Source of the DNA: Amoebophrya sp. A120
Lineage: Eukaryota; Protista; Dinoflagellata
NCBI GenBank assembly: GCA_905178155.1
Contig: CAJINV010000007.1
Coordinates: 1,519,341-1,583,340 of the forward strand
DNA length: 64,000 bases
Direction of reading: 5' to 3'
This document shows, in pieces, positions 1-64,000 of this stretch (the first letter of the stretch is position 1; each line of letters starts with the position of its first letter). A program made the position numbers and the translations under genes. The notes below the pieces were generated by a model. That model made no database searches. It was not told the DNA's origin and worked only from the letters and a program-made list of their open reading frames with translations.

Positions 1-2071
1 GAAAGCTGCTGCTACTGGTGGCCCTGTTGATACTACTGATAGTACAACTACAGCAGGAGCTGCAACAGCGGCAGTGGACCCGCAAAGTAAAACCACGAAG
101 ACGCAACAGCAGGCTCCTCCGGGTAAGATCTCTACGACACTGCTGGCAAACAACAACAATAACGTAGGAACACCCGCAGAGATCAACATAGACATACCGA
201 GAGCTGCTTCTTCGAAAACGGCAGCGGGGCCACCACCAATCGTGCCACCTAGTAGACGAACCACGAAGGCGAAATCTTCACCGGCAGACGAGAAGCAGAA
301 CAAGATACAGTTCAATAGAAATTTGATCCAGCCCGAAGTGAACATCAATGCGTCCCACCCGGGGCTGATCGTCGATTTGACCGCCTCCCACGCGATTATC
401 GCGGTGGACACGGCGCCGAACGAAAAGGAGAAACTGTTTGAAGTGGATCCGCTGACCGGGGCGGTCAACTGGAAGAACCCCATGAGCGAGAAGTCCATGG
501 CCGCGAAGCGCGCGGTGGACTACGCGGCCCAAGACGTCGGGGAGACGAAGCAGTTTTGGCAGCAGATGGTGCAAACCGGGGGGAATAAAACGCAGGCGAT
601 GAAGATGGTGACCGCACGGGGGCCAAAACAAGATGGAGCAGGAAATAAGACCGTCAAATTTGGCGCAGCTCAGGATTACGAGCCGACTGCGGTTCATCTC
701 GCAGAAGAAAACGTGGCGGATATGACGTACTTATATTTATTAGCATAGCAAACCTTACGTAGTGTTTTGTGATTTCATGGAAAAATACTAGTTTGACTTT
801 GGCACGAAAAGTAGCACTTTTTTTCTCTAAAAAATGATCTTCTGCAGCTTCTGCCTGTCATCGACTTGTTTATGTTGATCTATCAAAAGTTAGTAGAAGG
901 AAAATCAGAAACCAAAACTCCACGAATACGAAAACGAATCACTTTCACAGCGCATCCCAGCTGGGTGCCCAGGGTAAAACAGTTCAAGTTTTCCGCAAAA
1001 CCAAGACCGGACGGGGGACGCAAGCTCCCCGGGAAACTGAGTTTGTGCTCCTGCACCTGCCGCAGGAATCCCAAACGGATATTCTGCCGGGAGGCGGGCC
1101 TCAGCGGAATATGCGGCGGAAGCGCGGCCCTTTGTCAACGGATAACTTGTACGGGAACCCCCAAAGTTATGGACTTCTCAAATGTTACATTCTCAACTGT
1201 TACATGAATTTGTAATGCAAGACTGGCAAAAGTGAAAGGAGGAAGATTGCGCCTTTTGCATTACAAGAAGTTTAGCGCAGATTCAGATGCTGCTTAGCCC
1301 TTCCGAGATTTGTCATGCGAAGCAGCTCGATCATCTGCCGGCTGAAGGTGCTTTTGCATGACAAATTCATGTAGCAGTTGAGAATGTAACGTTTGAGAAC
1401 GCCATAAAAGTATGAACAAGATAAACGGGACGTTTCAACCCACCGCTACGCACCTAGTACAAACCGGACGACCTGCGAATTACGGCAGTATGGAGCCGAA
1501 CTCGTCTCGGCCGAGACCAACGCGAGACCCCTCCGATTCCGGCACGATTTTGCTGATCATTGTGTGCGTCGTGGCGGGTTTGGCACTGGTTGCGGGGATC
1601 GTCGTGACGATTGTGTGCTGCAGTAATTACGCGGCGGATTCGGGCCCTGCTTCGTCGGACACCGCGACAACGACTATCGGAGCAGCTGGTGCTGTATCTT
1701 CACCTCCAAGTGCTGTGTTGCAGCTTGGCGATGGAAGGCAACGTGGCGAAACCGAAAGAAAGTACGGCACTACTGGTGAGGACCGTAGTACTTCTAGTAC
1801 GGCCGCACTAGTACCTGCAGAACGTCGTAGTACAGAGACACAGTTGTCAGCAGCATCTGCGGCCGCACGAACCGATGCGGAAGATTCCCCGCCGGGTGAG
1901 AAAAATACGCAAGGGCAAGAAGTAGTACCACGTGCCGAAGATTCTGCTGTATCGTGGAGTCAATTCATCCAAGGAGAAAGTACACCGAGAACAAATAGCT
2001 ACTTGGCACTGAAAAAGCGCCACCAGAGAAGAGCCCGGACGGTGGTCGTCAAGAAGGACGTCGGCTTGTGA
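1..2071 (+). CDS. 5'-truncated gene, low-complexity single-pass membrane protein; exons <1..726, 951..1167, 1412..2071
   Basis: Frame open from the window start. GT-AG intron 727-950 joins in phase (AC|C). Removing introner 1168-1411 gives DNLYGNPQS-MNKING. TM segment ILLIIVCVVAGLALVAGIVVTIVCC. Confidence 0.7.
727..950 (+). other. Canonical GT-AG intron
   Basis: GTACTT...TTTCACAG, AT-rich, phase-compatible with flanking open frames. Confidence 0.7.
1168..1406. mobile_element. Introner, family B (TIR TATGG.TTCTCAAA.GTTACATTCTCAACTG)
   Basis: ~50-bp imperfect TIR; perfect DR AAAGT at 1163-1167 and 1407-1411; homologous to 41457 and 54016. Confidence 0.9.
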
Positions 2072-3104
2072 AGGGGCGTGTCTTGTTTCGATTTCCTTTT
2101 CATCGGTAGCTACAACTTCTCGACATGAATTTCAATTTTTCATCCTCTCCCTGACCCTGCAGTAGCTACCCGCCATGTTGAGTAAGTACGCTTATACTAT
2201 GTAAAGTAGTTTCTCCATTTAGATTTATCGGAAAGGCTTCCAGTACGGGAAGCTTACCTATGTATACTTCCCCTCGATGAAACAAAGTCAAAGTGTTTTG
2301 TCTCTGGAACGAGCACCCGTTGGTTGCACGAAGTTTTGTGTCTGGAGCAGCAATGAAGTCAACACGGTATAATTTCGAATGGAGCGCCTGTACGGCGCTG
2401 GGCTTTTTGGTCGGATCCTACTAGCCGGCACCTCCACGCCTGATATTTTCTCGACCTCGAGGCTCCACGTCCAGCTCGTTGAAGTTGAAAACGTGTACGT
2501 TATACTGGAAAAATCTGTGATAATTGCTTATGCTTCGTTGAAAATTGAATCTCGGTAGAAAGTATGGAAAGTTAGTCGGATTGTGCCGTGTGTTGTTTTT
2601 CCCTTCGGTTTGTGCCGTGCATTCATTGTTGCGTTCGCAACTCTTCGTGCCAAGAATTGACGGTAACTTTCGTCGCGGCAGGACTCGTCTTTCGTTCGTA
2701 CCACCTCCGCTCGTTCGGCTTCGGTCAAGCAATGTTTGTGTTTGGTGCTTCACAGCTGGTGACTTCTTGTACCATTTTTTGTGTGAATACTTCTCACTTT
2801 TGACTCGCTCAGCACGTGACCTCCAGGCTACCCGCAACAGTATATTTTAGGCGTTCTAGTCACCCCGAAGTCGATAGAGATATGGATGTGAAAGCTCTAC
2901 TTCTTACCCCCTTTCAAATTGAATTTTCATCATCGAAAATAAAAGCAAGTTCCTCAAAAAACCCAACTTGCTAAGCATACAGGTTCAACATTTCCGATCT
3001 CGGTAGAAGTTGTTTTAGAGTTTTTATTCCCCCCAAGTAGTAGTTCAACATCAACATCAACAACATCAAAAGTTAAAATCAATTGTCTATCTGCATGAGG
3101 GAGT

Positions 3105-6100
3105 ATGGCCGGTACGGGCGGGCTGGGCAATTCAGCTTTCGATAGTAGAAATTCTGAAAACAACAAGGTCCCCGATATATCCGTCGTGCCCCGCAACCAG
3201 CGGCGTCACCAGCAGCACGCGCGAGGCAAGAAGCACGCGACTTTCGACCCCCACCCCGAGGCGCAGAGTCCGCACGCGTTTCGGAAACGGAAAAGAGAGG
3301 AGGAGGCTCTCCTAAGGGCAGCGAGGACCAGCCAGGCCGATTACAACAAATCTAGCAGTACCGAACAAGCTTCCGCCCTTCTTCTTTCTGCGGAAAAGAA
3401 TTACGAAGAAGGAAGTGGAGCGGGCGCTTCGATCGTAGCCGGGACTACATCAACATCTACCGGAGAAAACCGAAGAAATTCTGTTTCCTCGTCCACCACG
3501 GCCAGCTCCACACCCGTCGTGCTTTTAAACTCCAGCAGCGTACCCGCGGCAAAGTATTCGACAACTACTTCTGATTTAGCGATCCACCAAAATCCCTTTT
3601 ACGCGAAACGAGAAGCAAGAGGTGAGCGCGCCATGGACATAATCGTTCCCGATATCTCAGGCAAAGCGCGGTTTCCTCCGCCACCTCCTGCTAATGAAAA
3701 AAATCGCGGACAACCCCCGCCGCCGCGGCAAGCCAGCGAAGGGGAGAAGGGTCCGGCGAGCACGGAAATAGAAATAGGGCATCAAGAGGGAGGGTCTTCT
3801 TTACCACCAGGGGGCGATCAGAGAGCCAGCATCTCTTCAGCCGAGACAATGGGCGAGGTGCTGACCAATGAAGAGATGCTGCAGAGCTTTGCGAATTTCA
3901 CCAGGAACCGGCAGCTGCAGCAGGAATTTGAAAAGACGAAACAGGCCGGAATGATCACAAGTAGTACTCAGGAACAAGTCGACAAGAACACTGGTATGGT
4001 CGTCAACAACACATCTTCTACTGGAGAAGATAATGTAACGAGCAGAGAGGGAGGTGATCAAGGTCAAGAACAAGACTCGCGGTCGAAAAGTAAGGATAGC
4101 ACGAACCCCGCGACGACCTCCAATACAGTGGTCAGTAAGCATCAGAAAAAAGATGATCTCGTCCAACCGAATAGCAAGGGAAGCAAAGACCACGCAGAGC
4201 AGGAAAACAATAGGAGCCCCGCATCTACTTCTCCGAATGTTGCGGCCGCGGGCACCGAAGTTTCAGCTGCAGAGCAGAAGATCCGCGACGACATTGCGCT
4301 CCGAAAGGACCACAAGAAGCAGTTTGATAATGCCGGCTCTGTAGTTCTGCCGGCAACTACTGCAACACAGCAGGAGTCGGCGGTACATAAGAACGGTAAA
4401 GAGAAAGTAGATAAAGGTTCTTCGCATGTTGAACATAATAAAGAGCAGAAGAAGCTGCACAAAGATCATGATGTTTCAGTCGCGCCCCCAAGGATGAAAG
4501 AAAAAGAAGTAGAGAAAGACAAGCACGGGTCTACAACTCCTCGCTCTGGAGGCACCCGTTCGGAGAGCAGGCAAAGAATCCAGCAGGAGGCGGACGAGCT
4601 GCTGCGAAGCTACGAAAAGCAGAAATCCAGCTTGCAGCGAGAGCTGGACCGTATGTCCGACGAGCGCAGCCGAAAGAGCGTGCTCGAGGAGGACGGCGGC
4701 GCGAAGAACCTAACGAATTCCACTCGGCGGGGGCACCACAAATTTTCGCGCAGCGGGAGAGATGACCACGGGTCCTCCACCTCCGTCGATAGAGAAAAAC
4801 ACCAGGACCAGCGGTGGGTCCGGCACATGGATAGTATCCACAGCGAGCTAGACGAACGAGACAAAAATCAAGCGAAACTTCTTAGAAATGCTTCTGGTAA
4901 AAGAGGGCATGATCATCGACATGATAAGCATAGAAAAGGAGCTGATCAAGACTACAGCAGTGGCTCGGACGGGCGGTCGCGGCGGGCGGGGCAGCCGCGG
5001 CGGGTGGATCTTACCCGGGGGAGGTCCAAAGAGGAACTGCTAAGGCGAATAGAGCAACTCGAACGTGGAAAAGGGAAAACGCTAGTACGGGGCCGCAGTC
5101 GCAGTCCGCCCCCAGCGGGGGGAATAAATAGAGCTGAACTACGTGAAAGGAACAACAACAACTCGGATCAGGCCAGAGGACAAGAGACTTCGTCTTCGGA
5201 CGATTTGTTGAAGAGGATCGAGCAACTAGAGCGGGATCATGCAGCTGCGACAGCGGCGGAACGTGCATCCTCTTCCCGCGGGGAGCAGCAGCATTTAGGA
5301 GGAAAAGCAACAACTACAGCTTTAGGAAAAAGTTATGCTCCACCTTCTACAAGGAACAGTGCCGGAGCCGGAGACGCTCCGCCTTCCGGAACGAGTGGGA
5401 ACAAGATGAAGAACGAGCTACCTAATGACCACACACCTGTGACCTTCGACGTCCAGTTAACGGATGATACTGCTGATCCCACGTCCGTGCCGGGCTTGCT
5501 GCAGGACCGCAAGCACAAGCCGGTCTCCGCGGCGTCGATCGGTTCCGCGCTAGTACGGCCCCCCGACCTGTCCAATCCGCAGCGCTCGTCCAAGCGGCGG
5601 CACAACATCGTTTCGGTAGATTCTAAGATCATGCAACTGGACTCGGAGCGGGCACTGACCATGCGCGCGGCCGTCACCGCCGCCATGGCCTTTCGCTCGG
5701 TCTACAACGACGGCAAGGCGACGCGGGAGCGGATAAACAAAGCCCTGGCCGCTGGGCGGGAGAGGAACAACGGTGTCGGTGAGAATAAACGGCCGAGCCG
5801 AAACGGCAACAACAAGGCCTCAGTTCCCACATCTTCAACTCCCGGCGGCGTTGTTGTTCCAGAAAAGAATAAAATCGTCGACACCTCCGAGGTATTCAAG
5901 GACGTGCCGGCTGCGGAAGCGCTGCTGCGGAAAAGCCGGGCGCTGTTGGCAAAAGTCGAAGCGTCTGAAAGAGAAATTCTCGGGTTGAGCACAACCGGTG
6001 GTGAGCAAGTGAACAATAATACTAACTCCTCCATGGCCCTCCTCCCCGCAGGTACGTCTTCAGGTGGTGTTGACAACTTTAGAAATTTAGTGCCTGGAAG

Positions 6101-7404
6101 TGAAAAAGAGAATCATGCAAGTACCAGTCCTGCGTCCGCCGCCGCCGAGCAAGAACTTCCACCCGGCGGGGGCCCCGGCGCCGCGATAGTGGATCTGCCG
6201 TTGCCGACCTTCGACGAGATAGACGCGGAGGCGAAGGTGACCGCGGCTCTGTTGTTGAGTAGCACCACCACGAGCCCCCGCACCGCCAGTCCGGAGCCCG
6301 CGAAACTTGCCGACCTGGTGGCCGAGGGCGAGACTTTGCTGCACGAGGACCTGGAACGAGCCCACATCGACGAAAGCGAGGAGGGCAAAATGAACCTCGA
6401 GCGCGCCAGCCAAGCCTCCACTACCAGCGCGTTTTTGCGCAGGAAAGAGAGAACCAGCACCGCCCTGAAACCAATGCGGCAGCTCTCCATTCCGGAGGGG
6501 GAGTGGTTACCCAGAAACTTAAACAAAGTGCAAGGGGTTGTACTAGGCGACCAAGAAATCGCAGCCGCCACAGCCGAGGACTTAGAGCAGGCCGTCCGCG
6601 CCATGGGGAGCGGGATCAGCATCGGGTCATCAGCTTCTACTGGTAAAAATGGTGCTGCTACGCAGGGACCTCCACTACAGAAGCTCCAGCAACTCCTTGC
6701 GCTGTTGGATCAAGAGGAAAGTGGTACACCAAGTAGTGGTGCAGTACTTCTTTCTGGCAACAACAACAAGCGCTCCTCGAACAAGTTTACTGGCGAAGAT
6801 GATGATGATGCTTATGATGATTCCGAAAACGACGAGGACATGGACAATAACATGCTGGGTCAGGACGTGGTAATCGCGGTGACACTCTTGCAGAGACTGG
6901 CGAGGCTCGGGAATGGGTCGGTGGAAGCGATGAGCGACATTTTGGACGGGCTCGAGCGCGACCAAAACGTCTCGGGTTTGACCGGCGTGGACATCTTCTG
7001 GGAACACGAACACATGGTCGCACGCATTCTGCGCGAACACGTATTGATTTTTAGGCCCCTGCTGTTTTCACATTTTGGGTTTTCGTTCCCAGAAGACCTT
7101 CGCAACTACTCGTATGGTTCTGATCACCTGTAGATGTAGCACTTCTACTTCGGTAGGAAGGCGGCCACTGCTTTGAATTATGGGGTAGCACGATATTGAT
7201 AGAGATAATCGCTTGCTGCGCGCTAGCGCCTTTTTACATTATGTTGTGATTTTGATAAACATAAATACAACACCGAAAATACAGGAACTCGCGCGGCCGG
7301 CTTTCGGAGATGCGTACCACAGCCCATTTGACCCACTGTCTCCGATATCCCCAGCAAAAACAGTAAGAACTTCCTGGCACGCTGGGGATGCATGTGATGC
7401 ATGA
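3105..7404 (+). CDS. Large low-complexity, partly coiled-coil hypothetical protein (~1350 aa); exons 3105..7040, 7285..7404
   Basis: 1342-aa ORF. Putative phase-0 GT-AG intron 7041-7284 joins REH|ELARPAF. Last exon is tentative. Confidence 0.7.
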
Positions 7405-7770
7405 CATTTGTGTACTTGTTCGTATTGTTGTCATGAGTCGGACACCTCTCTTTGAGGTGGTAGTTTTTCTTTTCTCTGAATGTAGTGTACTCGTTCCGTT
7501 TCCATGCAAGAGCGTGCAGGCAGTTTTTGCAGTGGATAGCCGAGTTTAAGGTCTCTCGGTGCAAGGTCAAGTTGAACGTGCAGCATATGCGGCAAAGGAG
7601 TCGGTTGTGGTTCGAAGATTTTCACAAGACCAGCTTCATAGACGTAGTGTAGGCAGTCATAAATTAGGCTTTGCTCCTCATTTTTTCAGTACTCAATTCG
7701 TAACTATTCTTTCAAAATTATTGTGTTGATCTCTTTCTCTTCAGTGTATGTTTCTGTCGGAGTGCCAGCA

Positions 7771-8040
7771 GTTTTCAAAACGAAACAGTACGAGGAAGCT
7801 TTTGGTTTTGGTGCCGGTTTGTTCTTCCGGTGTCCGCTTCCCCAGGAAGAAGATTGCCCGACATTTCAATGCAGGGCACTTTGCCCCCCTCGTTGTTCGC
7901 TTCCTTTTCGCGAGGAGCAATGTGTGTTACTGTATGTGGCCGCATAGCGCGTTCGCGTTGCCGTGCTCGGTGTGCGCACTGTCTTATTTTGAAGTTAACG
8001 GAGCTGCTCCTCTTCAATCTTGCGACAGTGCTCTGCTCTC
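7771..8040. repeat. Non-coding module, diverged copy 1 (copy 2 at 16051-16300)
   Basis: Shared blocks TTTT(C/G)AAAACGAAA(C/G)AGTACGA and GATTGCCC(G/A)ACATTTCAATGCA in the same order with similar spacing. Confidence 0.7.
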
Positions 8041-8813
8041 TATCATGCACGTGGGTGCTTGTTTTCCTCACCGTCTCGGTGCCGAGACAATTGTTTCTCG
8101 GTACCAAACACTGCAGAAAGGATATTAGCGCCAGCGATGAAAATTTCACTTGCTCGGTAGATGAGAGTGAAACAAGCGCATGTATCGTTGCTGGAGCTTC
8201 TCAACATGACTAGTCGGTTCTTCGATGCTGTTCGTCCACAATAAAGTCAATTTCTAGAAGTCGTGTCTTTCTTTCTCGTTCGGTTGGAAAGATTTGAATG
8301 TTGGTATACAAACCTCGGTATTACTATTAGCGCTAACATTTCGTTTTCGTCCAGCTGTCGCTCTGGTCGTCATTGCGTACCTGTGATGAACTCGTGCAAG
8401 GGATGAACAAAACTTCGTCCTGAAGATAGCAGCTTCTTGATGTATGACCTCTGTTGAAGATGAGTCTAATTACTCTTCCGCAACCATCTACATTTCTGGA
8501 ATGAGATAAAGTAAACAGGATTTTTGTCACACGACAAAGAATTCCGATTCCCTTCCCCCTACTACAACTTGAAAAAGATAGAACTTACTCTTGTTTTTAA
8601 TCACCTTTGTTCTCAGCCCTTTTTGTTTTTACAACTCGACACGAATCCGACTTGCTGTACCACCACCTGCTCTTCATTTGCTACGCTCCTCGTCTAGGAA
8701 GTGAGAAAATCCTCTACGTACCAGGTGGATTGCTTTTTCTTGCAACACTTCCATTCTTGTCACAAAACCCAAGCCCCTGTGCATCTCTACTTCGTGCAAA
8801 AACAGAGACAAAA

Positions 8814-11212
8814 ATGTCCTGGGTCGTGTTGGCGCCGGTGTGGTGGGTTTTTCGCAAAATGGACGAAGTTGTCGATGAGTACACCGACCACAGCGGTAGC
8901 TATCCACTCCTAGTCCATCCTTCCATTTTGTGAACATACAATTCCCAGGTTTTTCATTTGAAGCTTATGTGGTCTATTACTATTGTGCATGAATATACTT
9001 ACTTATCTATGAGAAGTCATCTTGCTCAGTGGCCAACAGAATAGATACTGTACAACTCTGGCGTTGTCCGCATACTCTAGTGTTGAAGGCACAGAGGTGC
9101 TACCAAGTTTTTCGGAAGTCAAGGCTCTTTGTGTAAGTATGCTTGGTGATGATCATGACCACAATGGGGACTGAAAGGATCCCGCTTGCAATTGCGGACC
9201 CTGTAGTTTGTTTGAGGAATTGGATATAAATGTAAGGCCATTTTGGTTTTGCTGGGATAACCCTGAGGAAATCGACATGAATGCCCCGATCAGACTGGCC
9301 CGGCAGGAAGAAGAAGAAGATGAAAACGCGAGGAAGTGTTTCTCGCGCTGTGGACGATTTATTTCCTTGCGAATGATGATTCGACTCACGCTCTTTCTCC
9401 TCCTTACTGTTCTTGGTGCGCTTTTTTATCTTTTCCTGTACTCGTCCGGCCATAATGTTCAGACGAGTTGCGCAAACGAAGGAACAGGTTGGCCGTGGTG
9501 CTATCTTTTGCAACAAAAAAGCTCCACTGAGTCGTGGTCCGGTACTAAACGTGAAGACGCACAAGAAGCTGGTACGTCGAGCGGGGATCATGGTACCGTG
9601 GGCGGCCAGCAATGGGTGGGCGAGCGGGCACATGTTGACAGGGATCCGCAGTATGACTTCGTTCCGGAAGGGACGGAGATGGACCACAAGAAGAGCCCGG
9701 TTCTGACTGGGAATGGTGATCATATGAAGCATCTGCCAAAGCGTGAATCTGATCGCCAGGCTCCACCTGCAACAATCAAAAACGGGGAGGACGGAGGCAG
9801 TAGCCTCCCGCGGCCGCCGAAGATCGCACAGGACGCAGCTACTGCTGGCGCCACTTCGGCTGGGGGGGACAAAAATAAACAGCACGGAAAAATGGCGCCG
9901 AATTTTTTAGACGAAAACGCATCTTCCAGGACCGGGAGACCATCAAACCGGGGCGGATTCGGGGAGCTCTTAAAAAATGCAGCTCCGGATGATGAAACGC
10001 CGGCGGGAGAGAAGGTACTAATTGATAGTGATCCGTATGAATATGAGGAAATCAATTTCGAACTGTGTCACTGTTTTAAGCGAAGCCAATCAATCTCGGA
10101 CTTCATCGTCCTCTTTGTCGGTGATTTCGTCCAAAATTAACAAACAGGCGACCCCAGCACAAGAACCAGGCTCGGATCTGCAGCTCGGAATCCCGAATAC
10201 TGAGGATCCGGGGGAGGGAAAGCATCAAAAGCCGCACGATCAAAATGTGCTCGAAACACACGAGAACCACGGGGAGACCACGAGCGAAGAACGACCGCAA
10301 ATGAGCCAGGGCTCTCAGGGACTCCAGCGCGCTGGGGCAACTTCAAGTGCTCCGGGGAGGTCTGAGTTTTCCTCGGGCTTTTTGGAAATTGTCCGACGTC
10401 ATACTGCTTGTTTATTTCCTGCTGGTTCTTCTAGCTCGTCGGAATCGGTGGATCCAACTACAGCAACACATGAAGAAAAAGAAAAAGAAGCAGAAGAAGC
10501 GCCAGCATCTACTCCACGAGCAATGACGTATGAGGAGGGCGTCCAGATGCTGCAGGAGCTGATCGTTGAGGAAGTCGGAAAAGCTGACCACAAAGCCGAA
10601 AAAAAGGAAACAAAAGAAAAGATGGGTGACCTGTTCCCTAAGACCATCCAATTCCTACGGATGGAGGACACCAAAAAGATTTTTCTGCTATGGGGCCAGT
10701 ACAAGGCTGAGCTACATGATCAACCGGCGGAAGCTGCGAAGATGGAACGAAGAGAAGGTGACTCGACCTGGGATATCGTCCAACGTGCGTTGCAAGGGGG
10801 GGGGGAGAATGCCGCCGACGGTTTGCGCCGTCAGGGCCAGTTCCTGGCTCTCAGTGGGACAATCGCAACGACGTTCGTGGACAGTGTCAGCAAGAGCCAC
10901 GAAGAACATCTGGATCAACTTGAAGGGATCACTGCTGTCCTGAAATCAAAAGACGGACAAATCCTCGCGTTTGGCGATCGTGGCCTTCTCACATGGTATG
11001 AAAATGCTCAGCGGCAACATGCTGGGAAGTATCGGATTGTCAAAGGCGACGATCCAGCAGAGCCAGATGGAGAAGATGTGAGGTCCCTGTACCAAAATGA
11101 AAAACTTCGCCTCCGCCCCATATTCAAAAAGGAATTTCTCGTTCCGGATTTGCGTACACAGATGAAGTTGTCATGTCAGAACGTAACAGCTACGGCGAAA
11201 GCGAATACATAA
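8814..11212 (+). CDS. Putative membrane-anchored or secreted protein (~680 aa), paralog of 11577-14281; exons 8814..8895, 9045..9132, 9207..10014, 10148..11212
   Basis: Three phase-compatible GT-AG introns (first two tentative; alternative ATG at 9277). TM LTLFLLLTVLGALFYLFLYS. C-terminal domain FPKTIQFLRMEDTKKIF. Confidence 0.6.
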
Positions 11213-11576
11213 GGCTGCCAGGCATGGGAAAGCGCTCAGCAGGAGTCCAATGCCTGTAAGTGCAGCTCAACAGGAGTCCACTGCTTTGCGTGGAATATCA
11301 TGACAAATCCCCAGAAAGCCAGGCATCGGCTGCGTCTCTTTGCCTTCTATTGTTTAATCATACGAATTCAATAATATTTTTGGACACAAATGATCCGAGA
11401 AAACCGGCTGGCCTGATCCTGATAGCGTCCGCGCTGGAAGGAAGCAGCCGCGCCCGTATGCGCGCGGCCGTTTGACCATCCGCCTTCAACCGGGAACCTT
11501 GGTCTTCTTCAGGCTGGAGGGAAGAGTAGCACGTAGCAGCCCGCCAAGGGACATACTACCAGCATCATCTTCACGC

Positions 11577-14281
11577 ATGAGGGGTCTCCGCGTGAATATG
11601 GGGAGGGGGGATTTTTGTCGCAATACCCGGGCAAAACTAGTGCCGCTGACTTTAATTACCGGGTATTCCACTTATATGACCATGGTCATTGCAGCAGCTG
11701 CACCACCAGCAGAATTGGGTGAAATTGGCCGAGGACATGTTGACTTGCGGAAAGTCGCCGACATGATCATGAGTGAACACGTACTAGAACGAACTTGCCT
11801 AGCCGGTGCCGAAAGCGAGGCAAAAAATCTGCTATCCCTAGAACCAGGGAGTCAGAATGTTCCCTCGTGGAAACAAGAACTCGGGCAATTTCTCCGAGCG
11901 GTCGAACCCGATGCACATGTTGAGAAGAAGGCGGAGCTGCAAATGCCTCACCGCGCTGCACTACCTCCAAACGTGGTGGGGTCGTCACCTTCGTCCTCCT
12001 CGGCCGCAGCCGCGTCGTCTGCTGGGGATTCACTGCGACCACACGAAACACCGATCCCTGATGCTGATGGGCTCTCTCTTTCCGAACCATGGAGAACGGC
12101 CGAGCCGGTCGCTCCCGGAGCGCCAGGCTCGGGTCTCCCCGCAGCAGTAGCCCCGCTTCCATCTTTCGTGGCAGGAGCGGCAGGACGGCGACCTGCAGGA
12201 AGAGCAACACCAGGAGCCGGAGGGCCAGCTGGGCCGCCTCAAGAATCGCAGCGGCTTCTCCTGCAGCAACGCGGCCAGGAGCCTTCCCCTTCGCACATCC
12301 CAACCAACCGCGCAATCGGCGGAATAAACTCACGCAACGAGGCGCAAGGGGGCCGTGAAACGCAAGGGGTGGCACCGGGGGAACTTGGCAGTGCAGGCGC
12401 GAATGGGCGGAAAGCCGGTGGCGGGTGCTGCGATAGTTTTCTCGAGCACAAGCCGGCAGTTTCCAAAGAGGGACAAGATACGAAGAAAAAGCTTCAGCAG
12501 GGAAGAGACCCGGATGGGGATGATGAGTTTCTCGAACACATGGATGACCCAGACGACGAAAGACTCGACCAAAATCAAGACTTTCGAGAACTGGAACGAA
12601 ACACGACCGAGGAGCCGTCCGCGTTTGCTTCCAGCTTTTTAGCTGCTGGGTTGTGCCCTTCGTCGCCGGTGGAAGAACCGGAACCCCCTGCCCCTCCAAC
12701 ACCGCGCCAGCCTCGCCCAGTAGTTGTAGTAATACGAGCTGTAGCCGATAAGTACGACGATGAACTTGAGCAGGTCGCCAAGACGGAACTCGACGATGAT
12801 TTTTTGACTGCGGTGCAAGTCCTTGGATGGAATACAGCTATCTCAACTCATCCGAAAAATCTCAGCGTTGACATTTCAACCCCCAACGCTGGGGAATTTA
12901 TCTCAACTGCCGGCACCTCGGTGCCTCCAGCTGCATTGGTTTAGGGCTTCGGGCTTGGGTTTGGGGTTTAGGGTCGTCGCCGGCCGGCGGCGGCTGCCCG
13001 CCCGCAGAGTCTCTTCTCGCCCCCTCTTCTTGTGCGCGCCCTGTGGCCTTTGTTTTTTGGCCGTGCACGCGTCCGCACCTCCGCGCCCGCGCTTGTCTGG
13101 CGTTTCTTCCCGCCGACCCATTCGCCATCCCACGGCAATTGCTCATGATGATGATCCGCATGCGTGACGTGGGTCGTTGAGATTAATTTTTGGGAGTGGT
13201 TGAGGCCCTCGGGGTCGTTGGGATCGAAGCGTTGAGATAAAAGAATTGAGATTCCTGTATGCCATCCCAACTCCTTGATTCCGTCTGTCGACGAAAATTG
13301 CTGCAATTGACTCACGATCGGCAAGGAAACTTGCTGAAGCCTGAAGATGGAGAAACGACGCTCGAAGCCTACTTCCCGACGCTGTTTGAATTTCTCCGCC
13401 ACGAGGACACTAGATCGATTTTTCGATTGACTGGCCAGCTGTTCGCGGAGGCGGAGAGAGGCGGAGAGGCGGATGCAGCTGCAGCTGCGATGCGCAGAAA
13501 TGCAGGGAAGGAAGCGCAAGGACATGAAGAAGTTGATGGGATGAAGTTCCAAAATACTTTACAAAAAGTGTTTGAAAAGCTCGACCCGCTGTCGCCAAAT
13601 ATGAGACAAGATGATTGCGAATCGCAGGTGTGGCCCTTGTTTTTAGAAAAAGATATGCGCGGGAAAGGCAACGGCGCGTATCAAACTAACTGGATCGGCC
13701 GCCTGTGTGTCGCGGCTACAACGTTCGCTGCGAAGCTGCAAGAGGCGCCCAGCATGGAGGACAGCGTCGCCGGCATCGGTGATTTTCTGCGGAGTAGTGA
13801 TGGCAGAATCCTGTTTCGAAGCTACGGCTTGCCGTATTTCAATGACAAGTGTGGAAAGGATCTTGGCGAGGAAACCAATGGTGGAGCAAGCGACTATGTT
13901 GACTGTCCGCTTCGGGAACTTGGTGTCCGCAATTCGAGAGTTATGGTGCTGTATACCATGGCACAAATGATCATCCGCGTACTAATACGGCTGCAGGTGC
14001 AGAAGCACGCGGAAATCGTCGAAGAATGCAACCACGACCGCGACCTCGCCAGACAACTTGCAACCGAATCCTTTTATCGTGCCTTCACAGCGGCCACTAC
14101 CCCGTCTTTGGGTTCCGAAGAGCCGGTCCGCCGGCAGTTGAGATGGCTCTTAGCTGCGAGAAACGATGCGCTTAAACAAAAAGACGCTCAGTCCAAAAAT
14201 GAAGACCAGACAGCAGGAACGACCCCTACCACCCCCTTTCGCGTTGAAGACGGTTATCTGGGCCAGCTGCTCGGTTTCTGA
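11577..14281 (+). CDS. Putative secreted protein (~750 aa), paralog of the upstream gene; exons ~11577..12818, 13271..14281
   Basis: Two ORFs joined in frame by removing 452 bp between the 9-bp repeats (TAVQ-LLDSVCRRK). N-terminal hydrophobic stretch; SFLE/EFLE motifs. Confidence 0.7.
12825..13267. mobile_element. Atypical MITE-like intronic element with 9-bp direct repeat
   Basis: Imperfect TIR GGATGGAATACAGCTATCTCAA / TTGAGATTCCTGTATGCCATCC; DR CAAGTCCTT (12816-12824) / CAACTCCTT (13268-13276); subterminal TCTCAAC/GTTGAGA repeats. Confidence 0.75.
12938..12973 (+). repeat. Degenerate telomere-like (TTTAGGG)n array
   Basis: TTTAGGG CTTCGGG CTTGGG TTTGGGG TTTAGGG. Confidence 0.6.
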
Positions 14282-14504
14282 GATGTGTAGTCTCATTCCC
14301 ATTGTCACCGTAACAGAGTAGTCAGTCATTAATTATGCTTTGACCATGTATGATCATTTCACTTTGATTTCAGTAATTAAAATTAGTTCACTCAATGTTA
14401 GGATGTTAGGAATTTTCATTTCAGTAAGAACGCAGTAGTTGAGGGTTTATGTTTAGGATGTTTAACTTTCGTAGATTTCTTTACTTCAGCAATCAGCCCC
14501 CTCT

Positions 14505-14690
14505 TGTTCATTTTTTTATTTCTTTTTTTATTTTTTATCTTTTCGCCCTTTTTCTTTTCGTTTTTCATTTTTTCCCCCCCATTTATTTTTTTTTTCGCCT
14601 TTTTTTGCTTTGGTTTTTCCTTTTCGTTCCCCTTTTTTTTTCTTATTTTATTTCGTGCTCACTGCTTTTTTTTTCCTATTTCTTTTATTG
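14505..14690 (+). repeat. T-rich low-complexity tract
   Basis: ~185 bp of T runs interrupted by one to a few C/A/G bases. Confidence 0.85.
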
Positions 14691-16050
14691 GCAATCTAGC
14701 TCAATTGCAATTTTTCAGTTTCACTTCCAGGAGCGTTCTCCGGGCTATTTCCGCTTTGGGCTGGGCACGTGTGCAGTGGGGTGACACCACCAGAGCATCG
14801 ACGCTTGCGCTACATTGATCATACCAAAAAGCCCGCGACCGTAAATCGGAAACATAAATCCGCATGCCTATAGGGGTAAACCCCAAACCCTTTTCGAGGA
14901 CCGTGCGCCCGCATATATAGCTAACGTCTATAGCCGTAAGCCGTGGCGGGCGTGCTATGTTGTGGGACGAATAGCAGGGGCGTTGATATGGGTCGAGGCT
15001 AGGCGCTATGTGTAGTAAGCCGCTACGCCAGACGGTACTAAAGACAGGGAGGTAGATATAGATATCAAGACATGGAGATAGTCATAGTTGCCCATAGGGG
15101 GCGATAATCGGGATCAAGGTAAACGCGGAGACTGGGAACGCCCTATGCCGACGGGTTTTGCAAACCCCCGCGTGAAAAACCCAGCGGGAAACACGACCGA
15201 AACCCCAGCCATAGATGCATGGCGCGGAAAACATACAAAAATGAACCGTGCCGGGTGCCCCCGCGGCGAACTTTTTACTTTCGCGCGCTACTGCCCCCCG
15301 AAATAAATGATCTCCTGCTCTCAGGTACTAGCCATAGGGTGCGACCAAGGAAGCCAAACGCCAATAATAGAAACTGCGCATCCTGAAGATAGAGAGCGTA
15401 TATTAAGCCCGTAGACCGCGGGCGATAAAGAAACAACTTTTCAAAACTACACCGGATGCGTGTGCAGTTTCCGCCGATGGTGAACGGCTGGCCACAACAT
15501 ATATAAAAGGCTTTGCGGTCATCTATAAAACTATCGCTAAGTGGTCTCCCATGGGTCGGGGGCGGTTGAACCCACGATGAGAGGGGGCGGGGACCGTTGA
15601 GCCCAGATTGTTTTCTTCGCCGCGACAAAGTAAGGCGGAAAAAAAGACAGCTGCCCCTGCAAGGACGCGGGATGCGCGGGCTAGCGCTAAGAAAGCAGGC
15701 CAGGTAAATAAACAGCAACACTATACGACAACGGACATAAAAGGGTAGAGACCTAAATCTACATGGGAATACGGGAGCAGATGGGAAGACCGATTTTTTT
15801 TTAAAGGAGGAGGGGCGTACGAATTCACGACGAAGCTCCTGAAGACAACGAACGAAGGGCCACGCACGTGCACGAACCGACACGGCGCAGTAAGCCGCTG
15901 CGCTACATGCCATTTTTTCTTGGCCCTTTTTGGCCGGGCTAGCCAGGCTACGGGTACGGAATTATTATTGCTACCACGTCGCATGAAAAAGCTTTTCTGT
16001 TGTGTTCCAAAATCATTGCGTTTCTCTTTGTCAGGGCAAAGCGCCGTGAC

Positions 16051-16300
16051 TTTTGAAAACGAAAGAGTACGAACCCTGTTGCTTTTCGTCCCGGTTTCTG
16101 TTTCACCAAAAGATTTTCAGTTCGATTGCCCAACATTTCAATGCAAGACAGTGTGTTCTCCCGCCCGTTTGTTTTCTATTGTCCGGGAAAAGAATTGTCT
16201 TTCTGTTTCTGTGGCTTGACGCGTCGCCCCCGGACTCGTCGCGTGTATCGCCTGCTTTTGAGCCTGATGGAGTTCTGCAATATTGTGACCGCCGCGCTTT
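16051..16300. repeat. Non-coding module, diverged copy 2
   Basis: Matches 7771-8040 at 16051-16072 and 16124-16145, with weaker blocks downstream. Confidence 0.7.
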
Positions 16301-16987
16301 GATTTTATTGCTTGGCTTTTTGTCAATGTATGTCACTTCCTTTTCGCGTAGCTTTGCTAAAACTCAACCTCAAGCCAAAATCAAAGAAAATTTATTACAT
16401 ACAGAAATCACAGGAGCAGCAATTGCAACTCGCGCTCAAATCGTCCTAGATGAAAAACAGCCGAAATAAACGCAACTCGTGATCGTGCAACACATTCGTC
16501 CAGATCTATGTTGTAAGCGTTTCCGTAACGTTCGTGGGGTCAGGTCACCCGATTGCGCCTTTTGTCGTTCCATTGTGGTGCCGTCGTGCATGTCGCTAAT
16601 AATCGTTATCGTCTTCTGAGCTTACTATAAAACCGCCACGGAAGATGAAAGCATAAGCAAGAACGTGAACGCTGTGAAAAAATCCTAACAGGCTACTTTA
16701 TGTTGCAAGTAATCTGGTGGTAGGGGTTGGAACATGTAGTGAGACCACTTGCCCCCGTAGTTCATTGTGACGCATGTTCTTTGTGCTTAAACTACATGAA
16801 GTTTGACTAAAAGTAAAAGTACGCCTACGCCAATCTACCTTCCTATGAATGTTGTATGTCCTGAGACATTTTTTTTTCGTGTACGTCATATTGGTGAGAC
16901 TAACTACTTCTATATCTGATTCGCTTTCTTTTACTGCTGCTCCTGGTTCATCTGTCACTCTTTCTCCTACTGTATTCGAGACGAGGA

Positions 16988-17060
16988 GTAAGTCCTGACC
17001 CTGAAGACGCTCGCCTCTTTCGGCTGATTTTCATTTTCATTTTCTGCATTTGTTTTGTAG
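16988..17060 (+). other. Probable 5'-UTR GT-AG intron
   Basis: GTAAGT donor, polypyrimidine tract, TTTGTAG acceptor just upstream of ATG 17109. Confidence 0.55.
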
Positions 17061-17108
17061 TTGTACCGGTCGGAGATCTACTTCATCAAACTTCAGCACA
17101 CGACTACC

Positions 17109-20100
17109 ATGATCTCCTCTTCCAAGCCCAAGACGATGCTCCCGGTGAAGCGCAAATTTCAGGGCGACGTTCTGTCGGAAGATACCCTGTTTTGTCCCGA
17201 ACTTTTGTTCGACCGAAAGCGGAGGCGCAACGAGAGCACAGCGGGGTTCGTGTCAATTCCCTCCAGCCCGGTGCGACCCTCCAGCTCCTCGTCTTCTTCG
17301 TCCAGCCAGAATCGAACCCTGGAACACCAGGTGGACCTGCTAGCCGCGAACGTGGAGGCGCACCAGGAGAAGATTCCGCTCCTGGGTGGTGTTCTTGACA
17401 CCAGCGAGGACGAGGATTCCATTCCGGACGAGACCAGCAACGGGTCGATTTGTAGTTCTATCGCTAGTGCTAGCCGCAAGCGGAACAAGAATAAATCTTC
17501 CGCACTAGCAGGTGCGGGTGTTGTGTCCACTTCCCTATCCCTGTCCCCCGACACGAGGCAGCGGCACATGCTCCGGGTCGCGCCGCCGGCCAAAAAGAAG
17601 TCGGACGAGGTGGGCATGGTGTTCGGCTCCTCGCGGTTCCAGCTGGCCATGAAGTCCACCACGGTGTTCCGCCTCTCGAGTCCCGATATCGACTTGCGAA
17701 CCAGGCGAAAGGAGAGAAAAGCCTTTTTGAAGTCCCTGACTACGGAGCTGCCGACCAGATACGGCGAGCAACAGGAAACAATAAATCCAGCGGTAGAGCA
17801 CCATAGTACAACGTTGTGCCCCCTCGTGTCGCCGTCCCCGTCGCCGCCGCCGGAATTCCCGCTAGATCGAGTGCTGATATCATCATCTTCGCCCGATGTT
17901 GAAATCGTGAACAACTCGAAAAGTTGTAGCCCGCCGCCGAGCTCGACCGCATCGTTCGACGCTTATTTTCCTCAGCACAAAAATACTGATCAGCAGCATC
18001 AGCTCGATAGCATGATTCCCTCCATGGTGAGCAACAGAGTTGTTCTTGCGGGTTCGTCGTCTACTTCGAGTGCTGCTTCGCCCTCGTCCTTGGGCCCCTT
18101 CGGTTTCATGGCCGCGAGAAGCACATCTAGTCCAGCAGGACAACACTCTACTGCTGGGGTCGATTCTGCGGTTTCGAGCCCAAACGTGCGGAAAGAAACG
18201 AGGGGCTTTCAAGCTTTCGCCTTCGTCCCGATGGCGGCCAGCAGTTGCACAGCCGCTGCATCTACTTCCGGTTCATCTTCCTCGACCACTTCATCTACTT
18301 TCGGCCCGGCCTCTTCTGGAAATAAAACAACTTCCGACATGGCCTGCAGCACGATAGAAGAAGACCAGTGCGGGACGATCAACAACTTCGTTTCCACTTG
18401 CGGGACGATAGGAAGCCCGCTGCTAGAAACCAGAACGGCTGACGTGTTGAATATTAACCGAGCAACTGCTGCTGATTTTTCCGCAATGGTAGTAAACGGC
18501 TCAAAGGACGACGAGAACGATCGGGCTCAGAGAGGAACGGGAGAGCAAGCACAAACTGTTAACAGATCGAAAGATGATCAACAAAGCGACGCGCCGCTCA
18601 TCTTCTACGCCTCGCCGACCCCGGTGTCAGCGGCACCAGCGCCCTTCTTCTTCGACGGTTGCGAGATGAGCTTGGGAGCTAGTCGTTGTAGTTCTAATCA
18701 GAATATGATTCAGGCGGATCGCTTTCATCATGAGGACCGTGACTTGTCTGCGAAGAGAACTTCAATGATGTACTCCGCAGCTCCTGCGCCGTCTACAACT
18801 TCCAGGACCTCTCCTCCTGTCGTGCAACAGCGCGGGCGTCGCCCGACAGCACCTGCTGTAGCGACGTCAACCTCAACGTCGACCTCAATATTTCGAGTTC
18901 CACCGTCCCGCGAAGAAGTAGATGACGGTGCGAACGAAAGAACGAGGAGCCGGAACCTGTCCACGGATCGCCAGGGGAACATGACCGCGTCGGAATTTTC
19001 CGACAGCGACAACAGTTCATCTTTGCTGGACATCTCCAACATGACTGCTGTTGTGCGGTCCGCGAGTAGCACACGGAACAACGACCGTGGTTTATTCCTT
19101 CGGGGCCGGTCGCCCCTGCAGTCCAGCCGAAGCTCGAAGAACGGCAGTGCTTTCTCTCTGAACACAAGCGAGGACTTGGAACGGCGCCGGGCGAACGAAA
19201 ATTTCACCAGCTTCGACCGGACGGTCAGCTCCGGGGTCAGCTCCACTTCCGGGAGTTCGTTTGACTTCAACATTGTGGACCGCGGAGGTGGTGGTGGTCC
19301 TTCAACCTCGCTAGGCTTTAATATCGCTCCTTCCTCTCCTACGGGCCCTGGTGCAGCTAGTACTCTTTTCGTCCCTGCGCGGAGCACAGAGAACAATGAC
19401 GGGGCGTTTTCTAGTTCGACCGCTACACCACCACCGGCTCGTCCTCTTGCTGGTGACAGCACTTTCATCGGCACAGATAGCAGTGGTAGAGCGGGTAGTG
19501 ACCGGAGGATCAACTTGTCATCCCTAAACAATCGCAATGTGCCGCTTGCTTCGATCGGATCGACCTCGAGCTCTTCCGCAACGTTGCCCGCATTGAACAA
19601 TGTCGTTGGAGGTGGTGGGGACGAGGAACAGGATTTATTGGTACATCACCAGCATCAGAGCGAGCAGAGCAGCAGCCGCAGGTCCTCCTCCTCAACATCC
19701 ACCCCTGGAGCGAATGCGATGGAAGACGTTGCAGTTGCGCACGAGATAAACTTTTTCAGGACCAGTGCTGCGACCACGACCAAGGAGCTGGAAAGACAGA
19801 TCAGCGGAGGCGGGGTAGAAGTTGTCCTGGGCCAAAATACTAGCAGCGCAATTGGTTCCACGAATGGATTATCTTGTAATCCAGATGGTTCTGCAACTGC
19901 ATCAGCAACCCGGAAGATGTCAAACACCGCGTTCCGCAAACGCGTGGACAGTTTGTCCGCAGCCGGTGCGGACTCCGAGCCGGAGAGTTTTACGCCCAGC
20001 ATCAGCCCGAAGAACAACCGGGGGAGTAGTTTTGTTGCGAGTACTACTAGTGGTCTTCAAGGACTACTACACGCGGCGGATAATGATAGTTTACGAACTA

Positions 20101-23100
20101 CTGGTGCAACTGCGACTTCCTCTGTTGTTCCGCAGCCGTTTTTCGCGTTTCTGGCGTACCCGGAGCAAGCGTCCTCCCCGGGTGACGATGCGGAGGAGGT
20201 GCAACTGCCAGAAGACTTGCTTTTCCAGGACACCAGTCCGGTGTCTGGAAATACGAAAACGCAAGAACAGGAGGATCCGACTGCATCCAGTCAGGTGAAT
20301 TTCTTCCTCTCAGAGCAAAATCAGCAGCTGTTCACGGTTGGACAGCAATTACTAGACAGAGCGGAAGCTGCTTTTGCTGGGAATCATCCTGTCGACCTCC
20401 GAACTGAAAGTGAGATCACGGAGTATCGGAAGCAGCTGAAGACCGTTATGTTGAAACTGCGCCGCGTCTTTCGCAAATTGAACGACGAGAAGCAAGGTAC
20501 TAGCAGCTTGAGCGGAAATAATAGAATCATCTCCGACGAACTACATGCGGTGTACGAGAAGCAGACGCGAGCCATGTACGACGCTTTACAACAGAAATTG
20601 CGGACGGTAAAAGTAGTCTTCAACAACACACCAGCTGTAGTCTCAACGGCAGTGCCTCAAGCTGTGGTTGTGGGAGAACCTGCAGATGACGAGGACGAGG
20701 AGCAAGACCAAAAGGCCCCTAGTGAAGGAGCAAACAGAAAGAGCAAGCAGGAAGTAGAGTCTCACGGGGACATTGCGGACCGAATTTGGCGCAGTCTGCA
20801 TGGCGAAGATGTTCTTGACAAGAACAATGGGAACAAGAACTACTCCACTGAAGTAGAACAACGCCGGTCGGTGGATGTTTCTGCAGGATCATTAAGGGAT
20901 GAAACTGAGTATATGCGGCCGATTTCTGAGTCCCCGGAGCCCCGCAGTCGATTGCACCAGGGCTCCGAATCCGCAGACTTGGCTTCCCGGAATTATCTGT
21001 TGTTCGAGCAGGTCGGACGGGATTCGGCCGCCGAAGCGGTGGCAGTTTCCGCGACGGAGGAAGATAGGGAGCGGATTAGCGACGGAGTAGATAAGGTAAA
21101 ATGCGACGTGTTATACCTATTGCTGCTGAGGCATTTTTGTTTTTCTGACAGATAGCCAACTGTTCGTGCTGAACTAATGCTATGGAATGGGAATCTTGTC
21201 TCTCTACTGCAACTGCATTACTAGAAAAATAGCGTACAACCAGCAAACAAAAGAACTGGTCGGACTGTTTCGGGAAGCTACACATGTGTCTCCTCGTTGT
21301 GTTACCAAGCTACAAGCTCCTTCATCTGCATGCGTTTGCGTTTGTATCGCTGATGAAAATCAACCTGTACAAAATTTGTCGAACAAAACACAGTCCGCCA
21401 TTCTCCAAACTACCGAGTTCCACGGTACGGCGCAAGTGGAACTGGAAATCAACTATCAAATGTAAAAATGTCTGGGTCTGGAAGATTCTGAGATTTGTCA
21501 TGCATGTTTTGCATGACCCAGGATGTCTGTAATGCACGGCCGCGCATCACAGATTTTGAGAGGGCTTTCTGATGCCTCCTCCGCATGACAAACGCCCTCC
21601 CCGCGTAGCACAAACTAGACTCCTCGTTTTGCTGGTCATGCAATACAGATTTTTCTAGAACCCAAAGTTAGCATCACAAGTTCCAATCTTCCAGACCCAG
21701 ACATTTTTACATTTGATATCAACGCGGATGGTACAACCGGGGCGATCATCAGTGACTGGAAATTGACACGAGACCTCACCGAAGGAACGCAAACTGCGTT
21801 AGTGTTCGATAAACAGGCTTTAGGCAGACCCAGATCCGGTACTGCAGGTGGGGGTGAAGATTCCGTGCTATCCAGGAGCATGATGGAAAACGCGATGAAC
21901 CGCACGGAGAGCACAAGGAGCAACAACTCCGCGTCGAAGCGCAGCCGTGGTCAGAAGCGATGGACGGCGAAAGACTTGGAGGACAACTTTGAGGATTTTT
22001 CAAGGGACAATATCACTTTGTCTACCACGTCCTTGCCGAACAGGAATACAACTTCACACGATAATGCTGTTGACGACTCCCCTGCTTCGCGACGCGGACA
22101 ACAAGACAGGAGTTTTAAAAGACAACTGAGCGCCCTGAACAACTCTCCGAAGGTGAAGGTTCTTGTGGGAAAAAATACCAACTATAACGATGGAAACCAC
22201 GATAGTACAGCAACAACTATTCCACCCCCTAATATTATTTCCTCAGAAAGGCAGAAGAACTACTTGAAATTGATGGATTTACGGGTGGAGCTGGAGGAAA
22301 CGCGGGAAAACGTGAAGGACCGCTACGACTCCTATCAGAATGAAAAAAGCCCCCGCCCCATATCAAATGGGAAATCTGTGACGCAGGATTTGTGTACACA
22401 AATGCGCGCTCTCTTGCAATACGGCATCGCAGCCAGATCCGCAGCCTAGGGACGGGCGTTTGAGTCTAGGCGCTTAGCATTACAAACGGCCGTCCTCTAG
22501 GCCCAACAGCATGCCAAATCGCTTCCCTACCCAGATAGCAACAAATGCTCACGCCGCAGCCGTCCCAGGAGCCTTTATTTTGTTGTTGTCTCTCGGTAGT
22601 GATCACTTTGTCCAAACTTATTCTACCTAGAGTTTGTCGAGTAAGTGGCTACCGTTTTAAGGTTTAGAGAAAGACAGGGACACCCAGCCCTTAGCTTCCC
22701 AACAAGACAGACTTGATTTGTGGTCTCAAATAAGCAATACAAATTTTCGGAAGCATGCCTTTTCGATATGGGGAGGGGGGATCTTTCCTTTCGATAACTC
22801 CGTGAAGCAGTTCGCGACGCAGAGTCCGCCCCACAGCCCGGAACGGATGAAGGCGGCGAATGAGTTGCAAGAATTGCGGGACAGTGACTTGAAGTTAAAG
22901 TTGGAGATCACCAAGGTGGACAACAAGTTGAAGGAGGCGGAAAATGTGCTGGACGACAACGAACTCTCGAAGCTGAAGAAGCAGGTCATCGAGCGAAACG
23001 GCGGAAACCTCGGGAAGCAGTTACACCCCTTTTCAGGAGGTGGAACAACTTCTGCAGGTCGTAGTTCTTCTGGTGGAGCAATTGTCTCTTCGTATAAGAA

Positions 23101-26100
23101 TTTTTCCAATTCGGTGAGACCGACTAGAGCGTCTGAATTAAGACACAAAGCGAACAAAGGTAAGGTGGACCACAGGGGCGATAAAAGCAGCTCTGGAGCA
23201 GGAGACGCGACCAGCTCTAATACCGCAACTGCTCGGGACGAACAAGTTGAGAAGCTCGCAGCAGGCGCTGCGCACCAGCAGAGCAACAAACAACCGAAGC
23301 AAAAGAAGAAAACAGCGAGTAAACAGGCTGACGCGCTTGAGCAAGATCATGGCAAAATATTAGTAGACCAAATAGCCCCGGAGAAGGCTTTTCAGAAGTC
23401 GATTTCGCATCCGGTCGGCTTGCTCCGGGGGGTGTACGAGATGACGGAAAACCTGCAGCGCATGGACCGCGAGATTTCCCTCCCAGGAGCGGAGAAACTT
23501 TCCCTCGAGGACGAGCGGGAGAAAACGAAACAGTTGCGGCAGAAGCTCGCGAATCTGACGAACCAGTGCGCGACGTTGTCGGACGAGTTGGAGAAACAGG
23601 CGGAGGACCTGGAGGACGCCACGCGACAGCGGCTGTTCCTCGACGTGACCAAGGCGTACAAGAAGACGATCGAATTGCACGAGCGCCTCAACACGGTGGA
23701 AGTGAGGCGTGCGGAGCGGTTTCGGGTGTCAAAAGTCGTCGAGGAGGCGAGGAAAGAGGCGCTTTCGCTGCAGGAGAACGGCGTGCAACTCCCGCGGGGG
23801 CTTCCGGACGCGGTTTTTAGCTTAGAAAAGGCGGTGCAGCAGACCGCCGCGGAAAATTTGGATTTGGAGCACGTGGAGCAGGAGTCGCAGGAAATTTTAG
23901 CGGACCTGCGCATCACAAAAGCGAAAAGTATGTCGTCCGAGGTCGGGGATAAGGATAAGAAGAATTCGTTGTCCGGAATATTGAACAACATCGAAACCAC
24001 CAGCACAATCTCGTTCGGGTTACACAGCGATGTCCAGGTGGTCAGAAGCAGGTACAGTGAGGAGCTGGAAAAGGAGTTGGCAGGCGAAAGACGAGGAGGT
24101 GGCGAAAGAGCAGGAGGTGACGCTGATGCAGTAGATTATTTCCACCAAGAACAGCTCCTTCCCGAAGTCGCCGAGCAATTCATCAGCAGAACCAGTGGCG
24201 GTGTAAAAACGACGTCCACCGGCGCGGCTCAAGGATCTACTTCGCCGGTGGTGGCTCCAGGAGCTGGTGCTTCTCCTACTGCAGGAGAGGTGGACCGCGA
24301 TCAGCAGATCGCAACTTCCCTGCTTGAGGCGGCGCAGAGACAGTTAGACGAGCAGCGGCAGTTTGCCCTGGAGGACATCGCCGCCTACGAGCGGAAAACG
24401 CAGGAGGAGATCCAGCGAAGAGAGAAGGAGCTGCTGAAAAAGCAACAGCTGTTAGAGCAGCAGGAAAAGGACCAGCTTTTCGAGCAACAGCGCGCGAAGG
24501 AGGAGCTGCAGAATCTGCGGGACGCGGCGAAGCGAGACATTGACGCGAAACGGTTCAGTTTAAGGGCTGAGGAAAAGGAGAAAGTGGTCCAGGAGAAAGA
24601 GGAACTGGAAAAGTTGAAATTTGAGTTGACCGAAGAACAGAAACGAAAAGAGGAAGAGGCGGAGGCTATCCTGAGTAAAAATGTCCCCACCCCAGAGTTG
24701 TCATGGAGATTTGCAATTGCAGGAACATTTGTAATGCGCGTCCCCAAGGGAGGCACTTCCAATCGTGTTTTGGCACTTGTAATGCTGCAAACAGGATAAG
24801 TCGATGGATTTGTGATGCGGCTGTCCTTGCTAATATGAACTACACTACGGACTGCAACTTGTCATGCGTGGCTCCCAAGACTTCTGGAGTTGTGTTGCTA
24901 CGTTCTCAACTTGACGATGGGGTGGGGACGTTTTTGCATTTGATAGAGCGGCTGCTCGCGTCGGCGCGGCGGGAGAGGACGAAGATAGAAGACCAGAAGC
25001 GGGAACTGGAAAAGCAGAAAAAGTCCCAGGACACGAACATCGAGGCGCAGAAAGCGACGTTGCGTTTGCAATTGGCCGAGCAAGAAGCGGCGGCGCGGCG
25101 GGACGTGGAAAGCGCGAAGCAGAAAATCGAGCAGGCTCGTCGCGCGCAGGAGGAGCTGGAGACGGAGAGGAAGAAGATGGAGGCAGAGGTGCAGCTGAAG
25201 CTCCAGCAGGAGGAGGAAAAGGCGCGGGTCGCGCTGGCAGAACGGGAGAAATTGGCGCGACAGGAACTGGAGTCGATGGAGCTGCGGATCCAGAAGGACG
25301 CCGAGGACGCGCGGAAGAAGGTGACCGAGTTACAGATGTTGACGGACCAACTAGCGGAGGAGAAGAAGAAGATCGAGACCGCGAAACGGGACAAGGACAA
25401 CGAGATTCTGCATAAGAGGGAAGAGCTCGATAAGGAGGAACTGTTGATGCGCAAACGGTTGGAGGAGCAGCGCGAGAAAGCGCGCATCGAAATTGAGGAG
25501 AACCGGTTACAGGCGGAGAGAGCGCTGTTGGAGAAGCAGGAGGAGGCCCGGCAGGAAATCGAGGACGCTCGCGCGAAAGACCGCGAGTCGCGACAGGCAC
25601 AGAATGAGCTGGAGCGACTGCAGCAGCAGATCCAGTCGCAGGGGGAGCAGCTGCAGCGGGCCTTGGAGCAGCAGAAGCTGTCCGCGCGCATGGAGATGGA
25701 AGAGCGGGAGGAAAAAGTGCGGAATTTGGAAACGAAACACCAAATCGAGGCAAAGCGGCAGGTGGCGGAGTTCGAGCGGAAACAGTTGGAATTGCAACAA
25801 CAGAACGAACGTCTGCAATTACTCATCTCCGGCATTGATCCCACCGTTGTTTCGGGGTCCTCAGCGCAAGGTCCGGTCGTGCTGACCCCCTCGGGCGGCG
25901 CGCAAGAACGCATTCCCGACGCAGACGCGATCAAGGATTTCCGCGAGGCCTTGGAACGGGAGTTCCCGAGGTTGCGGGGGGACAAAAAACTACCCGAGTT
26001 TTCCCCGAGAAATCTCTCCTCCGCGTTCAATTTTAGCGACTCGATCAACATGACTGCTGGAGTTGATGCTCTAGGCCCTGCTGCAACGATCACAAGTGCA

Positions 26101-29100
26101 GTGCCGATGCAACTAGGCTATCCGACGGACGGCCAGCCGACGTCGATTGCGACCACCCCGGCGGTTTTGCCGATGGAACTGTACGTGCCGATTCTGAACA
26201 CGACCGGCCCGTTAGTCGACCCGGGGGCGAGGCAATCGCAGAACAACCAAAACTTGCGCGACAGACCGACCAGAGCCTTCCAACCGTCTTTGGTCGATGG
26301 AGGTGGAGGTAGTGCTAGCTCCTTCAACCAGCAACGAAGTAATAGCCCACTGAATCTCCAAAACAACCCGTTGATCCGCAACCCGTACGGCGTCTCCCCC
26401 GCCTCCCCGCTGAACCGCACGACTTCTCCGTTTCAAACGCCGTTTCAGAACCCGACTGTAAACAGCACGCATCCACTGTACCGAAACAACAGCAAAACCA
26501 GCAACGGCGCGGGGCAGGAAATGAACACGAGGTCCGCCATGACGCAGCCCCAGCGGGGCGCGGACTTCATCGAAACCCGAGCGGAGCAGCTGCGAAGTAA
26601 CTTGTCAGGATTTGGTTCAGCATCATCTCCCCTGGAATCTGGAGGTGTCAACATCAACGAAATAGATTTATTCGTGCAGCAGCAGCAGCAGGGAGCATCT
26701 AGTTTAGGGGGTGGAAAAATTGCAGACGCGACATCAAATACGAATAGCCCAGGGGGCTGGAACTTCGACCTGAACGGAGCAAGAAGTAGTGCCACTTTTA
26801 CTTCCCAGCATTCCCCGATGGACGTGTTCGATCTTGACGCGAAGACGAAGGAGAAGTCGAAGAAGCTGGACCGCGAGCAGGCCTTGGAGCAGAAATACCA
26901 CCGGTTGCAGCAGCAAGTGGACACGCTCCTGCTCGAGAAGGAAAGCGCAACCCCGATGAAGATCAACGGAGCTGGTGCCCCCAGTGGCGTCGCTTCCACG
27001 CCGCCGTTTTCCGCCACAGATAGGGACTACGCCGACGAATACCCCTTCCGGGATCGGAAATCGAGAAAATCCAGAGCCTCCTTGGGCACCGCGCTTTCGC
27101 AGGGTCGGGTGGATCATCCACGCTCGACGGTAAATTACCCGGCACGGGACATTACGGGGACATCAGAGCTTGTTGCTGGAGCTGGTGCAGTGGTGGTCCC
27201 AGTCGCAACCACATCTCCTTCGCAACCTGGTCAGATCCGTGTCAGTACCTCTCCGTCGCCACCCAGTACGAGAAAGTCGAAGAATCGGTCTTCGCTGAAG
27301 GACCAAGAGCACTTCACCGCGGCGCAGAGGGAACTAGAGCACCACAAAGCGCAGCTTTTGGCCGAAAGACAGGCGTTTGAAGAGGAAAAAAGGCGGCTAG
27401 AAGAAGAGAAGAAAAAGCTCTATCTGCAGCCGTATAACCCCGGCTATTATAACAACCGACAATCCACCTCTGCGAAGTACAAAGGTGCGGCTTTGGATCA
27501 TAGGGTCCCGTTTCAGGATAAGGAGGCAAGGAAGACAGTCGAGAAACTGAGAAAGGACATGGAGCAGATGAAGGAGACGCAGAGGAAAAACGCGCGCGCC
27601 GGCGGACATAAGCTGGAACAGCTCGCCGCCCGAGATCGAAAGAGGGCCTACGTGTCCAAAGTGCAGCAGTTTAACAGCAACGGTAATTCTCATCAACTAC
27701 ATCCTCGAGACAGGTCAATAGATGATAGGGAGCTGCAACAACATAGCAGTATTAACAGACCAGCGAGGGGGTCCGCTGCGACGCAAGTGCTGGAGCCGCC
27801 AGACCAACTACGCGGCTCCTCGAGCAGAGGCCGGAGCACGGCGAAAAATATTAAGGGCAGCACACCTGCACCTGCTCCAGGTGGAGCTGCTACCACTGTT
27901 CCGAACATTCACTCCCGGCTCGGAAAGCCGAACGAGGCTTTTTGGAAGTCGGCGCAGGAGTCGTTTGCCCCGGAAGACTCGAAAATCAAGGAGTTGAAGG
28001 ACGGAAAAAACGTTTTGGTCGTTGCCTCTCCACCCCAAGCCGCCTCCCGGTCGGCGTCTCCCGCCAAAACCGCGTTGCCGCCGCACGAGCGCCTGATGTA
28101 CGAGCGAAGGGTTTCGAAGGCGTCAGGATCGCGCAGTCCGGGAGGTAGTAGAAGTCCTTCGAACAGTAGACCCGCACGGCCCCCGGGCCACGGCACGGAC
28201 ATGAGCTTGAAGAAGCCGTCGAATGTTAAAAATGGCCGCGCGGAGTGGATCAGCTCTTCGTCTGCCAGCACCGATGACTTAGTTCACGACGACTTGAAGT
28301 CAAAGAAGCGCCGAATGCTGCAGCAGCAACGACACAGATCTGACTCCCCGAATCATGCAACTGCGAGTAGACACCGGGAGCGCGCGCCGAGTCCTCCCGG
28401 AGGTGGAGGACAACTAAATCAGCAGGGAAGTAGTAGAACGCGGAACAACAAGGTAAAATCATATTCCGCTTTGGACGAACCAGAGGATGCGGTGCTACAG
28501 GGCACCAAACCCTTGGAGGAACTAACCCTAAGAGATGTCCAACGCCTCGCGGTGCAGCTGAACCACTGGAAAAGGGGCGCCGCGGACGTACTTTCGGAGA
28601 TGGACATGTCGGTGCAAGCCCGCTCGGTTTCCCCGCCGGGTGGAGGTGGAGGCGATCTGTTGAACAGTAATAACTTCAATCGGCAGATGAATCAGTACCA
28701 GATCCGCGGGGAACTGGAATTATCTGCAAGCAACCCCTTGTCGCCCTCCAGTTCCAAGCTGACGACAACCTTTGAGGGGACTCTGAGGCCACATCTTGGT
28801 GGGGAGCCGAACTCGAACCGGGCAGTAAAGGCATTCGGCACTTACGTGTCGTCCAGTGCGCCGTCAGCGGCGCACCCGGGCTTGCTGGCAAAGGACGTGC
28901 GCTTCATGGGGCATCAATTGCCGACAGTGCAAAATCAGGTTCGTGTAGAAGCAGTAGGAGATGTGAGGTTGCAGCAAGTTCAACAAGAACGCAGGAGGAG
29001 CCCCCTGGAACAGAAACTTCTGAGCGAAAGAGAAATTCTGATTCGCGAAATCCAGAACAGCTTGCACGGGAAGACATCCGACGAACTGGTAAAGTTGAAC

Positions 29101-31011
29101 GAATCCGCGAGTAGCAGCATGGAGAGCAGCAGCAGCAGCAGTAGCACCGAAGGTGATCATGGCCGCGGGTACAAGTACAACTACAACCAACCTCACTATC
29201 AGTCGCGGCAAAGCGCTGCTATGGCAGAACAACACTCTCCAACTTCAAAAGAACCTACGGAGAGAATTAGTGGAGCTGCCACAGTTCGTCGTCCAGGGTA
29301 CAACAACCACCGGGGGCTGCACCCCCACAGCAGAACCCCAAGTCCGCCCCAATATCATGGTCTTCAAGCGAACAAACAGCACAACTTTACGCCGGACAGC
29401 AGGCATTTGTACCACCAGGGCTCGTCTGCGGCTACACCACTGAATAGAGGAAGACACGACGACCCACGCGGCCACGATGAGCCTGGTATTAACGCGACCA
29501 CCAACTTCCGCAATAGCAGTGACAAAGACCGCGCCGGCCAAAGACACTATTCCCACACGGTGGCGAGCTACAACAAATCCCACCTGGCTGCCAGGCGCTC
29601 CGCCGCCGAGGTGGCGTTGCCCGATAGCGAAAGCGACAGAGTGTCCGGCATCGACGATCGGGATGATGTTGACCCGATGGTCGTCGTTCCTCCTTACATG
29701 CAGGCCACGGAGAGTTCCCGGCCGAAACGGTTGTCCTACCAAGCGGCCAAACCAAATGAGTTTGGGCGGCTGCCGGACGGGGTCAAAAACCCGCTGATCC
29801 AACGGCCGCGGTCGCAATCGCCGACGTACACCGTGAGAAACCAGCCGCACCCGGACAAGGTCGTTGGCTTGACCAAGTTGACCGTGACGAGGCGAGAGAG
29901 AAGGGAGCGGGTGAACAGCATCACGGAGGCCATCAACAGCCGGTCGGGCATGATCGCGCCGAGGCCACCGACGGCAAGGGGGCACGATAGCCTGTCGAAG
30001 AGCACCCGATCGCTCAGTCCGGGGGAACTGATGAAACAACAACAAACTGTCGCTGGTGCTGGTCATGCAGCCTCGTCGTCCCCTGCGTTCGGGAGTTCCT
30101 CAAAATCAACCCGGATGCCGCCTTTCTCACCGGTGCGGACGCGACCAAGGCCCTTTGTGTTCGCAGAATCGGATTCGAAGGGGGTGTTCGCCGGGGAAAG
30201 CAGTAGCACGACGGAAGTGGATGAGTTACAGAAAGGCAGGTCGCCGATCTTGTGCGAAAATAGCCAGGTGGTCGTGGAAAGAAGATCACCTACAAGAACA
30301 CTAGGAGGATCAGCGGCAGGAGCTGCGCATGAAATAGAAAATCGTGAAGATCACAATCGGGGTGATGATAAATCACTCGGCCCGTCATCTGCAGCAGCTG
30401 CGCACAAGATTCCTCAGAGCTTCTATGACGATACTTTTTCCTGCGCGAACTCCTCAACTTACAGCGGAGGAGGTGGCCGCAGTCCACCTAAAAAGCACTA
30501 CGTGTCGGAAAGAATCAGCCGGCTGGCCGAGCCGAAAAAGGGACGAGGGGTTGTGCCGCCGGGTGCTGCTGGTGAAGAGAAGAAAATAAAGAGCAACGTT
30601 AGTGTCGTGGATCTGGAAGAACATAGTAGCAAAATAACTTCATGCTCGAAGGACAATGATATTGACGGGGATCAGAATCTTGTGGAGTTGTCCGCGACGT
30701 CAGAAATTTGTTCCAACACGCCATCGAGAGTGCTAGATGATTCCTTCAAGACGCCACCAAGGAGCTTATTAGGGGAACGAACGCGGAATGGCAGGGGGAA
30801 AGGGGCAGCTTCTATGAGCAAAAACCTGCATCACGCGAAATCGACGCCACACTTAGGCGGAGTCGTGAAAGATCAATGGTCTGCGCAATCCGAGCAAACG
30901 AAAAAGGACCCGAAGAATTTTCTCCGAAGGGACCCGGCCCGCGCGACGCCGCAGGTGCCGGTAACAAGCACTTACAGCTACCTCCTGGAGAAAAGATTCG
31001 GGAAGAAATAA
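17109..31011 (+). CDS. Giant Ser-rich/coiled-coil protein (~4200 aa if one gene); exons 17109..21095, 21244..21453, 21724..22332, 22802..24664, 24949..31011
   Basis: Three introner removals give in-frame joins EIN|ADG, YDS|VKQ and EAE|RLL. The GT-AG link 21096-21243 is tentative. Long E/K/Q/R-rich heptad region ~22850-25830. Confidence 0.65.
21454..21718. mobile_element. Introner, family A (TIR TATCAAATGTAAAAATGTCTGGGTCTGGAAGA), reverse orientation relative to 58027
   Basis: Perfect 34-bp TIR; DR TCAAC. Confidence 0.95.
22333..22796. mobile_element. Introner, family C (TIR TATC.AAAGGAAAAATCCCCCCTCCCCATATCGAAA)
   Basis: Imperfect TIR; DR ACTCC; in-frame removal. Confidence 0.9.
24667..24945. 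mobile_element. Introner, A-related TIR (..AAAAATGTCCCCACCCCA); removable as GC-AG intron 24665-24948
   Basis: Imperfect TIR; degenerate DR GAGGC/GAGCG. Confidence 0.85.
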
Positions 31012-32168
31012 AAAGTAGAAATAGGCTGTTTTTTTTTCAAGTTTGAATTTTATCAGTTCATCAGTTTCTAAAGGTAAAGTACCACGCGCGTCGTCGTCGG
31101 CTACGCGCACAATCATGTTTTTGCGTTTCGAATTATCCTTGAAATTGAAGACAAGTACTTTCATTCGTCGTACACGACCCGGGTACGAGAAACGAGCGTC
31201 CCCGTTAACTTTTCCCCCAAGCACCCGAACCCCGATCATCAACAAGAAGGAGAACCCACTTGTATATGTACGAATTTTTTAAAGGTCACGATCTTATGTT
31301 TTTTGTCAACACACATTCATTCAATTTCCGAATCCGAGCTTTTTTTTTTTGTCAACTGATCATATACACAATCAAATTTTGCAACACTACGCGGACATGA
31401 CTTTCAAGTCGAGCCTCTGTTTTTTGGTGAAGGACATCAATGTTTCCCCAGCAGAACCAGAAATGCAATTGCCTACCTGTACCTGTACCTGTAGTACTTT
31501 TCCCCAACCAAAAATTTCTTCGCATCAATTTACATTCTTGGTACAGCAACAGCATTGACGTTCAATGTGGAGCCGCCACTCCTTTCTTAAGTAGGCACTG
31601 TTCCCTCGTTATTCTTGTCGGTTTTACTTCTTATTGATGGATCGGTACCGGTAGCTTCACGATAGACCAGATGAACATCATTGAAAAACAGTCGTCAGAC
31701 GGTTCTATTGTCGGTCATTGTGTCCTCTTGTTGCAGGTCGTGTACTCTGTCGGTCTTCGTACAACACTGCTTCTGCTAGAGCATGACCAGGTTGCGTGCC
31801 TTGTTGCTGCCCATATCAGTATCGGTTTTGGCTGCACTTCTTTGAAACTTTCTTCGGTGATGGACTGAACTTGAAGCATGCTGTATTCGTATGTTGCTTC
31901 TTGCTTCATTGATTTGTATTTCGGTCACAAATACACCCTTCAAGCTGCGGAATAGGTGATACTCTCAGACGTTTCATATGACAACTTCTACAGGCACTCT
32001 TTACCGACACAGACCACAACTTTCGCCCTTCAAATTCACATTTTTTTTCCATTGACTTTGACATTCATAAAAACTACCCATCACATTTTTCTCTGCATTT
32101 TGATTTCTCGCACGTATTACGAACTCCCTGGTTGCAGTGTGTTTTTGTCCAATAAAACTGAAGTAGAA

Positions 32169-35091
32169 ATGTCTTCTAAACTGAGCCGTCAACTACAACT
32201 TCCCGTCGGGGCGGGAGCAGCGGGCTTCCCCCTCAGTGGGAACCGGGTTGCCGTTGCGCACCGAGTGATGCAGAAAGAGAGTTCATCAAGCACACTCACA
32301 AGCTCTCGGTCCACCCCGAGTTCCTCCCACCCTTCCTCCGCGAGAGGTCCGCAGTATTCGCAGAACGCGGGTGGAAGAATGAATCATCTCCCGAACATTA
32401 TCCGAGGCGAGGGAAGTAGTGGTTCTCACGACATGCACGGCGAAGGTTCGAATTCGATCGGATGCTTCGATGTTGGCGGGGACAGTCAGGACATCGAGAT
32501 CTTTCTGCGCTCCAAATCCACGAATGGCTCCGGCGGGGAAGTGGATCATGCTGAGAACGACGACGACGATGCTATTTCCGATTTGGCGGAGCGACACGAG
32601 CACGAAGCGCTTCCGTTCAACGCAAAGGGCTCGCGCCGGCAGAAGAAGCGAGCGTCCGTCGATTCCGAAGGTTTCGCGGTGTTCGACAAGGGTTTCGACC
32701 ACGCGCAATATTGAGAGGAAAAATCCCCCCTCCCCATATCGAAAACGAAATTTGTGATGCTGTATTTGAGTACACAAATCGACTTGTAATGCTAGAAGGC
32801 CAAGAGACGCAGCTGTGGCCTCGTTTGCAGGCAATTTGTCATGCTGTTTCCCACTTCCAGCTGCCCCCTGTCATGCTGAAGATGCAAGGCTTTCCCACGC
32901 CAACCAGCACTACAGTCCGCATATTTTCCCTTCTAGCATGACAAACCTGATTTGTGGCCACAAATCTGCATCACAAATTTCTAGTTTGAGTATGGGGTGG
33001 GGGGATTTTTCTTTTTGATACGCAAACAAAAGAGTTCGTGGACGACTACGAACGCGGGCGGCGGCGAAGACACCGCTTTTCCAGTACGCACTCCGATGGC
33101 GAGGAAAGCAAACACACGGCGGGCCTGTTCGCCGTTCTCGGGGCCATGAAGCTGAAACAGCCCGCAGACACGGGGGCGCCGGAAGCGAGCCGCCCAAACG
33201 GGTTTGACTCGCAAATGAAAAGCACCAGCAGTGCCGGGGTCGGTCTCCCCTCGGGTGTAGTAGTTCAACAGATGGACCAGCAAAGCCTGGCGAGCGCGAA
33301 TCTTCAAAGTGGACTCACTCAAAGCATGAAGCAAGATTACGGGGACGCGGTCGGGGCCGCTGGCAGCAACACGTCTTTCGTGTTGAGGCCCTTGTCCAAA
33401 GAGGAAGAAGAAAGGCGCGCGAAGGGGTTCGCCATGATGACCAGTTCCGGCCACGAGGTGGGTCCGGGGCTGGGGTTGCTCGCGGATCCCCGCATCGTGA
33501 ACAAGGAGGCCCTGGAGAAGATGCAGAGCATGATGTCCTCGAGAAAAGGGTCGACAGTAGAAGATATGGAGCAACGGATGGCCAGTAGGCACAGAAAAAA
33601 TCAAAATAAGTGTTACAGGACTTACACATCATCGCGTTGCAGGCCAAGCAAGTTACTTATGCTGTCATGCCGGATATGCATATGCTAATGCTTCAGGTAG
33701 TTTCATACGTGTAGTTTTCATTCCTTATGAAGATCTTTGCATTGCAAGTTTTGGTTTTCACAACTCTCATGCAGAGAAAACTTGTGTTTCTGTGTTGCTG
33801 AACAAATTCCAACAAATGTGTAAAAGCTTCCGCACTTTTTTTTCTTTTTGGGGGGATAGCCAGCGCCATGAACGCACCAATGGAGGAGGATGGCGAGTCG
33901 GGCTCCGGCGGAGCCGAAAAAAAGGTTCGGTTCTCTTCCTCCAATCACGTTGCGCCCCCGGCCAGGGAAGTGGAGACGAACGTCGACGATCCTTCCGACC
34001 TTGAGGACGTCTCCTCCGAAAGAGTGAAGATCAGAAGCCAGGCCGAAGTGATCATGTCGAATCTTGGCTCCGGGCTCGACATGCACGAAGAGCATAAGCA
34101 GTTGGAAGATGTCATGACGAGGAGGTCGCGTAAATCTTCCACCGGGTCGGGTGCCGATGGTAATGATTTTCGGGAGGACAGAAGCGTTCGTTCCCGGAGC
34201 CAAATCTTGGACCCCACAACTCCGGGGTCGCGACTGAACAACCGATCTGGTCGTGGCATGGGCAGCTCTACCTCCTCAGGCGGTGGCTCGGGGGGGGAAA
34301 TGAGGGGTCCCGGTTCAACATCGGGAGAAAGACCGCCCTCGAGGACGCCGAGCAAAAACAAGGCCGATTCAATCATCCGCGATAATTCCTCGTCGGTTCG
34401 GGGCAGTTCGAAATTCATGGAGGGTGAGGATCCGACGGTTCTTGCAGCTGGACAGCACAACAAGCAGGGCCGGTCGATGCGCGGCTCGTCGATGTCATCA
34501 ACAAGGATGGAATCCATCCGTGAAAACGAGGACGACGAGGATTTTAATGTCGAATCAAGCGCGGCGAAGATGAGAACAAACAACCGTAACGTCGAGGACG
34601 ACCTGCACCCGACCTCCGTCGAGCAGCGCGAGGCGCAGCGGCAGCAGCGCAAGCGGGACTTCGCGCTCGGGGGGCTGGTGGGGTTGGACATTGGCCAGGC
34701 ACTGGAGAACGTGCGGCACTGTTTCCAAGAAAACCGGGAAATTCTCTACGGCGACCTGATGTCGAAACCGAAAGAGAACGATCTGGAGATGGAAAACAGC
34801 AACAACGATCCGACGAAACGGCGCGCGGAGAGACGCTTTCTGAACGAGCTGGAGGGCTTGAGAGTCGCGTGTTCCGGATTCGTCGCGACCTTTGTGGACT
34901 CCGACGAGCACGTTCAGGGGCTGAACTTTCTGAAAAACACCACGACGCTGCAAGAAATTGTTTGGACGTTGGAGCACGCAACCTGTTTCACCGAGGGCGA
35001 CGCGAAGCGGGAAGACAGGTTGCGGATGCTACACGACCGCGTCAAGTTGCTGGAACGGCGGGCGGGAATGCTGAAAACGGTGCATTTTTGA
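32169..35091 (+). CDS. Hypothetical protein (~775 aa) with a C-terminal helical domain shared with 36210-36665; exons 32169..32708, 33026..33585, 33864..35091
   Basis: Two introner removals join three ORFs in frame (HAQ|TKEF, MAS-AMN). Confidence 0.8.
32709..33020. mobile_element. Introner, family C
   Basis: TIR; DR CGCAA. Confidence 0.92.
33586..33858. mobile_element. Degenerate introner (singleton)
   Basis: TA...ATA ends, weak TIR, perfect DR GCCAG, internal TGTCATGC; in-frame removal. Confidence 0.75.
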
Positions 35092-36209
35092 TCCACTGCA
35101 CAAGCCCGATCGAAGAAGAGGACTGTATTTACAATTACATATTATACCCTAAAAATTTGAGTTGGACAAGTAGCGACTGTATGTTTTTGCCCATATAAAT
35201 CGTCTTCTTGCAACATCCATGACGTTTTTGCTTTTCTTGAAATACGGAAGAGTTTCTGTCCTTCTGACCAGATATCACCGAGATCATTTTAATAGACCTC
35301 TCTGCAACTATTTTTAAAAGAAATATTATTTTTGATACATGCAGCACGAGGAACGAACCTTTTGACCTTTGACTATCACAGACTTTTTTTGCTGTACAGC
35401 CGTACGACCAAAGTAGAACAGCACTAGACTCCTTTACCGAGGCATTTGATTTTTTATTTCCCACAAAGACAAAAGATATTGCACAACATATTCATTCCAG
35501 ACGGATAGTTCTAAGTACTTACTCAAAAACTGGATCTCGCTTGACACACCACGGCAAGAGTTTCTTCAGTAAACTAAAGATCTCGGTTCGTACACGACTT
35601 TTGAAGGCATTACTCGGTCTGCTTGCGCCTTCTCATACTGCGCGCTTTCTTGATTTCCCGATTTTCACTTCGGTCTTGAGTCCGCATGCAACGCAGCACC
35701 TTATCCTTTCGGTCGTCCTCTAAATTATGTCGTACTTCTACACACAACATCGTGAACAAGCAGTAGTATAATTCGACGTATCGAGGTCCTCCTAGTCGTC
35801 CTCCGGTTTCGTTCATATCGTACGCACGCTCGTGGTTCTGCTTGCAGCCACGGTTTCACGACTTTGGAAGACTCAACATACTAGGCTACTGACGTACTCG
35901 CGATAAATTTCACCTGCAGATGACTCAAATCTGATCCCAAACCCCGACTTCATTTCTAGATTGACTTTATGTCATCATCAACGTCCTCGCGCTGCATCTA
36001 TAAAGCTTCTAAGTAGCAGGTCTACCCTCACAACTACCTTCAAGTTGTCATGCTGCCCCAAGTAGTTGTAGATGTAGAATCAGCAACTCTCAAGACGCAC
36101 GTTTCTAGTAGAAGCTTTACCGAGAAGTTCTACAGCGCCACACAAATTCTTCCCGACCCTCTCGTCAGGAGCTACATCTTCTAAATCCGCGAGAAGTTGT
36201 CGTCCAACC

Positions 36210-36665
36210 ATGTCTACTTCCCTCACTTCCGAGGAGATTGTCAAAAACACGGCCTCCGCCATGGAGGCCGTGTGCAAAATGTACCAGAAGCACCGGAAGA
36301 ATTTATACGTGGACGAGTTGAACAAAAAAAAGCTGACGGGCCTGACCCCTGAGCGGATTCCGCAGAAAGAGCTTTCTGAACACGAGTTTCTGAAATCGCT
36401 GGAGCAGATCAGGCGGTGCTGCGCAGACGTGGTGAAGTTGAAGGACAGCAACCGAAACGACGCCGAGGAAGCGATAAACTATTTCAGCACGTCGGGCGTC
36501 CTCACGGAATTGGTCTGGATGCTGGACCACAGCGATTTTTCTATGACGTTGCAGGGCGACGCACGAAGTAAGGACGTGGCGACACTTCGGGACCGGGTGA
36601 AGGTCCTGGAAAGGAGGGCGAGAAGGGTACAACTGATGAATGTTTTTTCCTCTTTCACTTGTTAA
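36210..36665 (+). CDS. Small helical-domain protein (151 aa), paralogous to the C-terminus of the upstream gene
   Basis: ATG ORF; LTELVWMLDH...LRDRVKVLERRA aligns with LQEIVWTLEH...LHDRVKLLERRA. Confidence 0.75.
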   Translation: MSTSLTSEEIVKNTASAMEAVCKMYQKHRKNLYVDELNKKKLTGLTPERIPQKELSEHEFLKSLEQIRRCCADVVKLKDSNRNDAEEAINYFSTSGVLTELVWMLDHSDFSMTLQGDARSKDVATLRDRVKVLERRARRVQLMNVFSSFTC

Positions 36666-36770
36666 ACCGATCTTATCACACTGTCAACAGAGGGCAGCTT
36701 TTAGTCACGACGTACACGCACTGTTGATGTTTTCGAATTCGTCGCTCTATTTCCACGACGTTTGTTGAAA

Positions 36771-38998
36771 ATGAAAGTCACAATCGTTGAAACTCCTTCC
36801 ACAAAACAGCTGAAACAACCCCCTCCCTCCGACGATTTTATCTGGACGGATCCGCTTCGCGACCGCGAAAGCGAGGGCACCAGAGCGTCCTCGAGTGTAG
36901 TAGATCCCCGCAGCCACGGAAACAGCAGTTTCCAATTACCGAAGTCGACCGCGACTTCTATGAGCCAGCGGACTAGCGGGACGACCTCGAAAAGACGTTC
37001 CGGCGCGGCCACTTCTAAGCGAGACAGCAGTACAAAAAAGGCTTCCACCGTCGAAGGTGATCAAAATGCGGCGGAACACCAGAGGCAATCTTTATCTTCC
37101 ACGACGAAAAGACAGTCGAGTACAACTTCTAAGAAGTCGACGAGTGAAGAAAAGGACGGTGAGAATGCTACTAGGCAATCGGATAAGAAGTCAGAAAATC
37201 AAGGTACCGAGGAACAAGAAGCCACTCGGCGTAGTTCCTCGGCGAAGATGAAAGAGTCCTCTCGTGGTTCCGAAGGTGGCAAGAAGTCGCGCCATTCCAG
37301 TGAGAACGTGTACCCGGCGAGTGCGGAGCGGAGCGGTTCCCAAGCTGGAGACCAGAACGCCAGCACGGGAGAAAGAACGTCAGACGTTGTTCACAGGTCT
37401 GCCGCTGAAGAGCAGCAGGTCGCGTTGTCCAACGCCATACTTTCGAACCAGTTGGAAACCCACTCCGAGGGCGCGCACTCCCACCAAACCGTGTCCGCTT
37501 CGGAGTCCGAGAGAGATCATAGTAACAAGAAGAAACTGCTGCAGCGGCAGAACACGAACACCACCGCGAAAGACGGCGCGGACCATAAGCATCATAGGTT
37601 GAAACACTTGCACAGCAAGGAGTTCGTCCGCATCAGGCACTCGCAGTTGCACTCCGGGTTGAGTTCCATGCACTCGGGGATCTTAGAGGACGATAACGAC
37701 AACGCGAATGATAATGACGATCATACTCAAAACAGCACTTCTTCGCCCGCGAAGAAAAAATCTAAATCAGTAGAGAACGACAAGAAGCATCTATCAAAAG
37801 GAAAAATCCCCCCTCCCCATATCGAAACGAAATTTCTGATGCTGGATTTGCTTACACAAATCGGATCTCTCTTGCAGTAGAGGACTGCAGGCCCATATCA
37901 AGCCCGAGTAGAGAGGTGCTGGCCTAGGTGCTTCGCATGAAAAACGTCTATGCTGTAGGCCCAATAGCATCACAAACCGCTTACATAATACTGCGGGGCC
38001 TTTGGGGTTGCCTTCTTGCAAGACAGAGGCGATTTGTGGTCACAAATGAGCATGGCAAATTTTCTGCGGTGTGCCTTTTCGATATGGGGAGGGGGGATTT
38101 TTCCTTACGATAGCATCATCATCAAGAAAAGCAGCATAGCAACCAAACGGAGCGCCCCATGGCCGGTAACGCGGACCAACATTCGGTGAAACAGCACCAG
38201 ATAATGCAGGACCACGTCACCCACGCGGCTATGAACATCGGGTTTCGCCCCTCCCGGTCCTCCGAAAAGCGCGCCTCCGAGGGCCCAAGGGACAGCGTCA
38301 AGGGGTTCGCGATCGTGAACAAGGCAACGGACGAAATCCTCGAAATTCACGCGACCAGACAAGACGCGGACTTTGCCTTCGACAAGAAAGCGTTTTTGAA
38401 CGGGGTGAAGAAAGCGGACAACACCTACGGACCGGCGTCGAACAAGGCAGAGAGGGACTCCGTGGCCGCTGGGCTCGTGGCGGCCACGAGCCGGACGAGC
38501 AATGTGGAAGATGATGATAGGTTGAAGCAGTTTGAGATTAAGGAAATCTGGTGTAAAATGGACCAGATGAAGCAGCACGTGAAGTCTATGATTGAGGACT
38601 CGAAAGCGGCGGAGCAGAAGGGCGGGAAGCCGGGCCTCACGTCCGCGCACCAGCAGTTGCGGAAGCAGCGGTCCGACGCCCGGATTTTCGACAAGACGCC
38701 AAAGAGTTCCAAAACGAGAAGTTTGAACCCCGACGTAGACGGGTCCGAGCCCGAGTCCAACGTTTCCTCCGCCTCCTACACGGACGAGGACGGGGCGAAA
38801 CAGCGGGGGCTGTGGTTCGACCACTGGCGGGACGCCGAAGAGCCAGTGTACGAAGACATGATACGGAAAACGCTGTGGAACATGGGCTTTCACATCGGGG
38901 ACGCAAACATCCGGCAGCGACCCATGGAACAGGCAAGGACCAGTGCGGGCGAACACATCGACAACGTGCTCGAAGACATGTTCGCCGATATGATGTGA
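36771..38998 (+). CDS. Hypothetical protein (~633 aa); exons 36771..37791, 38118..38998
   Basis: Introner removal joins the ORFs in frame (KKH-HHQEK). Confidence 0.75.
37792..38112. mobile_element. Introner, family C
   Basis: Near-perfect ~35-bp TIR; DR GCATC. Confidence 0.93.
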
Positions 38999-40125
38999 GC
39001 GTTTTGATGTTGTAGTTCACCTCCGCAAGAAGTGGTGCGTTTCAATTGAATTTCTTCTACTCTGAAGAGCAAACTACGGCTTACGAGTTGTACGAATTAG
39101 CATTGGAACTGATGGTGGTCAGCACTACTACCCTTTGAAACTTGTTCGTAAGTGCTGCTCTTTCTTAATATGCGACGTGTATTCGTCCCGCTTGTTTTTT
39201 CCTCGACCCTACTCGAATTTGAAACCCAGCTACTCTAAGTCTAAGGTCGTCGTCGTCCCCAATGCGAACACCTGTAAATGAAGATCCACAGTCAAAGTGA
39301 CAGTCGCCGTGACAGAGCTGGGTGGACTTTTTCTCGCATGATTTGCTTTCATTTTTATGTTCTTCTCTGAAATAAAATTCAAATTCTTCGCGCAAAAGTA
39401 GACGGGGTCTTTATTTCATTAGAGCAAGGCGTTCAGTTGGTGCGCCGCGTGTTCAACTTCGATCGTGTAGTCGCGGTGCAACAGATCAATCATGTGTCGT
39501 CAACATCGTTTCTGCGATATCAAGCGGGTCTTTCTTCCTCGGCCGTCTAGGTCATCAAGCTGGCAAGCAAGTTGGAAAGATTATTCTCGTGATCTGGGAT
39601 GTTGCAGGTGATGGGGAAAATGAATCTTCGTCCGTCGCAACACCAACAGTCAACCTAAGTTTTCATTTGGGTCGTGAACAATTCGATCGTGTCGTGATTA
39701 TTTCGCCAACAAAATCTTGTCCTCGACCTCCTGGTTATTTCGTCTTTTTAGGTGGGGGTGAGCAATTAGGACTAGCACTAGGAGAAATCAATAGGTCGTC
39801 AACATCTGCAATTTTGTTCTTGCAGATCGTTTTGTGTACGTCATAGTCATTCCCTTTTGCCATAAGATCGAGGACTCGTCACACATTACGATTTTTACTT
39901 CTTTTTGCCACGACTTGTTGTATCCTTTATTACGTGCCTATCAGTAGAAGTGAAAAGGAAAACAAGGAAACAGTAATGACTTTTTGTTCATCACTTTATT
40001 TAAGAAATTTAGCGATAAGTAGCATGTGAAGGTCTCGCTTAGTTGAAGAGACGAGCATGTAGGAGCTTTTCATAGCATCTATGCCGTAGAAGTCGTTCCC
40101 GGTACAACTATTTTCTTCGCCGCCT

Positions 40126-43100
40126 ATGTTCTCGCACCACCTTGCTTTGGAGCAATCGGCTTCAGTCGACATCGCTCCTGTTCACGGGGCGGCCACGACG
40201 TCGTCATCTTCTGTGGCCACAGATGGTGCACGTGCAGAAGCAGAAGGAACTTCTGCAGCGCCCTTCTATCCTTCGTTCCACACCCCCGGTGGCTCCTCAC
40301 ACGAGCCAAGCTCGGCAGATGGTAGCAAAAAGTCGGTAGATATGGCGGTACAACAAGAGGGAACGTGCAGCACAAAAGCAAACCACCAGCAGCTGTGCCA
40401 TCATGAGTTTGTGTCAGCCTATGGCACGTCCTCCTCGTCTTCAGGTCCGGGCTCGGACCAGGACATTAACAACAGCAGGCACTCGTCGAAAAGACGGGGC
40501 GACTTTTCTTCCGAGGTTTTTGAGGAGACAACTACGGGAGTTCTTCTCGGAGCCGAAGGTGGCGACGTGTTGTCTCGCACGGTCGTACTAATAAAGAATC
40601 CCGCTCAAGAACATCAGCACCCGCCAGCACATCAGTCTTTCTCCTCCAGTCCGATGCAAAAGCTTTTCAACAAGCGCTTCAAAACCGGCGGGTCGTCTTC
40701 CTCGACCGCACCTCGACGTTCTACGGCTGATGTGTCCCGAGACTCGTCTCGGGTGATAAAAACAAGCACAACAGCTGCAAGAACTTCTGTTCTAGGCAGT
40801 AGGTCCAGCGTGACAAGGACAAAGACGAACAAGAATCGGTTCTGTTTTTACGACGTGGACGAGGTGGATAATTCTCTCTCTCCCGGAAAAACAACTTCTC
40901 CCAAACCACCCAGTAGCAGCAGTAGTCCGGGCAAGATGAAGTTGAAAGAGAACTACAGCAGTAGCAAAGGCAGCAGCTCTGGAGTTGTGGCCGCAAGTAG
41001 ATCAGCGAAGGTGATGTTGAATAAAACACCTGCTGGTATAAAAATTTCGCGACAAGCACAAGTAGATAGGATCAAACAAGTTTGTTCACCGGACTACTCG
41101 CGAACACCCGAAAGTGGTCAGAGCCGCAGCAAGACCCCGCCTCCGAATAGTACAACGGAACTACAGCAGGATGAAAGAACGCTTTCAAAGCAACGGGGAA
41201 ATAAGGAGGAAACCGAAACGAAAAGCAAGAAGATGAACAACATGGGAGCAGGAGATCCTGCAACATCAAAGAATAAGAAGGACTTTGTGTCTCCCGCCGA
41301 CGCACCATTCGTCGATTACCACGCGGCACAGTTAGAATTGGAGAACTACCTAGCCAATCTTCCGGACGAAATAGCCGATCACATGCTTCTAGCGGATCAC
41401 AATGTTAACGCCGGGACAGTCTTTGACAAGGCACTGTCGAACCCGTCGATTCTGCTTATGGTTTTCTCAAACGGTTGTACATCTTCAACTGTTACATGAA
41501 TAGAATTTGTGATGCAAGAATGGCAAACGCAAACCAAAAGTGAAAGGGGGGAGCAGCTGGGGCTTGCTTTTCTCCCATCACAAATATGGCATTAAGCTTT
41601 CCGCGCTGTTTGGTCGTTCAAGAATTTGTCATGCGAAGTAGCGTAGCCCTTGCCGTAGCCCTGATGATGCTGATGGTGATTTTGCATGCCAAATCATGTA
41701 AAGAGTTCAGAGTGTAACGCTTGAGCGTCCCATGCTGCAGCTCGACGAACAGATGGTGGAGGAAATCGTCGTCGGCAGCAGCGTATCAACTGCAAAAGTA
41801 TCGCACTCGTAGTAATTGCAGCCATGCATCACAAATTTCTTCTTTAAGACAAATCCGCATTACAAATTTTAGTTCTCATGCTGAGGAAATTTGCAATGCA
41901 TTTATACGAGTACACGATACTCCAACTTTTGCAATTCATACAGCAGCTCGAAATGCAGTTCGGTTTTATCTGATGACTTGCCGCGAAGAGAAGTTCCGGT
42001 TTCCACCCCACTGGCAGATCAAGATCTTCCAGAAGATCAAAATGAGGATGGTGTGGTGTTGATTGCGAGTCCGGTCAAGGATGTGGAGGATAGAACTGCT
42101 GCTCTAGCTGCTGCGTCGGGAAACAAGATGAAGAAAGGAACGAGCGCGGGGAAGGGAAAAGGAAAAGCCGCTTCAGCGCCGGCACTAGGAAGGGAAAATT
42201 TGAAAGGTGAAACACGAGACGCAACGCCCGATTACACTAGGAAGAACAATAACAACGGTGGGGTACTACTAACGCCCGGCACTGCAGCAGGAGTGTGGAG
42301 ACCAAGCACGAGAAACAGCAGCACTGGACGGGACTCCTCTCCAAACAGAAAGAAGGCCGCCCTGCAGCCGGCGCCACGAGTAGAGACTTCGGAGCAAAAA
42401 GCGATTTTGGACGTAGCAGTGCAGCTCTGGGAATTCGCAACAGGGAGAGTACATAGATACTTTTATTTAAATATTAGATACATTTATTATTATTTTGATT
42501 TTTAGCGGAGGCTTGGGGTTCCTTTTTGCTATATCACCCGTGTGCCTTAGCGTAGTGTCATCTGCGCTTGATGTGTTTGCGTTCAACAGTTTTTGCGCGA
42601 GTTGAAGTCGCACGTATGGAGCAGGAACCAGCATGATTGCGCCATGGATAAATCAAATCAGCGATCGCCGACGGCCCGTGCGGATATTAACAACACTACG
42701 ACATCCTCTTCCTCCTCCTCCGCGAATCTCTTTTCCGATGAATTGCTGACCAGAAGCCAGCTAAGCCTCACGGCCCTCCAGGAATTTGCGGAGTTGCTTG
42801 TGAAACGGAAGTGTCTTGTGTCCGATAACAACACCTTCACTGTTCTCTACAGCCGTGATTTCCAGCACCGGAACGTGAGCAACGAGCTGCCGATCGGGAA
42901 AAGGGTGTCCGCCGGCCTGGTGCGGGCCCTGCAGCACAAATTGCTCCTGGTGAAGCCCAAATCGGCAAACCTGGACGAGTCCAGGCAGGCCCCGAAGAGC
43001 CCGACTTTGTCGGAGTACCTGCAGTTCTGCGTCGCGCACAAGTACTTCGAGCGGGAGAGGAAGCCGTGGCCGGTGCAGAACCTGGTTTCGTACGCGGTGA

Positions 43101-46100
43101 TCTTCCACCGCTATTCTGAGCCGCAGCTGATTGCCTTCGAGCAGAACGTGCTGGCGTCGAAACAGCTGACGGTGACCAGTTCGGATTGTGAACCGGAGGA
43201 GGAGGTTGTGGCGAACGGAGATTTTTCAAAAAACGGCAGTTACGTGTACAAGGGCAAGCCGTTTTCCAGTCCGTTCCTGCAGGGGTTGCACGCAAAGGTG
43301 CAGGTCGCGAAGCAGAATTACAGCGAAGTGAGGCGATCGTGGAAGCACACCAACAGAAGAAAAAAGTCGCACACGGAAATACAGAACAAGCCGAGAGGTG
43401 CTTCGGTTAATACTGGTGGAGGGGAGCAAGATGTTCTTCTTGAACATCAAGTAAAAGCACCAACAGCAGCGGCAGCTGAGTTCCCCCTTGATGTTCTACT
43501 TCCCTGCTCTGAACGAGATGAAAAGCAAAAGCGCGCGTCTTTGGTAAAAACGACAGCCGCTGGAGCTATGAAGTCATCTGGTCCTCCAAGCTCGACGTCG
43601 ATATTACCGCGCGCAAAGCACAAGGCGTTGAAAATGCAAATAGCTACCGATCCTCGAATCACATCAGTGGTCGAGTATCACAAGGAAAAGAACAACCTTG
43701 CTGAGGCAAAAGCAGCGAGGAAATCCATAGGAACTTCTGGAGGTTCTTCTGGACAAGGATCTGTAGGAGCCTCGCCAACATCAAACTCACGCCCCTCGTC
43801 TCCCTCTAACATTAACCTCTCGCGGCCAGGCCCAGGGCCAGCACCCCCGCCTCTGACCAGCATAACCAGCACGAACACGAGGATTCGAGAGCGCGCGGAC
43901 AGCATAACCGCAGCGAATAGCGAGGCTTTGAAGAAGTTCGTCGCAGTCGCGAAGCAGGGCACTTCTCGTCGCGGGACGACGACGAGAGCGGGGAAAAGTA
44001 ATTACAGTAGCAGTAATTATGCAACCAGGCTGTCCGCGCCGCCGGCGCCCGGTACTAGCAGTAGTAATGCTGGTGGTCTACTTCTGGGTGATTCTAGTAC
44101 AACTTCTGCAACGTCAAAAGCGGAAAATCTTCAACGAAATAAATCCGAAGAACCAGGATTTACCTCGCCGTTCACAAAAGCGAGGAATTCTCCACACCAC
44201 GAGACGAAACGGTCAGATTCCAAAAAAGTGGTTTACGTGGTGCATCATCCGAAAGGACGCGGAGGAATCACCACGGAAAAAGCGATTGAAAAAAAGAGAA
44301 ATTCCGCTGGCACTACGGCTGATGGTCCTAGTAGTATGGTCGTGCAGATGAATCCACCGCAGGCCGAGGATTTGGTAGCGCACGTCGTTGACATTGACCC
44401 TCTCATCTCTGCGACTACAAAAATTGCAGGTCCAAAGAGCCGATCTTCCTCCCCAGCGGGTGTCGGTGGAGCTCCTCCAAAAGCTGCGCCCACGGCAGGA
44501 GCGAAAGCCCCCAGTGTGATATCTTCTAGTGTAGCTGGGCCGAGCAAAATCGGGCGAGCCGCGACTAGTACAACTCAGAGCTTGTCTACTATTCTAGACG
44601 ACCGTGCCTTACCGAAGAAGTCTGGTGTGGAAATTCGTCACAGTCGGAAAGTAGACACGAAAGTTCCTCGCTTCTCCCACAAAGCAGTAGTAGATTCTGC
44701 ACACGCAGGAGCACAACTACATCATCCACTCCATGTGTATAAACCTCCACCAGAGGCGTTGTTTCCGGAGATCGAAGTAGAACTTCCGAAGCAGCCAGAC
44801 GTCCCAGAAGTTGCCACGTCTACCACGACTAAGAAAGACGACAAGAACTACGGAACGTCCAGCGAGGAATCGATGCGAATCAACGCCGTGAACGAAGCCA
44901 AGAGGGACAGGAGTTTGATTTTGTCCGACAGCGACGTCGCCGCGGGTGATGATGTGGATGAGGAAGAAATTATGGGCACGCGAACCGATTTGCTCTGCCC
45001 CGATAAGAAGCCACAGCGGGACGATGAAAAAATGAAGCAGGCCGGCGGGGTCGTGGAACAACAGACCAGTGGCAGTGAGCGTGCTGGTGCGGTAGAGCGA
45101 ATACCTATGCTAGTAGACGAGGAAATAATTACAACGGGAAGTAAGAGAATAAACTCGCCACGAGGACAAGCGGAACCACCACGACCGGATCGTGATGTTG
45201 AGCCAGTGACTGTAACGGTGTTACTTCAGCAAGTAGCCGAGGAGGTGGAGGCAATGAAAGTAGACGAAAAGAAGAACGGTCTAGCTCCAGGCCTGCTTCC
45301 AGATGACGTTCTTCCCGGTATCTCCTCTACCACGCGGCCACCCCTCGCGAAGCCGCCGGAGTTGGAAAAAGATCAAGTTCGGTTCGAAGGTTTGATGCGG
45401 TTCGACGAGGATGAAGTCCACCACGACTTGAGCTCTTCTATTCTGACAAAGGCGGAACAAATGGAGGACGGTGCCGGAACTACGCTTGAAGGTCGACGTA
45501 GTACAACGACTTTACCCGGCGGCAGAGTAGGATTACTGGAAGAGCAAGTCGACGCGGCGGGCAACAACAGCCCGAACATGATCAATATGCTCCCTGCAAC
45601 AAGAATTTTCAATACACCTACCGAAGACGACGACCACACCATTACAACTTCGGTGCCCACCCGCACCCCCTCCGTCGGTCCCGGGTCGCGGAAAACGTAC
45701 AAATTCATGACGAGAGCGAACACGGTGGCGCGGATGAGCATCCACGAGACGATAGACGAACGGATCGAGCACGGCAGGTTAAGGAGGGAGAGTCACGTAT
45801 GGGAGTGTCAGAATCGAAATTGACAAAATCGAAAAATTTGTGATGCATAAAATCGATACCAGTTGGAGCCTCAGTTTCCAATGGGCGCATGACAAATCTT
45901 GGGAGCACCGAAATCCAGTCTGTCATGCTGTTTGGACAACGAAGACTGCTCCTGTCATGCTATTCTGGCAGCGCATTGCATACCCCTAAACAGGGGCGCA
46001 ATCGGTCTCATTTGCCTGCTCCCCAATACAGGCCTTCAGTTCCCTACATTTTATGCATCACAAGTTTTTCGATCTTGTCAATTTCGATCCTGACACTCCC

Positions 46101-47183
46101 ATATCACGTGAGTGGAAAGGTCGAGAAAACCTTGCACAAGCGAAACAACTCCCCAACACGACTTTCCAGAGCGTCTTTGGAGGACTCGGAGGGTGGAGCA
46201 GGCGGAGATAGTGCAACTTCTATGCACGAGAGCCACATGAACATTCCGTTCGGCTTTGCGCCCCGACCACGGTCTTCCAAGGACAATAATTCCTCGAAAG
46301 TTTCTGTTTCTTCCGTTTTATCGAATTTGGGGGCTGCACCGGTCCCTTCACCATCAACATCTGCGCAGAAGCAAGCCGTCGCTGTCGTGAGCACACCGTC
46401 GCCGCCCGTGCAGGACAGCAAACGTCAAAAAGCGATACTGCCGCGGTTGCGGTTGAGCAAGGTTACGGGGAGCAGAGGAACTTCGTTGTTGTGGAGATCA
46501 ATACCACCGAGAAAATGGAGGGTTGATGAGGTATTAAAGGATCTTTGTCGCGTTGGACGACTGCTTGTGATTCTAATGGTGGCTCCTGTGAATAAATGTG
46601 GTTGACACGATGAAACTTAAACTTTAGCTTATCAGTCAACTGGATGAAGAAGAAGATGATGATCAACTACAATTTAGCGTACTATCAAGAAGCGACGTAC
46701 TAACACAAACACACTAACTATCCAGGTTATCGGCTTCGCCACGGACGTCCTCGACTCCACGTGCGCCCAGTGTTTAGGCGACAACAAGTATGACAGTGCA
46801 CAACTCCCCGTCCCCCTCATTGTCATTTGTCATGCAAAATACCAAACTCACACCTCGCTCGTAAGCGCTGCTAGCATGACAAATTTTGGAACCTCAAATA
46901 GGACTAAAATCTGCATGCAGATTCGTCATACGAAAGCCCCTTTTCTGCTGTTGCTTGTGTTGCTGTTCATGCAACACACATGAGGGACGGGAGCGACGTT
47001 GTGCACTGTCACAACAAGATCACCGGCAAAGTTTTGCTCAGCCTCACGGACGCGGACGTGGAGGCTTTATTAGGGCCGAAAAAAGTGCCGGCGGCGAAGA
47101 AACAGATTCTGCTGTCGCACTGTCGCGCCTTCAAGAAGCTCCGGGACCCGGTGGCCACGGTGAGCCGGATACTGCGGCAGTAA
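40126..47183 (+). CDS. Large low-complexity protein with C-terminal SAM domain (~1910 aa); exons 40126..41455, 41739..41782, 41945..42448, 42590..45797, 46109..46530, 46726..46788, 47019..47183
   Basis: 4 introners plus 2 GT-AG introns (42449-42589, 46531-46725), all phase-compatible. Spliced C-terminus PRKWRVDEVIGF...DNKITGKVLLSLTDADVEALLG matches the SAM pattern. Confidence 0.75.
41457..41734. mobile_element. Introner, family B (diverged)
   Basis: Similar to 1168; DR CTGCT/CTGCA. Confidence 0.85.
41784..41940. mobile_element. Introner, family E (TIR TATG.ATTGCAAAAGTATCG..CTCGTA), reverse orientation relative to 60873
   Basis: TIR; DR CAGCG/CAGCA. Confidence 0.88.
45798..46103. mobile_element. 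Introner, family F (TIR TATGGGAGTGTCAG.ATCGAAATTGACAA)
   Basis: ~55-bp TIR; DR TCACG; homologous to 61671. Confidence 0.95.
46789..47013. mobile_element. Introner, family G (TIR TATG.CAGTGCACAAC), interrupts the SAM domain
   Basis: TIR; DR ACAAG; removal gives DNK|ITGK. Confidence 0.92.
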
Positions 47184-48131
47184 ATAACTTCTTTTGATGA
47201 AGCAGAGGATGTTCTTGAGCATGAGCCTCATGAGGGATCACAGAAGTAGGAGCAAGATGCAGTGGCGACGTGTTGATATATGTGAAACGCATCAATTCAA
47301 TCGTACAGATAAAGTTTCGAAGAAATGACTTTTACTTTTACACACAGACCCAGATCCACTGCAGTACAACATGCTTGATTTTTCCGAAGCAGTGCAATGC
47401 CAATGCATGTCGTAGACAGACTGTAACACTAAAAAAGAAACACTAACATCGCAAAATTAACCCTTTAAGCTTGTGCTTGTCATGACCAAGGACGAGGTCA
47501 TCAACAGGATGAAACTGATTGCTCAAGAAGAAAGTGAAGATTGCAACTGTATTTACAAAAGAACTGTGCGTGTAAGTTGTAAAAAGAAAAACGTCACCCA
47601 TCGTCGTTAACCCATCCCCATTCTCAACATACACGATGCGTTTTTGATTTTATCCCCTGCACTCTGCTAGTACGACGTTGCGGCAACCTAGTGGAGCAAG
47701 ACAATAGAACAGCAGCATTTCGCTCTCCGTGGTCTTCACCTGCGTTGAAGAAAATCGTGGACTGGGCGAAGATCGGTCGATGTCGCTCCTGCTACGTCAG
47801 GAAGAATTTCGTCATTCGTCAAGCTCCTCTTCTTCGTTTATGTATTTGGCCGTGAAATACGAAGTAAACTAAATCGACGTGGTCAAGGTCAAACCAACAA
47901 CGAACTTCGTGGATTTTGCTTTCAATGCAGTGCTCGTCTCGTCCGATCTTAAAAAAGATAATTGCTTCTTCATCGAGTTCATACCTATCACATGTTGACA
48001 GTGCTTTTTTTTTTTCCGATTGATAAAAAAAAGCGGCTTTTGGGCGGTTTGCTCATTCAAATTTAGATGAATTTGATACAGAATATAAATACCTTGAGCA
48101 ATTGAAATTGGTCGAAAAGTCAACCACAACA

Positions 48132-51100
48132 ATGGTAGCAGACACGCTCACAAAGACTACGCTGGAGGCAGCAGTGGCGTCCTCATCTCCACCTGTCACG
48201 ATGTTTTATCCAGCAACCACAAGCGAGCAAGAGAAGTCGACCGCCGCGCAGCAAGCTGCGCTGCAGCAGCGGATCAAACAGTCGGTGAGGTCGTTGTCCT
48301 TACCCCCACTCCGCTCCGTGGACGCACAGATGCGGGAGTACCGCGAGCAGATGATTCTGCAGGCGCGGGAGGCACAGATCCAGATGGAGGAAATAAAGCG
48401 AAGGTCGAAGTCGACCAGTAAATCGCTCGGGAGCGTGCCGCCCACCGCAATGCTGAAAATCCCCGTGATTCCGACTCGGAAATTGCACGTGCAGCCCCCG
48501 CAGCCGAAGTTCCAAAAACTGGAATTAGGAAAAACCCCCCCGAAGCCCTACGACGCGGTAAACCCGGTGCTGGAATCGAATGTGTTTCTGCAGCCGCCTA
48601 TGCAATACACACTTATACTTCCCGTACACAAACAAAATGCATGGCACCTTTCGCCAAGCTAGCCTGTGCCACGTGTGGTCATGCTGGACAGGATTTTTGC
48701 AGGCAATTTTTATTTTCGTCATGCAGAACAAGAAACCAAATTTCAATTTTGTATGTGCAGGTCGTCGTGTAAGGGAACTAACTTTACTGTGGATATCGTC
48801 GCAGAATCTGCTTCGCGGGGACAATTTGAACCGCGGGTACGCATCGGTCGGCGTTCCGTCGCCTTCTGGGAAAGGTGGACCACTAGCGAAGAACAAGGTA
48901 ACTACCAGTACTAGTCCGGCGACTAGCAAAACGACAACTAGCGCCGGCGGTTTTCTTCTGGGCCGGAACAGCACCTTGCTCCCGCGGTCCTCGTATGAAC
49001 TGCAAAAATATCGTGGTCGTACTAATTGCAGTCTGGCATGACAGATCCGCTTTGCTACCTGAACCTGCATGACAAATTTCATTTTTCTTTCTGGGAAAAT
49101 TTGTCATGCGATTTATACTAATACGATACTTTTGGTTTTGCAATGCATACCTCGTCCCTCGGGGCGGTCGGGTTGCGCACCAGGGTGCAGGCGGGCGAGG
49201 CACCACTGCTGCGCGACGTGGACATGCGGGTGCTGCAAACACAGTTTCCGCACTTCAAGCCCGCGGTCGGCGAGCAGTTGCAGAACAAACTGCAGACCCC
49301 CTCTATCCTTTGCAAAAGTATCTCTGAGCGTACTGGTACCATTACCAATCGCAATGCATGCAAATGCAACAAAAATTGTTTATTTCCTTAGAATTGTACT
49401 AGCTCAGTATCTACGCGGTTGGTCTTTAGAAAAAACAATTTGCTTTTGTCAGTCAATTACTACTATGTATAGTTGATGTCCGATACTTTTGCAATGCATA
49501 CGCTCCGTCCTCGCCTGTGTCGCGGGTCCGGTGTCTCCGAAGAGCGATCGCGGTCGGTTTTCACCGGTTGCGGCGAAGGACCGCTCGCCGTCTATGGGAG
49601 GGTACAAATTATTAGGGGCCGGCGCCGACGTTCCTAGTCGGTCAGGGTCGAGGAGAAACAGCATGAACATGAAGCAAACCTACTCCTCGCATCTGTTGCG
49701 GACAGAACCGCCGGCGGGAATGAGTGCGGAAGTTTACGCCGCGATTGTGGAAGTGATGAAAGTCAACCCGGCCCGGCCGCCCACGCCCCTGGAGCCGAAC
49801 CACGCGTGTGCGATCGTGTGCAGGGAGTTGTTGGCGAGGTACTTCTTCTTCTACAGAGGCGTCGCATGATACATCATGCGAAATATTGAGTTTGTGCTCC
49901 ATGATCAAAATCTTTGATTTCAATGAAAACAAACTTCCAAAATGCTCTTGCTCTCAGATTGGAATCCGTAGTCCGACAGCAAGCGAATAACGTGGAGAGG
50001 ACGAAGAAAATGGTTCGGGGGTTTGTTGCGAACGGGGTTTTCAGCTTGCTTTCCGCACAGCAAGAAGACAGCATTGCGGATATCCGGAAAGTTTTGGCCA
50101 TAGTTTTTCCCGATGCCCCCACGAGGAAGCAAGAAGGTGCGATAATGTTGATCATGCTAGTGTTTCATTGATCTGGTTGCGTTTTTTCTTTTTGTGGCCT
50201 GCTCGAGCCGAGCTCGATGATGACAAAAATTTTATTTGCGAACAATCAAGAACACCGACCCTCGATCTTCACATGAAATAAAATGACCCAATAAGATCTC
50301 ATTGCGCGCGTCCGACTCCTGGCGACCACAGCTTGTCCGAAGGACGCGCTCGCGAAAATGGCCCAGGATCTAGCCAAGCTGATCGACGACGAGAGCTTTT
50401 CCATGGCCAACGCTGCGGAAGACAGCCTGGTGCAGGGCGTCAGCGCGGGGTTGGTCCGGGCGACTCAGAAGCTGTTGTACGCTGCGGTGGCCAAGAACGA
50501 GGAATCGGCGTTGGAGGCCGTGTATGAATCGCAAAAGTACCGTGCTTACTTAAAACTAGTATCTTGAAACTCAATTGCATTGCAAATAATTTCCACCTCA
50601 GCATGAGAAATGGAAGTTATAACTCGGATTTACCTTAAAATCGTCACGTATGATAATTGCAATCACTTTCACTGCGGTCGTACGAGTGCGCAACTTTTGC
50701 GATTTATACCATGCGGAAGGAACTGGTCCAGAAGATGACGGCGTTGGAGGCTTTGGGTCGGTCCTTGCAGTCCCAGTTGGAGCAGGACACGGAAGAGGCA
50801 GATGACACGCCGGGAAGGCTGAAAAGTTCCAAACCCGTCGCGGACTGGGGAGTGGAGGAAGTATCTAATAAATGCAAATCAAAAAAATCTTGCTTCTTCA
50901 AGAATCTTGATGGCATTTGCGTTGCATGAGATGAAAGATGATGATGAAGTCTGGCGGCCTCTGCCGCTTTTACAACTACTTTTCTCTGGCACGACCACAT
51001 CCACCAGACGGCATAAAAGAATTTAAAAATCCACACAAGAACAACTCCATCAATGACTACCTAGGTTCTTCAATGGCTAGTCCGGCTGCAGGAGCTCCCG

Positions 51101-54100
51101 GAGCGAGATCTTGTCTTCCAGGTCTTCCAAGACAAACAAATTTTCGGCGAACAGCTGCTCACCCTGGACGAACAAAAATTGGACAGTATGGGGATCACAA
51201 CGTTCGGCACGAGACGGCATTTGAGCCTGGCGATCCGGGATTTGAAAGCGGATATGGACCAATCCGGGTCAAACAGTATGTCGAACACGAGTTCTGCGAG
51301 ATTAGCCACCCCGAGCCTGAAATCCGAGTTCTCCAGCCGCATGGGCGGTGGCGTTGCAGGAGCAGTACCTCCTGGTGGTGCGGCAGCCAACAACATGATT
51401 TTGAAGGTCGGAATGCACACCGCGCCGAACTACACCTCGTCAAGTGCGACGTCCGCAAACGGCATCCGGAAAGTGGAAGAATCCTTAGGGTTCGCGCCCT
51501 CTTCCAGCCCCAGCCTAAGCACCGTGAATGGCAGGATGAACAACAATGCTGGCGCGCGGTCGCGGTCTCCCGTCGTGGCAGGGGGAGCGACCACAGGTAG
51601 TACCAGCAACAAGAAGCCGGTGCTTCCCGCGGCGAAGATCCAGGGACTCGCGCCCTTAGCGCAGGTCACCAGTCCGCCCGCCAGTCCGAAGCAGGGCGGC
51701 GGCAGCGGAAGAAACTCGCCGGTTGGGCCGCAATCCCCGGTGTCGCTCGTGCCCGCGATTTTTGACAGTGCGGTGCCGGAATTGCGGAACATGTCACCGC
51801 GATCCTCGTCGCCCTTAGCGAAGGAGCGACTGTTAGACTTCAAGCAACCGGTGTTGAAGGCGAAAGTCCTATGGGAGTGACCAACTCGTCCCCTTCTTGT
51901 CATGCAAAATACCGAAGAACCCAGGCCAGGCTGTGCCTCTGCGCACTGTTTCTTTTATGTCAAGCTCTGTCAGCCCAGCAAATAGCACCACACTCCTGTG
52001 CAAATTGGTCATGCAAAACCTGCATTCTCGCTGACGCTTGTATTGCCGTTCATGCTACACAAGTGTAAATGAGCAGAGGGAGCAGGGGGAGTTGTGCACT
52101 GCCATAAGTCGAGTCCCCCTCCTTGAACCCCATCGCGCCGATCAACACAAGCAAGCAAACTATGCATTGCAAATAGGACGAAATGTGTCTGGGTCTGGAA
52201 CTGGAAGGTTGTACTTAATATGTGACGCGTCCCCGCCGTCCCGCAGATAACGCAAAAACTTGCCTATGCCTTGCGCGGGTAGCACAAGAAGTCCTTCTAA
52301 AACAGTAAGTATTTTTTCTCATGCGGGATATGCATAGCGAAGCCCTTAGCCTTACTAGTATAAAATCTGTGAAGATGGGCCTTCACCCTGTATCCCAGGA
52401 TTGCTCGTGGAGAATCCGCATGACAAACTCGTGCACTCACCCGGTCCCAGACATCTTTGCATTTGATACAGACGAAAGAGCAGGGGTCGAGTTCCGGACA
52501 GCGGTTCCCGCGGCTCGCGCTACCGCAAATGGACTGGAACCGCGTCGTATGGAGTGCAAATATGTAGTCTGGGTCTGGAAGAGTGCAACTTGTCATGCTA
52601 AATCTGAATCATGCAAGCGTCTGTGTTGCGTCAGTCTCAGTGCTAGTAACAGCTGTCCACTTTCGGCCAAGTTCGTTGTGAGGGAGTTTCTCATGCACGA
52701 CAGGCATGACAGAGACCTCCTAGAGTCTGTCATGCTAGTACGTCCCGCATTCGAGACCTCGTGGGTCATGGGAAACCTGCGTAACAAGTTGACACTCTTC
52801 CGGGCCCAGACGTATTTGCACCTGATACGTCGCGAGCCCGGACGCGGCGCTGTCCCAACTCCGCACGGACATGATGGAAAAGCGAGCGCGTTCTCTCGAG
52901 CGCATGCGCGCGACGATCGCGAACGCGGGTTCGAATTTCGAGGCGGCGCAGAAGCAATTGGCGGGACATAACGCCACTAGTGCTGCCTCGCCGCGCACCG
53001 CGACGATCGCCGAGACGCGGTCCGCGGCAGTGGCGTCGGCGTCGCAGTTTTTCAAATCCGGCGCGGTTTTATCCAGTGCAAACATGTCTCTCGTCTGGGT
53101 CACCTGGATCTGGAAAAGTAGAACTTGTATCACTTGGCTGGCATTCGTGTGAAAATTAATCGGTGTTGCATGACCAACAAAAGATCGGCGTTTTGTGCCA
53201 TGCAGAAACACAGTTTGATGAATTTCCAATGCGCACTTCGCATAGGCATATGAAAAAGCGCCCAAAATTTTTGCCATGCTTTGCTGCACAACTAGAGAGG
53301 CTGTTGAATTCTGACCATTCAGCATCAGAAGTTTCCAGACCCGGAGGATGACAGATATTTGCAATGCATAGGTTTTAAGGGAGAACGTGGTGCAGCCGAT
53401 TGCGTCGCCTGTGTCCAGCCCGAGATTGAAGGCGGCGTTAACCGGCGTCCCGCCGTTGGGATCAGGGGATATGGTCGGGTTTGTGACGAGCGTCCCGGAA
53501 GGGGAGTACCTACCGCCGAAGTGGATCGGGAAAACGGGCTGGATTTCGGGACTGATGCGAAATATGCCGTGCAAAAGGATCATCGCACTGCAACTGCTGC
53601 CTAAGACATGCTGACATCCAATTGTTCCGGACGGAAATTTATAAGTACAGGGGGTTCTTTGTGATGCAGGTTGAGGCATGCATATGCAAGCAGGTCTGTC
53701 ATGCGAGACTGCAAGGACTTGTAAGTAGGAGTGCGAAGATTCCTTTGCAGTTGATGCGAAACGGAAAGGTGCAAGTCTCGGTTCACGGGGACCAGCCTGG
53801 GACTAGGGAAACGGCGGAAATCACGACAACCTTGCTGGTTCCGGTGACCAGGTCCGGCGCCGCGAGTCCCGGCGCGGTCTCGTCGCCGGTTGGATCCAAG
53901 GGAACAACGGCGGTCGGGGCAGGCACCGGGGTGATGATGAACAAGGGATCTGCAGTTGGGGGCGTTGTCCCTGCCGGGCTGACGAGACCGGTGTCGGCAC
54001 GACCCGGGGCGAAGATATGGCGCTCTCAACTGTTACATTCTCAACTGTTACATGAATTTGTAATGCAACACTGGCAAAAGTGAAAGGAGGAATATTGCGC

Positions 54101-55455
54101 CTTCTGCATCACAAGTTTGGCGCAGATTTAGGTGCGGCTTACGCCTTCGCAAATTTGTCATGCCGGGCAGCTTGATCGTGAGGATGATGATGGTGCTTTT
54201 GCATGACAAACCATGTGAACAGTTGAGAATGTAACAGTTGAGAACGCCATAGAAAAGCAAACCGGCGGCGGTGAGAGGTGGCGTTGCTGGGGCTCCACCT
54301 GCTGTAACATCAACTCGGCCCGGAACAGCGGGCTCTAGAAGTAGTAGTCGTGGCGCGCCGTCGCCGGTGCGGGGGCGGGTTCCCTCGCCGGTGGCGCGAA
54401 GAGGCCCTAGTAGTCCCTCGCCCGTGGCCAAAGCAAAAACACCAACTCCCAGCACTTCTGTGAGCAGTAGGCCGAATATTAAACAGGCGATGGGGAAGAT
54501 GCCGAGCACAGCTCCCGGGACTGCGTTGAGACAAGCAATTGTAGGCTCCGCGTCTAGTAACAGCAAGGCGAGCGCCACTACATTCGCTGCGAGGAGGGCG
54601 CAAGTGAAGAAGGCGTCGGCGAAAACCGCGGCAAAGAGCAAGACACCCAGCTACGCACCGCCGTCGCGCGGCAACACTGTGGGGGCACCTTCTAGTACCA
54701 CTACGCTGTCTACTAAGAACGCAGCTCCTAGTGCCACGACGAAAATGCCAGAGCCGACGCGAACGATCACGGCTTTAGGCACAGCGCCGAAGAACGCCTC
54801 GAAGGGAGAGCAAACGGCTGTGTCTGCGGGCTCCAGCAAAGTTTCTAATACGGGGTTGCTGAAAACAGGATCGATTCTGCTGCCGAGCTCGCTTGTCGGT
54901 ACTACCACTGGTGCGGCGTCCTCGAGGGGTGCAACTACTGGAACAGCGGGAGCCGGTGCACCTCCTGCGTCGAAAAATGTTGTTTCATCTGCAGCTGCTG
55001 TTCCCTCCATGGTGAAAACACCAACTCTGACAAGCACCAATGTCCAGCTGAGTTCGCCACCGAAACCCGTGTTGACGACCGGGAAGATTGGCGGAGCGAA
55101 ATTCCTCGGAAATGCGGTTCCGACGTTGTTTTACGGGGAAGAAGAAGTAGAAGAGCACGTGCTTGTTCAGGATCTTCACGATGAAAAAGTTTTCGTCGAC
55201 GACGAACCCGAAACCACCAATTATACGAATGCAACTGCAGTAGCAGTCGAGGTGGAACAAGAAGAGAAGAAGTTGAGGGACACGCAGACGATTTTGGTAC
55301 CAGCAGTTTCGTTCGTGGAGCAGGGCGAACCTGCTTTGTCTGCGGTAGTGCGGACGATCCGCGCGACGGGGACGCCGGACAAGTCGTCGAGTCTGTTGCA
55401 GCCGGCTGGTGTGAAGGAGGTGCTGAGTAGTTTGGAACGGGGGGCACGCGCGTGA
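48132..55455 (+). CDS. SAM-domain protein with a possible KOW/SH3-like module (~1500 aa, 14 exons): 48132..48598, 48801..48993, 49155..49303, 49506..49838, 49958..50136, 50296..50522, 50714..50860, 51065..51868, 52111..52160, 52474..52547, 52833..53069, 53376..53562, 53762..54015, 54257..55455
   Basis: 10 introners plus 3 GT-AG introns (49839-49957, 50137-50295, 50861-51064) give a continuous 4500-nt frame. SAM: PVADWGVEEVLQWL...FQDKQIFGEQLLTLDEQKLDSMGITTFGTRRHLSLAIRDL. Confidence 0.8.
48599..48795. mobile_element. Degenerate introner (singleton)
   Basis: TAT...ATA ends, weak TIR, DR CCGCC/TCGTC; in-frame removal. Confidence 0.65.
48994..49149. mobile_element. Introner, family E
   Basis: TIR; DR CCTCG. 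Confidence 0.9.
49304..49500. mobile_element. Introner, family E
   Basis: TIR; DR CCCTC/CGCTC. Confidence 0.85.
50523..50708. mobile_element. Introner, family E
   Basis: TIR TATGAATCGCAAAAGT / ACTTTTGCGATTTATA; DR CCGTG/CCATG. Confidence 0.87.
51870..52106. mobile_element. Introner, family G
   Basis: Imperfect TIR; DR AGTCC/AGTCG. Confidence 0.82.
52161..52468. mobile_element. Introner, family A (diverged)
   Basis: GTCTGGGTCTGGAA end and CCCAGACATCTTTGCATTTGATA end; DR CAAAC/CAGAC. Confidence 0.83.
52548..52827. mobile_element. Introner, family A
   Basis: TIR; DR CGTCG; interior homologous to 57718 and 59472. Confidence 0.92.
53070..53370. mobile_element. Introner, family A (diverged)
   Basis: Imperfect TIR; DR GGTTT. 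Confidence 0.85.
53563..53756. mobile_element. Introner, E-like
   Basis: Imperfect TIR; DR CGAAA; join MRN-GKV. Confidence 0.8.
54016..54251. mobile_element. Introner, family B
   Basis: Highly similar to 1168-1406; DR GAAGA/GAAAA. Confidence 0.92.
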
Positions 55456-56350
55456 GGAGGAGGTAGTTCTGAGATTTGCATATTAGATTACATGTGAACC
55501 AACCTAATGTCGTATCTGGAGAAGGAGAAGAAAAATTTTCAAGTTCATCAAGCTTTATCTTCGAAGAAGTCGCTTGTGACAACAACGCGTCTTAGTACTC
55601 TGTTTCTTAAGAAAAATGACTGTTATTTATCAGGATATTTTAGCAAAAACGATTTTAACCTTTTGACGCAAAAATTATGCTTGCAACATTGGCAGACACT
55701 ACCGACGGTTTCTCTTGTATGAAAAGTTTAACATCAAAATTTCTTGTTTTAGCAGAAAGAAAGTTTCTCAGTTTGCACTTTAGCTTTAGTTTCACTTGGC
55801 AAGTACGGTATCACCAGTTGTATCTTTGCAATCGCATGTTTGAGTTTGGATCAATAGTACTCACACCTGTATTTACTTTTCATCACATTCACATGTAATA
55901 TCATCCTTCGTGGGATTTTTCAGATTTGACGGAATTTCTTCAACGACCTGATTGTGTACAATATACAGATCAAATTTGGATTAAATTATTTATATTTTTT
56001 CAGGATTTTTCGAACACTTACACTTGGGGAAAACAAAACTACAATACACAAAAATAAATGGAGGTGACGTTTTGTCAAGCGGAGCCACCACCAGCCAGCT
56101 CCTGTGCCCGCTTTTGTTCTGCTCTTTGCCAACATCCTGATGACAGACTGACCTGCAGTAAAGCGCTCTCCTTTTCTTTGTTCGTAAGAGAACTTGTGTT
56201 TATGGCATTTTTCATAAGTTCGGATAAATAATTAAAGTGCATCCGAAAAGAAGAAAGATGGAAGCGAACACGTTTCTGTTGTGCCCCCAGCGCAACTCCG
56301 CCGCAGGTAGTTGTTGATACCTTCCAGCTGCTGCTGGCTGCAAGTCAGAG

Positions 56351-59300
56351 ATGCGATACCGCGATCTTCCGGCAGAAGATGGTCACAGTCGTCCCGTCGA
56401 GTACAAGAACCACGAAGATGCAGGAGAGCCTACAACTTCCCCGGCCAACTTCTCTTGCCTGCAGGCCGCCAGCTCCCGAACCCGCGCCTTTGCGGAGTCC
56501 TGCGTGCAGCAAATCTGGATTTCCGGACGGACCGTTGTCGTTACCGTGCTCGATTGGTCGGAGTACGCGGGCGAGCAGTGCTTCCAGGTCAACGCTTTCG
56601 AGCGGATCGCGCAGTTCTTCCGTCAAACCGTCCTGGACCCAATTTTTCGATGCCTCCCCTTCGCGAGGAAGTTTGTGCCGAAAAAGTTCAGCGTCGCGGC
56701 GTTCCTGATCGCCTTGAACTTCGAGCAGGTCGGCCTGGGCGTGTTGTTCATCCCCTATTCCTACGTTCTGGACGGCAGCGACGTCTTTTACGACGGCGTC
56801 ACGGTCGACAGTTTGAGCGTGTGGTACGCAACGGTTGGGAGTTCCGTTGGAGAGAGGACCACAAATAGAACTACAAATACTCCTGCTGATGCAGCTGCAG
56901 CGCGAGGCGAGAATGCTGCATCGTCGACGAGGAGACCCGTACGTGGCAACGAAAAATCCTCCGGGGCAAGAACTGAGAATGTTGACATCTCACTCGAGGA
57001 CAAAAGTGCAAACCAGGTCAAAGATGCGACAAGATCGGGAGCGCACGACACTTCTTCAGCACAGCAAGATGAACCAGGTGGATCAGGCATAGAAGGAGGT
57101 CGTGTCAGCAGCACTCCCGCGGATGTTGATCATGCAGTAAAAATGCCTTCCCTCTCCGGAATTTTCGATCCAGATGATGTCGACGGTTCCATCAACGAAG
57201 TTGAACCCACTGTGACGCAAAAGTTCCTGACCGAGGCTGGACTCCAAAACGTCACCTGGCACAGCGTCCGTTCTGAACTCTACGCATTGCAAAAATATTG
57301 AGCGGGTCTGGAGGATCGCGAGATTTCGATTTGTCCTGCAACATCTCCTCGTGGACCACGCACGCCATGGTCCTGTGGAATGCACACAGAACCATCACAG
57401 CTTGTGTGAGAGGACCTTGTTCCTCATGCCTCTTCCGAATGAGAAGTCCGCGGCTCTTTGCCTATTTAGTAAGCAAGTATTGATGTTGCTGTTGGCGTTT
57501 ATGTAGGCAACTCAGATTTTTTTGTGATCGAGACTTCGTGTCGTGGCAAGCTGCATCCTGCTGCCAGACCACCCCGACATGTTTGCAAAAATGTATAAGC
57601 GCGAGGGAAGTGCGAAGTTCCGCACCTTGGAATTTTCCGTGGTCGTCGCTCTCGTCGTTCTGCTCTCTATCCGCATCTCCGACCGGCTTTCCGCCGGGGC
57701 GAAGGAAACCGAATGCTTATGAAATGTAAAAATGTCTGGGTCTGGAAGAATGCAACTTGTCATGCTAAATCTGAAGCATGCAAAAATCTGTGTTGCGTGA
57801 CTACCAAAAGTCGTCCAGTTCTGACCAAGTCGGGAGAGAGTTTCTTATGCAGGATATGCATGAGAGACATCGCACAGAATCTGTCATGCTAGGTCCTGCA
57901 TTCCAGACCTCATGGGTCATGGAAAAGCTGCGTGACAAATCGCGCACTCTTCCAGACCCAGACATTTTTACATTTGATAATGCTCGAACATCAGCAACGC
58001 TTGGGAGATGGTGTCCACTGCGACCTTATCAAATGTAAAACTGTCTGGGTCTGGAAGGATCCAACTTGTGATGCTGTCTTTCAATTCTAAGCAAATCTGT
58101 GTTGCATGACCAGCAAGACGAGGCCAGTTTGTGCCACGTGGAGAGGGTATCTCTCATGCGGAATGGGCATCACAAAGCCTTCTAAAAATCTGTGATGCTA
58201 GGCCATGCATTACAGGCTTTGTGGCTGATGCAGAATATGCAACACAAAGCTGGCAGTTTTCCAGACCCAGACATTTTTGCATTTGATAGACCTTCGGCTA
58301 CGCGCGGGAGTTCTTTCTCCAAACCGCGTACCATTTCCTCCTTTTCGTGGACTGCGTCGCCGTGGCGTGTTTTGCAAAGAAAAAAGTGTTGCAATCATGA
58401 TTGATGTGTTGCAGGAGCAGGCCCGGCAAGACGAAGACAGACAACCTTTGCAGTGTTCTTGCACGAACTGCTTGTTTTATGCGTGATTTTTCTTAGGATC
58501 TTCGCATTATCACGCGGAGAAAATTTGTGTTGCTGCAGCTCCAAGTACAACAAACGTGAAGCTGTAGCACTTTAGTTTTCTCGGGATACTTGTTTACAGT
58601 ACACGATCAACTGCTGTTTGCTCAAGGAGCTACGTATGCCCTGAAATAAATTAACCACCCCCATCCAGTTTGTCATGCAAAACATGTAAGCAGGTTCTTT
58701 TCTGCGCTTGACTTTGTCGTGTAAAAAGTGGATGGGGAAGATGGTTGATTTTCAAGGAATACTGCTCTTGGCCGAAGTGAAGGACTACCAGGCGGAGTAT
58801 GTGAATGTGGGGGGAGATGGTGGGGACCAGGTTGGTCCTGGTGGAGCAGAAGTGAGTTCGCAACCTGTACTAGACCGTAGCCAGCAAAGTAGATTTGTTC
58901 AGCAAGATGTGCTAGGTGGAGGTGCGCGAGGGGAGCAGCCATTGCAAGAACTTCTTGCACAAGCGCAGAACAACTACAAGAGCTACAACCAATCTGGCAG
59001 CACGGCGCCTTCCTCTCATCTCTCCCCCACGAGCGCGACTACATCGTCCTACTTCACTATTCAGGAAACGAAACTGTGTTATAGAAGTGCTGTTGGAGCC
59101 AGCGTGGTCTGCATGGTGACAGAGAGATCCCGTTATGCAGATGCTAGTACAGGTACGTGAAATTCTTGAAGGGCTTCCTGGCTTTCTGGCATGGCAAGTG
59201 TAAGTAACTGTGTTCTTGCCTTTTCTGCATATAAACAGTTTTTCTCTCGCATATTCACCCACTCCATCATCACCTCGAGCAAATCGCTGAAGGTATGCAA

Positions 59301-62300
59301 TGCAAAAGCATCGTACTAGTATAAATTGCATTACAAATTACCCCAGCATTACAATTCAAATTTGTAATGCTGATTTACGTTGAGAAAGAGATTTGTAATG
59401 CATAAATGCAATTACTACGAATACGATACTTTTGCACAGGATAGAAGGAGGAATTTGACAACTATGTGTCCTATCCACTGCAAATATGCCTGGGTCTGGA
59501 AGGGTGCAACTTGTCATGCTGAATCTGAATCTTAGTTACAAAAGTCTGTGTTGCATGAGTGCCAAGAGTTGTCCACTTTCGAGCACGTTGGGAGGGAGTT
59601 TCTCATGCAGGATAGGTATGACAGAGACCTCACAGAGTCTGTCATGCTAGCTCCCGCATTCCAGACCTCGGGGGTCATAGAAAACCTGCATAACATTCCA
59701 TTGACTGCTCGTCATGCGATGCACATACAGAGTTTTTCATTTCAAAAAATCAAGAAACAGTGTCACAACTTGCACTTTTCCACCAGATGACGACCCAGGT
59801 TTGGAATGCATATGTCTCAACTGTTCCGTCTGGGCGCCGTGGAATTGGATGTCTTCGTCGGGATTTGGGTTGCGGCGTCCATCCTGCTTTTTTTCCCTTT
59901 TGTCGTGAAATCCCGCGCTAACTGGCTCATGCTGGAAGTCGGCCAGAGCTACAGCAAGGGAGAGCGGGTGGGATCCGCTTTCGGGATTTTGGCGGTTTTG
60001 TGTCTGGTGTACAATTTACTGTGGCTGGTTTGCAACGGTGAGATCTTAGGGCCGGCGCAGGAAACATTAAACGGGGAGTCCTCAGACGGAGGCGGAGCGA
60101 GAACAGGAGCTTTTAAAAATGCGAGGGGGACGCGTTCAGGAGTCTCTCTTTCGGGGCTGCACTATAATCAGCAGCACCATGATATTCTTCGCGACGGGGA
60201 GGGGCTCGAGTACTTCTATCAGCGGGAAATGATAACGACAACCAGCAAGAACGCTGCGGCGAAAATGAAGATGCACGACCAAAATTACTACAGCCACGGA
60301 ACTACAAGCCGCAGCGGGTTGAAAAAAGATTTCTGGGCGATGGATAGTACTACTACTGCTGGTGCCCCCTCGCAGCTGATGTCCGCCGCCACAGCTGCTC
60401 CGTTATTTGTCTTGCAGCTACAGGAAAATGATCAAAATAAGACTCAAGGGCTTCGGCGTTCCGACGATTATAATTCCGATAATGGTCCTCGTCCTGGAGC
60501 CAGCTCCAGCACGAGAACATCTGACACCTCAACCACAGTGGCCTTCCGCACTTACTCGAGAAGCATCTTCGAGCAAATCCACACCGTGGTGGAGCTATGC
60601 ATTGCCAAAGTATCATACTCGTATGATAAGTTGCAGCGATGCATGACAAATCTAAGTCCTTAACTTTTCCAGCATGACAAATTGCATATTTTCTTCTTGC
60701 AAAAAAAATTTATTGTGATGCAACTTATACTAGTACGATACTCCTGCAATGCATAGAAGCAAATGGTCCAGGCTTTCGACAAGACTTACAAGACCGTCAA
60801 GCACCAGGCGCTCCGGTTCCGCGGGTACTGTTTGGGCATTTCCCTGCTCTTCTTCAGTTTCTTCGTGAACCATATGCATTGCAAAAGTATCGCACTCGTA
60901 TAAATGCATTGCAAATGTCCTCAGCATGAGAAATAAAATCTGCACTGCGGATTTACCTTGAGAAAAAACTTTGTAATGCATGATTGCAATTACTACGAGC
61001 ACGATACTTCTGCACAGGATAAACCACTTGGAGCTACCGTTCGTGCTCCGGCACCACCCCGTCGGGGACCAAGTGTTGAAATACGCGCAGCGACTGTCCT
61101 TCGTCTGGAACTTGGCCATCGGGATCGGCTTGGCCCAGGTGAAAAAGAACCCGAACCTGTTACTCCCGACCAGCTGGGTCTTTTGCCGGCTGTACCTGAT
61201 TGTCGCGCTTTTTTTCGCTTTGGGGACCAATTTACGGCGGCTGCAGATTTACCTCTTCATGTCCATCGCGAACCTGTCCAAGTGGTTTCTAGTCCATATG
61301 ACGCGATCCGCTGTTACAATGTCAAATACAAACGTTACTACAATAGAGTCAGTCTGGAACAATAATCTGTCTTGTGTGATCAGCATGACAGAGTGTAGCT
61401 CTACCGCTTGTATTTGCAATAAAAGTTTCTCCAGATTGATTATCATGCGGTTTGGGACTCCAGAAGAACTTGTCTGTCATGCGTACTATTCCTGTCAGAG
61501 TAGGCCAGATCTTCGTGCACTTTTTGCGTCACAGATTTTCATAGCTATTGCAACGTTTGAGAATTACAATTATGTGATTGTATTTGTAACAGGTGAGCAG
61601 GTTATAGTCCAGTACGAGAAGCGGACGGGCACGAGGGTGGTGGACGTCAGAATACCGAACTTTGAAGAACTATGGGGGTGTCAGGATCGAAATCCGCAAA
61701 ACTGAAATAATCTGTAATCGTAATGCAAAAGAGCGATACCAGCTGGAGCCCAGTTCGTTAGTGGCACATGACAAATTTTGGCAGCACGGAAATCCAATTT
61801 GTCATGCTGTTTGAGCAGAGAAGACTAGACTGCTTTTCTCATGCTATTTTAGCAGCTCTATCTCACACCCCAAAGAGGGTTATAATCGGCCTCAGATGCC
61901 TGCTCTGCAAGACAGGCACCTTGCGTCTAGCATTTCATGCATCACATCAAACTATAATTTCAACTTTGACGATTTCAATCCTGACACTCCCATAAGAACA
62001 GTTTTTTGACGAGGAAGATGTAGCCGCGAGTGACCTTCTTTTCGAGGAAGAAGTTGTAGAAACTGGTTTTACGAGAAATCCGCTTTACCCGACGAGCAAG
62101 GAAGCAGTTTCGCAGAGTCTGCAACAACCACTGCTCTCGCTATCAAAGCCGTACGACGCGGGAAGGATTTTTGAAGATGTCGCGAGCAAAAGATCGATGG
62201 TGCAAGGTGAACAGGAGCCACGACCAGAAGGTGTACCACATGAAATATTAAGACCACGAGGAGCTGGACGATCAATAGCCGCTCCTTCTTCAGTAGCACC

Positions 62301-64000
62301 AGCAGCTGCTCAGGGGGAGCTGCCGGGCATCATGAGTAGTACAACTAACACATCTTCAGACCAACTTGTGCTTGTTCCTACTTTCGCAGGAGAGCACCGA
62401 CCTGGTCTGAGTAGAGACCCGCGAGTACGAGGGTCTGGCGAAGTAGTCGATCGCGACACGACGACCAGGGACAGGATTTTTATAGACCCGAGCAGGAACA
62501 CGAACAACTACAACAAGAACAAATGGGCCACCAGCACCTCCTCCTGCTCCTCCGAGGGAGCTCCTGCAGAAGCAGAGCCCCCGCTTGTTCCGAATGAAGA
62601 TCGGAACATCAGGAACAGCTTTGGAGATCGTGACCACGACACGACCCTGCGGTCTACTTCCTCCTCACTCGTGTTGCAGCGCGGGCCGTCGTTATCGTCG
62701 TCTCGATTGACTGACCCGGTGGTCGTCGGAGAAAATGACATGATGAGCAGTGCTGTCACTGTAGTGGTCGAGAACAATAGCGAAGATGGCCTGTTTACAG
62801 CACCAGAACCCACCTCCGCAACGGGTGGACCGCCGCGCAGGAGCACGACAGTAAAAAACCTCACACATGATCGTGATTCAAAGCAAAATCTAAATCGGGA
62901 AATCAACAAAATCCCTTCACACGAGTCGTCCAGTAGCAGCGGCTTTCACACGGCAGAAGAGTTCTTCTCCGAAGATCAGATATTCGTAAACGGCACGGCG
63001 GGAAGAGTTGTTGTCGTTGGGGCCTCGTTATGAATTGCAAAAGTACTATCGCACACGTACTAATCGCAGTCATGCAACAAGACAAGTTTCTTTTCCAAGC
63101 TAGATCAGCATGAGAAATTGCATTTGTCATGTTGAGCTAATTTGTATTGCAATACTACGAGCACGATACTTTTGCATTGCATGCTTGTCCTCCTCCTCGG
63201 GATCATCCTCCAGCGCGCCAGACTACAGTTTCCTACCGTCCCTGCGCAGCGAGGGAAGTGCTGTAGCAGGGGCGGTGACGACTTCGGCTACGATGAGCGC
63301 TCAACGAGTTGTACTACAACAACCCGAGGGGGAAACGACCAGCGGGGGTGACATATTAGAAGTAGCGGCGGAGAACGTCGTAGAGCTGCATCCAGACGAC
63401 GGCGAGAATGATGTTGATATTCGAGAGCAAGAAACGCAGAATCGTCAAGAACAAGACATTCTTGGCGATGAAACGATCGGAAAAAATCACACAGTGAAAC
63501 AACAATTAATGCTACCTCGAGATCATGGACAGGAAGGTAATCATCGTGAGAAGAGGACCATTGCACCGTTGGGTCTTGTTTCAGGACCTGCTACCGCATC
63601 ACCATCTTTGCTAGGTGACGATGTTGACGACCAGGAGGAGTTATTTTCCGCCAGGCAAGAAATAAACTATAACCAGCACACAACCGCAGAACCTTCTCTC
63701 GTCGACGACGTCCCACCCAACAGAACCGCACTGCCTTTACTTTCGCACCGATCGCCGAGAGAAGCCGCGGGAGCCATCAGGAAGATCGCAGACACTCACG
63801 ACGAAGTAGAGCAGCACGAAGATCATGTGGGCGGGGAGCAGTTGTACCGGCGCCGGAACCTGCATAAAAATCCCTCGTCGTCTCGAGGCAGGACGAGCGA
63901 CAACAACCTCCTGACAGCACGACCAGACCGCATCATCCTAACCGTGGACCAACTCGAGCAGCTCGTGCTGTTTCCCCGCTCCCTATTAGAGTGCACAACT
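56351..64000 (+). CDS. 3'-truncated multi-pass membrane protein, possibly amino-acid/auxin permease (AAAP)-like; split by at least 11 introners
   Basis: AAFLIALNFEQVGLGVLFIPYSYVLDG resembles AAAP TM1. Further hydrophobic exons at ~57600, 59840, 60000, 60820 and 61100-61290. Introner joins are in frame; exon structure at 58330-58500 and 59130-59240 is unresolved. Confidence 0.6.
57281..57597. mobile_element. Introner, family A (old; orientation like 21454)
   Basis: Degenerate TIR; DR AACTC/AGCGC; removal opens a TM-coding exon. Confidence 0.65.
57718..57979. mobile_element. Introner, family A
   Basis: Near-perfect TIR; DR ATGCT. Confidence 0.95.
58027..58288. mobile_element. Introner, family A
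   Basis: Near-perfect TIR; DR GACCT. Confidence 0.95.
58635..58761. mobile_element. Short degenerate introner (singleton)
   Basis: TIR TATGCCCTGAAAT..TTAACCA..CCCCATCCA / TGGATGGGG..TGGTTGATTTTCAAGGAATA; DR CTACG/CTGCT. Confidence 0.7.
59294..59443. mobile_element. Introner, family E; equivalent to canonical GT-AG intron 59293-59447
   Basis: TIR; perfect DR GAAGG. Confidence 0.92.
59472..59812. mobile_element. Introner, family A
   Basis: Left TIR and interior match 52548; DR TGTCC/TGTCT; join NYVS-QLF. Confidence 0.85.
60596..60755. mobile_element. Introner, family E
   Basis: TIR; DR GGAGC/GAAGC. Confidence 0.88.
60873..61021. mobile_element. Introner, family E
   Basis: TIR; DR AACCA. 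Confidence 0.92.
61297..61606. mobile_element. Introner (singleton), stop-free in the host frame
   Basis: TIR TATGAC..CTGTTACAA / TTGTAACAG..GTTATA; DR GTCCA. Confidence 0.85.
61671..61994. mobile_element. Introner, family F
   Basis: TIR; DR AGAAC; homologous to 45798. Confidence 0.93.
63029..63183. mobile_element. Introner, family E
   Basis: TIR; DR CTCGT/CTTGT; downstream frame appears open to the window end. Confidence 0.87.

Follow-up and report, generated by a model that had tools for sequence, protein, structure and literature searches.

Introner elements of Amoebophrya sp. A120 are removed from transcripts without GT-AG borders and apparently at one fixed position

Main finding

The window analyzed here, a 64-kb stretch of Amoebophrya sp. 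A120 DNA, contains 33 inverted-repeat elements. Their removal, as supported by RNA-type contigs and annotated proteins, occurs at the RNA level and is precise, taking out the element plus one copy of its direct repeat (DR) without GT-AG borders. The position of removal is apparently the same in every element, namely one base before the initial TAT and four bases after the terminal ATA (-1/+4). The favored agent of removal (probability roughly 0.55) is a relaxed spliceosome whose 3' site is set by a ruler, which fits better than machinery guided by structure only. Since the sequence originates from strain A120, the elements are the introner elements (IEs) already published for this strain (Farhat et al. 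2021, PMC7789003, available sections), in agreement with the first-pass annotation. The -1/+4 register and the U conserved at +2 of the intron at one end only were not found stated in the available parts of the A120 introner literature.

Element census and anatomy

The elements are located between positions 1168 and 63183 and range from 149 to 536 bp in length (Table 1). The first-pass annotation had listed 32 elements; the TAT...ATA anatomy was confirmed, while the count was raised to 33. All 33 are contained in reading frames, as had been claimed, and these are on the + strand; a decayed element-like remnant at 58471-58685, which may be outside coding sequence, is the possible exception. The automatic frame selection erred for 5 of 30 elements (- strand for 46789, 59294 and 59472; wrong frame for 57718 and 58027), all of which show open + frames on manual reading. 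Element 7346 was first taken as intergenic, an assignment rejected because the annotated protein P0002 places it in coding sequence.

The 5' triplet is TAT in 30/33 elements, TAC in two and TAG in one, and the 3' triplet is ATA in 29/33, ATG in three and ACA in one. As previously described, only a few ends are thus mutated (3/33 starts, 4/33 ends). The inverted repeat (IR) begins with TAT, seven variable bases and at least three A, in agreement with the published A120 introner pattern. The DR is 5 nt long in all 33 elements and has no common sequence, as claimed, but it is often imperfect: 18 elements have identical copies, 12 show one mismatch and three show two (15/33 mismatched). A strict detector returned 21 matches in the window and none in each of five shuffles. 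GT-AG borders can be reached by sliding in only 2 of 30 tested elements (53070 and 59294), which corroborates the claim that most cannot be slid. A drift of the DRs towards GT-AG was considered and rejected, the composition being flat.

The elements form multi-copy families in either orientation without an ORF, and the very high summed contig depth over them agrees with this repetition. Terminal inverted repeats (TIRs), a target site duplication (TSD) of constant length and free sequence, short length, multiple copies and the lack of coding capacity are all features of MITEs. The elements are likely DNA transposons that encode nothing and duplicate 5 bp of their target, consistent with the non-autonomous origin proposed before. 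They also contain a repeated internal motif; the idea that GT-AG introns share it was rejected (0 matches in 5 introns). No site lacking the element but keeping one DR copy was seen, with no orthologous locus among 147 loci. No transposase was seen in the window, and none was found in A120 according to the available sections of Farhat et al. (PMC7789003). No convincing autonomous element emerged from three long elements (1104, 972 and 631 bp) or from 610 ORFs scanned crudely for motifs. In the available part of the data of Gozashti et al. 2025 (PMC12130899), family 38 combines TIRs with Copia/Gypsy-like ORFs and is a lead for the mobilizer.

Table 1 Elements, canonical introns and the main gene of the window. 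Two DR sequences are given (upstream/downstream) where the copies differ
Feature	Position	Strand	DR	Evidence and remarks
Element	1168..1406	+	AAAGT/AAAGT	Frame restoration
Element	7346..7538	+	TCCGA/GCCGA	Skipped (+5 nt) in annotated protein P0002
Element, TAC start	11090..11625	+	CCCTG/CCCGG	Frame restoration
Element	21454..21718	+	TCAAC	Inverted ends 20/20; frame restoration
Element	22333..22796	+	ACTCC	Frame restoration
Element	24667..24945	+	GAGGC/GAGCG	Mismatches at positions 4, 5; frame restoration
Element	32709..33020	+	CGCAA	Frame restoration
Degenerate element, TAG start	33586..33858	+	GCCAG	Frame restoration
Element	37792..38112	+	GCATC	Frame restoration
Element, ATG end	41457..41734	+	CTGCT/CTGCA	Position 5 from downstream copy; P0001 has Gln
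Element	41784..41940	+	CAGCG/CAGCA	Position 5 from downstream copy; P0001 has Ser
Element	45798..46103	+	TCACG	Skipped in P0001
Element, ACA end	46789..47013	+	ACAAG	Skipped in RNA-type contig (X7); annotation reads into element
Gene, 10 elements and 3 GT-AG introns	48132..55455	+		Spliced ORF 1499 aa, SAM domain
Degenerate element	48599..48795	+	CCGCC/TCGTC	RNA-type joint, cut after position 4 or 5
Element	48994..49149	+	CCTCG	Spliced in RNA-type contigs
Element	49304..49500	+	CCCTC/CGCTC	RNA-type joint, cut after position 2-5
GT-AG intron (control)	49839..49957	+		RNA-type contigs
GT-AG intron (control)	50137..50295	+		RNA-type contigs
Element	50523..50708	+	CCGTG/CCATG	RNA-type joint, cut after position 3-5
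GT-AG intron (control)	50861..51064	+		RNA-type contigs
Element	51870..52106	+	AGTCC/AGTCG	RNA-type joint, cut at or before position 4
Element	52161..52468	+	CAAAC/CAGAC	RNA-type joint, cut after position 3-5
Element	52548..52827	+	CGTCG	Spliced in RNA-type contigs
Element	53070..53370	+	GGTTT	Spliced; slidable to GT-AG
Element, ATG end	53563..53756	+	CGAAA	Spliced in RNA-type contigs
Element	54016..54251	+	GAAGA/GAAAA	RNA-type joint, cut after position 4 or 5
Degenerate element, TAC start	57281..57597	+	AACTC/AGCGC	Frame restoration
Element	57718..57979	+	ATGCT	Frame restoration (manual + frame)
Element	58027..58288	+	GACCT	Frame restoration (manual + frame)
Element	59294..59443	+	GAAGG	GT-AG at -1/+4 register; frame restoration
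Element	59472..59812	+	TGTCC/TGTCT	Frame restoration (manual + frame)
Element	60596..60755	+	GGAGC/GAAGC	Frame restoration
Element	60873..61021	+	AACCA	Frame restoration
Element	61297..61606	+	GTCCA	Frame restoration
Element	61671..61994	+	AGAAC	Frame restoration
Element, ATG end	63029..63183	+	CTCGT/CTTGT	Frame restoration

Removal from transcripts

The absence of GT-AG introns from the contig sets X4-X7 is the reason for treating them as RNA; none is recorded as such, and the four runs represent one sample, with rare forms hidden in the contigs. All ten elements in 48200-54400 are skipped in these contigs, each as the element plus 5 nt, so that the junctions fall at the DRs as predicted. One contig of X5 (5,199 nt, depth 111.7) skips these ten elements together with three GT-AG introns; all 13 joints recur in X6 and X7, and 5 of the 13 in X4. 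If any single intron is kept, the 1499-aa ORF stops at aa 176-1122. With 46789, the RNA-type contigs skip 11 elements in total, and annotated A120 proteins skip four more, namely 41457, 41784 and 45798 (P0001, 100% identical to the window ORF) and 7346 (P0002, 99%). The claim that deletion of the element plus one DR restores the frame is thus upheld and extended by skipping for 15 elements, the remaining 18 being assigned by frame restoration only.

The claim that the frame is restored through a SAM domain was not confirmed. The Pfam SAM domain lies within 51065-51862 and contains no element, the two pieces flanking 46789 gave no match in a Pfam search, and the spliced and retained forms of 46789 score alike against the SAM domain of 51065-51862.

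Apparently fixed cut register and polar base

All eight elements with informative DR mismatches fit a single cut that adds 1 nt upstream of TAT and 4 nt downstream of ATA to the excised piece, and -1/+4 is the only offset common to the ten elements of the 48132..55455 gene. Under a uniform cut, the probability is 0.011 for this register in the eight elements and 0.097 for any common register. Two predictions set beforehand, Gln at 41457 and Ser at 41784, agree with P0001; the upper bound of the register comes from one RNA joint and these two junctions in a single gene model, which misses 46789. For 24667, the DR mismatches predict that the register would give Gly, the alternatives being Ala or Arg; no protein covering this junction was found among proteins of 271-2000 aa.

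Because the cut lies 1 nt before TAT, the 5' end of the intron reads N-U-A-Y, which is the GUAY of the organism without its G, while the 3' end is free. Six canonical introns all start with GT and have a pyrimidine at +4, with A at +3 in five. G is located at +1 of 70 of 250 elements, so the GU at +1/+2 of U2-type introns is not the rule here. At the 3' end, the composition is flat at -1 and -2, with no sign of a U2-type AG; GT-AG is found in 7/250 elements, and past +2 no dinucleotide signal shows at either end.

Among 332 elements, the U at +2 carries a mutation in one, but its mirror base at the opposite end does so in 14 (p=0.001). In assembly JACKZZ01, the first T is mutated in none of 220 oriented elements and the mirror A in 11 (p=0.001). 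These counts depend on a strand classifier that misassigned 5 of 30 elements in the window. Among the 347 non-window elements, 103 with low coding score and 24 ambiguous or edge cases were dropped. Neighbors later gave an orientation for 79 of the 127, in which the asymmetry is absent (1 vs 0 mutated). At -7, an A that might serve as the branch point is mutated in 3 elements vs 10 at the mirror position, a weak difference (p=0.09).

A further indication comes from Table S4 of Farhat et al. (PMC7789003, available in part), in which the predominant non-canonical classes are NT-NN in 9/9 cases in A120 and TT-NN in 9/9 in strain A25. Together, the nine classes of A120 account for 20%; the -1/+4 rule places 17-20% of 250 elements there and other placements 0-7%, with the classes themselves depending on aligner tie-breaking.

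The first-pass annotation had attributed removal to machinery guided by structure and not by GT-AG. Relative to the ends, the cut has a fixed, polar position, and U at +2 is conserved at the transcript-5' end only. This one-ended conservation does not support the proposal, since a symmetrical hairpin reader predicts none. Of its overall reading, precise RNA-level removal and MITE anatomy hold, and the structure-reading machinery is not supported.

Proposed mechanism

Spliceosomes normally require G at +1 and AG at the 3' end; most A120 elements lack these, which counts against a spliceosome. In a relaxed spliceosome, the inverted end would supply bases +2 to +4 of a 5' splice site resembling GUAY, with any base in place of the G. 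The 3' site would need no AG and would be measured from the downstream inverted end. As the element ends are inverted, the signals are identical in either orientation. The DR would preserve the protein sequence yet would not be the signal read, because DRs with two mismatches still splice.

The spliceosome reported for A120 comprises U2, U4, U5 and U6 as well as 83 of 89 proteins, whereas U1 snRNA was not detected (PMC7789003, available sections). A more specific version, held at somewhat below even odds, is that a spliceosome without U1 snRNA, +1 G and 3' AG reads N-U-A-Y in tens of thousands of transposon introns. The 3' cut would then be measured four bases past the inverted repeat. The overhangs of 1 and 4 bases add up to the 5-bp target duplication, so that insertions would be erased scar-free whatever their target sequence or orientation. 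Strain A25 (TT-NN, TTA ends) would have reached U at +2 independently.

Alternative explanations

An endonuclease and a ligase might form a separate machine, of the kind suggested for the nonconventional introns of euglenids (PMC11282704), that reads the end-to-end hairpin and cuts 1 nt upstream and 4 nt downstream of its stem. A fixed offset from the stem suits such a structure-guided ruler, as does the missing dinucleotide signal beyond +2. Strong hairpins joining the two ends are predicted for most elements (z as low as -14), U1 snRNA is undetected in the available A120 report (PMC7789003), and euglenid introns that have inverted ends are released as circles instead of lariats (PMC11282704). 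Under pairing, however, the first T and its partner A should be equally constrained, against the 1 vs 14 mutations observed. G-U wobble pairs are not favored over A-C mismatches (175 vs 201), at arm positions 4-7 the two arms agree in no more than 46-75% of 250 elements, and four of 14 folded spliced elements have a predicted terminal pairing of ≤0.04. A dedicated machine is considered less likely than the relaxed spliceosome, and the hairpin may contribute to removal.

It is quite improbable that the cut varies inside the DR from element to element and that the common register is a small-sample coincidence. The p-value of 0.097 for some common register leaves room for this, and the splice sites described as variable relative to the hairpin (PMC7789003, available sections) and the mixed boundary calls for A120 families (PMC12130899, available dataset rows) point the same way. 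Against it stand the two advance predictions borne out by P0001, the one-ended conservation of U at +2 and the NT-NN classes in Table S4 (PMC7789003, in part).

IES-like excision from DNA before transcription would suit the transposon anatomy, and rare empty alleles are possible among 431 joints beyond those listed; it has very little probability, because long DNA-like contigs (X1) carry the elements unchanged (e.g. 49092-52584, depth 26), and because the cut and the conserved base track transcript direction while the elements lie both ways. Hairpins with short DRs are the classic setting for reverse-transcriptase template switching, a combination present here, but such artefacts are hardly credible as the source of the joints: those at 54016 and 48599 use a 1-nt match although a longer one is present, elements that fold poorly are skipped too, and retention would destroy the 1499-aa ORF.

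Relation to known systems

The A120 IEs of Farhat et al. (PMC7789003, available sections) share with the present elements the TAT, seven variable bases and A run, IRs of 8-20 nt, DRs of 3-5 nt and a length of ~240 nt. Their borders are given as 'variable' or 'unknown' without a clear dinucleotide signature, whereas here the DR is 5 nt, the cut is fixed at -1/+4, U at +2 is polar and an internal motif is repeated. In 21 of 58 rows of Gozashti et al. (PMC12130899), A120 families are TIR DNA elements of unknown superfamily, 150-340 bp long, with many non-canonical sites; in the same rows, TSDs of 2-5, conflicting co-opt/carry calls and no single register are found.

Euglenid nonconventional introns (PMC11282704) resemble the A120 elements in their inverted ends, TSD-like repeats, fixed near-end pairing register and non-GT-AG borders. 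Their pairing joins +4..+6 with -8..-6 (CAG/CTG), and their products are circular; the A120 stem would start at +2/-5. In Fritillaria borealis, MITE-derived introns with TIRs and TSDs are removed by an adapted spliceosome but retain the preferred borders AG-AC and AG-AT (PMC11282704), whereas A120 is constrained at +2 to +4 only and its 3' end is free.

Implications

With a fixed register, the excision question, stated as open in the literature, becomes sharply testable: the register names the first and last base of the intron, one nearly invariant base and a region for the branch. It removes the 5-nt ambiguity in A120 intron borders and corrects gene models such as the public P0001, which reads into element 46789. 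If the spliceosome acts on these elements, splicing would proceed without both end guanosines and without AG selection. If true, this would explain how a transposon fills coding sequence at no cost to the protein.

Inventory, placement and anatomy of the elements

A first scan for TAT...ATA ends, 5-bp direct repeats (DRs) and matching arms returned 13 clear elements in the window. The total rose to 33 elements of 149-536 bp once the scans were relaxed and an end profile and homology to further copies were used. The class of 32 elements with 5-bp DRs proposed in the first-pass annotation is thus real, with 33 counted here, but the DR copies are mismatched in 15/33 (18 perfect, 12 with one mismatch, three with two). 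A strict detector found 21 elements in the window vs 0 in each of five shuffles, and 165 vs one in the control at 40 other loci. A TIR pattern search gave 151 stretches, with 147 loci stored, nearly all from assembly JACKZZ01.

All 33 elements are held by reading frames of the + strand that reopen upon deletion of the element plus 5 nt; the frame of five elements was read by hand, the automatic frame pick having failed there. Placement in coding sequence and restoration of the frame by removal of the element and one DR are therefore upheld, possibly with one exception at 58471-58685, while frame restoration through a SAM domain was not confirmed. Only 2/30 elements tested can be slid to GT-AG, in agreement with the annotation. 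The sequence at 58471-58685 is decayed and element-like, lacks a matching DR and lies between two coding regions, possibly having inserted outside coding sequence. At 59174-59240, within an apparent GT-AG intron, similarity to the elements (75% over 67 nt) could mark an old element that has since become canonical. The + strand carries all genes traced in the window, and in JACKZZ01 the gene strand is the same for neighbouring elements in 137/141 pairs. No TAT...ATA elements were found between 11626 and 21453. Within this interval, 12940-15900 comprises degenerate telomere-like repeats (~12940-12975), a T-rich tract (14500-14700) and, further on, sequence of odd composition, and is possibly another mobile element.

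For two window ORFs, the matching proteins, at 100% and 99%, are named Amoebophrya sp. A120. Introner elements of A120 have been described with a TAT start, seven variable bases, a run of A and DRs of 3-5 nt (Farhat et al. 2021, PMC7789003), so the elements themselves are already known, as the annotation had stated for the genus. It had also called the excision mechanism unresolved, and in the relevant passages of that paper neither the position of the borders nor the mechanism of splicing is settled.

The elements have inverted ends and a DR that is always 5 bp long but free in sequence, occur in high copy number and lack an ORF. These traits fit non-autonomous DNA transposons with 5-bp target site duplications, as first proposed. 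Neither an empty site nor a transposase was seen in the window or the JACKZZ01 loci. Two long elements (L019:505-1608, 1104 bp; L073:7012-7983, 972 bp) retain 5-bp DRs and inverted ends that are intact, but contain no recognised transposase ORF. A TIR-bounded A120 family with Copia/Gypsy-like ORFs (PMC12130899) is a lead for an integrase-type mobiliser. Counted on either strand, 30 elements totalling 7,568 nt contain the internal motif TGT[ACG]ATGC 66 times (8.7 per kb vs 0.03 per kb in exons, once in ~35 kb). It is absent from five GT-AG introns and present in 162/168 JACKZZ01 elements. Unrelated families share it, on both strands and inside the elements (e.g. 21454-21718, 45798-46103 and JACKZZ01 loci), and a transposase or a splicing factor may bind there.

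Removal from transcripts and cut register

Within 48200-54400, all 10 elements and three GT-AG introns are skipped in contigs of sequencing runs X5, X6 and X7, in X5 within one 5,199-nt contig; X4 shows 5/13 joints. X4-X7 represent one sample whose RNA label is a guess, and are taken as transcripts because the GT-AG introns are missing from them. The length lost per element is exactly the element plus 5 nt at 10/10 joints, which bears out precise removal from RNA. Retention of any single intron in this gene (48132..55455) introduces a stop at aa 176-1122 of the 1499-aa spliced ORF. Element 46789-47013 is skipped in X7 record 19, an RNA-type contig; the public gene model P0001 reads into it, an annotation miss. 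Annotated proteins skip the elements starting at 41457, 41784, 45798 and 7346. Long contigs of the DNA-like run X1 carry elements without differences, which speaks against DNA-level excision, the possibility that the annotation had proposed to check, although rare empty alleles may exist among 431 further joints.

Mismatched DRs reveal which copy stays in the message. DR positions 1-4 come from the upstream copy (48599, 49304, 50523, 52161, 54016) and position 5 from the downstream copy (51870). Only one offset is common to 10/10 joints, with cuts one base upstream of TAT and four bases downstream of ATA (-1/+4), and junctions inside the DRs, as anticipated, are compatible with all of these joints. 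Six register predictions were written beforehand, and P0001 agreed with both checkable ones (41457 and 41784). Under a uniform cut, 8/8 informative elements would fit -1/+4 with a chance of 0.011 and share some common register with a chance of 0.097; alone, these statistics are suggestive of a fixed register, not proof.

Table S4 of PMC7789003 lists nine predominant classes each for A120 (all NT-NN) and A25 (all TT-NN), and the accompanying text reports no clear signature. The nine A120 classes sum to 20%. Of 250 elements, 20.0% (stranded) or 16.6% (unstranded) fall into these classes at the -1/+4 register, vs 0% with a cut at TAT, 6-7% with random and 3.6% with leftmost placement. Annotated sites lean to gt, at, ag and ac among 21 of 58 A120 rows (Gozashti et al. 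2025, PMC12130899), and aligner preference may contribute to the Table S4 pattern. Elements of A25 start with TTA (PMC7789003); together with the TT-NN classes, this suggests that in A25 another element family arrived at the same +2 U.

Unequal constraint on the two ends

Codon use gave the orientation of 220 JACKZZ01 elements; none of these has a mutated first T, whereas the mirror A is mutated in 11 (p=0.001). The counts become 1 vs 14 of 332 when the window elements and 79 others oriented by their neighbours are included (1 vs 0 for the 79 alone). The strand classifier was wrong for 5/30 window elements and agreed with an ORF method in 113/123 cases. A plain strand bias of mutation is made less likely by the third position, which shows the opposite direction (10 vs 3, p=0.09).

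Splicing mechanism

A U at +2 belongs to the core signals of the spliceosome. At the -1/+4 register, introns start with N-U-A-U (N-U-A-C in a few), and the six canonical window introns all start with GT, with A at +3 in 5/6 and a pyrimidine at +4 in 6/6; the element end thus resembles the 5' splice site of these introns with the G released from constraint. No constraint is seen on +1 or on the last two bases, which leaves the downstream inverted end as the point from which the 3' cut has to be measured. The two DR copies need not be identical, because 48599 splices despite two DR mismatches and 10/20 arm matches. Orientations are about equal per family (49:64, 14:15, 12:9, 7:6, 5:4; 112/2001 edges inconsistent in the largest), as expected if inverted ends offer identical signals in both orientations. 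A relaxed spliceosome is our favoured agent of removal, with a probability of roughly 0.55. For A120, U2, U4, U5, U6 and 83/89 spliceosomal proteins have been reported, U1 snRNA not being detected in that survey (PMC7789003).

A dedicated structure-guided machine, for which the strong hairpins predicted in most elements speak, is a distinctly less probable agent. Pure structure reading is at odds with the unequal constraint on two paired bases (first T, mirror A), with four spliced elements whose predicted terminal pairing does not exceed 0.04 and, as a weak test in which family-level differences cancel, with the lack of a G-U excess (G-U 175 vs A-C 201). Of the annotation's view that the machinery reads structure rather than GT-AG, the dispensability of GT-AG survives, and reliance on structure alone is not supported.

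A CTAAC or TGAC branch-like motif is seen in 3/5 canonical introns, its A lying just 9-10 nt upstream of the 3' end.

Canonical introns with a branch-like motif (window coordinates)
Start	End
46531	46725
50137	50295
50861	51064

The elements are real, removed at the RNA level and already described, as a class and in strain A120. No paper fixing the cut register was found in the literature on Amoebophrya introners, non-canonical introns, spliceosome, inverted repeat, branch point and lariat, though figures 3 and S19-S25 of PMC7789003 may show part of it. What appears to be new is the fixed register of -1/+4 and the polar U at +2, which allow direct tests of how the elements are excised.

Follow-up and report, generated by a model that had tools for sequence, protein, structure and literature searches.

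A regularly spaced, strand-blind motif in Amoebophrya A120 introners is likely a DNA-level mobilisation site

Introners in the 64,000-nucleotide stretch of Amoebophrya sp. A120 DNA analysed here (the window) carry a repeated 10-bp site. This site appears to belong to a single group of related, non-autonomous TIR transposons and is likely bound as double-stranded DNA by a putative mobilising enzyme, a reading to which we give a probability of about 0.65 on the basis of sequence. The evidence favours a site for mobilisation at the DNA level rather than one for a splicing factor, since the motif is strand-blind, appears to decay neutrally after insertion, and is missing in its strict 9-nt form from some excised copies. 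The initial annotation had assigned the motif to one shared trans-acting factor, either a transposase or, by preference, an RNA-binding factor licensing non-canonical splicing. Conservation of the core across 15 families and the fixed geometry support a shared factor.

The motif is confined to element-derived sequence

TTGTVATGC matched 53 times on the two strands of the window, compared with 1.60 ± 1.23 times in 100 shuffles (maximum 6), bearing out the enrichment over background. Nearly all matches (51/53) lie inside 36 element-derived segments totalling 9,111 bp; the other two, at 23910 and 36045, are as many as chance would give (2 in 55 kb), in agreement with the earlier impression that the motif is rare elsewhere. 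Four GT-AG introns, taken as the canonical comparison, lack the strict 9-mer. The four copies described earlier in the element at 1168-1406 are present at 1210, 1258, 1310 and 1356. That nearly all elements carry several copies does not hold for the strict 9-mer, which occurs in 24 of the 36 segments and at least twice in only 13, but holds for a relaxed 10-mer matrix, trained on these same elements, with at least two sites in 33. Across 505 elements the motif is best written as YYTGT(C/G/A)(A/T)TGC, with about six sites per element and presence in 15 of 15 multi-copy families. Relaxed sites occur at 24/kb in elements, at 3.0/kb after element shuffling and at a background level of 1.36 per kb outside elements. 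No description of the motif was found in the literature searched.

Table 1. Element-derived segments of the window. Sites are motif sites (+/-, direction); pairs are same-direction sites 31-33 bp apart unless stated; skips are lengths absent from RNA-like contigs.
Feature	Position	Remarks
Introner, family 6	1168..1406	TSD AAAGT; sites 1209+ 1217- 1258- 1309+ 1356-
Old singleton introner	7346..7538	3 relaxed sites; no strict 9-mer
Family-2 copy, decayed, with internal insertion	11091..11624 (ends approximate)	Profile matches
Introner, family 0	21454..21718	9 sites; 3 pairs
Family-2-like introner with internal insertion	22333..22796	7 sites; 3 pairs
Introner, family 4, within long coding region	24667..24945	3 pairs; sites 24697, 24728, 24776, 24809, 24858, 24889, same direction 6/6
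Introner, family 2	32709..33020	3 pairs (32 bp)
Family-3 copy, older	33590..33858 (ends approximate)	
Introner, family 2	37792..38112	3 pairs
Family-6 copy, older	41457..41734	5 sites
Introner, family 1	41784..41940	1 pair (31 bp)
Introner, family 7	45798..46103	Element + 5 nt skipped
Introner, family 5	46789..47013	230 nt skipped
Old introner, TSD 3/5	48599..48795	2 relaxed sites; no strict 9-mer; exact 202-nt skip
Introner, family 1	48994..49149	161 nt skipped
Family-1 copy, old	49304..49500	1 relaxed site; exact 202-nt skip
Family-1 copy, old	50523..50708	No strict 9-mer; 191 nt skipped
Introner, family 5	51870..52106	TSD mismatch gives upper bound for splice register
Family-0 copy, old	52161..52468	2 sites; 313 nt skipped
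Introner, family 0	52548..52827	285 nt skipped
Family-0 copy, diverged	53070..53370	No strict 9-mer; 306 nt skipped
Family-1-like copy, old, end ATG not ATA	53563..53756	Exact 199-nt skip
Introner, family 6	54016..54251	241 nt skipped
Family-0 copy, old	57281..57596	
Introner, family 0	57718..57979	2 pairs
Introner, family 0	58027..58288	2 pairs
Family-3 copy, old	58371..58588 (ends approximate)	
Family-8-like remnant	58631..58764 (ends approximate)	
Singleton, old, TSD perfect	59058..59253	1 relaxed site
Introner, family 1	59294..59443	
Family-0 copy with insertion	59472..59812	7 sites
Introner, family 1	60596..60755	
Introner, family 1	60873..61021	
Introner, family 10	61297..61606	
Introner, family 7	61671..61994	
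Family-1 copy, end ATG	63029..63183	1 pair (31 bp)

The families belong to one group of introners

The 505 elements comprise 25 from the window and 480 from a related assembly, whose loci were fished with a family-0 TIR; the families are not independent. The element finder scored 5-bp repeats and needed at least one end of the TAT/ATA type; two controls gave no elements. Perfect 5-bp target site duplications (TSDs) flank 399 of the 505, TAT..ATA ends are found in 475, and A occupies positions 11-13 in 84-93%. The 15 multi-copy families (3-197 copies) have in common TAT..ATA tips, the 5-bp duplication and, at positions 11-13, a lineage-invariant block that reads AAA in most of them, and some match each other in profile over full or near-full length (for example 6 with 10, 0 with 12, and 2 with 4). 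Families previously called otherwise unrelated are thus related. What had been taken for TIR decay largely concerns positions 4-10, where the arms are unequal even in family consensus sequences and the youngest copies. The elements are short, non-coding and repeated, with TIRs and TSDs, as expected of MITEs and other non-autonomous TIR transposons; neither AG/G nor any other insertion target preference was seen. Two longer single elements measure 972 and 1104 bp; long TIR pairs considered as further long elements were mostly chance joins between separate elements.

With TAT...ATA ends and a 5-bp duplication, the window elements match published A120 introners. The available text on the latter (PMC7789003, PMC12130899) likewise describes inverted repeats starting with TAT, seven variable bases and at least three A, a 5-bp direct repeat, lengths of ~240-280 bp and non-canonical introns; the duplication here lies within the 3-5 nt boundary direct repeat of A120-type introners. 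Family lengths in the portion available of the 2025 supplement (106, 149, 214, 260, 278, 305, 319; PMC12130899) match the present families. The available sections of both papers describe no internal motif, motif spacing or single splice register.

Sites are spaced in a fixed geometry

A spacing of 31-32 bp between same-direction sites recurs in 14 of the 15 multi-copy families, as well as in eight singletons, with a weight of 24.7 compared with 4.0 ± 2.0 under the null (maximum 10 in 300). Among the 33 singletons alone, 13 pairs lie at 31-33 bp where 3.0 are expected, a number matched by 0 of 2000 shuffles. The usual layout is a forward site at 0, often a reverse site at about +17, and a forward site at +31-33, the array beginning some 31, 41 or 52 bp in from the tip. 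At 22 of the 26 family ends having an inward site, the distance to the nearest one is 30-32, 38-42 or 50-54 bp. This spacing and end-distance geometry is new. The 31-33 bp module spacing is kept across five family groups, and spacer identity is 0.19-0.45 in 11 of 12 modules and 0.62 in one; the spacers are not tandem copies, and a tandem-duplication origin of the module is unsupported.

Several features of the geometry count against a mobilisation site. Same-direction sites show a single peak in place of a 10.5-bp series, with 21 and 42 bp at background; the period of the end distances is resolved only to ~9-12.5 bp; outward sites are not phased; family 6, alone among multi-copy families, lacks the 31-32 bp pair; and modules are not spared from indels in within-family comparisons (15.6% inside, 16.9% outside).

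The motif is blind to the transcript strand

Sites on the RNA strand numbered 929 versus 848. Family 4 has 5.8 versus 0.7 sites per direction, yet its copies lie with and against transcription in a ratio of 15:17 (19:18 using locus-majority strands). No significant insertion-orientation bias was seen in any of the nine largest families, the ratio of 2:8 in family 8 (p=0.11) being a point against strand-blindness. Among 313 elements in coding contexts, the UUUGU form is missing from the RNA in 15 and the GCAU form in 15. The strand-specificity expected of a single-stranded RNA site was therefore not observed, and the orientation test largely refutes such a site for a factor licensing non-canonical splicing, the role previously preferred, unless each strand is read by a factor of its own. 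We consider it very improbable, although the motif is confined to element-derived introns. A rigid 31-32 nt spacing is, moreover, atypical of single-stranded RNA binders.

Elements are excised in a single register, with or without the strict 9-mer

In the RNA-like contigs X3-X6 (one sample, RNA nature guessed by a tool and not on record), elements were precisely excised in 12 of 12 cases, the skip equalling the element plus 5 nt; the DNA-like run X1 reads into elements. The raw-read run X9, under the same species label, contributed only two reads and was uninformative. These 12 joints document removal at non-canonical sites, as in A120-type introners. One register, with cuts 1 nt upstream of TAT and 4 nt downstream of ATA (N/TAT ... 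ATA NNNN/) and an invariant +2 U, fits all 12, its upper bound being set by one joint. As here, the top A120 splice sites all start N-T in the part of Table S4 available. The strict 9-mer is absent from four of the 12 excised elements and an intact 30-33 bp pair from eight, which argues against a splicing role. Since each of the 12 retains one or more relaxed sites, a need for the motif in splicing could be masked by redundancy.

Such a need underlies an unlikely alternative, in which a splicing role is itself strand-blind: a DNA-bound protein would mark nascent RNA, or inverted copies would form RNA stems that approximate the ends, possibly alongside mobilisation. Besides the relaxed sites in every excised element and the lack of the strict 9-mer in the GT-AG introns, it could draw on predicted motif-to-motif pairing of 0.53-0.80 in seven of eight family consensus folds, on the nearly neutral decay expected of each of six redundant sites, and on U1 snRNA being undetected in A120 or A25 (available text of PMC7789003). 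The stems fit poorly with family 4, where such pairing is only 0.18-0.23 yet both orientations occur in coding sequence, and covariation between the central dinucleotides of neighbouring inverted sites is not significant (8/26 versus 4.7, p=0.065; 4/15 versus 4.7). Exact excision extends to copies that have no pair and just one or two weak sites, and coding contexts show no extra conservation (core/other rate ratio 0.57, versus 0.52 in non-coding contexts). As to protection of the motif after insertion in exonic copies, point estimates were neutral, with wide intervals.

Cores are conserved in mobile lineages and appear to decay after insertion

Core bases changed at 0.41 times the rate of other interior bases on internal branches and at 0.56 times on terminal branches, the latter counting against a mobilisation site. 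In columns without internal change, terminal-branch rates were 0.028 for cores and 0.063 for other interior bases. Under a model, this lower core change is read as change that preceded insertion; the implied post-insertion core rate, 0.019, would equal two gauges, namely 0.019 for the 11-13 block and 0.021 for TSD mismatch after halving, at a ratio of 0.99 (95% 0.73-1.36). Excess change in TSD-mismatched copies was similar in cores and other interior bases (0.0076 versus 0.0081, and 0.0115 versus 0.0112), with intervals including zero. When copies were binned by end decay, their divergence from the family consensus mostly reflected differences between subfamilies, and the comparison did not discriminate. 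The motif cores thus appear to be conserved in mobile lineages and then, at low power, to decay neutrally. The initial annotation had named decay at the rate of the surrounding sequence as evidence against its proposal, and post-insertion change, as estimated with this model and this power, behaves in that way, which speaks against a splicing role. Nor does site density hold up in old copies, falling with TIR identity from 3.07 to 2.38 per 100 bp (1.89 in singletons), which also counts against a splicing role.

That the motif has no present function, being a leftover from a common ancestor of all families whose interior contained a 32-bp repeat, would suit families related by cross-family profile matches. 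We regard this as improbable, given the slow change of cores relative to neighbouring bases on internal branches and spacers that have lost repeat identity, yet kept their spacing.

A candidate mobilisation mechanism

On the favoured reading of a mobilisation site, an integrase-type DDE transposase or its DNA-binding partner may load as an array on one helix face, sites 31-32 bp (about three helix turns) apart facing the same side. The loaded protein would pair the element ends, cut at TAT and integrate with a 5-nt stagger. Selection would maintain the sites in actively copying lineages, and an inserted copy would lose them at a roughly neutral rate. For splicing, the signal would lie at the element ends, in the register above; removal of the element together with a length equal to one duplication would restore the gene.

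Subterminal transposase-binding repeats are known from hAT and CACTA elements. Those of the Emigrant MITE are bound cooperatively by Lemi1 proteins and, like the present motif, are short, repeated, internal to the TIR and conserved in mobile lineages (PMC1636448, available text); here one motif spans many TIR bodies and fills the whole interior in a 31-33 bp lattice. Among integrase-like DDE enzymes, IS3EU/GingerRoot elements share TA..TA termini but have a 6-bp TSD, and IS481EU elements have fitting TNT..AYA termini but TSDs of ~4, 15 or 25 bp (PMC10045372, sections available), compared with 5 bp here. An A120 family described with "5-bp TSD, TA/TA termini" has Copia/Gypsy-like ORFs (PMC12130899, in part).

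No transposase family was matched in Pfam by the 97 ORFs scanned from related loci (97 of 563 listed) or by 13 window ORFs, no cognate autonomous element was found among these ORFs or the long TIR pairs in 0.73 Mb, and the scanned ORFs of the 1104-bp element had no Pfam match. Farhat et al. report no transposase in A120 (PMC7789003, available text). In viral contigs, a TIR 18-mer gave three loci lacking element context, consistent with chance.

A host DNA-binding or chromatin protein could instead favour amplification from these sites, through accessibility, donor-site repair or escape from silencing, with the transposase reading the TIR only. This idea, which we rate as rather doubtful, would likewise lead one to expect strand-blindness, regular spacing and conservation in mobile lineages only, and would explain one motif across families differing at TIR positions 15-30. 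However, the motif drops to background frequency outside elements, as is uncommon for sites of a general host factor, and its placement at discrete distances from the cut end points to contact with the complex that cuts there. Equally speculative is a single integrase-derived DNA-binding protein that reads the family-independent 32-bp lattice both to mobilise hundreds of TIR families and to hand element ends, while DNA-bound during transcription, to a U1-less spliceosome, which would cut in the fixed register and need only the +2 U. If true, a transposon protein would here define introns in a DNA-templated and strand-blind manner.

Implications for introner biology

Published work on this lineage counts ~29,850 introners in 1,954 families, with no transposase and no family-specific signal in the text available. 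In the accessible parts of their papers, Farhat et al. (2021; PMC7789003) ruled out general transposase mobilisation and called the splice sites variable, and Gozashti et al. (2025; PMC12130899) assigned introner families to diverse TE classes. Transposon-derived introns of euglenids and Fritillaria are likewise bounded by TIRs, with TSD-like repeats at non-canonical junctions, but follow different boundary rules, and no internal spaced motif is described in the available text (PMC11282704).

The sharing of a rigidly spaced DNA site among families argues for a single system served by a single mobilising factor, and the motif lattice provides a defined probe for isolating it. Separating the splice signal from the motif, and tying the register to the element ends and the +2 U, narrows how most introns would be recognised in an organism in which U1 snRNA is undetected. 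Together with a strand-blind site, the same register at the element ends also explains how coding insertions can be harmless in either orientation.

Enrichment of an internal motif in A120 introners

The 9-mer TTGTVATGC had 53 matches in the window, compared with 1.60 ± 1.23 in shuffles, and the four copies that the initial annotation had placed in one element (1168-1406) were among them. Its proposal that the motif is enriched in elements was also borne out, as 51 of the 53 matches fell inside 36 element-derived segments (9,111 bp in total), defined by inverted-repeat and boundary searches, plus profile hits and RNA joints. The strict 9-mer occurred in 24 of these segments, 13 of them having two or more copies. 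By the inverted-repeat and boundary searches, the host elements run from TAT to ATA and are flanked by a 5-bp target-site duplication (TSD). They match the Amoebophrya A120 introners, short mobile introns bounded by terminal inverted repeats (TIRs), as described in the available text of PMC7789003 and PMC12130899. Together with co-oriented genes and telomere-like repeats near 12,941-12,972, these features point to this organism as the probable source. That text, including the supplement text covered, holds no description of an internal motif, although supplementary figures S19-S25 of PMC7789003 may show one. A wider literature search likewise met none. The elements themselves are already known; the internal lattice and single splice register described below appear to be unreported.

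A metagenome scan with the family-0 TIR as query yielded 141 loci (663 kb once merged), and all 80 that were listed belong to assembly JACKZZ01, in which elements reach up to 96% identity with those of the window. The boundary finder returned 505 elements (25 from the window, 480 from the loci) and none on two Markov controls. These sorted into 15 families, each with 3-197 copies, and 33 singletons; since family 0 is over-represented in the sample, the statistics carry family weights. Strict motif density was 8.06/kb inside elements versus 0.54/kb outside, where missed elements remain. The refined motif, YYTGT(C/G/A)(A/T)TGC, has ~6 sites per element.

Geometry and strand of the sites

The first 29 bp of elements contain almost no sites. 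Same-direction pairs peak at 31-33 bp and forward-then-reverse pairs at 16-18 and 47-51 bp, with no peaks at 21 or 42 bp, and the unit therefore reads forward, weak reverse, forward. The 31-32 bp same-direction spacing was found in 14 of 15 families (24.7 vs 4.0 ± 2.0 expected), a 30-33 bp pair in 410/505 elements, and 13 pairs vs 3.0 expected in the singletons on their own; spacers, compared with each other, are not repeats. In 22 of 26 family ends, the first inward site from the tip falls at 30-32, 38-42 or 50-54 bp, a step of ~10 bp resolved only to 9-12.5 bp. Phasing of outward sites was looked for and not seen.

With coding strand assigned by a codon model for 313 of the 505 elements (268/271 calls agreeing with the locus majority), 929 motif copies fell on the RNA strand and 848 on the other. 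Family 4, with almost one-directional sites, was inserted 15:17, and none of the nine largest families departed significantly from even orientation. This strand-blindness, with even insertion, excludes a simple single-stranded RNA site, contradicting in that form the initial annotation's suggestion of an RNA-binding factor site for splicing. Covariation between inverted neighbouring sites gave no clear signal, and predicted folds contained few motif-to-motif pairs in family 4 and many in seven other families.

Individual features of the window and of two loci outside it (L011, L014)
Coordinates	Feature	Reading
Window 12941-12972, 14500-14690	Interstitial telomere-like repeats (TTAGGG/TTTGGGG-like) and long T-rich tract; unlike flanking genes; no Pfam match for ORFs of this region	
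Window 34590-35091, 36210-36665	Neighbouring genes with similar coding stretches at ends (by eye)	Possible tandem paralogues
Window 50861-51064	GT-AG intron starting G+TAT; two overlapping relaxed sites (10-mer matrix matches); without TSD or TIR	Possibly an ancient element
Window 53563-53756	Element with 3´ tip ATG, not ATA; still excised exactly	
Window 63029-63183	Element with 3´ tip ATG, not ATA	
Window	Genes co-oriented	
L011:2625-6080	Two adjoining ORFs matching successive parts of C-5 cytosine DNA methylase family PF00145	
L014:505-1608	1104-bp element, family-7-like TIRs; six sites in first 180 bp, none in last 200 bp; GC-rich interior with CCTCTC-type repeats	May derive by deletion from a longer element

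Conservation along lineages and after insertion

In trees of eight families (427 copies with length within 15% of the median), motif cores changed at 0.41 of the rate of other interior positions on internal branches and at 0.56 on terminal branches, the latter combining change after insertion with lineage change that escaped sampling. No change was seen at positions 11-13 on internal branches, against a rate of 0.0195 on terminal ones. In the family consensus sequences, the two TIR arms of active families differ from each other at positions 4-10, and positions 1-3 and 11-13 are lineage-invariant. On a line drawn through positions 11-13 and the other interior positions, the core rate after insertion would be 0.019 (ratio 0.99, 0.73-1.36); half the TSD mismatch rate is 0.021, a close match. 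Excess change in TSD-mismatched copies was equal in cores and other interior, with intervals that include zero, and conservation did not differ between coding and non-coding contexts. Under this model, cores would be neutral after insertion. Columns without internal change count against that reading (0.028 in cores vs 0.063 elsewhere), and some core protection is possible if both gauges, positions 11-13 and half the TSD mismatch rate, are themselves constrained.

Precise excision in a single register

Joints came from contigs of four runs of one sample, their RNA nature being a prediction. Of 16 joints in 45,401-56,100, the 15 listed comprise 3 that are GT-AG and 12 that skip exactly the element plus 5 nt. 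Four of the 12 excised elements lack the strict 9-mer and eight lack a 30-33 bp pair; each of the 12 retains one relaxed site or more. Mismatches in the duplications rule out a cut before base 4 in two elements (48599, 54016) and a cut beyond base 4 in another (51870), and one register, N + TAT...ATA + NNNN, fits 12/12 joints, the upper bound coming from one joint. With the cut between TSD bases 4 and 5, introns therefore read N-T...N-N, the T of TAT being an invariant +2 U. This register predicts the predominant sites of Table S4 of PMC7789003, which have only N-T starts in A120 and T-T starts in A25. Insertion targets showed no sequence preference. Since one element was excised exactly despite its ATG tip, splicing does not strictly depend on the ATA tip.

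A probable loading array for a transposase

We consider it probable, at roughly two in three, that the lattice works as a loading array on double-stranded DNA. A putative integrase-type transposase would load on it, cut at TAT and leave 5-bp duplications; the element ends, not the lattice, would define splicing, presumably with involvement of the spliceosome. The lattice can be likened to a variant of known subterminal repeats. Published support for this reading comes from Lemi1, described as binding such repeats cooperatively (PMC1636448), and from an A120 family labelled '5-bp TSD, TA/TA termini', which is listed as carrying Copia/Gypsy-like ORFs (PMC12130899). The termini resemble those described for IS3EU/GingerRoot and IS481EU (PMC10045372, PMC12730594), but the duplication length differs, and the elements were therefore not assigned to either. 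No transposase turned up among 13 ORFs of the window or among the 97 ORFs scanned, of 563, from the loci of the element sample. The internal lattice and the single register turn two open questions into testable ones.

Follow-up and report, generated by a model that had tools for sequence, protein, structure and literature searches.

Introners of one family interrupt coding sequence of the plankton parasite Amoebophrya sp. A120 in both orientations and, whichever way they lie, appear to be cleanly excised from the message. We favour, with modest confidence, a view in which these MITE-like elements are removed by a polar machine that reads their ends, most likely a derived U2/U6 spliceosome. Clean excision both ways is likely to reflect mirror-image ends that hold the entire signal. 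Earlier work had already described the elements, proposed the hairpin and reported either-orientation introners as such; how tens of thousands of non-canonical Amoebophrya introns are removed is a question posed in Farhat 2021 (PMC7789003), cited here for its main text and searchable supplementary text. Orientation neutrality argues that the element interior holds no polar signal and that the code is confined to the mirrored ends, and mirrored ends as the sole code narrow the range of mechanisms for Amoebophrya splicing.

Elements, host genes and orientation

The window is the whole stretch of DNA analysed here (64,000 nucleotides). Its exon at 59818-60594 is 100% identical to an NCBI Amoebophrya A120 protein, which matched the window with zero mismatches and one 20-residue gap, and the window elements are the non-canonical introners published for this organism (Farhat 2021, PMC7789003). 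According to that paper, the inverted repeats of A120 introners start with TAT followed by seven variable bases and at least three A, and the borders carry direct repeats of 3-5 nt (5 bp according to the Fig. S19 legend); introners of A120 and A25 are ~240 nt long, form hairpins, have non-canonical splice sites and lack an internal transposase. The window elements group into repeated families by interior similarity. They are 127-464 nt long, lack an internal transposase and contain stops throughout, in all three + frames in all but three of 32 elements. The TSD matched at 5/5 positions in 19 of 32 window copies and in none at 6-8 bp; in related loci a 5-bp TSD was present in 296 of 365 cases.

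Removal of the elements opened long ORFs on the + strand and none on the - strand. The preliminary description had placed all host genes on +, which holds for the readable hosts, whereas element 7346 lies in no clear host frame on either strand. The host genes considered here are:

17061..31011, + strand: host gene of 21454, 22333 and 24667; ~4200 codons, with a canonical GT-AG intron at 21096-21393
40090..42505, + strand: host ORF of 41457 and 41784; 656 codons with both removed
57594..64000, + strand: host gene of 57718 to 63029; hydrophobic stretches make a membrane protein likely

A Pfam scan of 21 exons returned just a SAM domain and a sub-threshold bZIP match, so that no domain could be traced across a junction; the scanned exons of the 57594..64000 gene matched no Pfam family. 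For the host of 21454, a length-limited search gave no homolog and an unlimited one a single protein; the protein search for the 41784 host gave no match. The following elements were used:

21454..21718: family A introner, minority orientation; perfect 34-nt TIR, 5-bp TSD; inferred intron 21453-21722; fold z -10.0
58027..58288: family A introner, majority orientation; inferred intron 58026-58292; fold z -7.7
41784..41940: family E introner, opposite to 60873; TSD 4/5; inferred intron 41783-41944; fold z -4.6
60873..61021: family E introner; inferred intron 60872-61025; fold z -4.1
57718..57979: family A, oriented as 58027 (alignment); P0002 colinear
59472..59812: family A, oriented as 58027, 3' arm degenerate (alignment, removal test)
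52161..53370: three family A copies (52161-52468, 52548-52827, 53070-53370), oriented as 58027 (alignment, removal test)
59294..59443: family E, oriented as 60873 (alignment, removal test)
63029..63183: family E, opposite to 60873 and 59294 within the same restored ORF (ORF restoration)
48994..49149: family E, oriented as 41784 (alignment, removal test)
50523..50708: family E-like, oriented as 60873 (alignment, removal test)
60596..60755: family E-like, weak forward match to 48994 (score 52); junction in P0001
24667..24945: introner with TSD copies mismatched at positions 4 and 5; sets the cut register to 1+4 via the P0003 peptide
46789..47013: introner weakly related to 54016 and 41457 and lying in the opposite orientation; an RNA-type contig (X7 record 11) skips it
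54016..54251: family B introner; its predicted joint is where an RNA-type contig piece ends
58371..58588: degenerate introner without predicted end pairing; removal still gap-free against P0002

Global alignment of 21454-21718 with the reverse complement of 58027-58288 matched 213 of 265 columns (score 371; forward 217), and that of 41784-41940 with the reverse complement of 60873-61021 matched 126 of 157 (score 215; forward 118). The comparison was repeated with 35 nt cut off each end, so that the TIRs cannot account for the match, and with 100 shuffles as null. Trimmed reverse scores were 219 for the first pair (z 55; forward 46) and 98 for the second (z 30; forward 30). Both inverted pairs named previously were thus confirmed, and the strings quoted for the first are present in the sequence.

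As a stand-in for a genome-wide count we used 137 related loci from a metagenome scan (23 of 64 parts), a single sample of unverified species in which the listed loci share one assembly prefix. With 130 of 226 elements assigned, orientations were 50:33 in family A, 16:11 in E, 6:2 in B and 7:5 in F; looser filtering here superseded a first, over-strict count (42 of 322 elements; A 10:4). Including the window copies, family A stood at 56:34 (p 0.026), so orientation is not perfectly neutral. Along the family A similarity network it was random: 43 of 83 copies had a nearest relative of the same orientation, against 43.2 expected, and opposite copies were up to 95% alike. These numbers bear out the claim that one family occupies coding sequence both ways, with orientation near neutral. 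Precise removal was better than both shifts in 31/34 and 19/24 family A copies of the two orientations. Conservation of the two family A halves depended on orientation marginally at best (p 0.044, one zone out of four), and in family E the difference was reversed. An orientation count relative to the host gene was not found for Amoebophrya in the main text and searchable supplementary text of Farhat 2021 (PMC7789003).

Precise removal and the cut register

Excision of an element together with one duplication restored ORFs, the longest of 2936 codons, and for 27 of 34 window elements precise removal did better than removals shifted by 1 nt and by 2 nt alike. The 21454 junction was exact in protein P0003. 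At 58027 the joined sequence aligned gap-free to the homolog P0002, precise removal giving the best score, and the 60873 junction was present in P0001 and P0002. For 41784 the reading frame alone testifies, with 186 open codons on the shorter side vs 38 and 35 for shifted removal. The annotated proteins contain errors; P0001 is without 20 residues present in P0002. We infer RNA-level removal at all four sites, and the earlier statement that the family is removed in either orientation stands for 21454, 58027 and 60873 on joined proteins and for 41784 on its frame.

Contig pieces of run X7, which is only guessed to be RNA, stop at predicted joints. The joint table was dominated, among the joints listed, by X1 repeat-to-repeat joints. 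The raw RNA runs X9 and X10 contributed 213 and 5 reads, of which nearly all lay on elements at 90-95% identity; they leave the locus uncovered and are therefore silent either way. Cryptic in-frame GT..AG splicing was considered as a general route and rejected: pairs at most ~15 nt from the ends occurred in 18/32 copies at scattered offsets, and removals 3 or 6 nt longer or shorter scored worse against P0002 at the three sites tested.

Over positions 1-16 the end profiles of 244 elements were mirror images, with frequencies of 0.95-0.99 for the initial T, A, T and of 0.90-0.94 for A in positions 11-13, in a set whose detector favoured such ends; window elements terminated in TA..TA. At 24667, the site with mismatched TSD copies, only register 4 of 6 (s=4) yielded the P0003 peptide. 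Five X7 contig-piece ends coincided with predicted joints, and two of these require s=4 or 5. This decisive site, four compatible ones (the two X7 ends needing s=4 or 5 and two weaker) and the published table point to a 5' cut 1 nt ahead of TAT and a 3' cut 4 nt beyond ATA as a general rule. In Table S4 of Farhat 2021 the nine predominant A120 splice pairs all start N-T and the nine A25 pairs T-T, the A25 inverted repeat beginning TTA (PMC7789003), so that the spliceosomal pattern of U at +2 and A at +3 would result from two different TIR types. Under the 1+4 register U +2/A +3 was found in 151/151 elements, partly by construction of the detector, and Table S4 supports it independently. The register is implicit in the direct-repeat description and Table S4 but, in the text cited, is not stated as a rule, and the border position is called 'unknown' (PMC7789003).

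At the inferred register the +1 base was free (AT 42, GT 41, CT 38, TT 30) and the 3' dinucleotide was not fixed (AG in 14/151). A GT/GC/GA-AG or AT-AC pair existed at any register in only 4 of 32 window copies, which as a set lack the GT/GC..AG ends of U2-type introns. Under three definitions, branch-point motifs near the 3' end of the 244 elements showed no strand bias (107 vs 104, 12 vs 7, 4 vs 2); a divergent motif may still be present. No significant polar constraint was detected at terminal positions (2 vs 7, 6 vs 5 and 12 vs 5 deviations), and an apparent 5' vs 3' asymmetry at position 1 (0 vs 5 deviations, n=151) was discarded, being not significant with the looser detector. The symmetric recognition proposed before therefore describes the substrate with its mirror ends, but not the cuts, which are asymmetric. 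A 1+4 cut gives an N-U-A start like G-U-A, so the cutting machine is likely polar.

Machinery of removal

In the mechanism that we favour, the elements, which are MITE-like, have TAT-N7-AAAA ends that mirror each other and duplicate 5 bp of the target, would insert at the DNA level, blind to orientation. Since the ends are inverted repeats, flipping a copy would leave its 5' and 3' signals unchanged. Cutting 1 nt before TAT would create an N-U-A-U intron start, like a G-U-A site with a free first base, and the 3' cut would fall 4 nt after ATA at any dinucleotide; as 1+4 equals the duplication length, the original exon would be restored. Every target and both orientations yielding a clean intron would explain cheap spread through exons. 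The long stem probably helps to hold the ends close to each other but may be dispensable. The catalyst would be spliceosomal: U2, U4, U5, U6 and nearly all spliceosomal proteins including Prp8 are reported for A120 (PMC7789003), and in Fritillaria the spliceosome is reported, in the available part of the preprint, to handle non-GT/AG introns (bioRxiv 10.1101/2025.08.15.670264). Counting against it, U1 snRNA was not detected in A120 (PMC7789003), a 30-nt stem would bury the 5' site, and the +1 base is free, with neither a fixed 3' dinucleotide nor a strand-biased branch motif.

The undetected U1 and the unconstrained AG, branch and +1 positions favour instead a non-spliceosomal, stem-measuring pathway as proposed for Euglena, which we regard as possible although clearly less probable. 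Here paired TIR ends would be recognised, an endonuclease would cut at distances of 1 and 4 nt from the base of the stem, and the exons would be joined by a ligase, perhaps with release of a circle; this is the idea of the preliminary description plus an asymmetric register. Compared with shuffled sequences, the four named copies fold much more stably (z -4.1 to -10.0). Among 60 of the 244 elements sampled, mean MFE was -93.5 sense vs -93.3 antisense, and at least 8 of 16 terminal pairs formed in 53/60 and 54/60 on the two strands. The Euglena code is likewise a paired motif with unequal spacers (3 nt, 5-6 nt), genetically tested (PMC12501133), and excised Euglena introns are reported as circles (PMC11282704). 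However, mean terminal pairing probability was <0.5 in 10 of 34 window copies, including 58371 (gap-free to P0002) and 46789 (skipped in X7 record 11). Complementarity was lowest beside the stem base (0.43-0.73, positions 4-7) though TAT and the A-box were kept, G-U pairs were not in excess among TIR mismatches when read on the transcribed strand (222 vs 213), and the convergence of A120 and A25 on U +2/A +3 is unexpected from a pure ruler. TIRs give orientation independence under any ends-only mechanism and so do not by themselves point to the putative hairpin guidance. Equal folding in both orientations upholds the bidirectional part of the earlier hairpin claim; the orientation finding fits a hairpin-guided excision pathway, yet is insufficient for it. 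The hairpin and an alternative mechanism were already suggested in Farhat 2021 (PMC7789003). That A120 possesses a second, spliceosome-independent mRNA splicing system measuring 1+4 nt from a transposon stem base is a tentative idea. If it did, spacers summing to the 5-bp duplication would make the removal of any insertion, in any target and either orientation, scarless, and a DNA transposase would have its counterpart in a system of tolerance at the RNA level.

Sequence-specific protein bridging is improbable. A binder, for example of the domesticated transposase type, would read the TAT-N7-AAAA ends or subterminal TGTCATGC/GCATGACA-type repeats and position the cuts for any catalyst. The 8-mer repeat occurs 70x in 8258 element bases vs 2x in the window remainder, in both orientations, end motifs persist longer than pairing in old copies, and older copies show a mild sense-strand excess of one form (224 vs 175, p 0.016). 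This excess, however, follows the family A orientation skew, frames are restored at 49304, 50523 and 59058 without an exact motif, and no candidate protein was identified. Subterminal repeats are, moreover, expected as transposase sites on DNA.

Removal at the DNA level (IES-like programmed excision) or toleration of the insertions would make RNA-level symmetry unneeded, and TA-bounded TIR elements with precise excision resemble ciliate IESs; no raw RNA read was seen at the four named junctions, the locus being uncovered in X9/X10. We consider this very unlikely, as contigs of run X1 read through elements 49304-52161, 53070, 53563 and 60596 without differences, X7 pieces end at joints, nearly all elements carry the stops described above, and the introns of Farhat 2021 have RNA-seq support against the genome (PMC7789003).

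Comparison with known systems

In Polarella glacialis and Aureococcus anophagefferens several introner classes insert as introns either way, with a one-orientation bias (bioRxiv 10.1101/2020.10.14.339549). These are likewise TIR/TSD DNA-transposon introns, but they use GT/GC/GA 5' sites with a 3' site from the element or TSD. In A120 a pair of this kind is available, at any register, in only 4/32 copies, so insertion need not favour particular target sequences. TA..TA termini with TIRs are shared with IS3EU/GingerRoot, whose TSD is usually 6 bp in contrast to 5 bp here (PMC10045372); as no transposase was found in the sequences examined, this group is only a lead for the mobiliser. Fritillaria borealis has non-GT/AG introns and a modified U2 spliceosome; according to the available part of the preprint, its introns prefer AG-AC and AG-AT ends and U1 is present, whereas in A120 the +1 base and 3' dinucleotide are free (bioRxiv 10.1101/2025.08.15.670264). 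A review describes the Fritillaria introns as MITE-derived (PMC11282704).

Nonconventional introns of Euglena are also MITE-like, with border direct repeats and short complementary end motifs offset by unequal spacers (PMC12501133; PMC11282704). They use CAG/CTG with spacers of 3 and 5-6 nt, and their 3' cut is followed by a purine; the ends of the window elements have TAT/ATA with 1 + 4 nt in place of the Euglena-type paired motif. Circles are reported there, and the lineage is unrelated to Amoebophrya; the analogy is one of working only. The 1+4 register provides a minimal signature, N-TAT...ATA-N4, of the same form as the genetically defined one of Euglena.

Reverse-complement copies in the window

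Alignment confirmed the preliminary description of two pairs of introners, named here by their start positions, as reverse complements. Element 21454 (21454..21718) and the reverse complement of 58027 (58027..58288) were identical in 213/265 columns, 41784 (41784..41940) and the reverse complement of 60873 (60873..61021) in 126/157. The relation held with the interiors alone (reverse match z 55 and z 30; forward scores 46 and 30). Altogether, this stretch of Amoebophrya sp. A120 contains 34 introner elements (32 and two degenerate ones; 8258 bases) of the form TAT...ATA or near it, flanked by 5-bp direct repeats that agree 5/5 in 19 of the 32 copies and are never longer in register. Two of the families defined by interior similarity are distributed as follows.

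Orientation of family A and family E copies in the window
Family A, majority orientation (six copies): 52161, 52548, 53070, 57718, 58027, 59472
Family A, opposite orientation (one copy): 21454
Family E, one orientation: 60873, 59294, 50523
Family E, opposite orientation: 41784, 48994, 63029

The TGTCATGC/GCATGACA-type 8-mer, a candidate transposase site or splicing aid, occurs 70 times in the 8258 element bases (e.g. 21497-21671), often approx. 40-50 nt in from each element end, and twice elsewhere in the window. The terminal inverted repeat (TIR) element at 7346-7538 left no long frame on either strand after removal and is perhaps located in an untranslated region or adjoins another intron.

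Probable removal from host genes

Precise removal, that is of the element and one repeat copy, opened plus-strand frames of 2936, 1156, 934 and 656 codons; minus-strand frames remained shorter. It was better than both shifted removals at 27 of the 34 sites, the seven exceptions including 58027, where the exons are too short for the test. The protein matching the 21454 host (P0003, 3886 aa, 100% identical) contains, at both 21454 and 22333, the peptide predicted for the joined exons. In P0001, an annotated A120 protein, the sequences on either side of 60596, 60873, 61297 and 61671 are joined exactly. A diverged homolog, P0002, aligned gap-free over 103 residues across 57718, 58027, 58371 and 58635, and gave the best score with precise removal at 57718, 58027 and 60873. 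Protein support thus exists at three of the four named sites (21454, 58027 and 60873); a protein database search found none across 41784, where the reading frame alone indicates removal. A120 gene models are described as derived from transcripts (PMC7789003) and contain errors: P0001 lacks 20 residues present in P0002, and this gap at 60773-60832 probably reflects an intron wrongly placed in the public annotation.

Contigs of sequencing run X1 (run kind unrecorded; even depth of about 25-33) pass through several elements unaltered. In X7, guessed to be RNA, five contig-piece ends lie exactly at predicted joints, record 11 matches excision of 46789 to the base and the depth of record 15 agrees better with the spliced than with the unspliced form. 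The raw RNA runs X9 and X10 left the locus without coverage, X9 reads being confined to 57718-57804. These 213 reads, nearly all of 90-95% identity and with foreign flanks on both sides, probably stem from a further family A copy, whole or truncated, in the RNA library; a one-armed copy escaping splicing would be informative.

Further features of the host genes
17061-31011: gene of about 4200 codons, charge-rich, likely coiled-coil stretches; Pfam gave nothing above threshold, and the protein database one match
51065-55455: SAM-domain protein, about 930 aa, six introners within
46531-46725: canonical GT-AG intron with TACTAAC and CACTAAC branch-like motifs
21096-21393: canonical GT-AG intron, likewise in an introner-bearing gene
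59449-59471, 59259-59293, 57985-58026, 41740-41783, 52112-52160: micro-exons of 23-49 nt between adjacent introners

TIRs neighboring micro-exons are able to pair with a wrong partner (57718 with 58288; 60596 with 61021); the removal machine must avoid micro-exon skipping.

Orientation in related loci

A metagenome scan with the family A TIR, covering 23 of 64 parts, yielded 137 loci (494 kb including overlaps), all in one assembly, with 365 distinct elements. TIR and interior families are those of the A120 window, though families are reported to be strain-specific, and the loci probably derive from a very close relative. Among 278 elements with 400 nt on both sides, at least 100 open codons per side were obtained in 124 after precise removal, and in 31 and 25 after shifted removals. 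A host strand could be assigned to 151 of these 278, among which family A was divided 34:24, with precise removal winning in 31/34 and 19/24. Counting by locus strand, which was unmixed in 52 of 53 loci (226 elements, 130 family-assigned and 96 unassigned), gave 50:33 for A (p 0.078), 16:11 for E, 6:2 for B and 7:5 for F, and twelve locus-family pairs displayed both orientations under one host strand. The nearest relative lay in the same orientation for 43/83 family A copies, no more than chance (43.2 expected), and for 19/27 in family E (14 expected). Including window copies, family A reached 56:34 (p 0.026). Occurrence in both orientations, as first proposed, is real and well supported; the bias in family A across the 137 loci and the window is mild and does not amount to depletion.

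Cut register, mechanism and known systems

The end profiles mirror each other across the first 16 positions. A flipped copy consequently shows the same ends, which alone accounts for the either-orientation finding. Unlike these ends, the cuts appear asymmetric. Where the target duplication copies differ, the product reveals which copy was retained: the P0003 peptide at 24667 results only from four upstream-copy bases plus one downstream-copy base, while X7 piece ends require four or five upstream-copy bases at 48599 and 54016 and two or more at 49304 and 60596. These registers point to an intron start N-T-A-T and an intron end ATA-NNNN. The symmetric recognition assumed in the preliminary description thus applies to the end profiles but not to the cuts. 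As predicted by this start, Table S4 of PMC7789003 lists nine predominant splice pairs for A120, every one beginning with N-T. In strain A25, the inverted repeats start with TTA and predominant splice pairs with T-T (PMC7789003). Despite their different registers, both TIR types would thereby have U at +2 and A at +3, a convergence that we interpret as a vestige of 5' site recognition by a spliceosome. A derived spliceosome reading the mirrored ends would be our slightly favored catalyst. Against a spliceosomal trace, the +1 base and 3' dinucleotide are unconstrained, no polar branch motif was seen in the elements and deviations at terminal positions had no significant polarity.

A non-spliceosomal pathway measuring the stem is a tentative second choice, with Euglena nonconventional introns as closest working analogue. 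Hairpin-guided excision, as originally suggested, agrees with strong folding of the four named copies (z -4.1 to -10.0), alike on sense and antisense strands. On the other hand, TIRs are expected from transposition alone, end pairing was not predicted in 10 of the 34 window copies, predicted pairing was lowest at positions 4-7, and TIR mismatches on the transcribed strand showed no G-U excess (222 vs 213), a test that fixed family asymmetries may weaken. Bridging of the ends by a protein is improbable, and removal at the DNA level still more so.

Exactly these elements were described by Farhat et al. 2021 (29,850 copies; PMC7789003), with inverted repeats that open with TAT and lead through seven variable bases into a run of A, short direct repeats and hairpins; U1 snRNA was reported as undetected and a non-standard mechanism proposed. 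Element class and hairpin idea were thus already known, and either-orientation occurrence is a property of this described system. Our search of the text of openly accessible papers, that of Farhat et al. among them, found no orientation count for Amoebophrya introners. One introner survey admitted opposite-orientation copies (PMC9860276), and a filter for same-orientation copies is described in a later survey (PMC12130899). What the present analysis adds, an orientation count and a proposed signature of cuts 1 nt before TAT and 4 nt after ATA, makes the unexplained mechanism directly testable. Classes of Polarella introners, and those of Aureococcus, are reported to create introns in either orientation, using 5' sites of GT/GC/GA type (bioRxiv 10.1101/2020.10.14.339549). 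Other Amoebophrya differ in having GT-AG introns and U1 (PMC12005148). IS3EU/GingerRoot elements have similar TA..TA ends, but 6-bp duplications (PMC10045372). Euglena nonconventional introns are defined by short complementary motifs with unequal spacers (PMC12501133; review PMC11282704), and Fritillaria provides a spliceosomal precedent (bioRxiv 10.1101/2025.08.15.670264).
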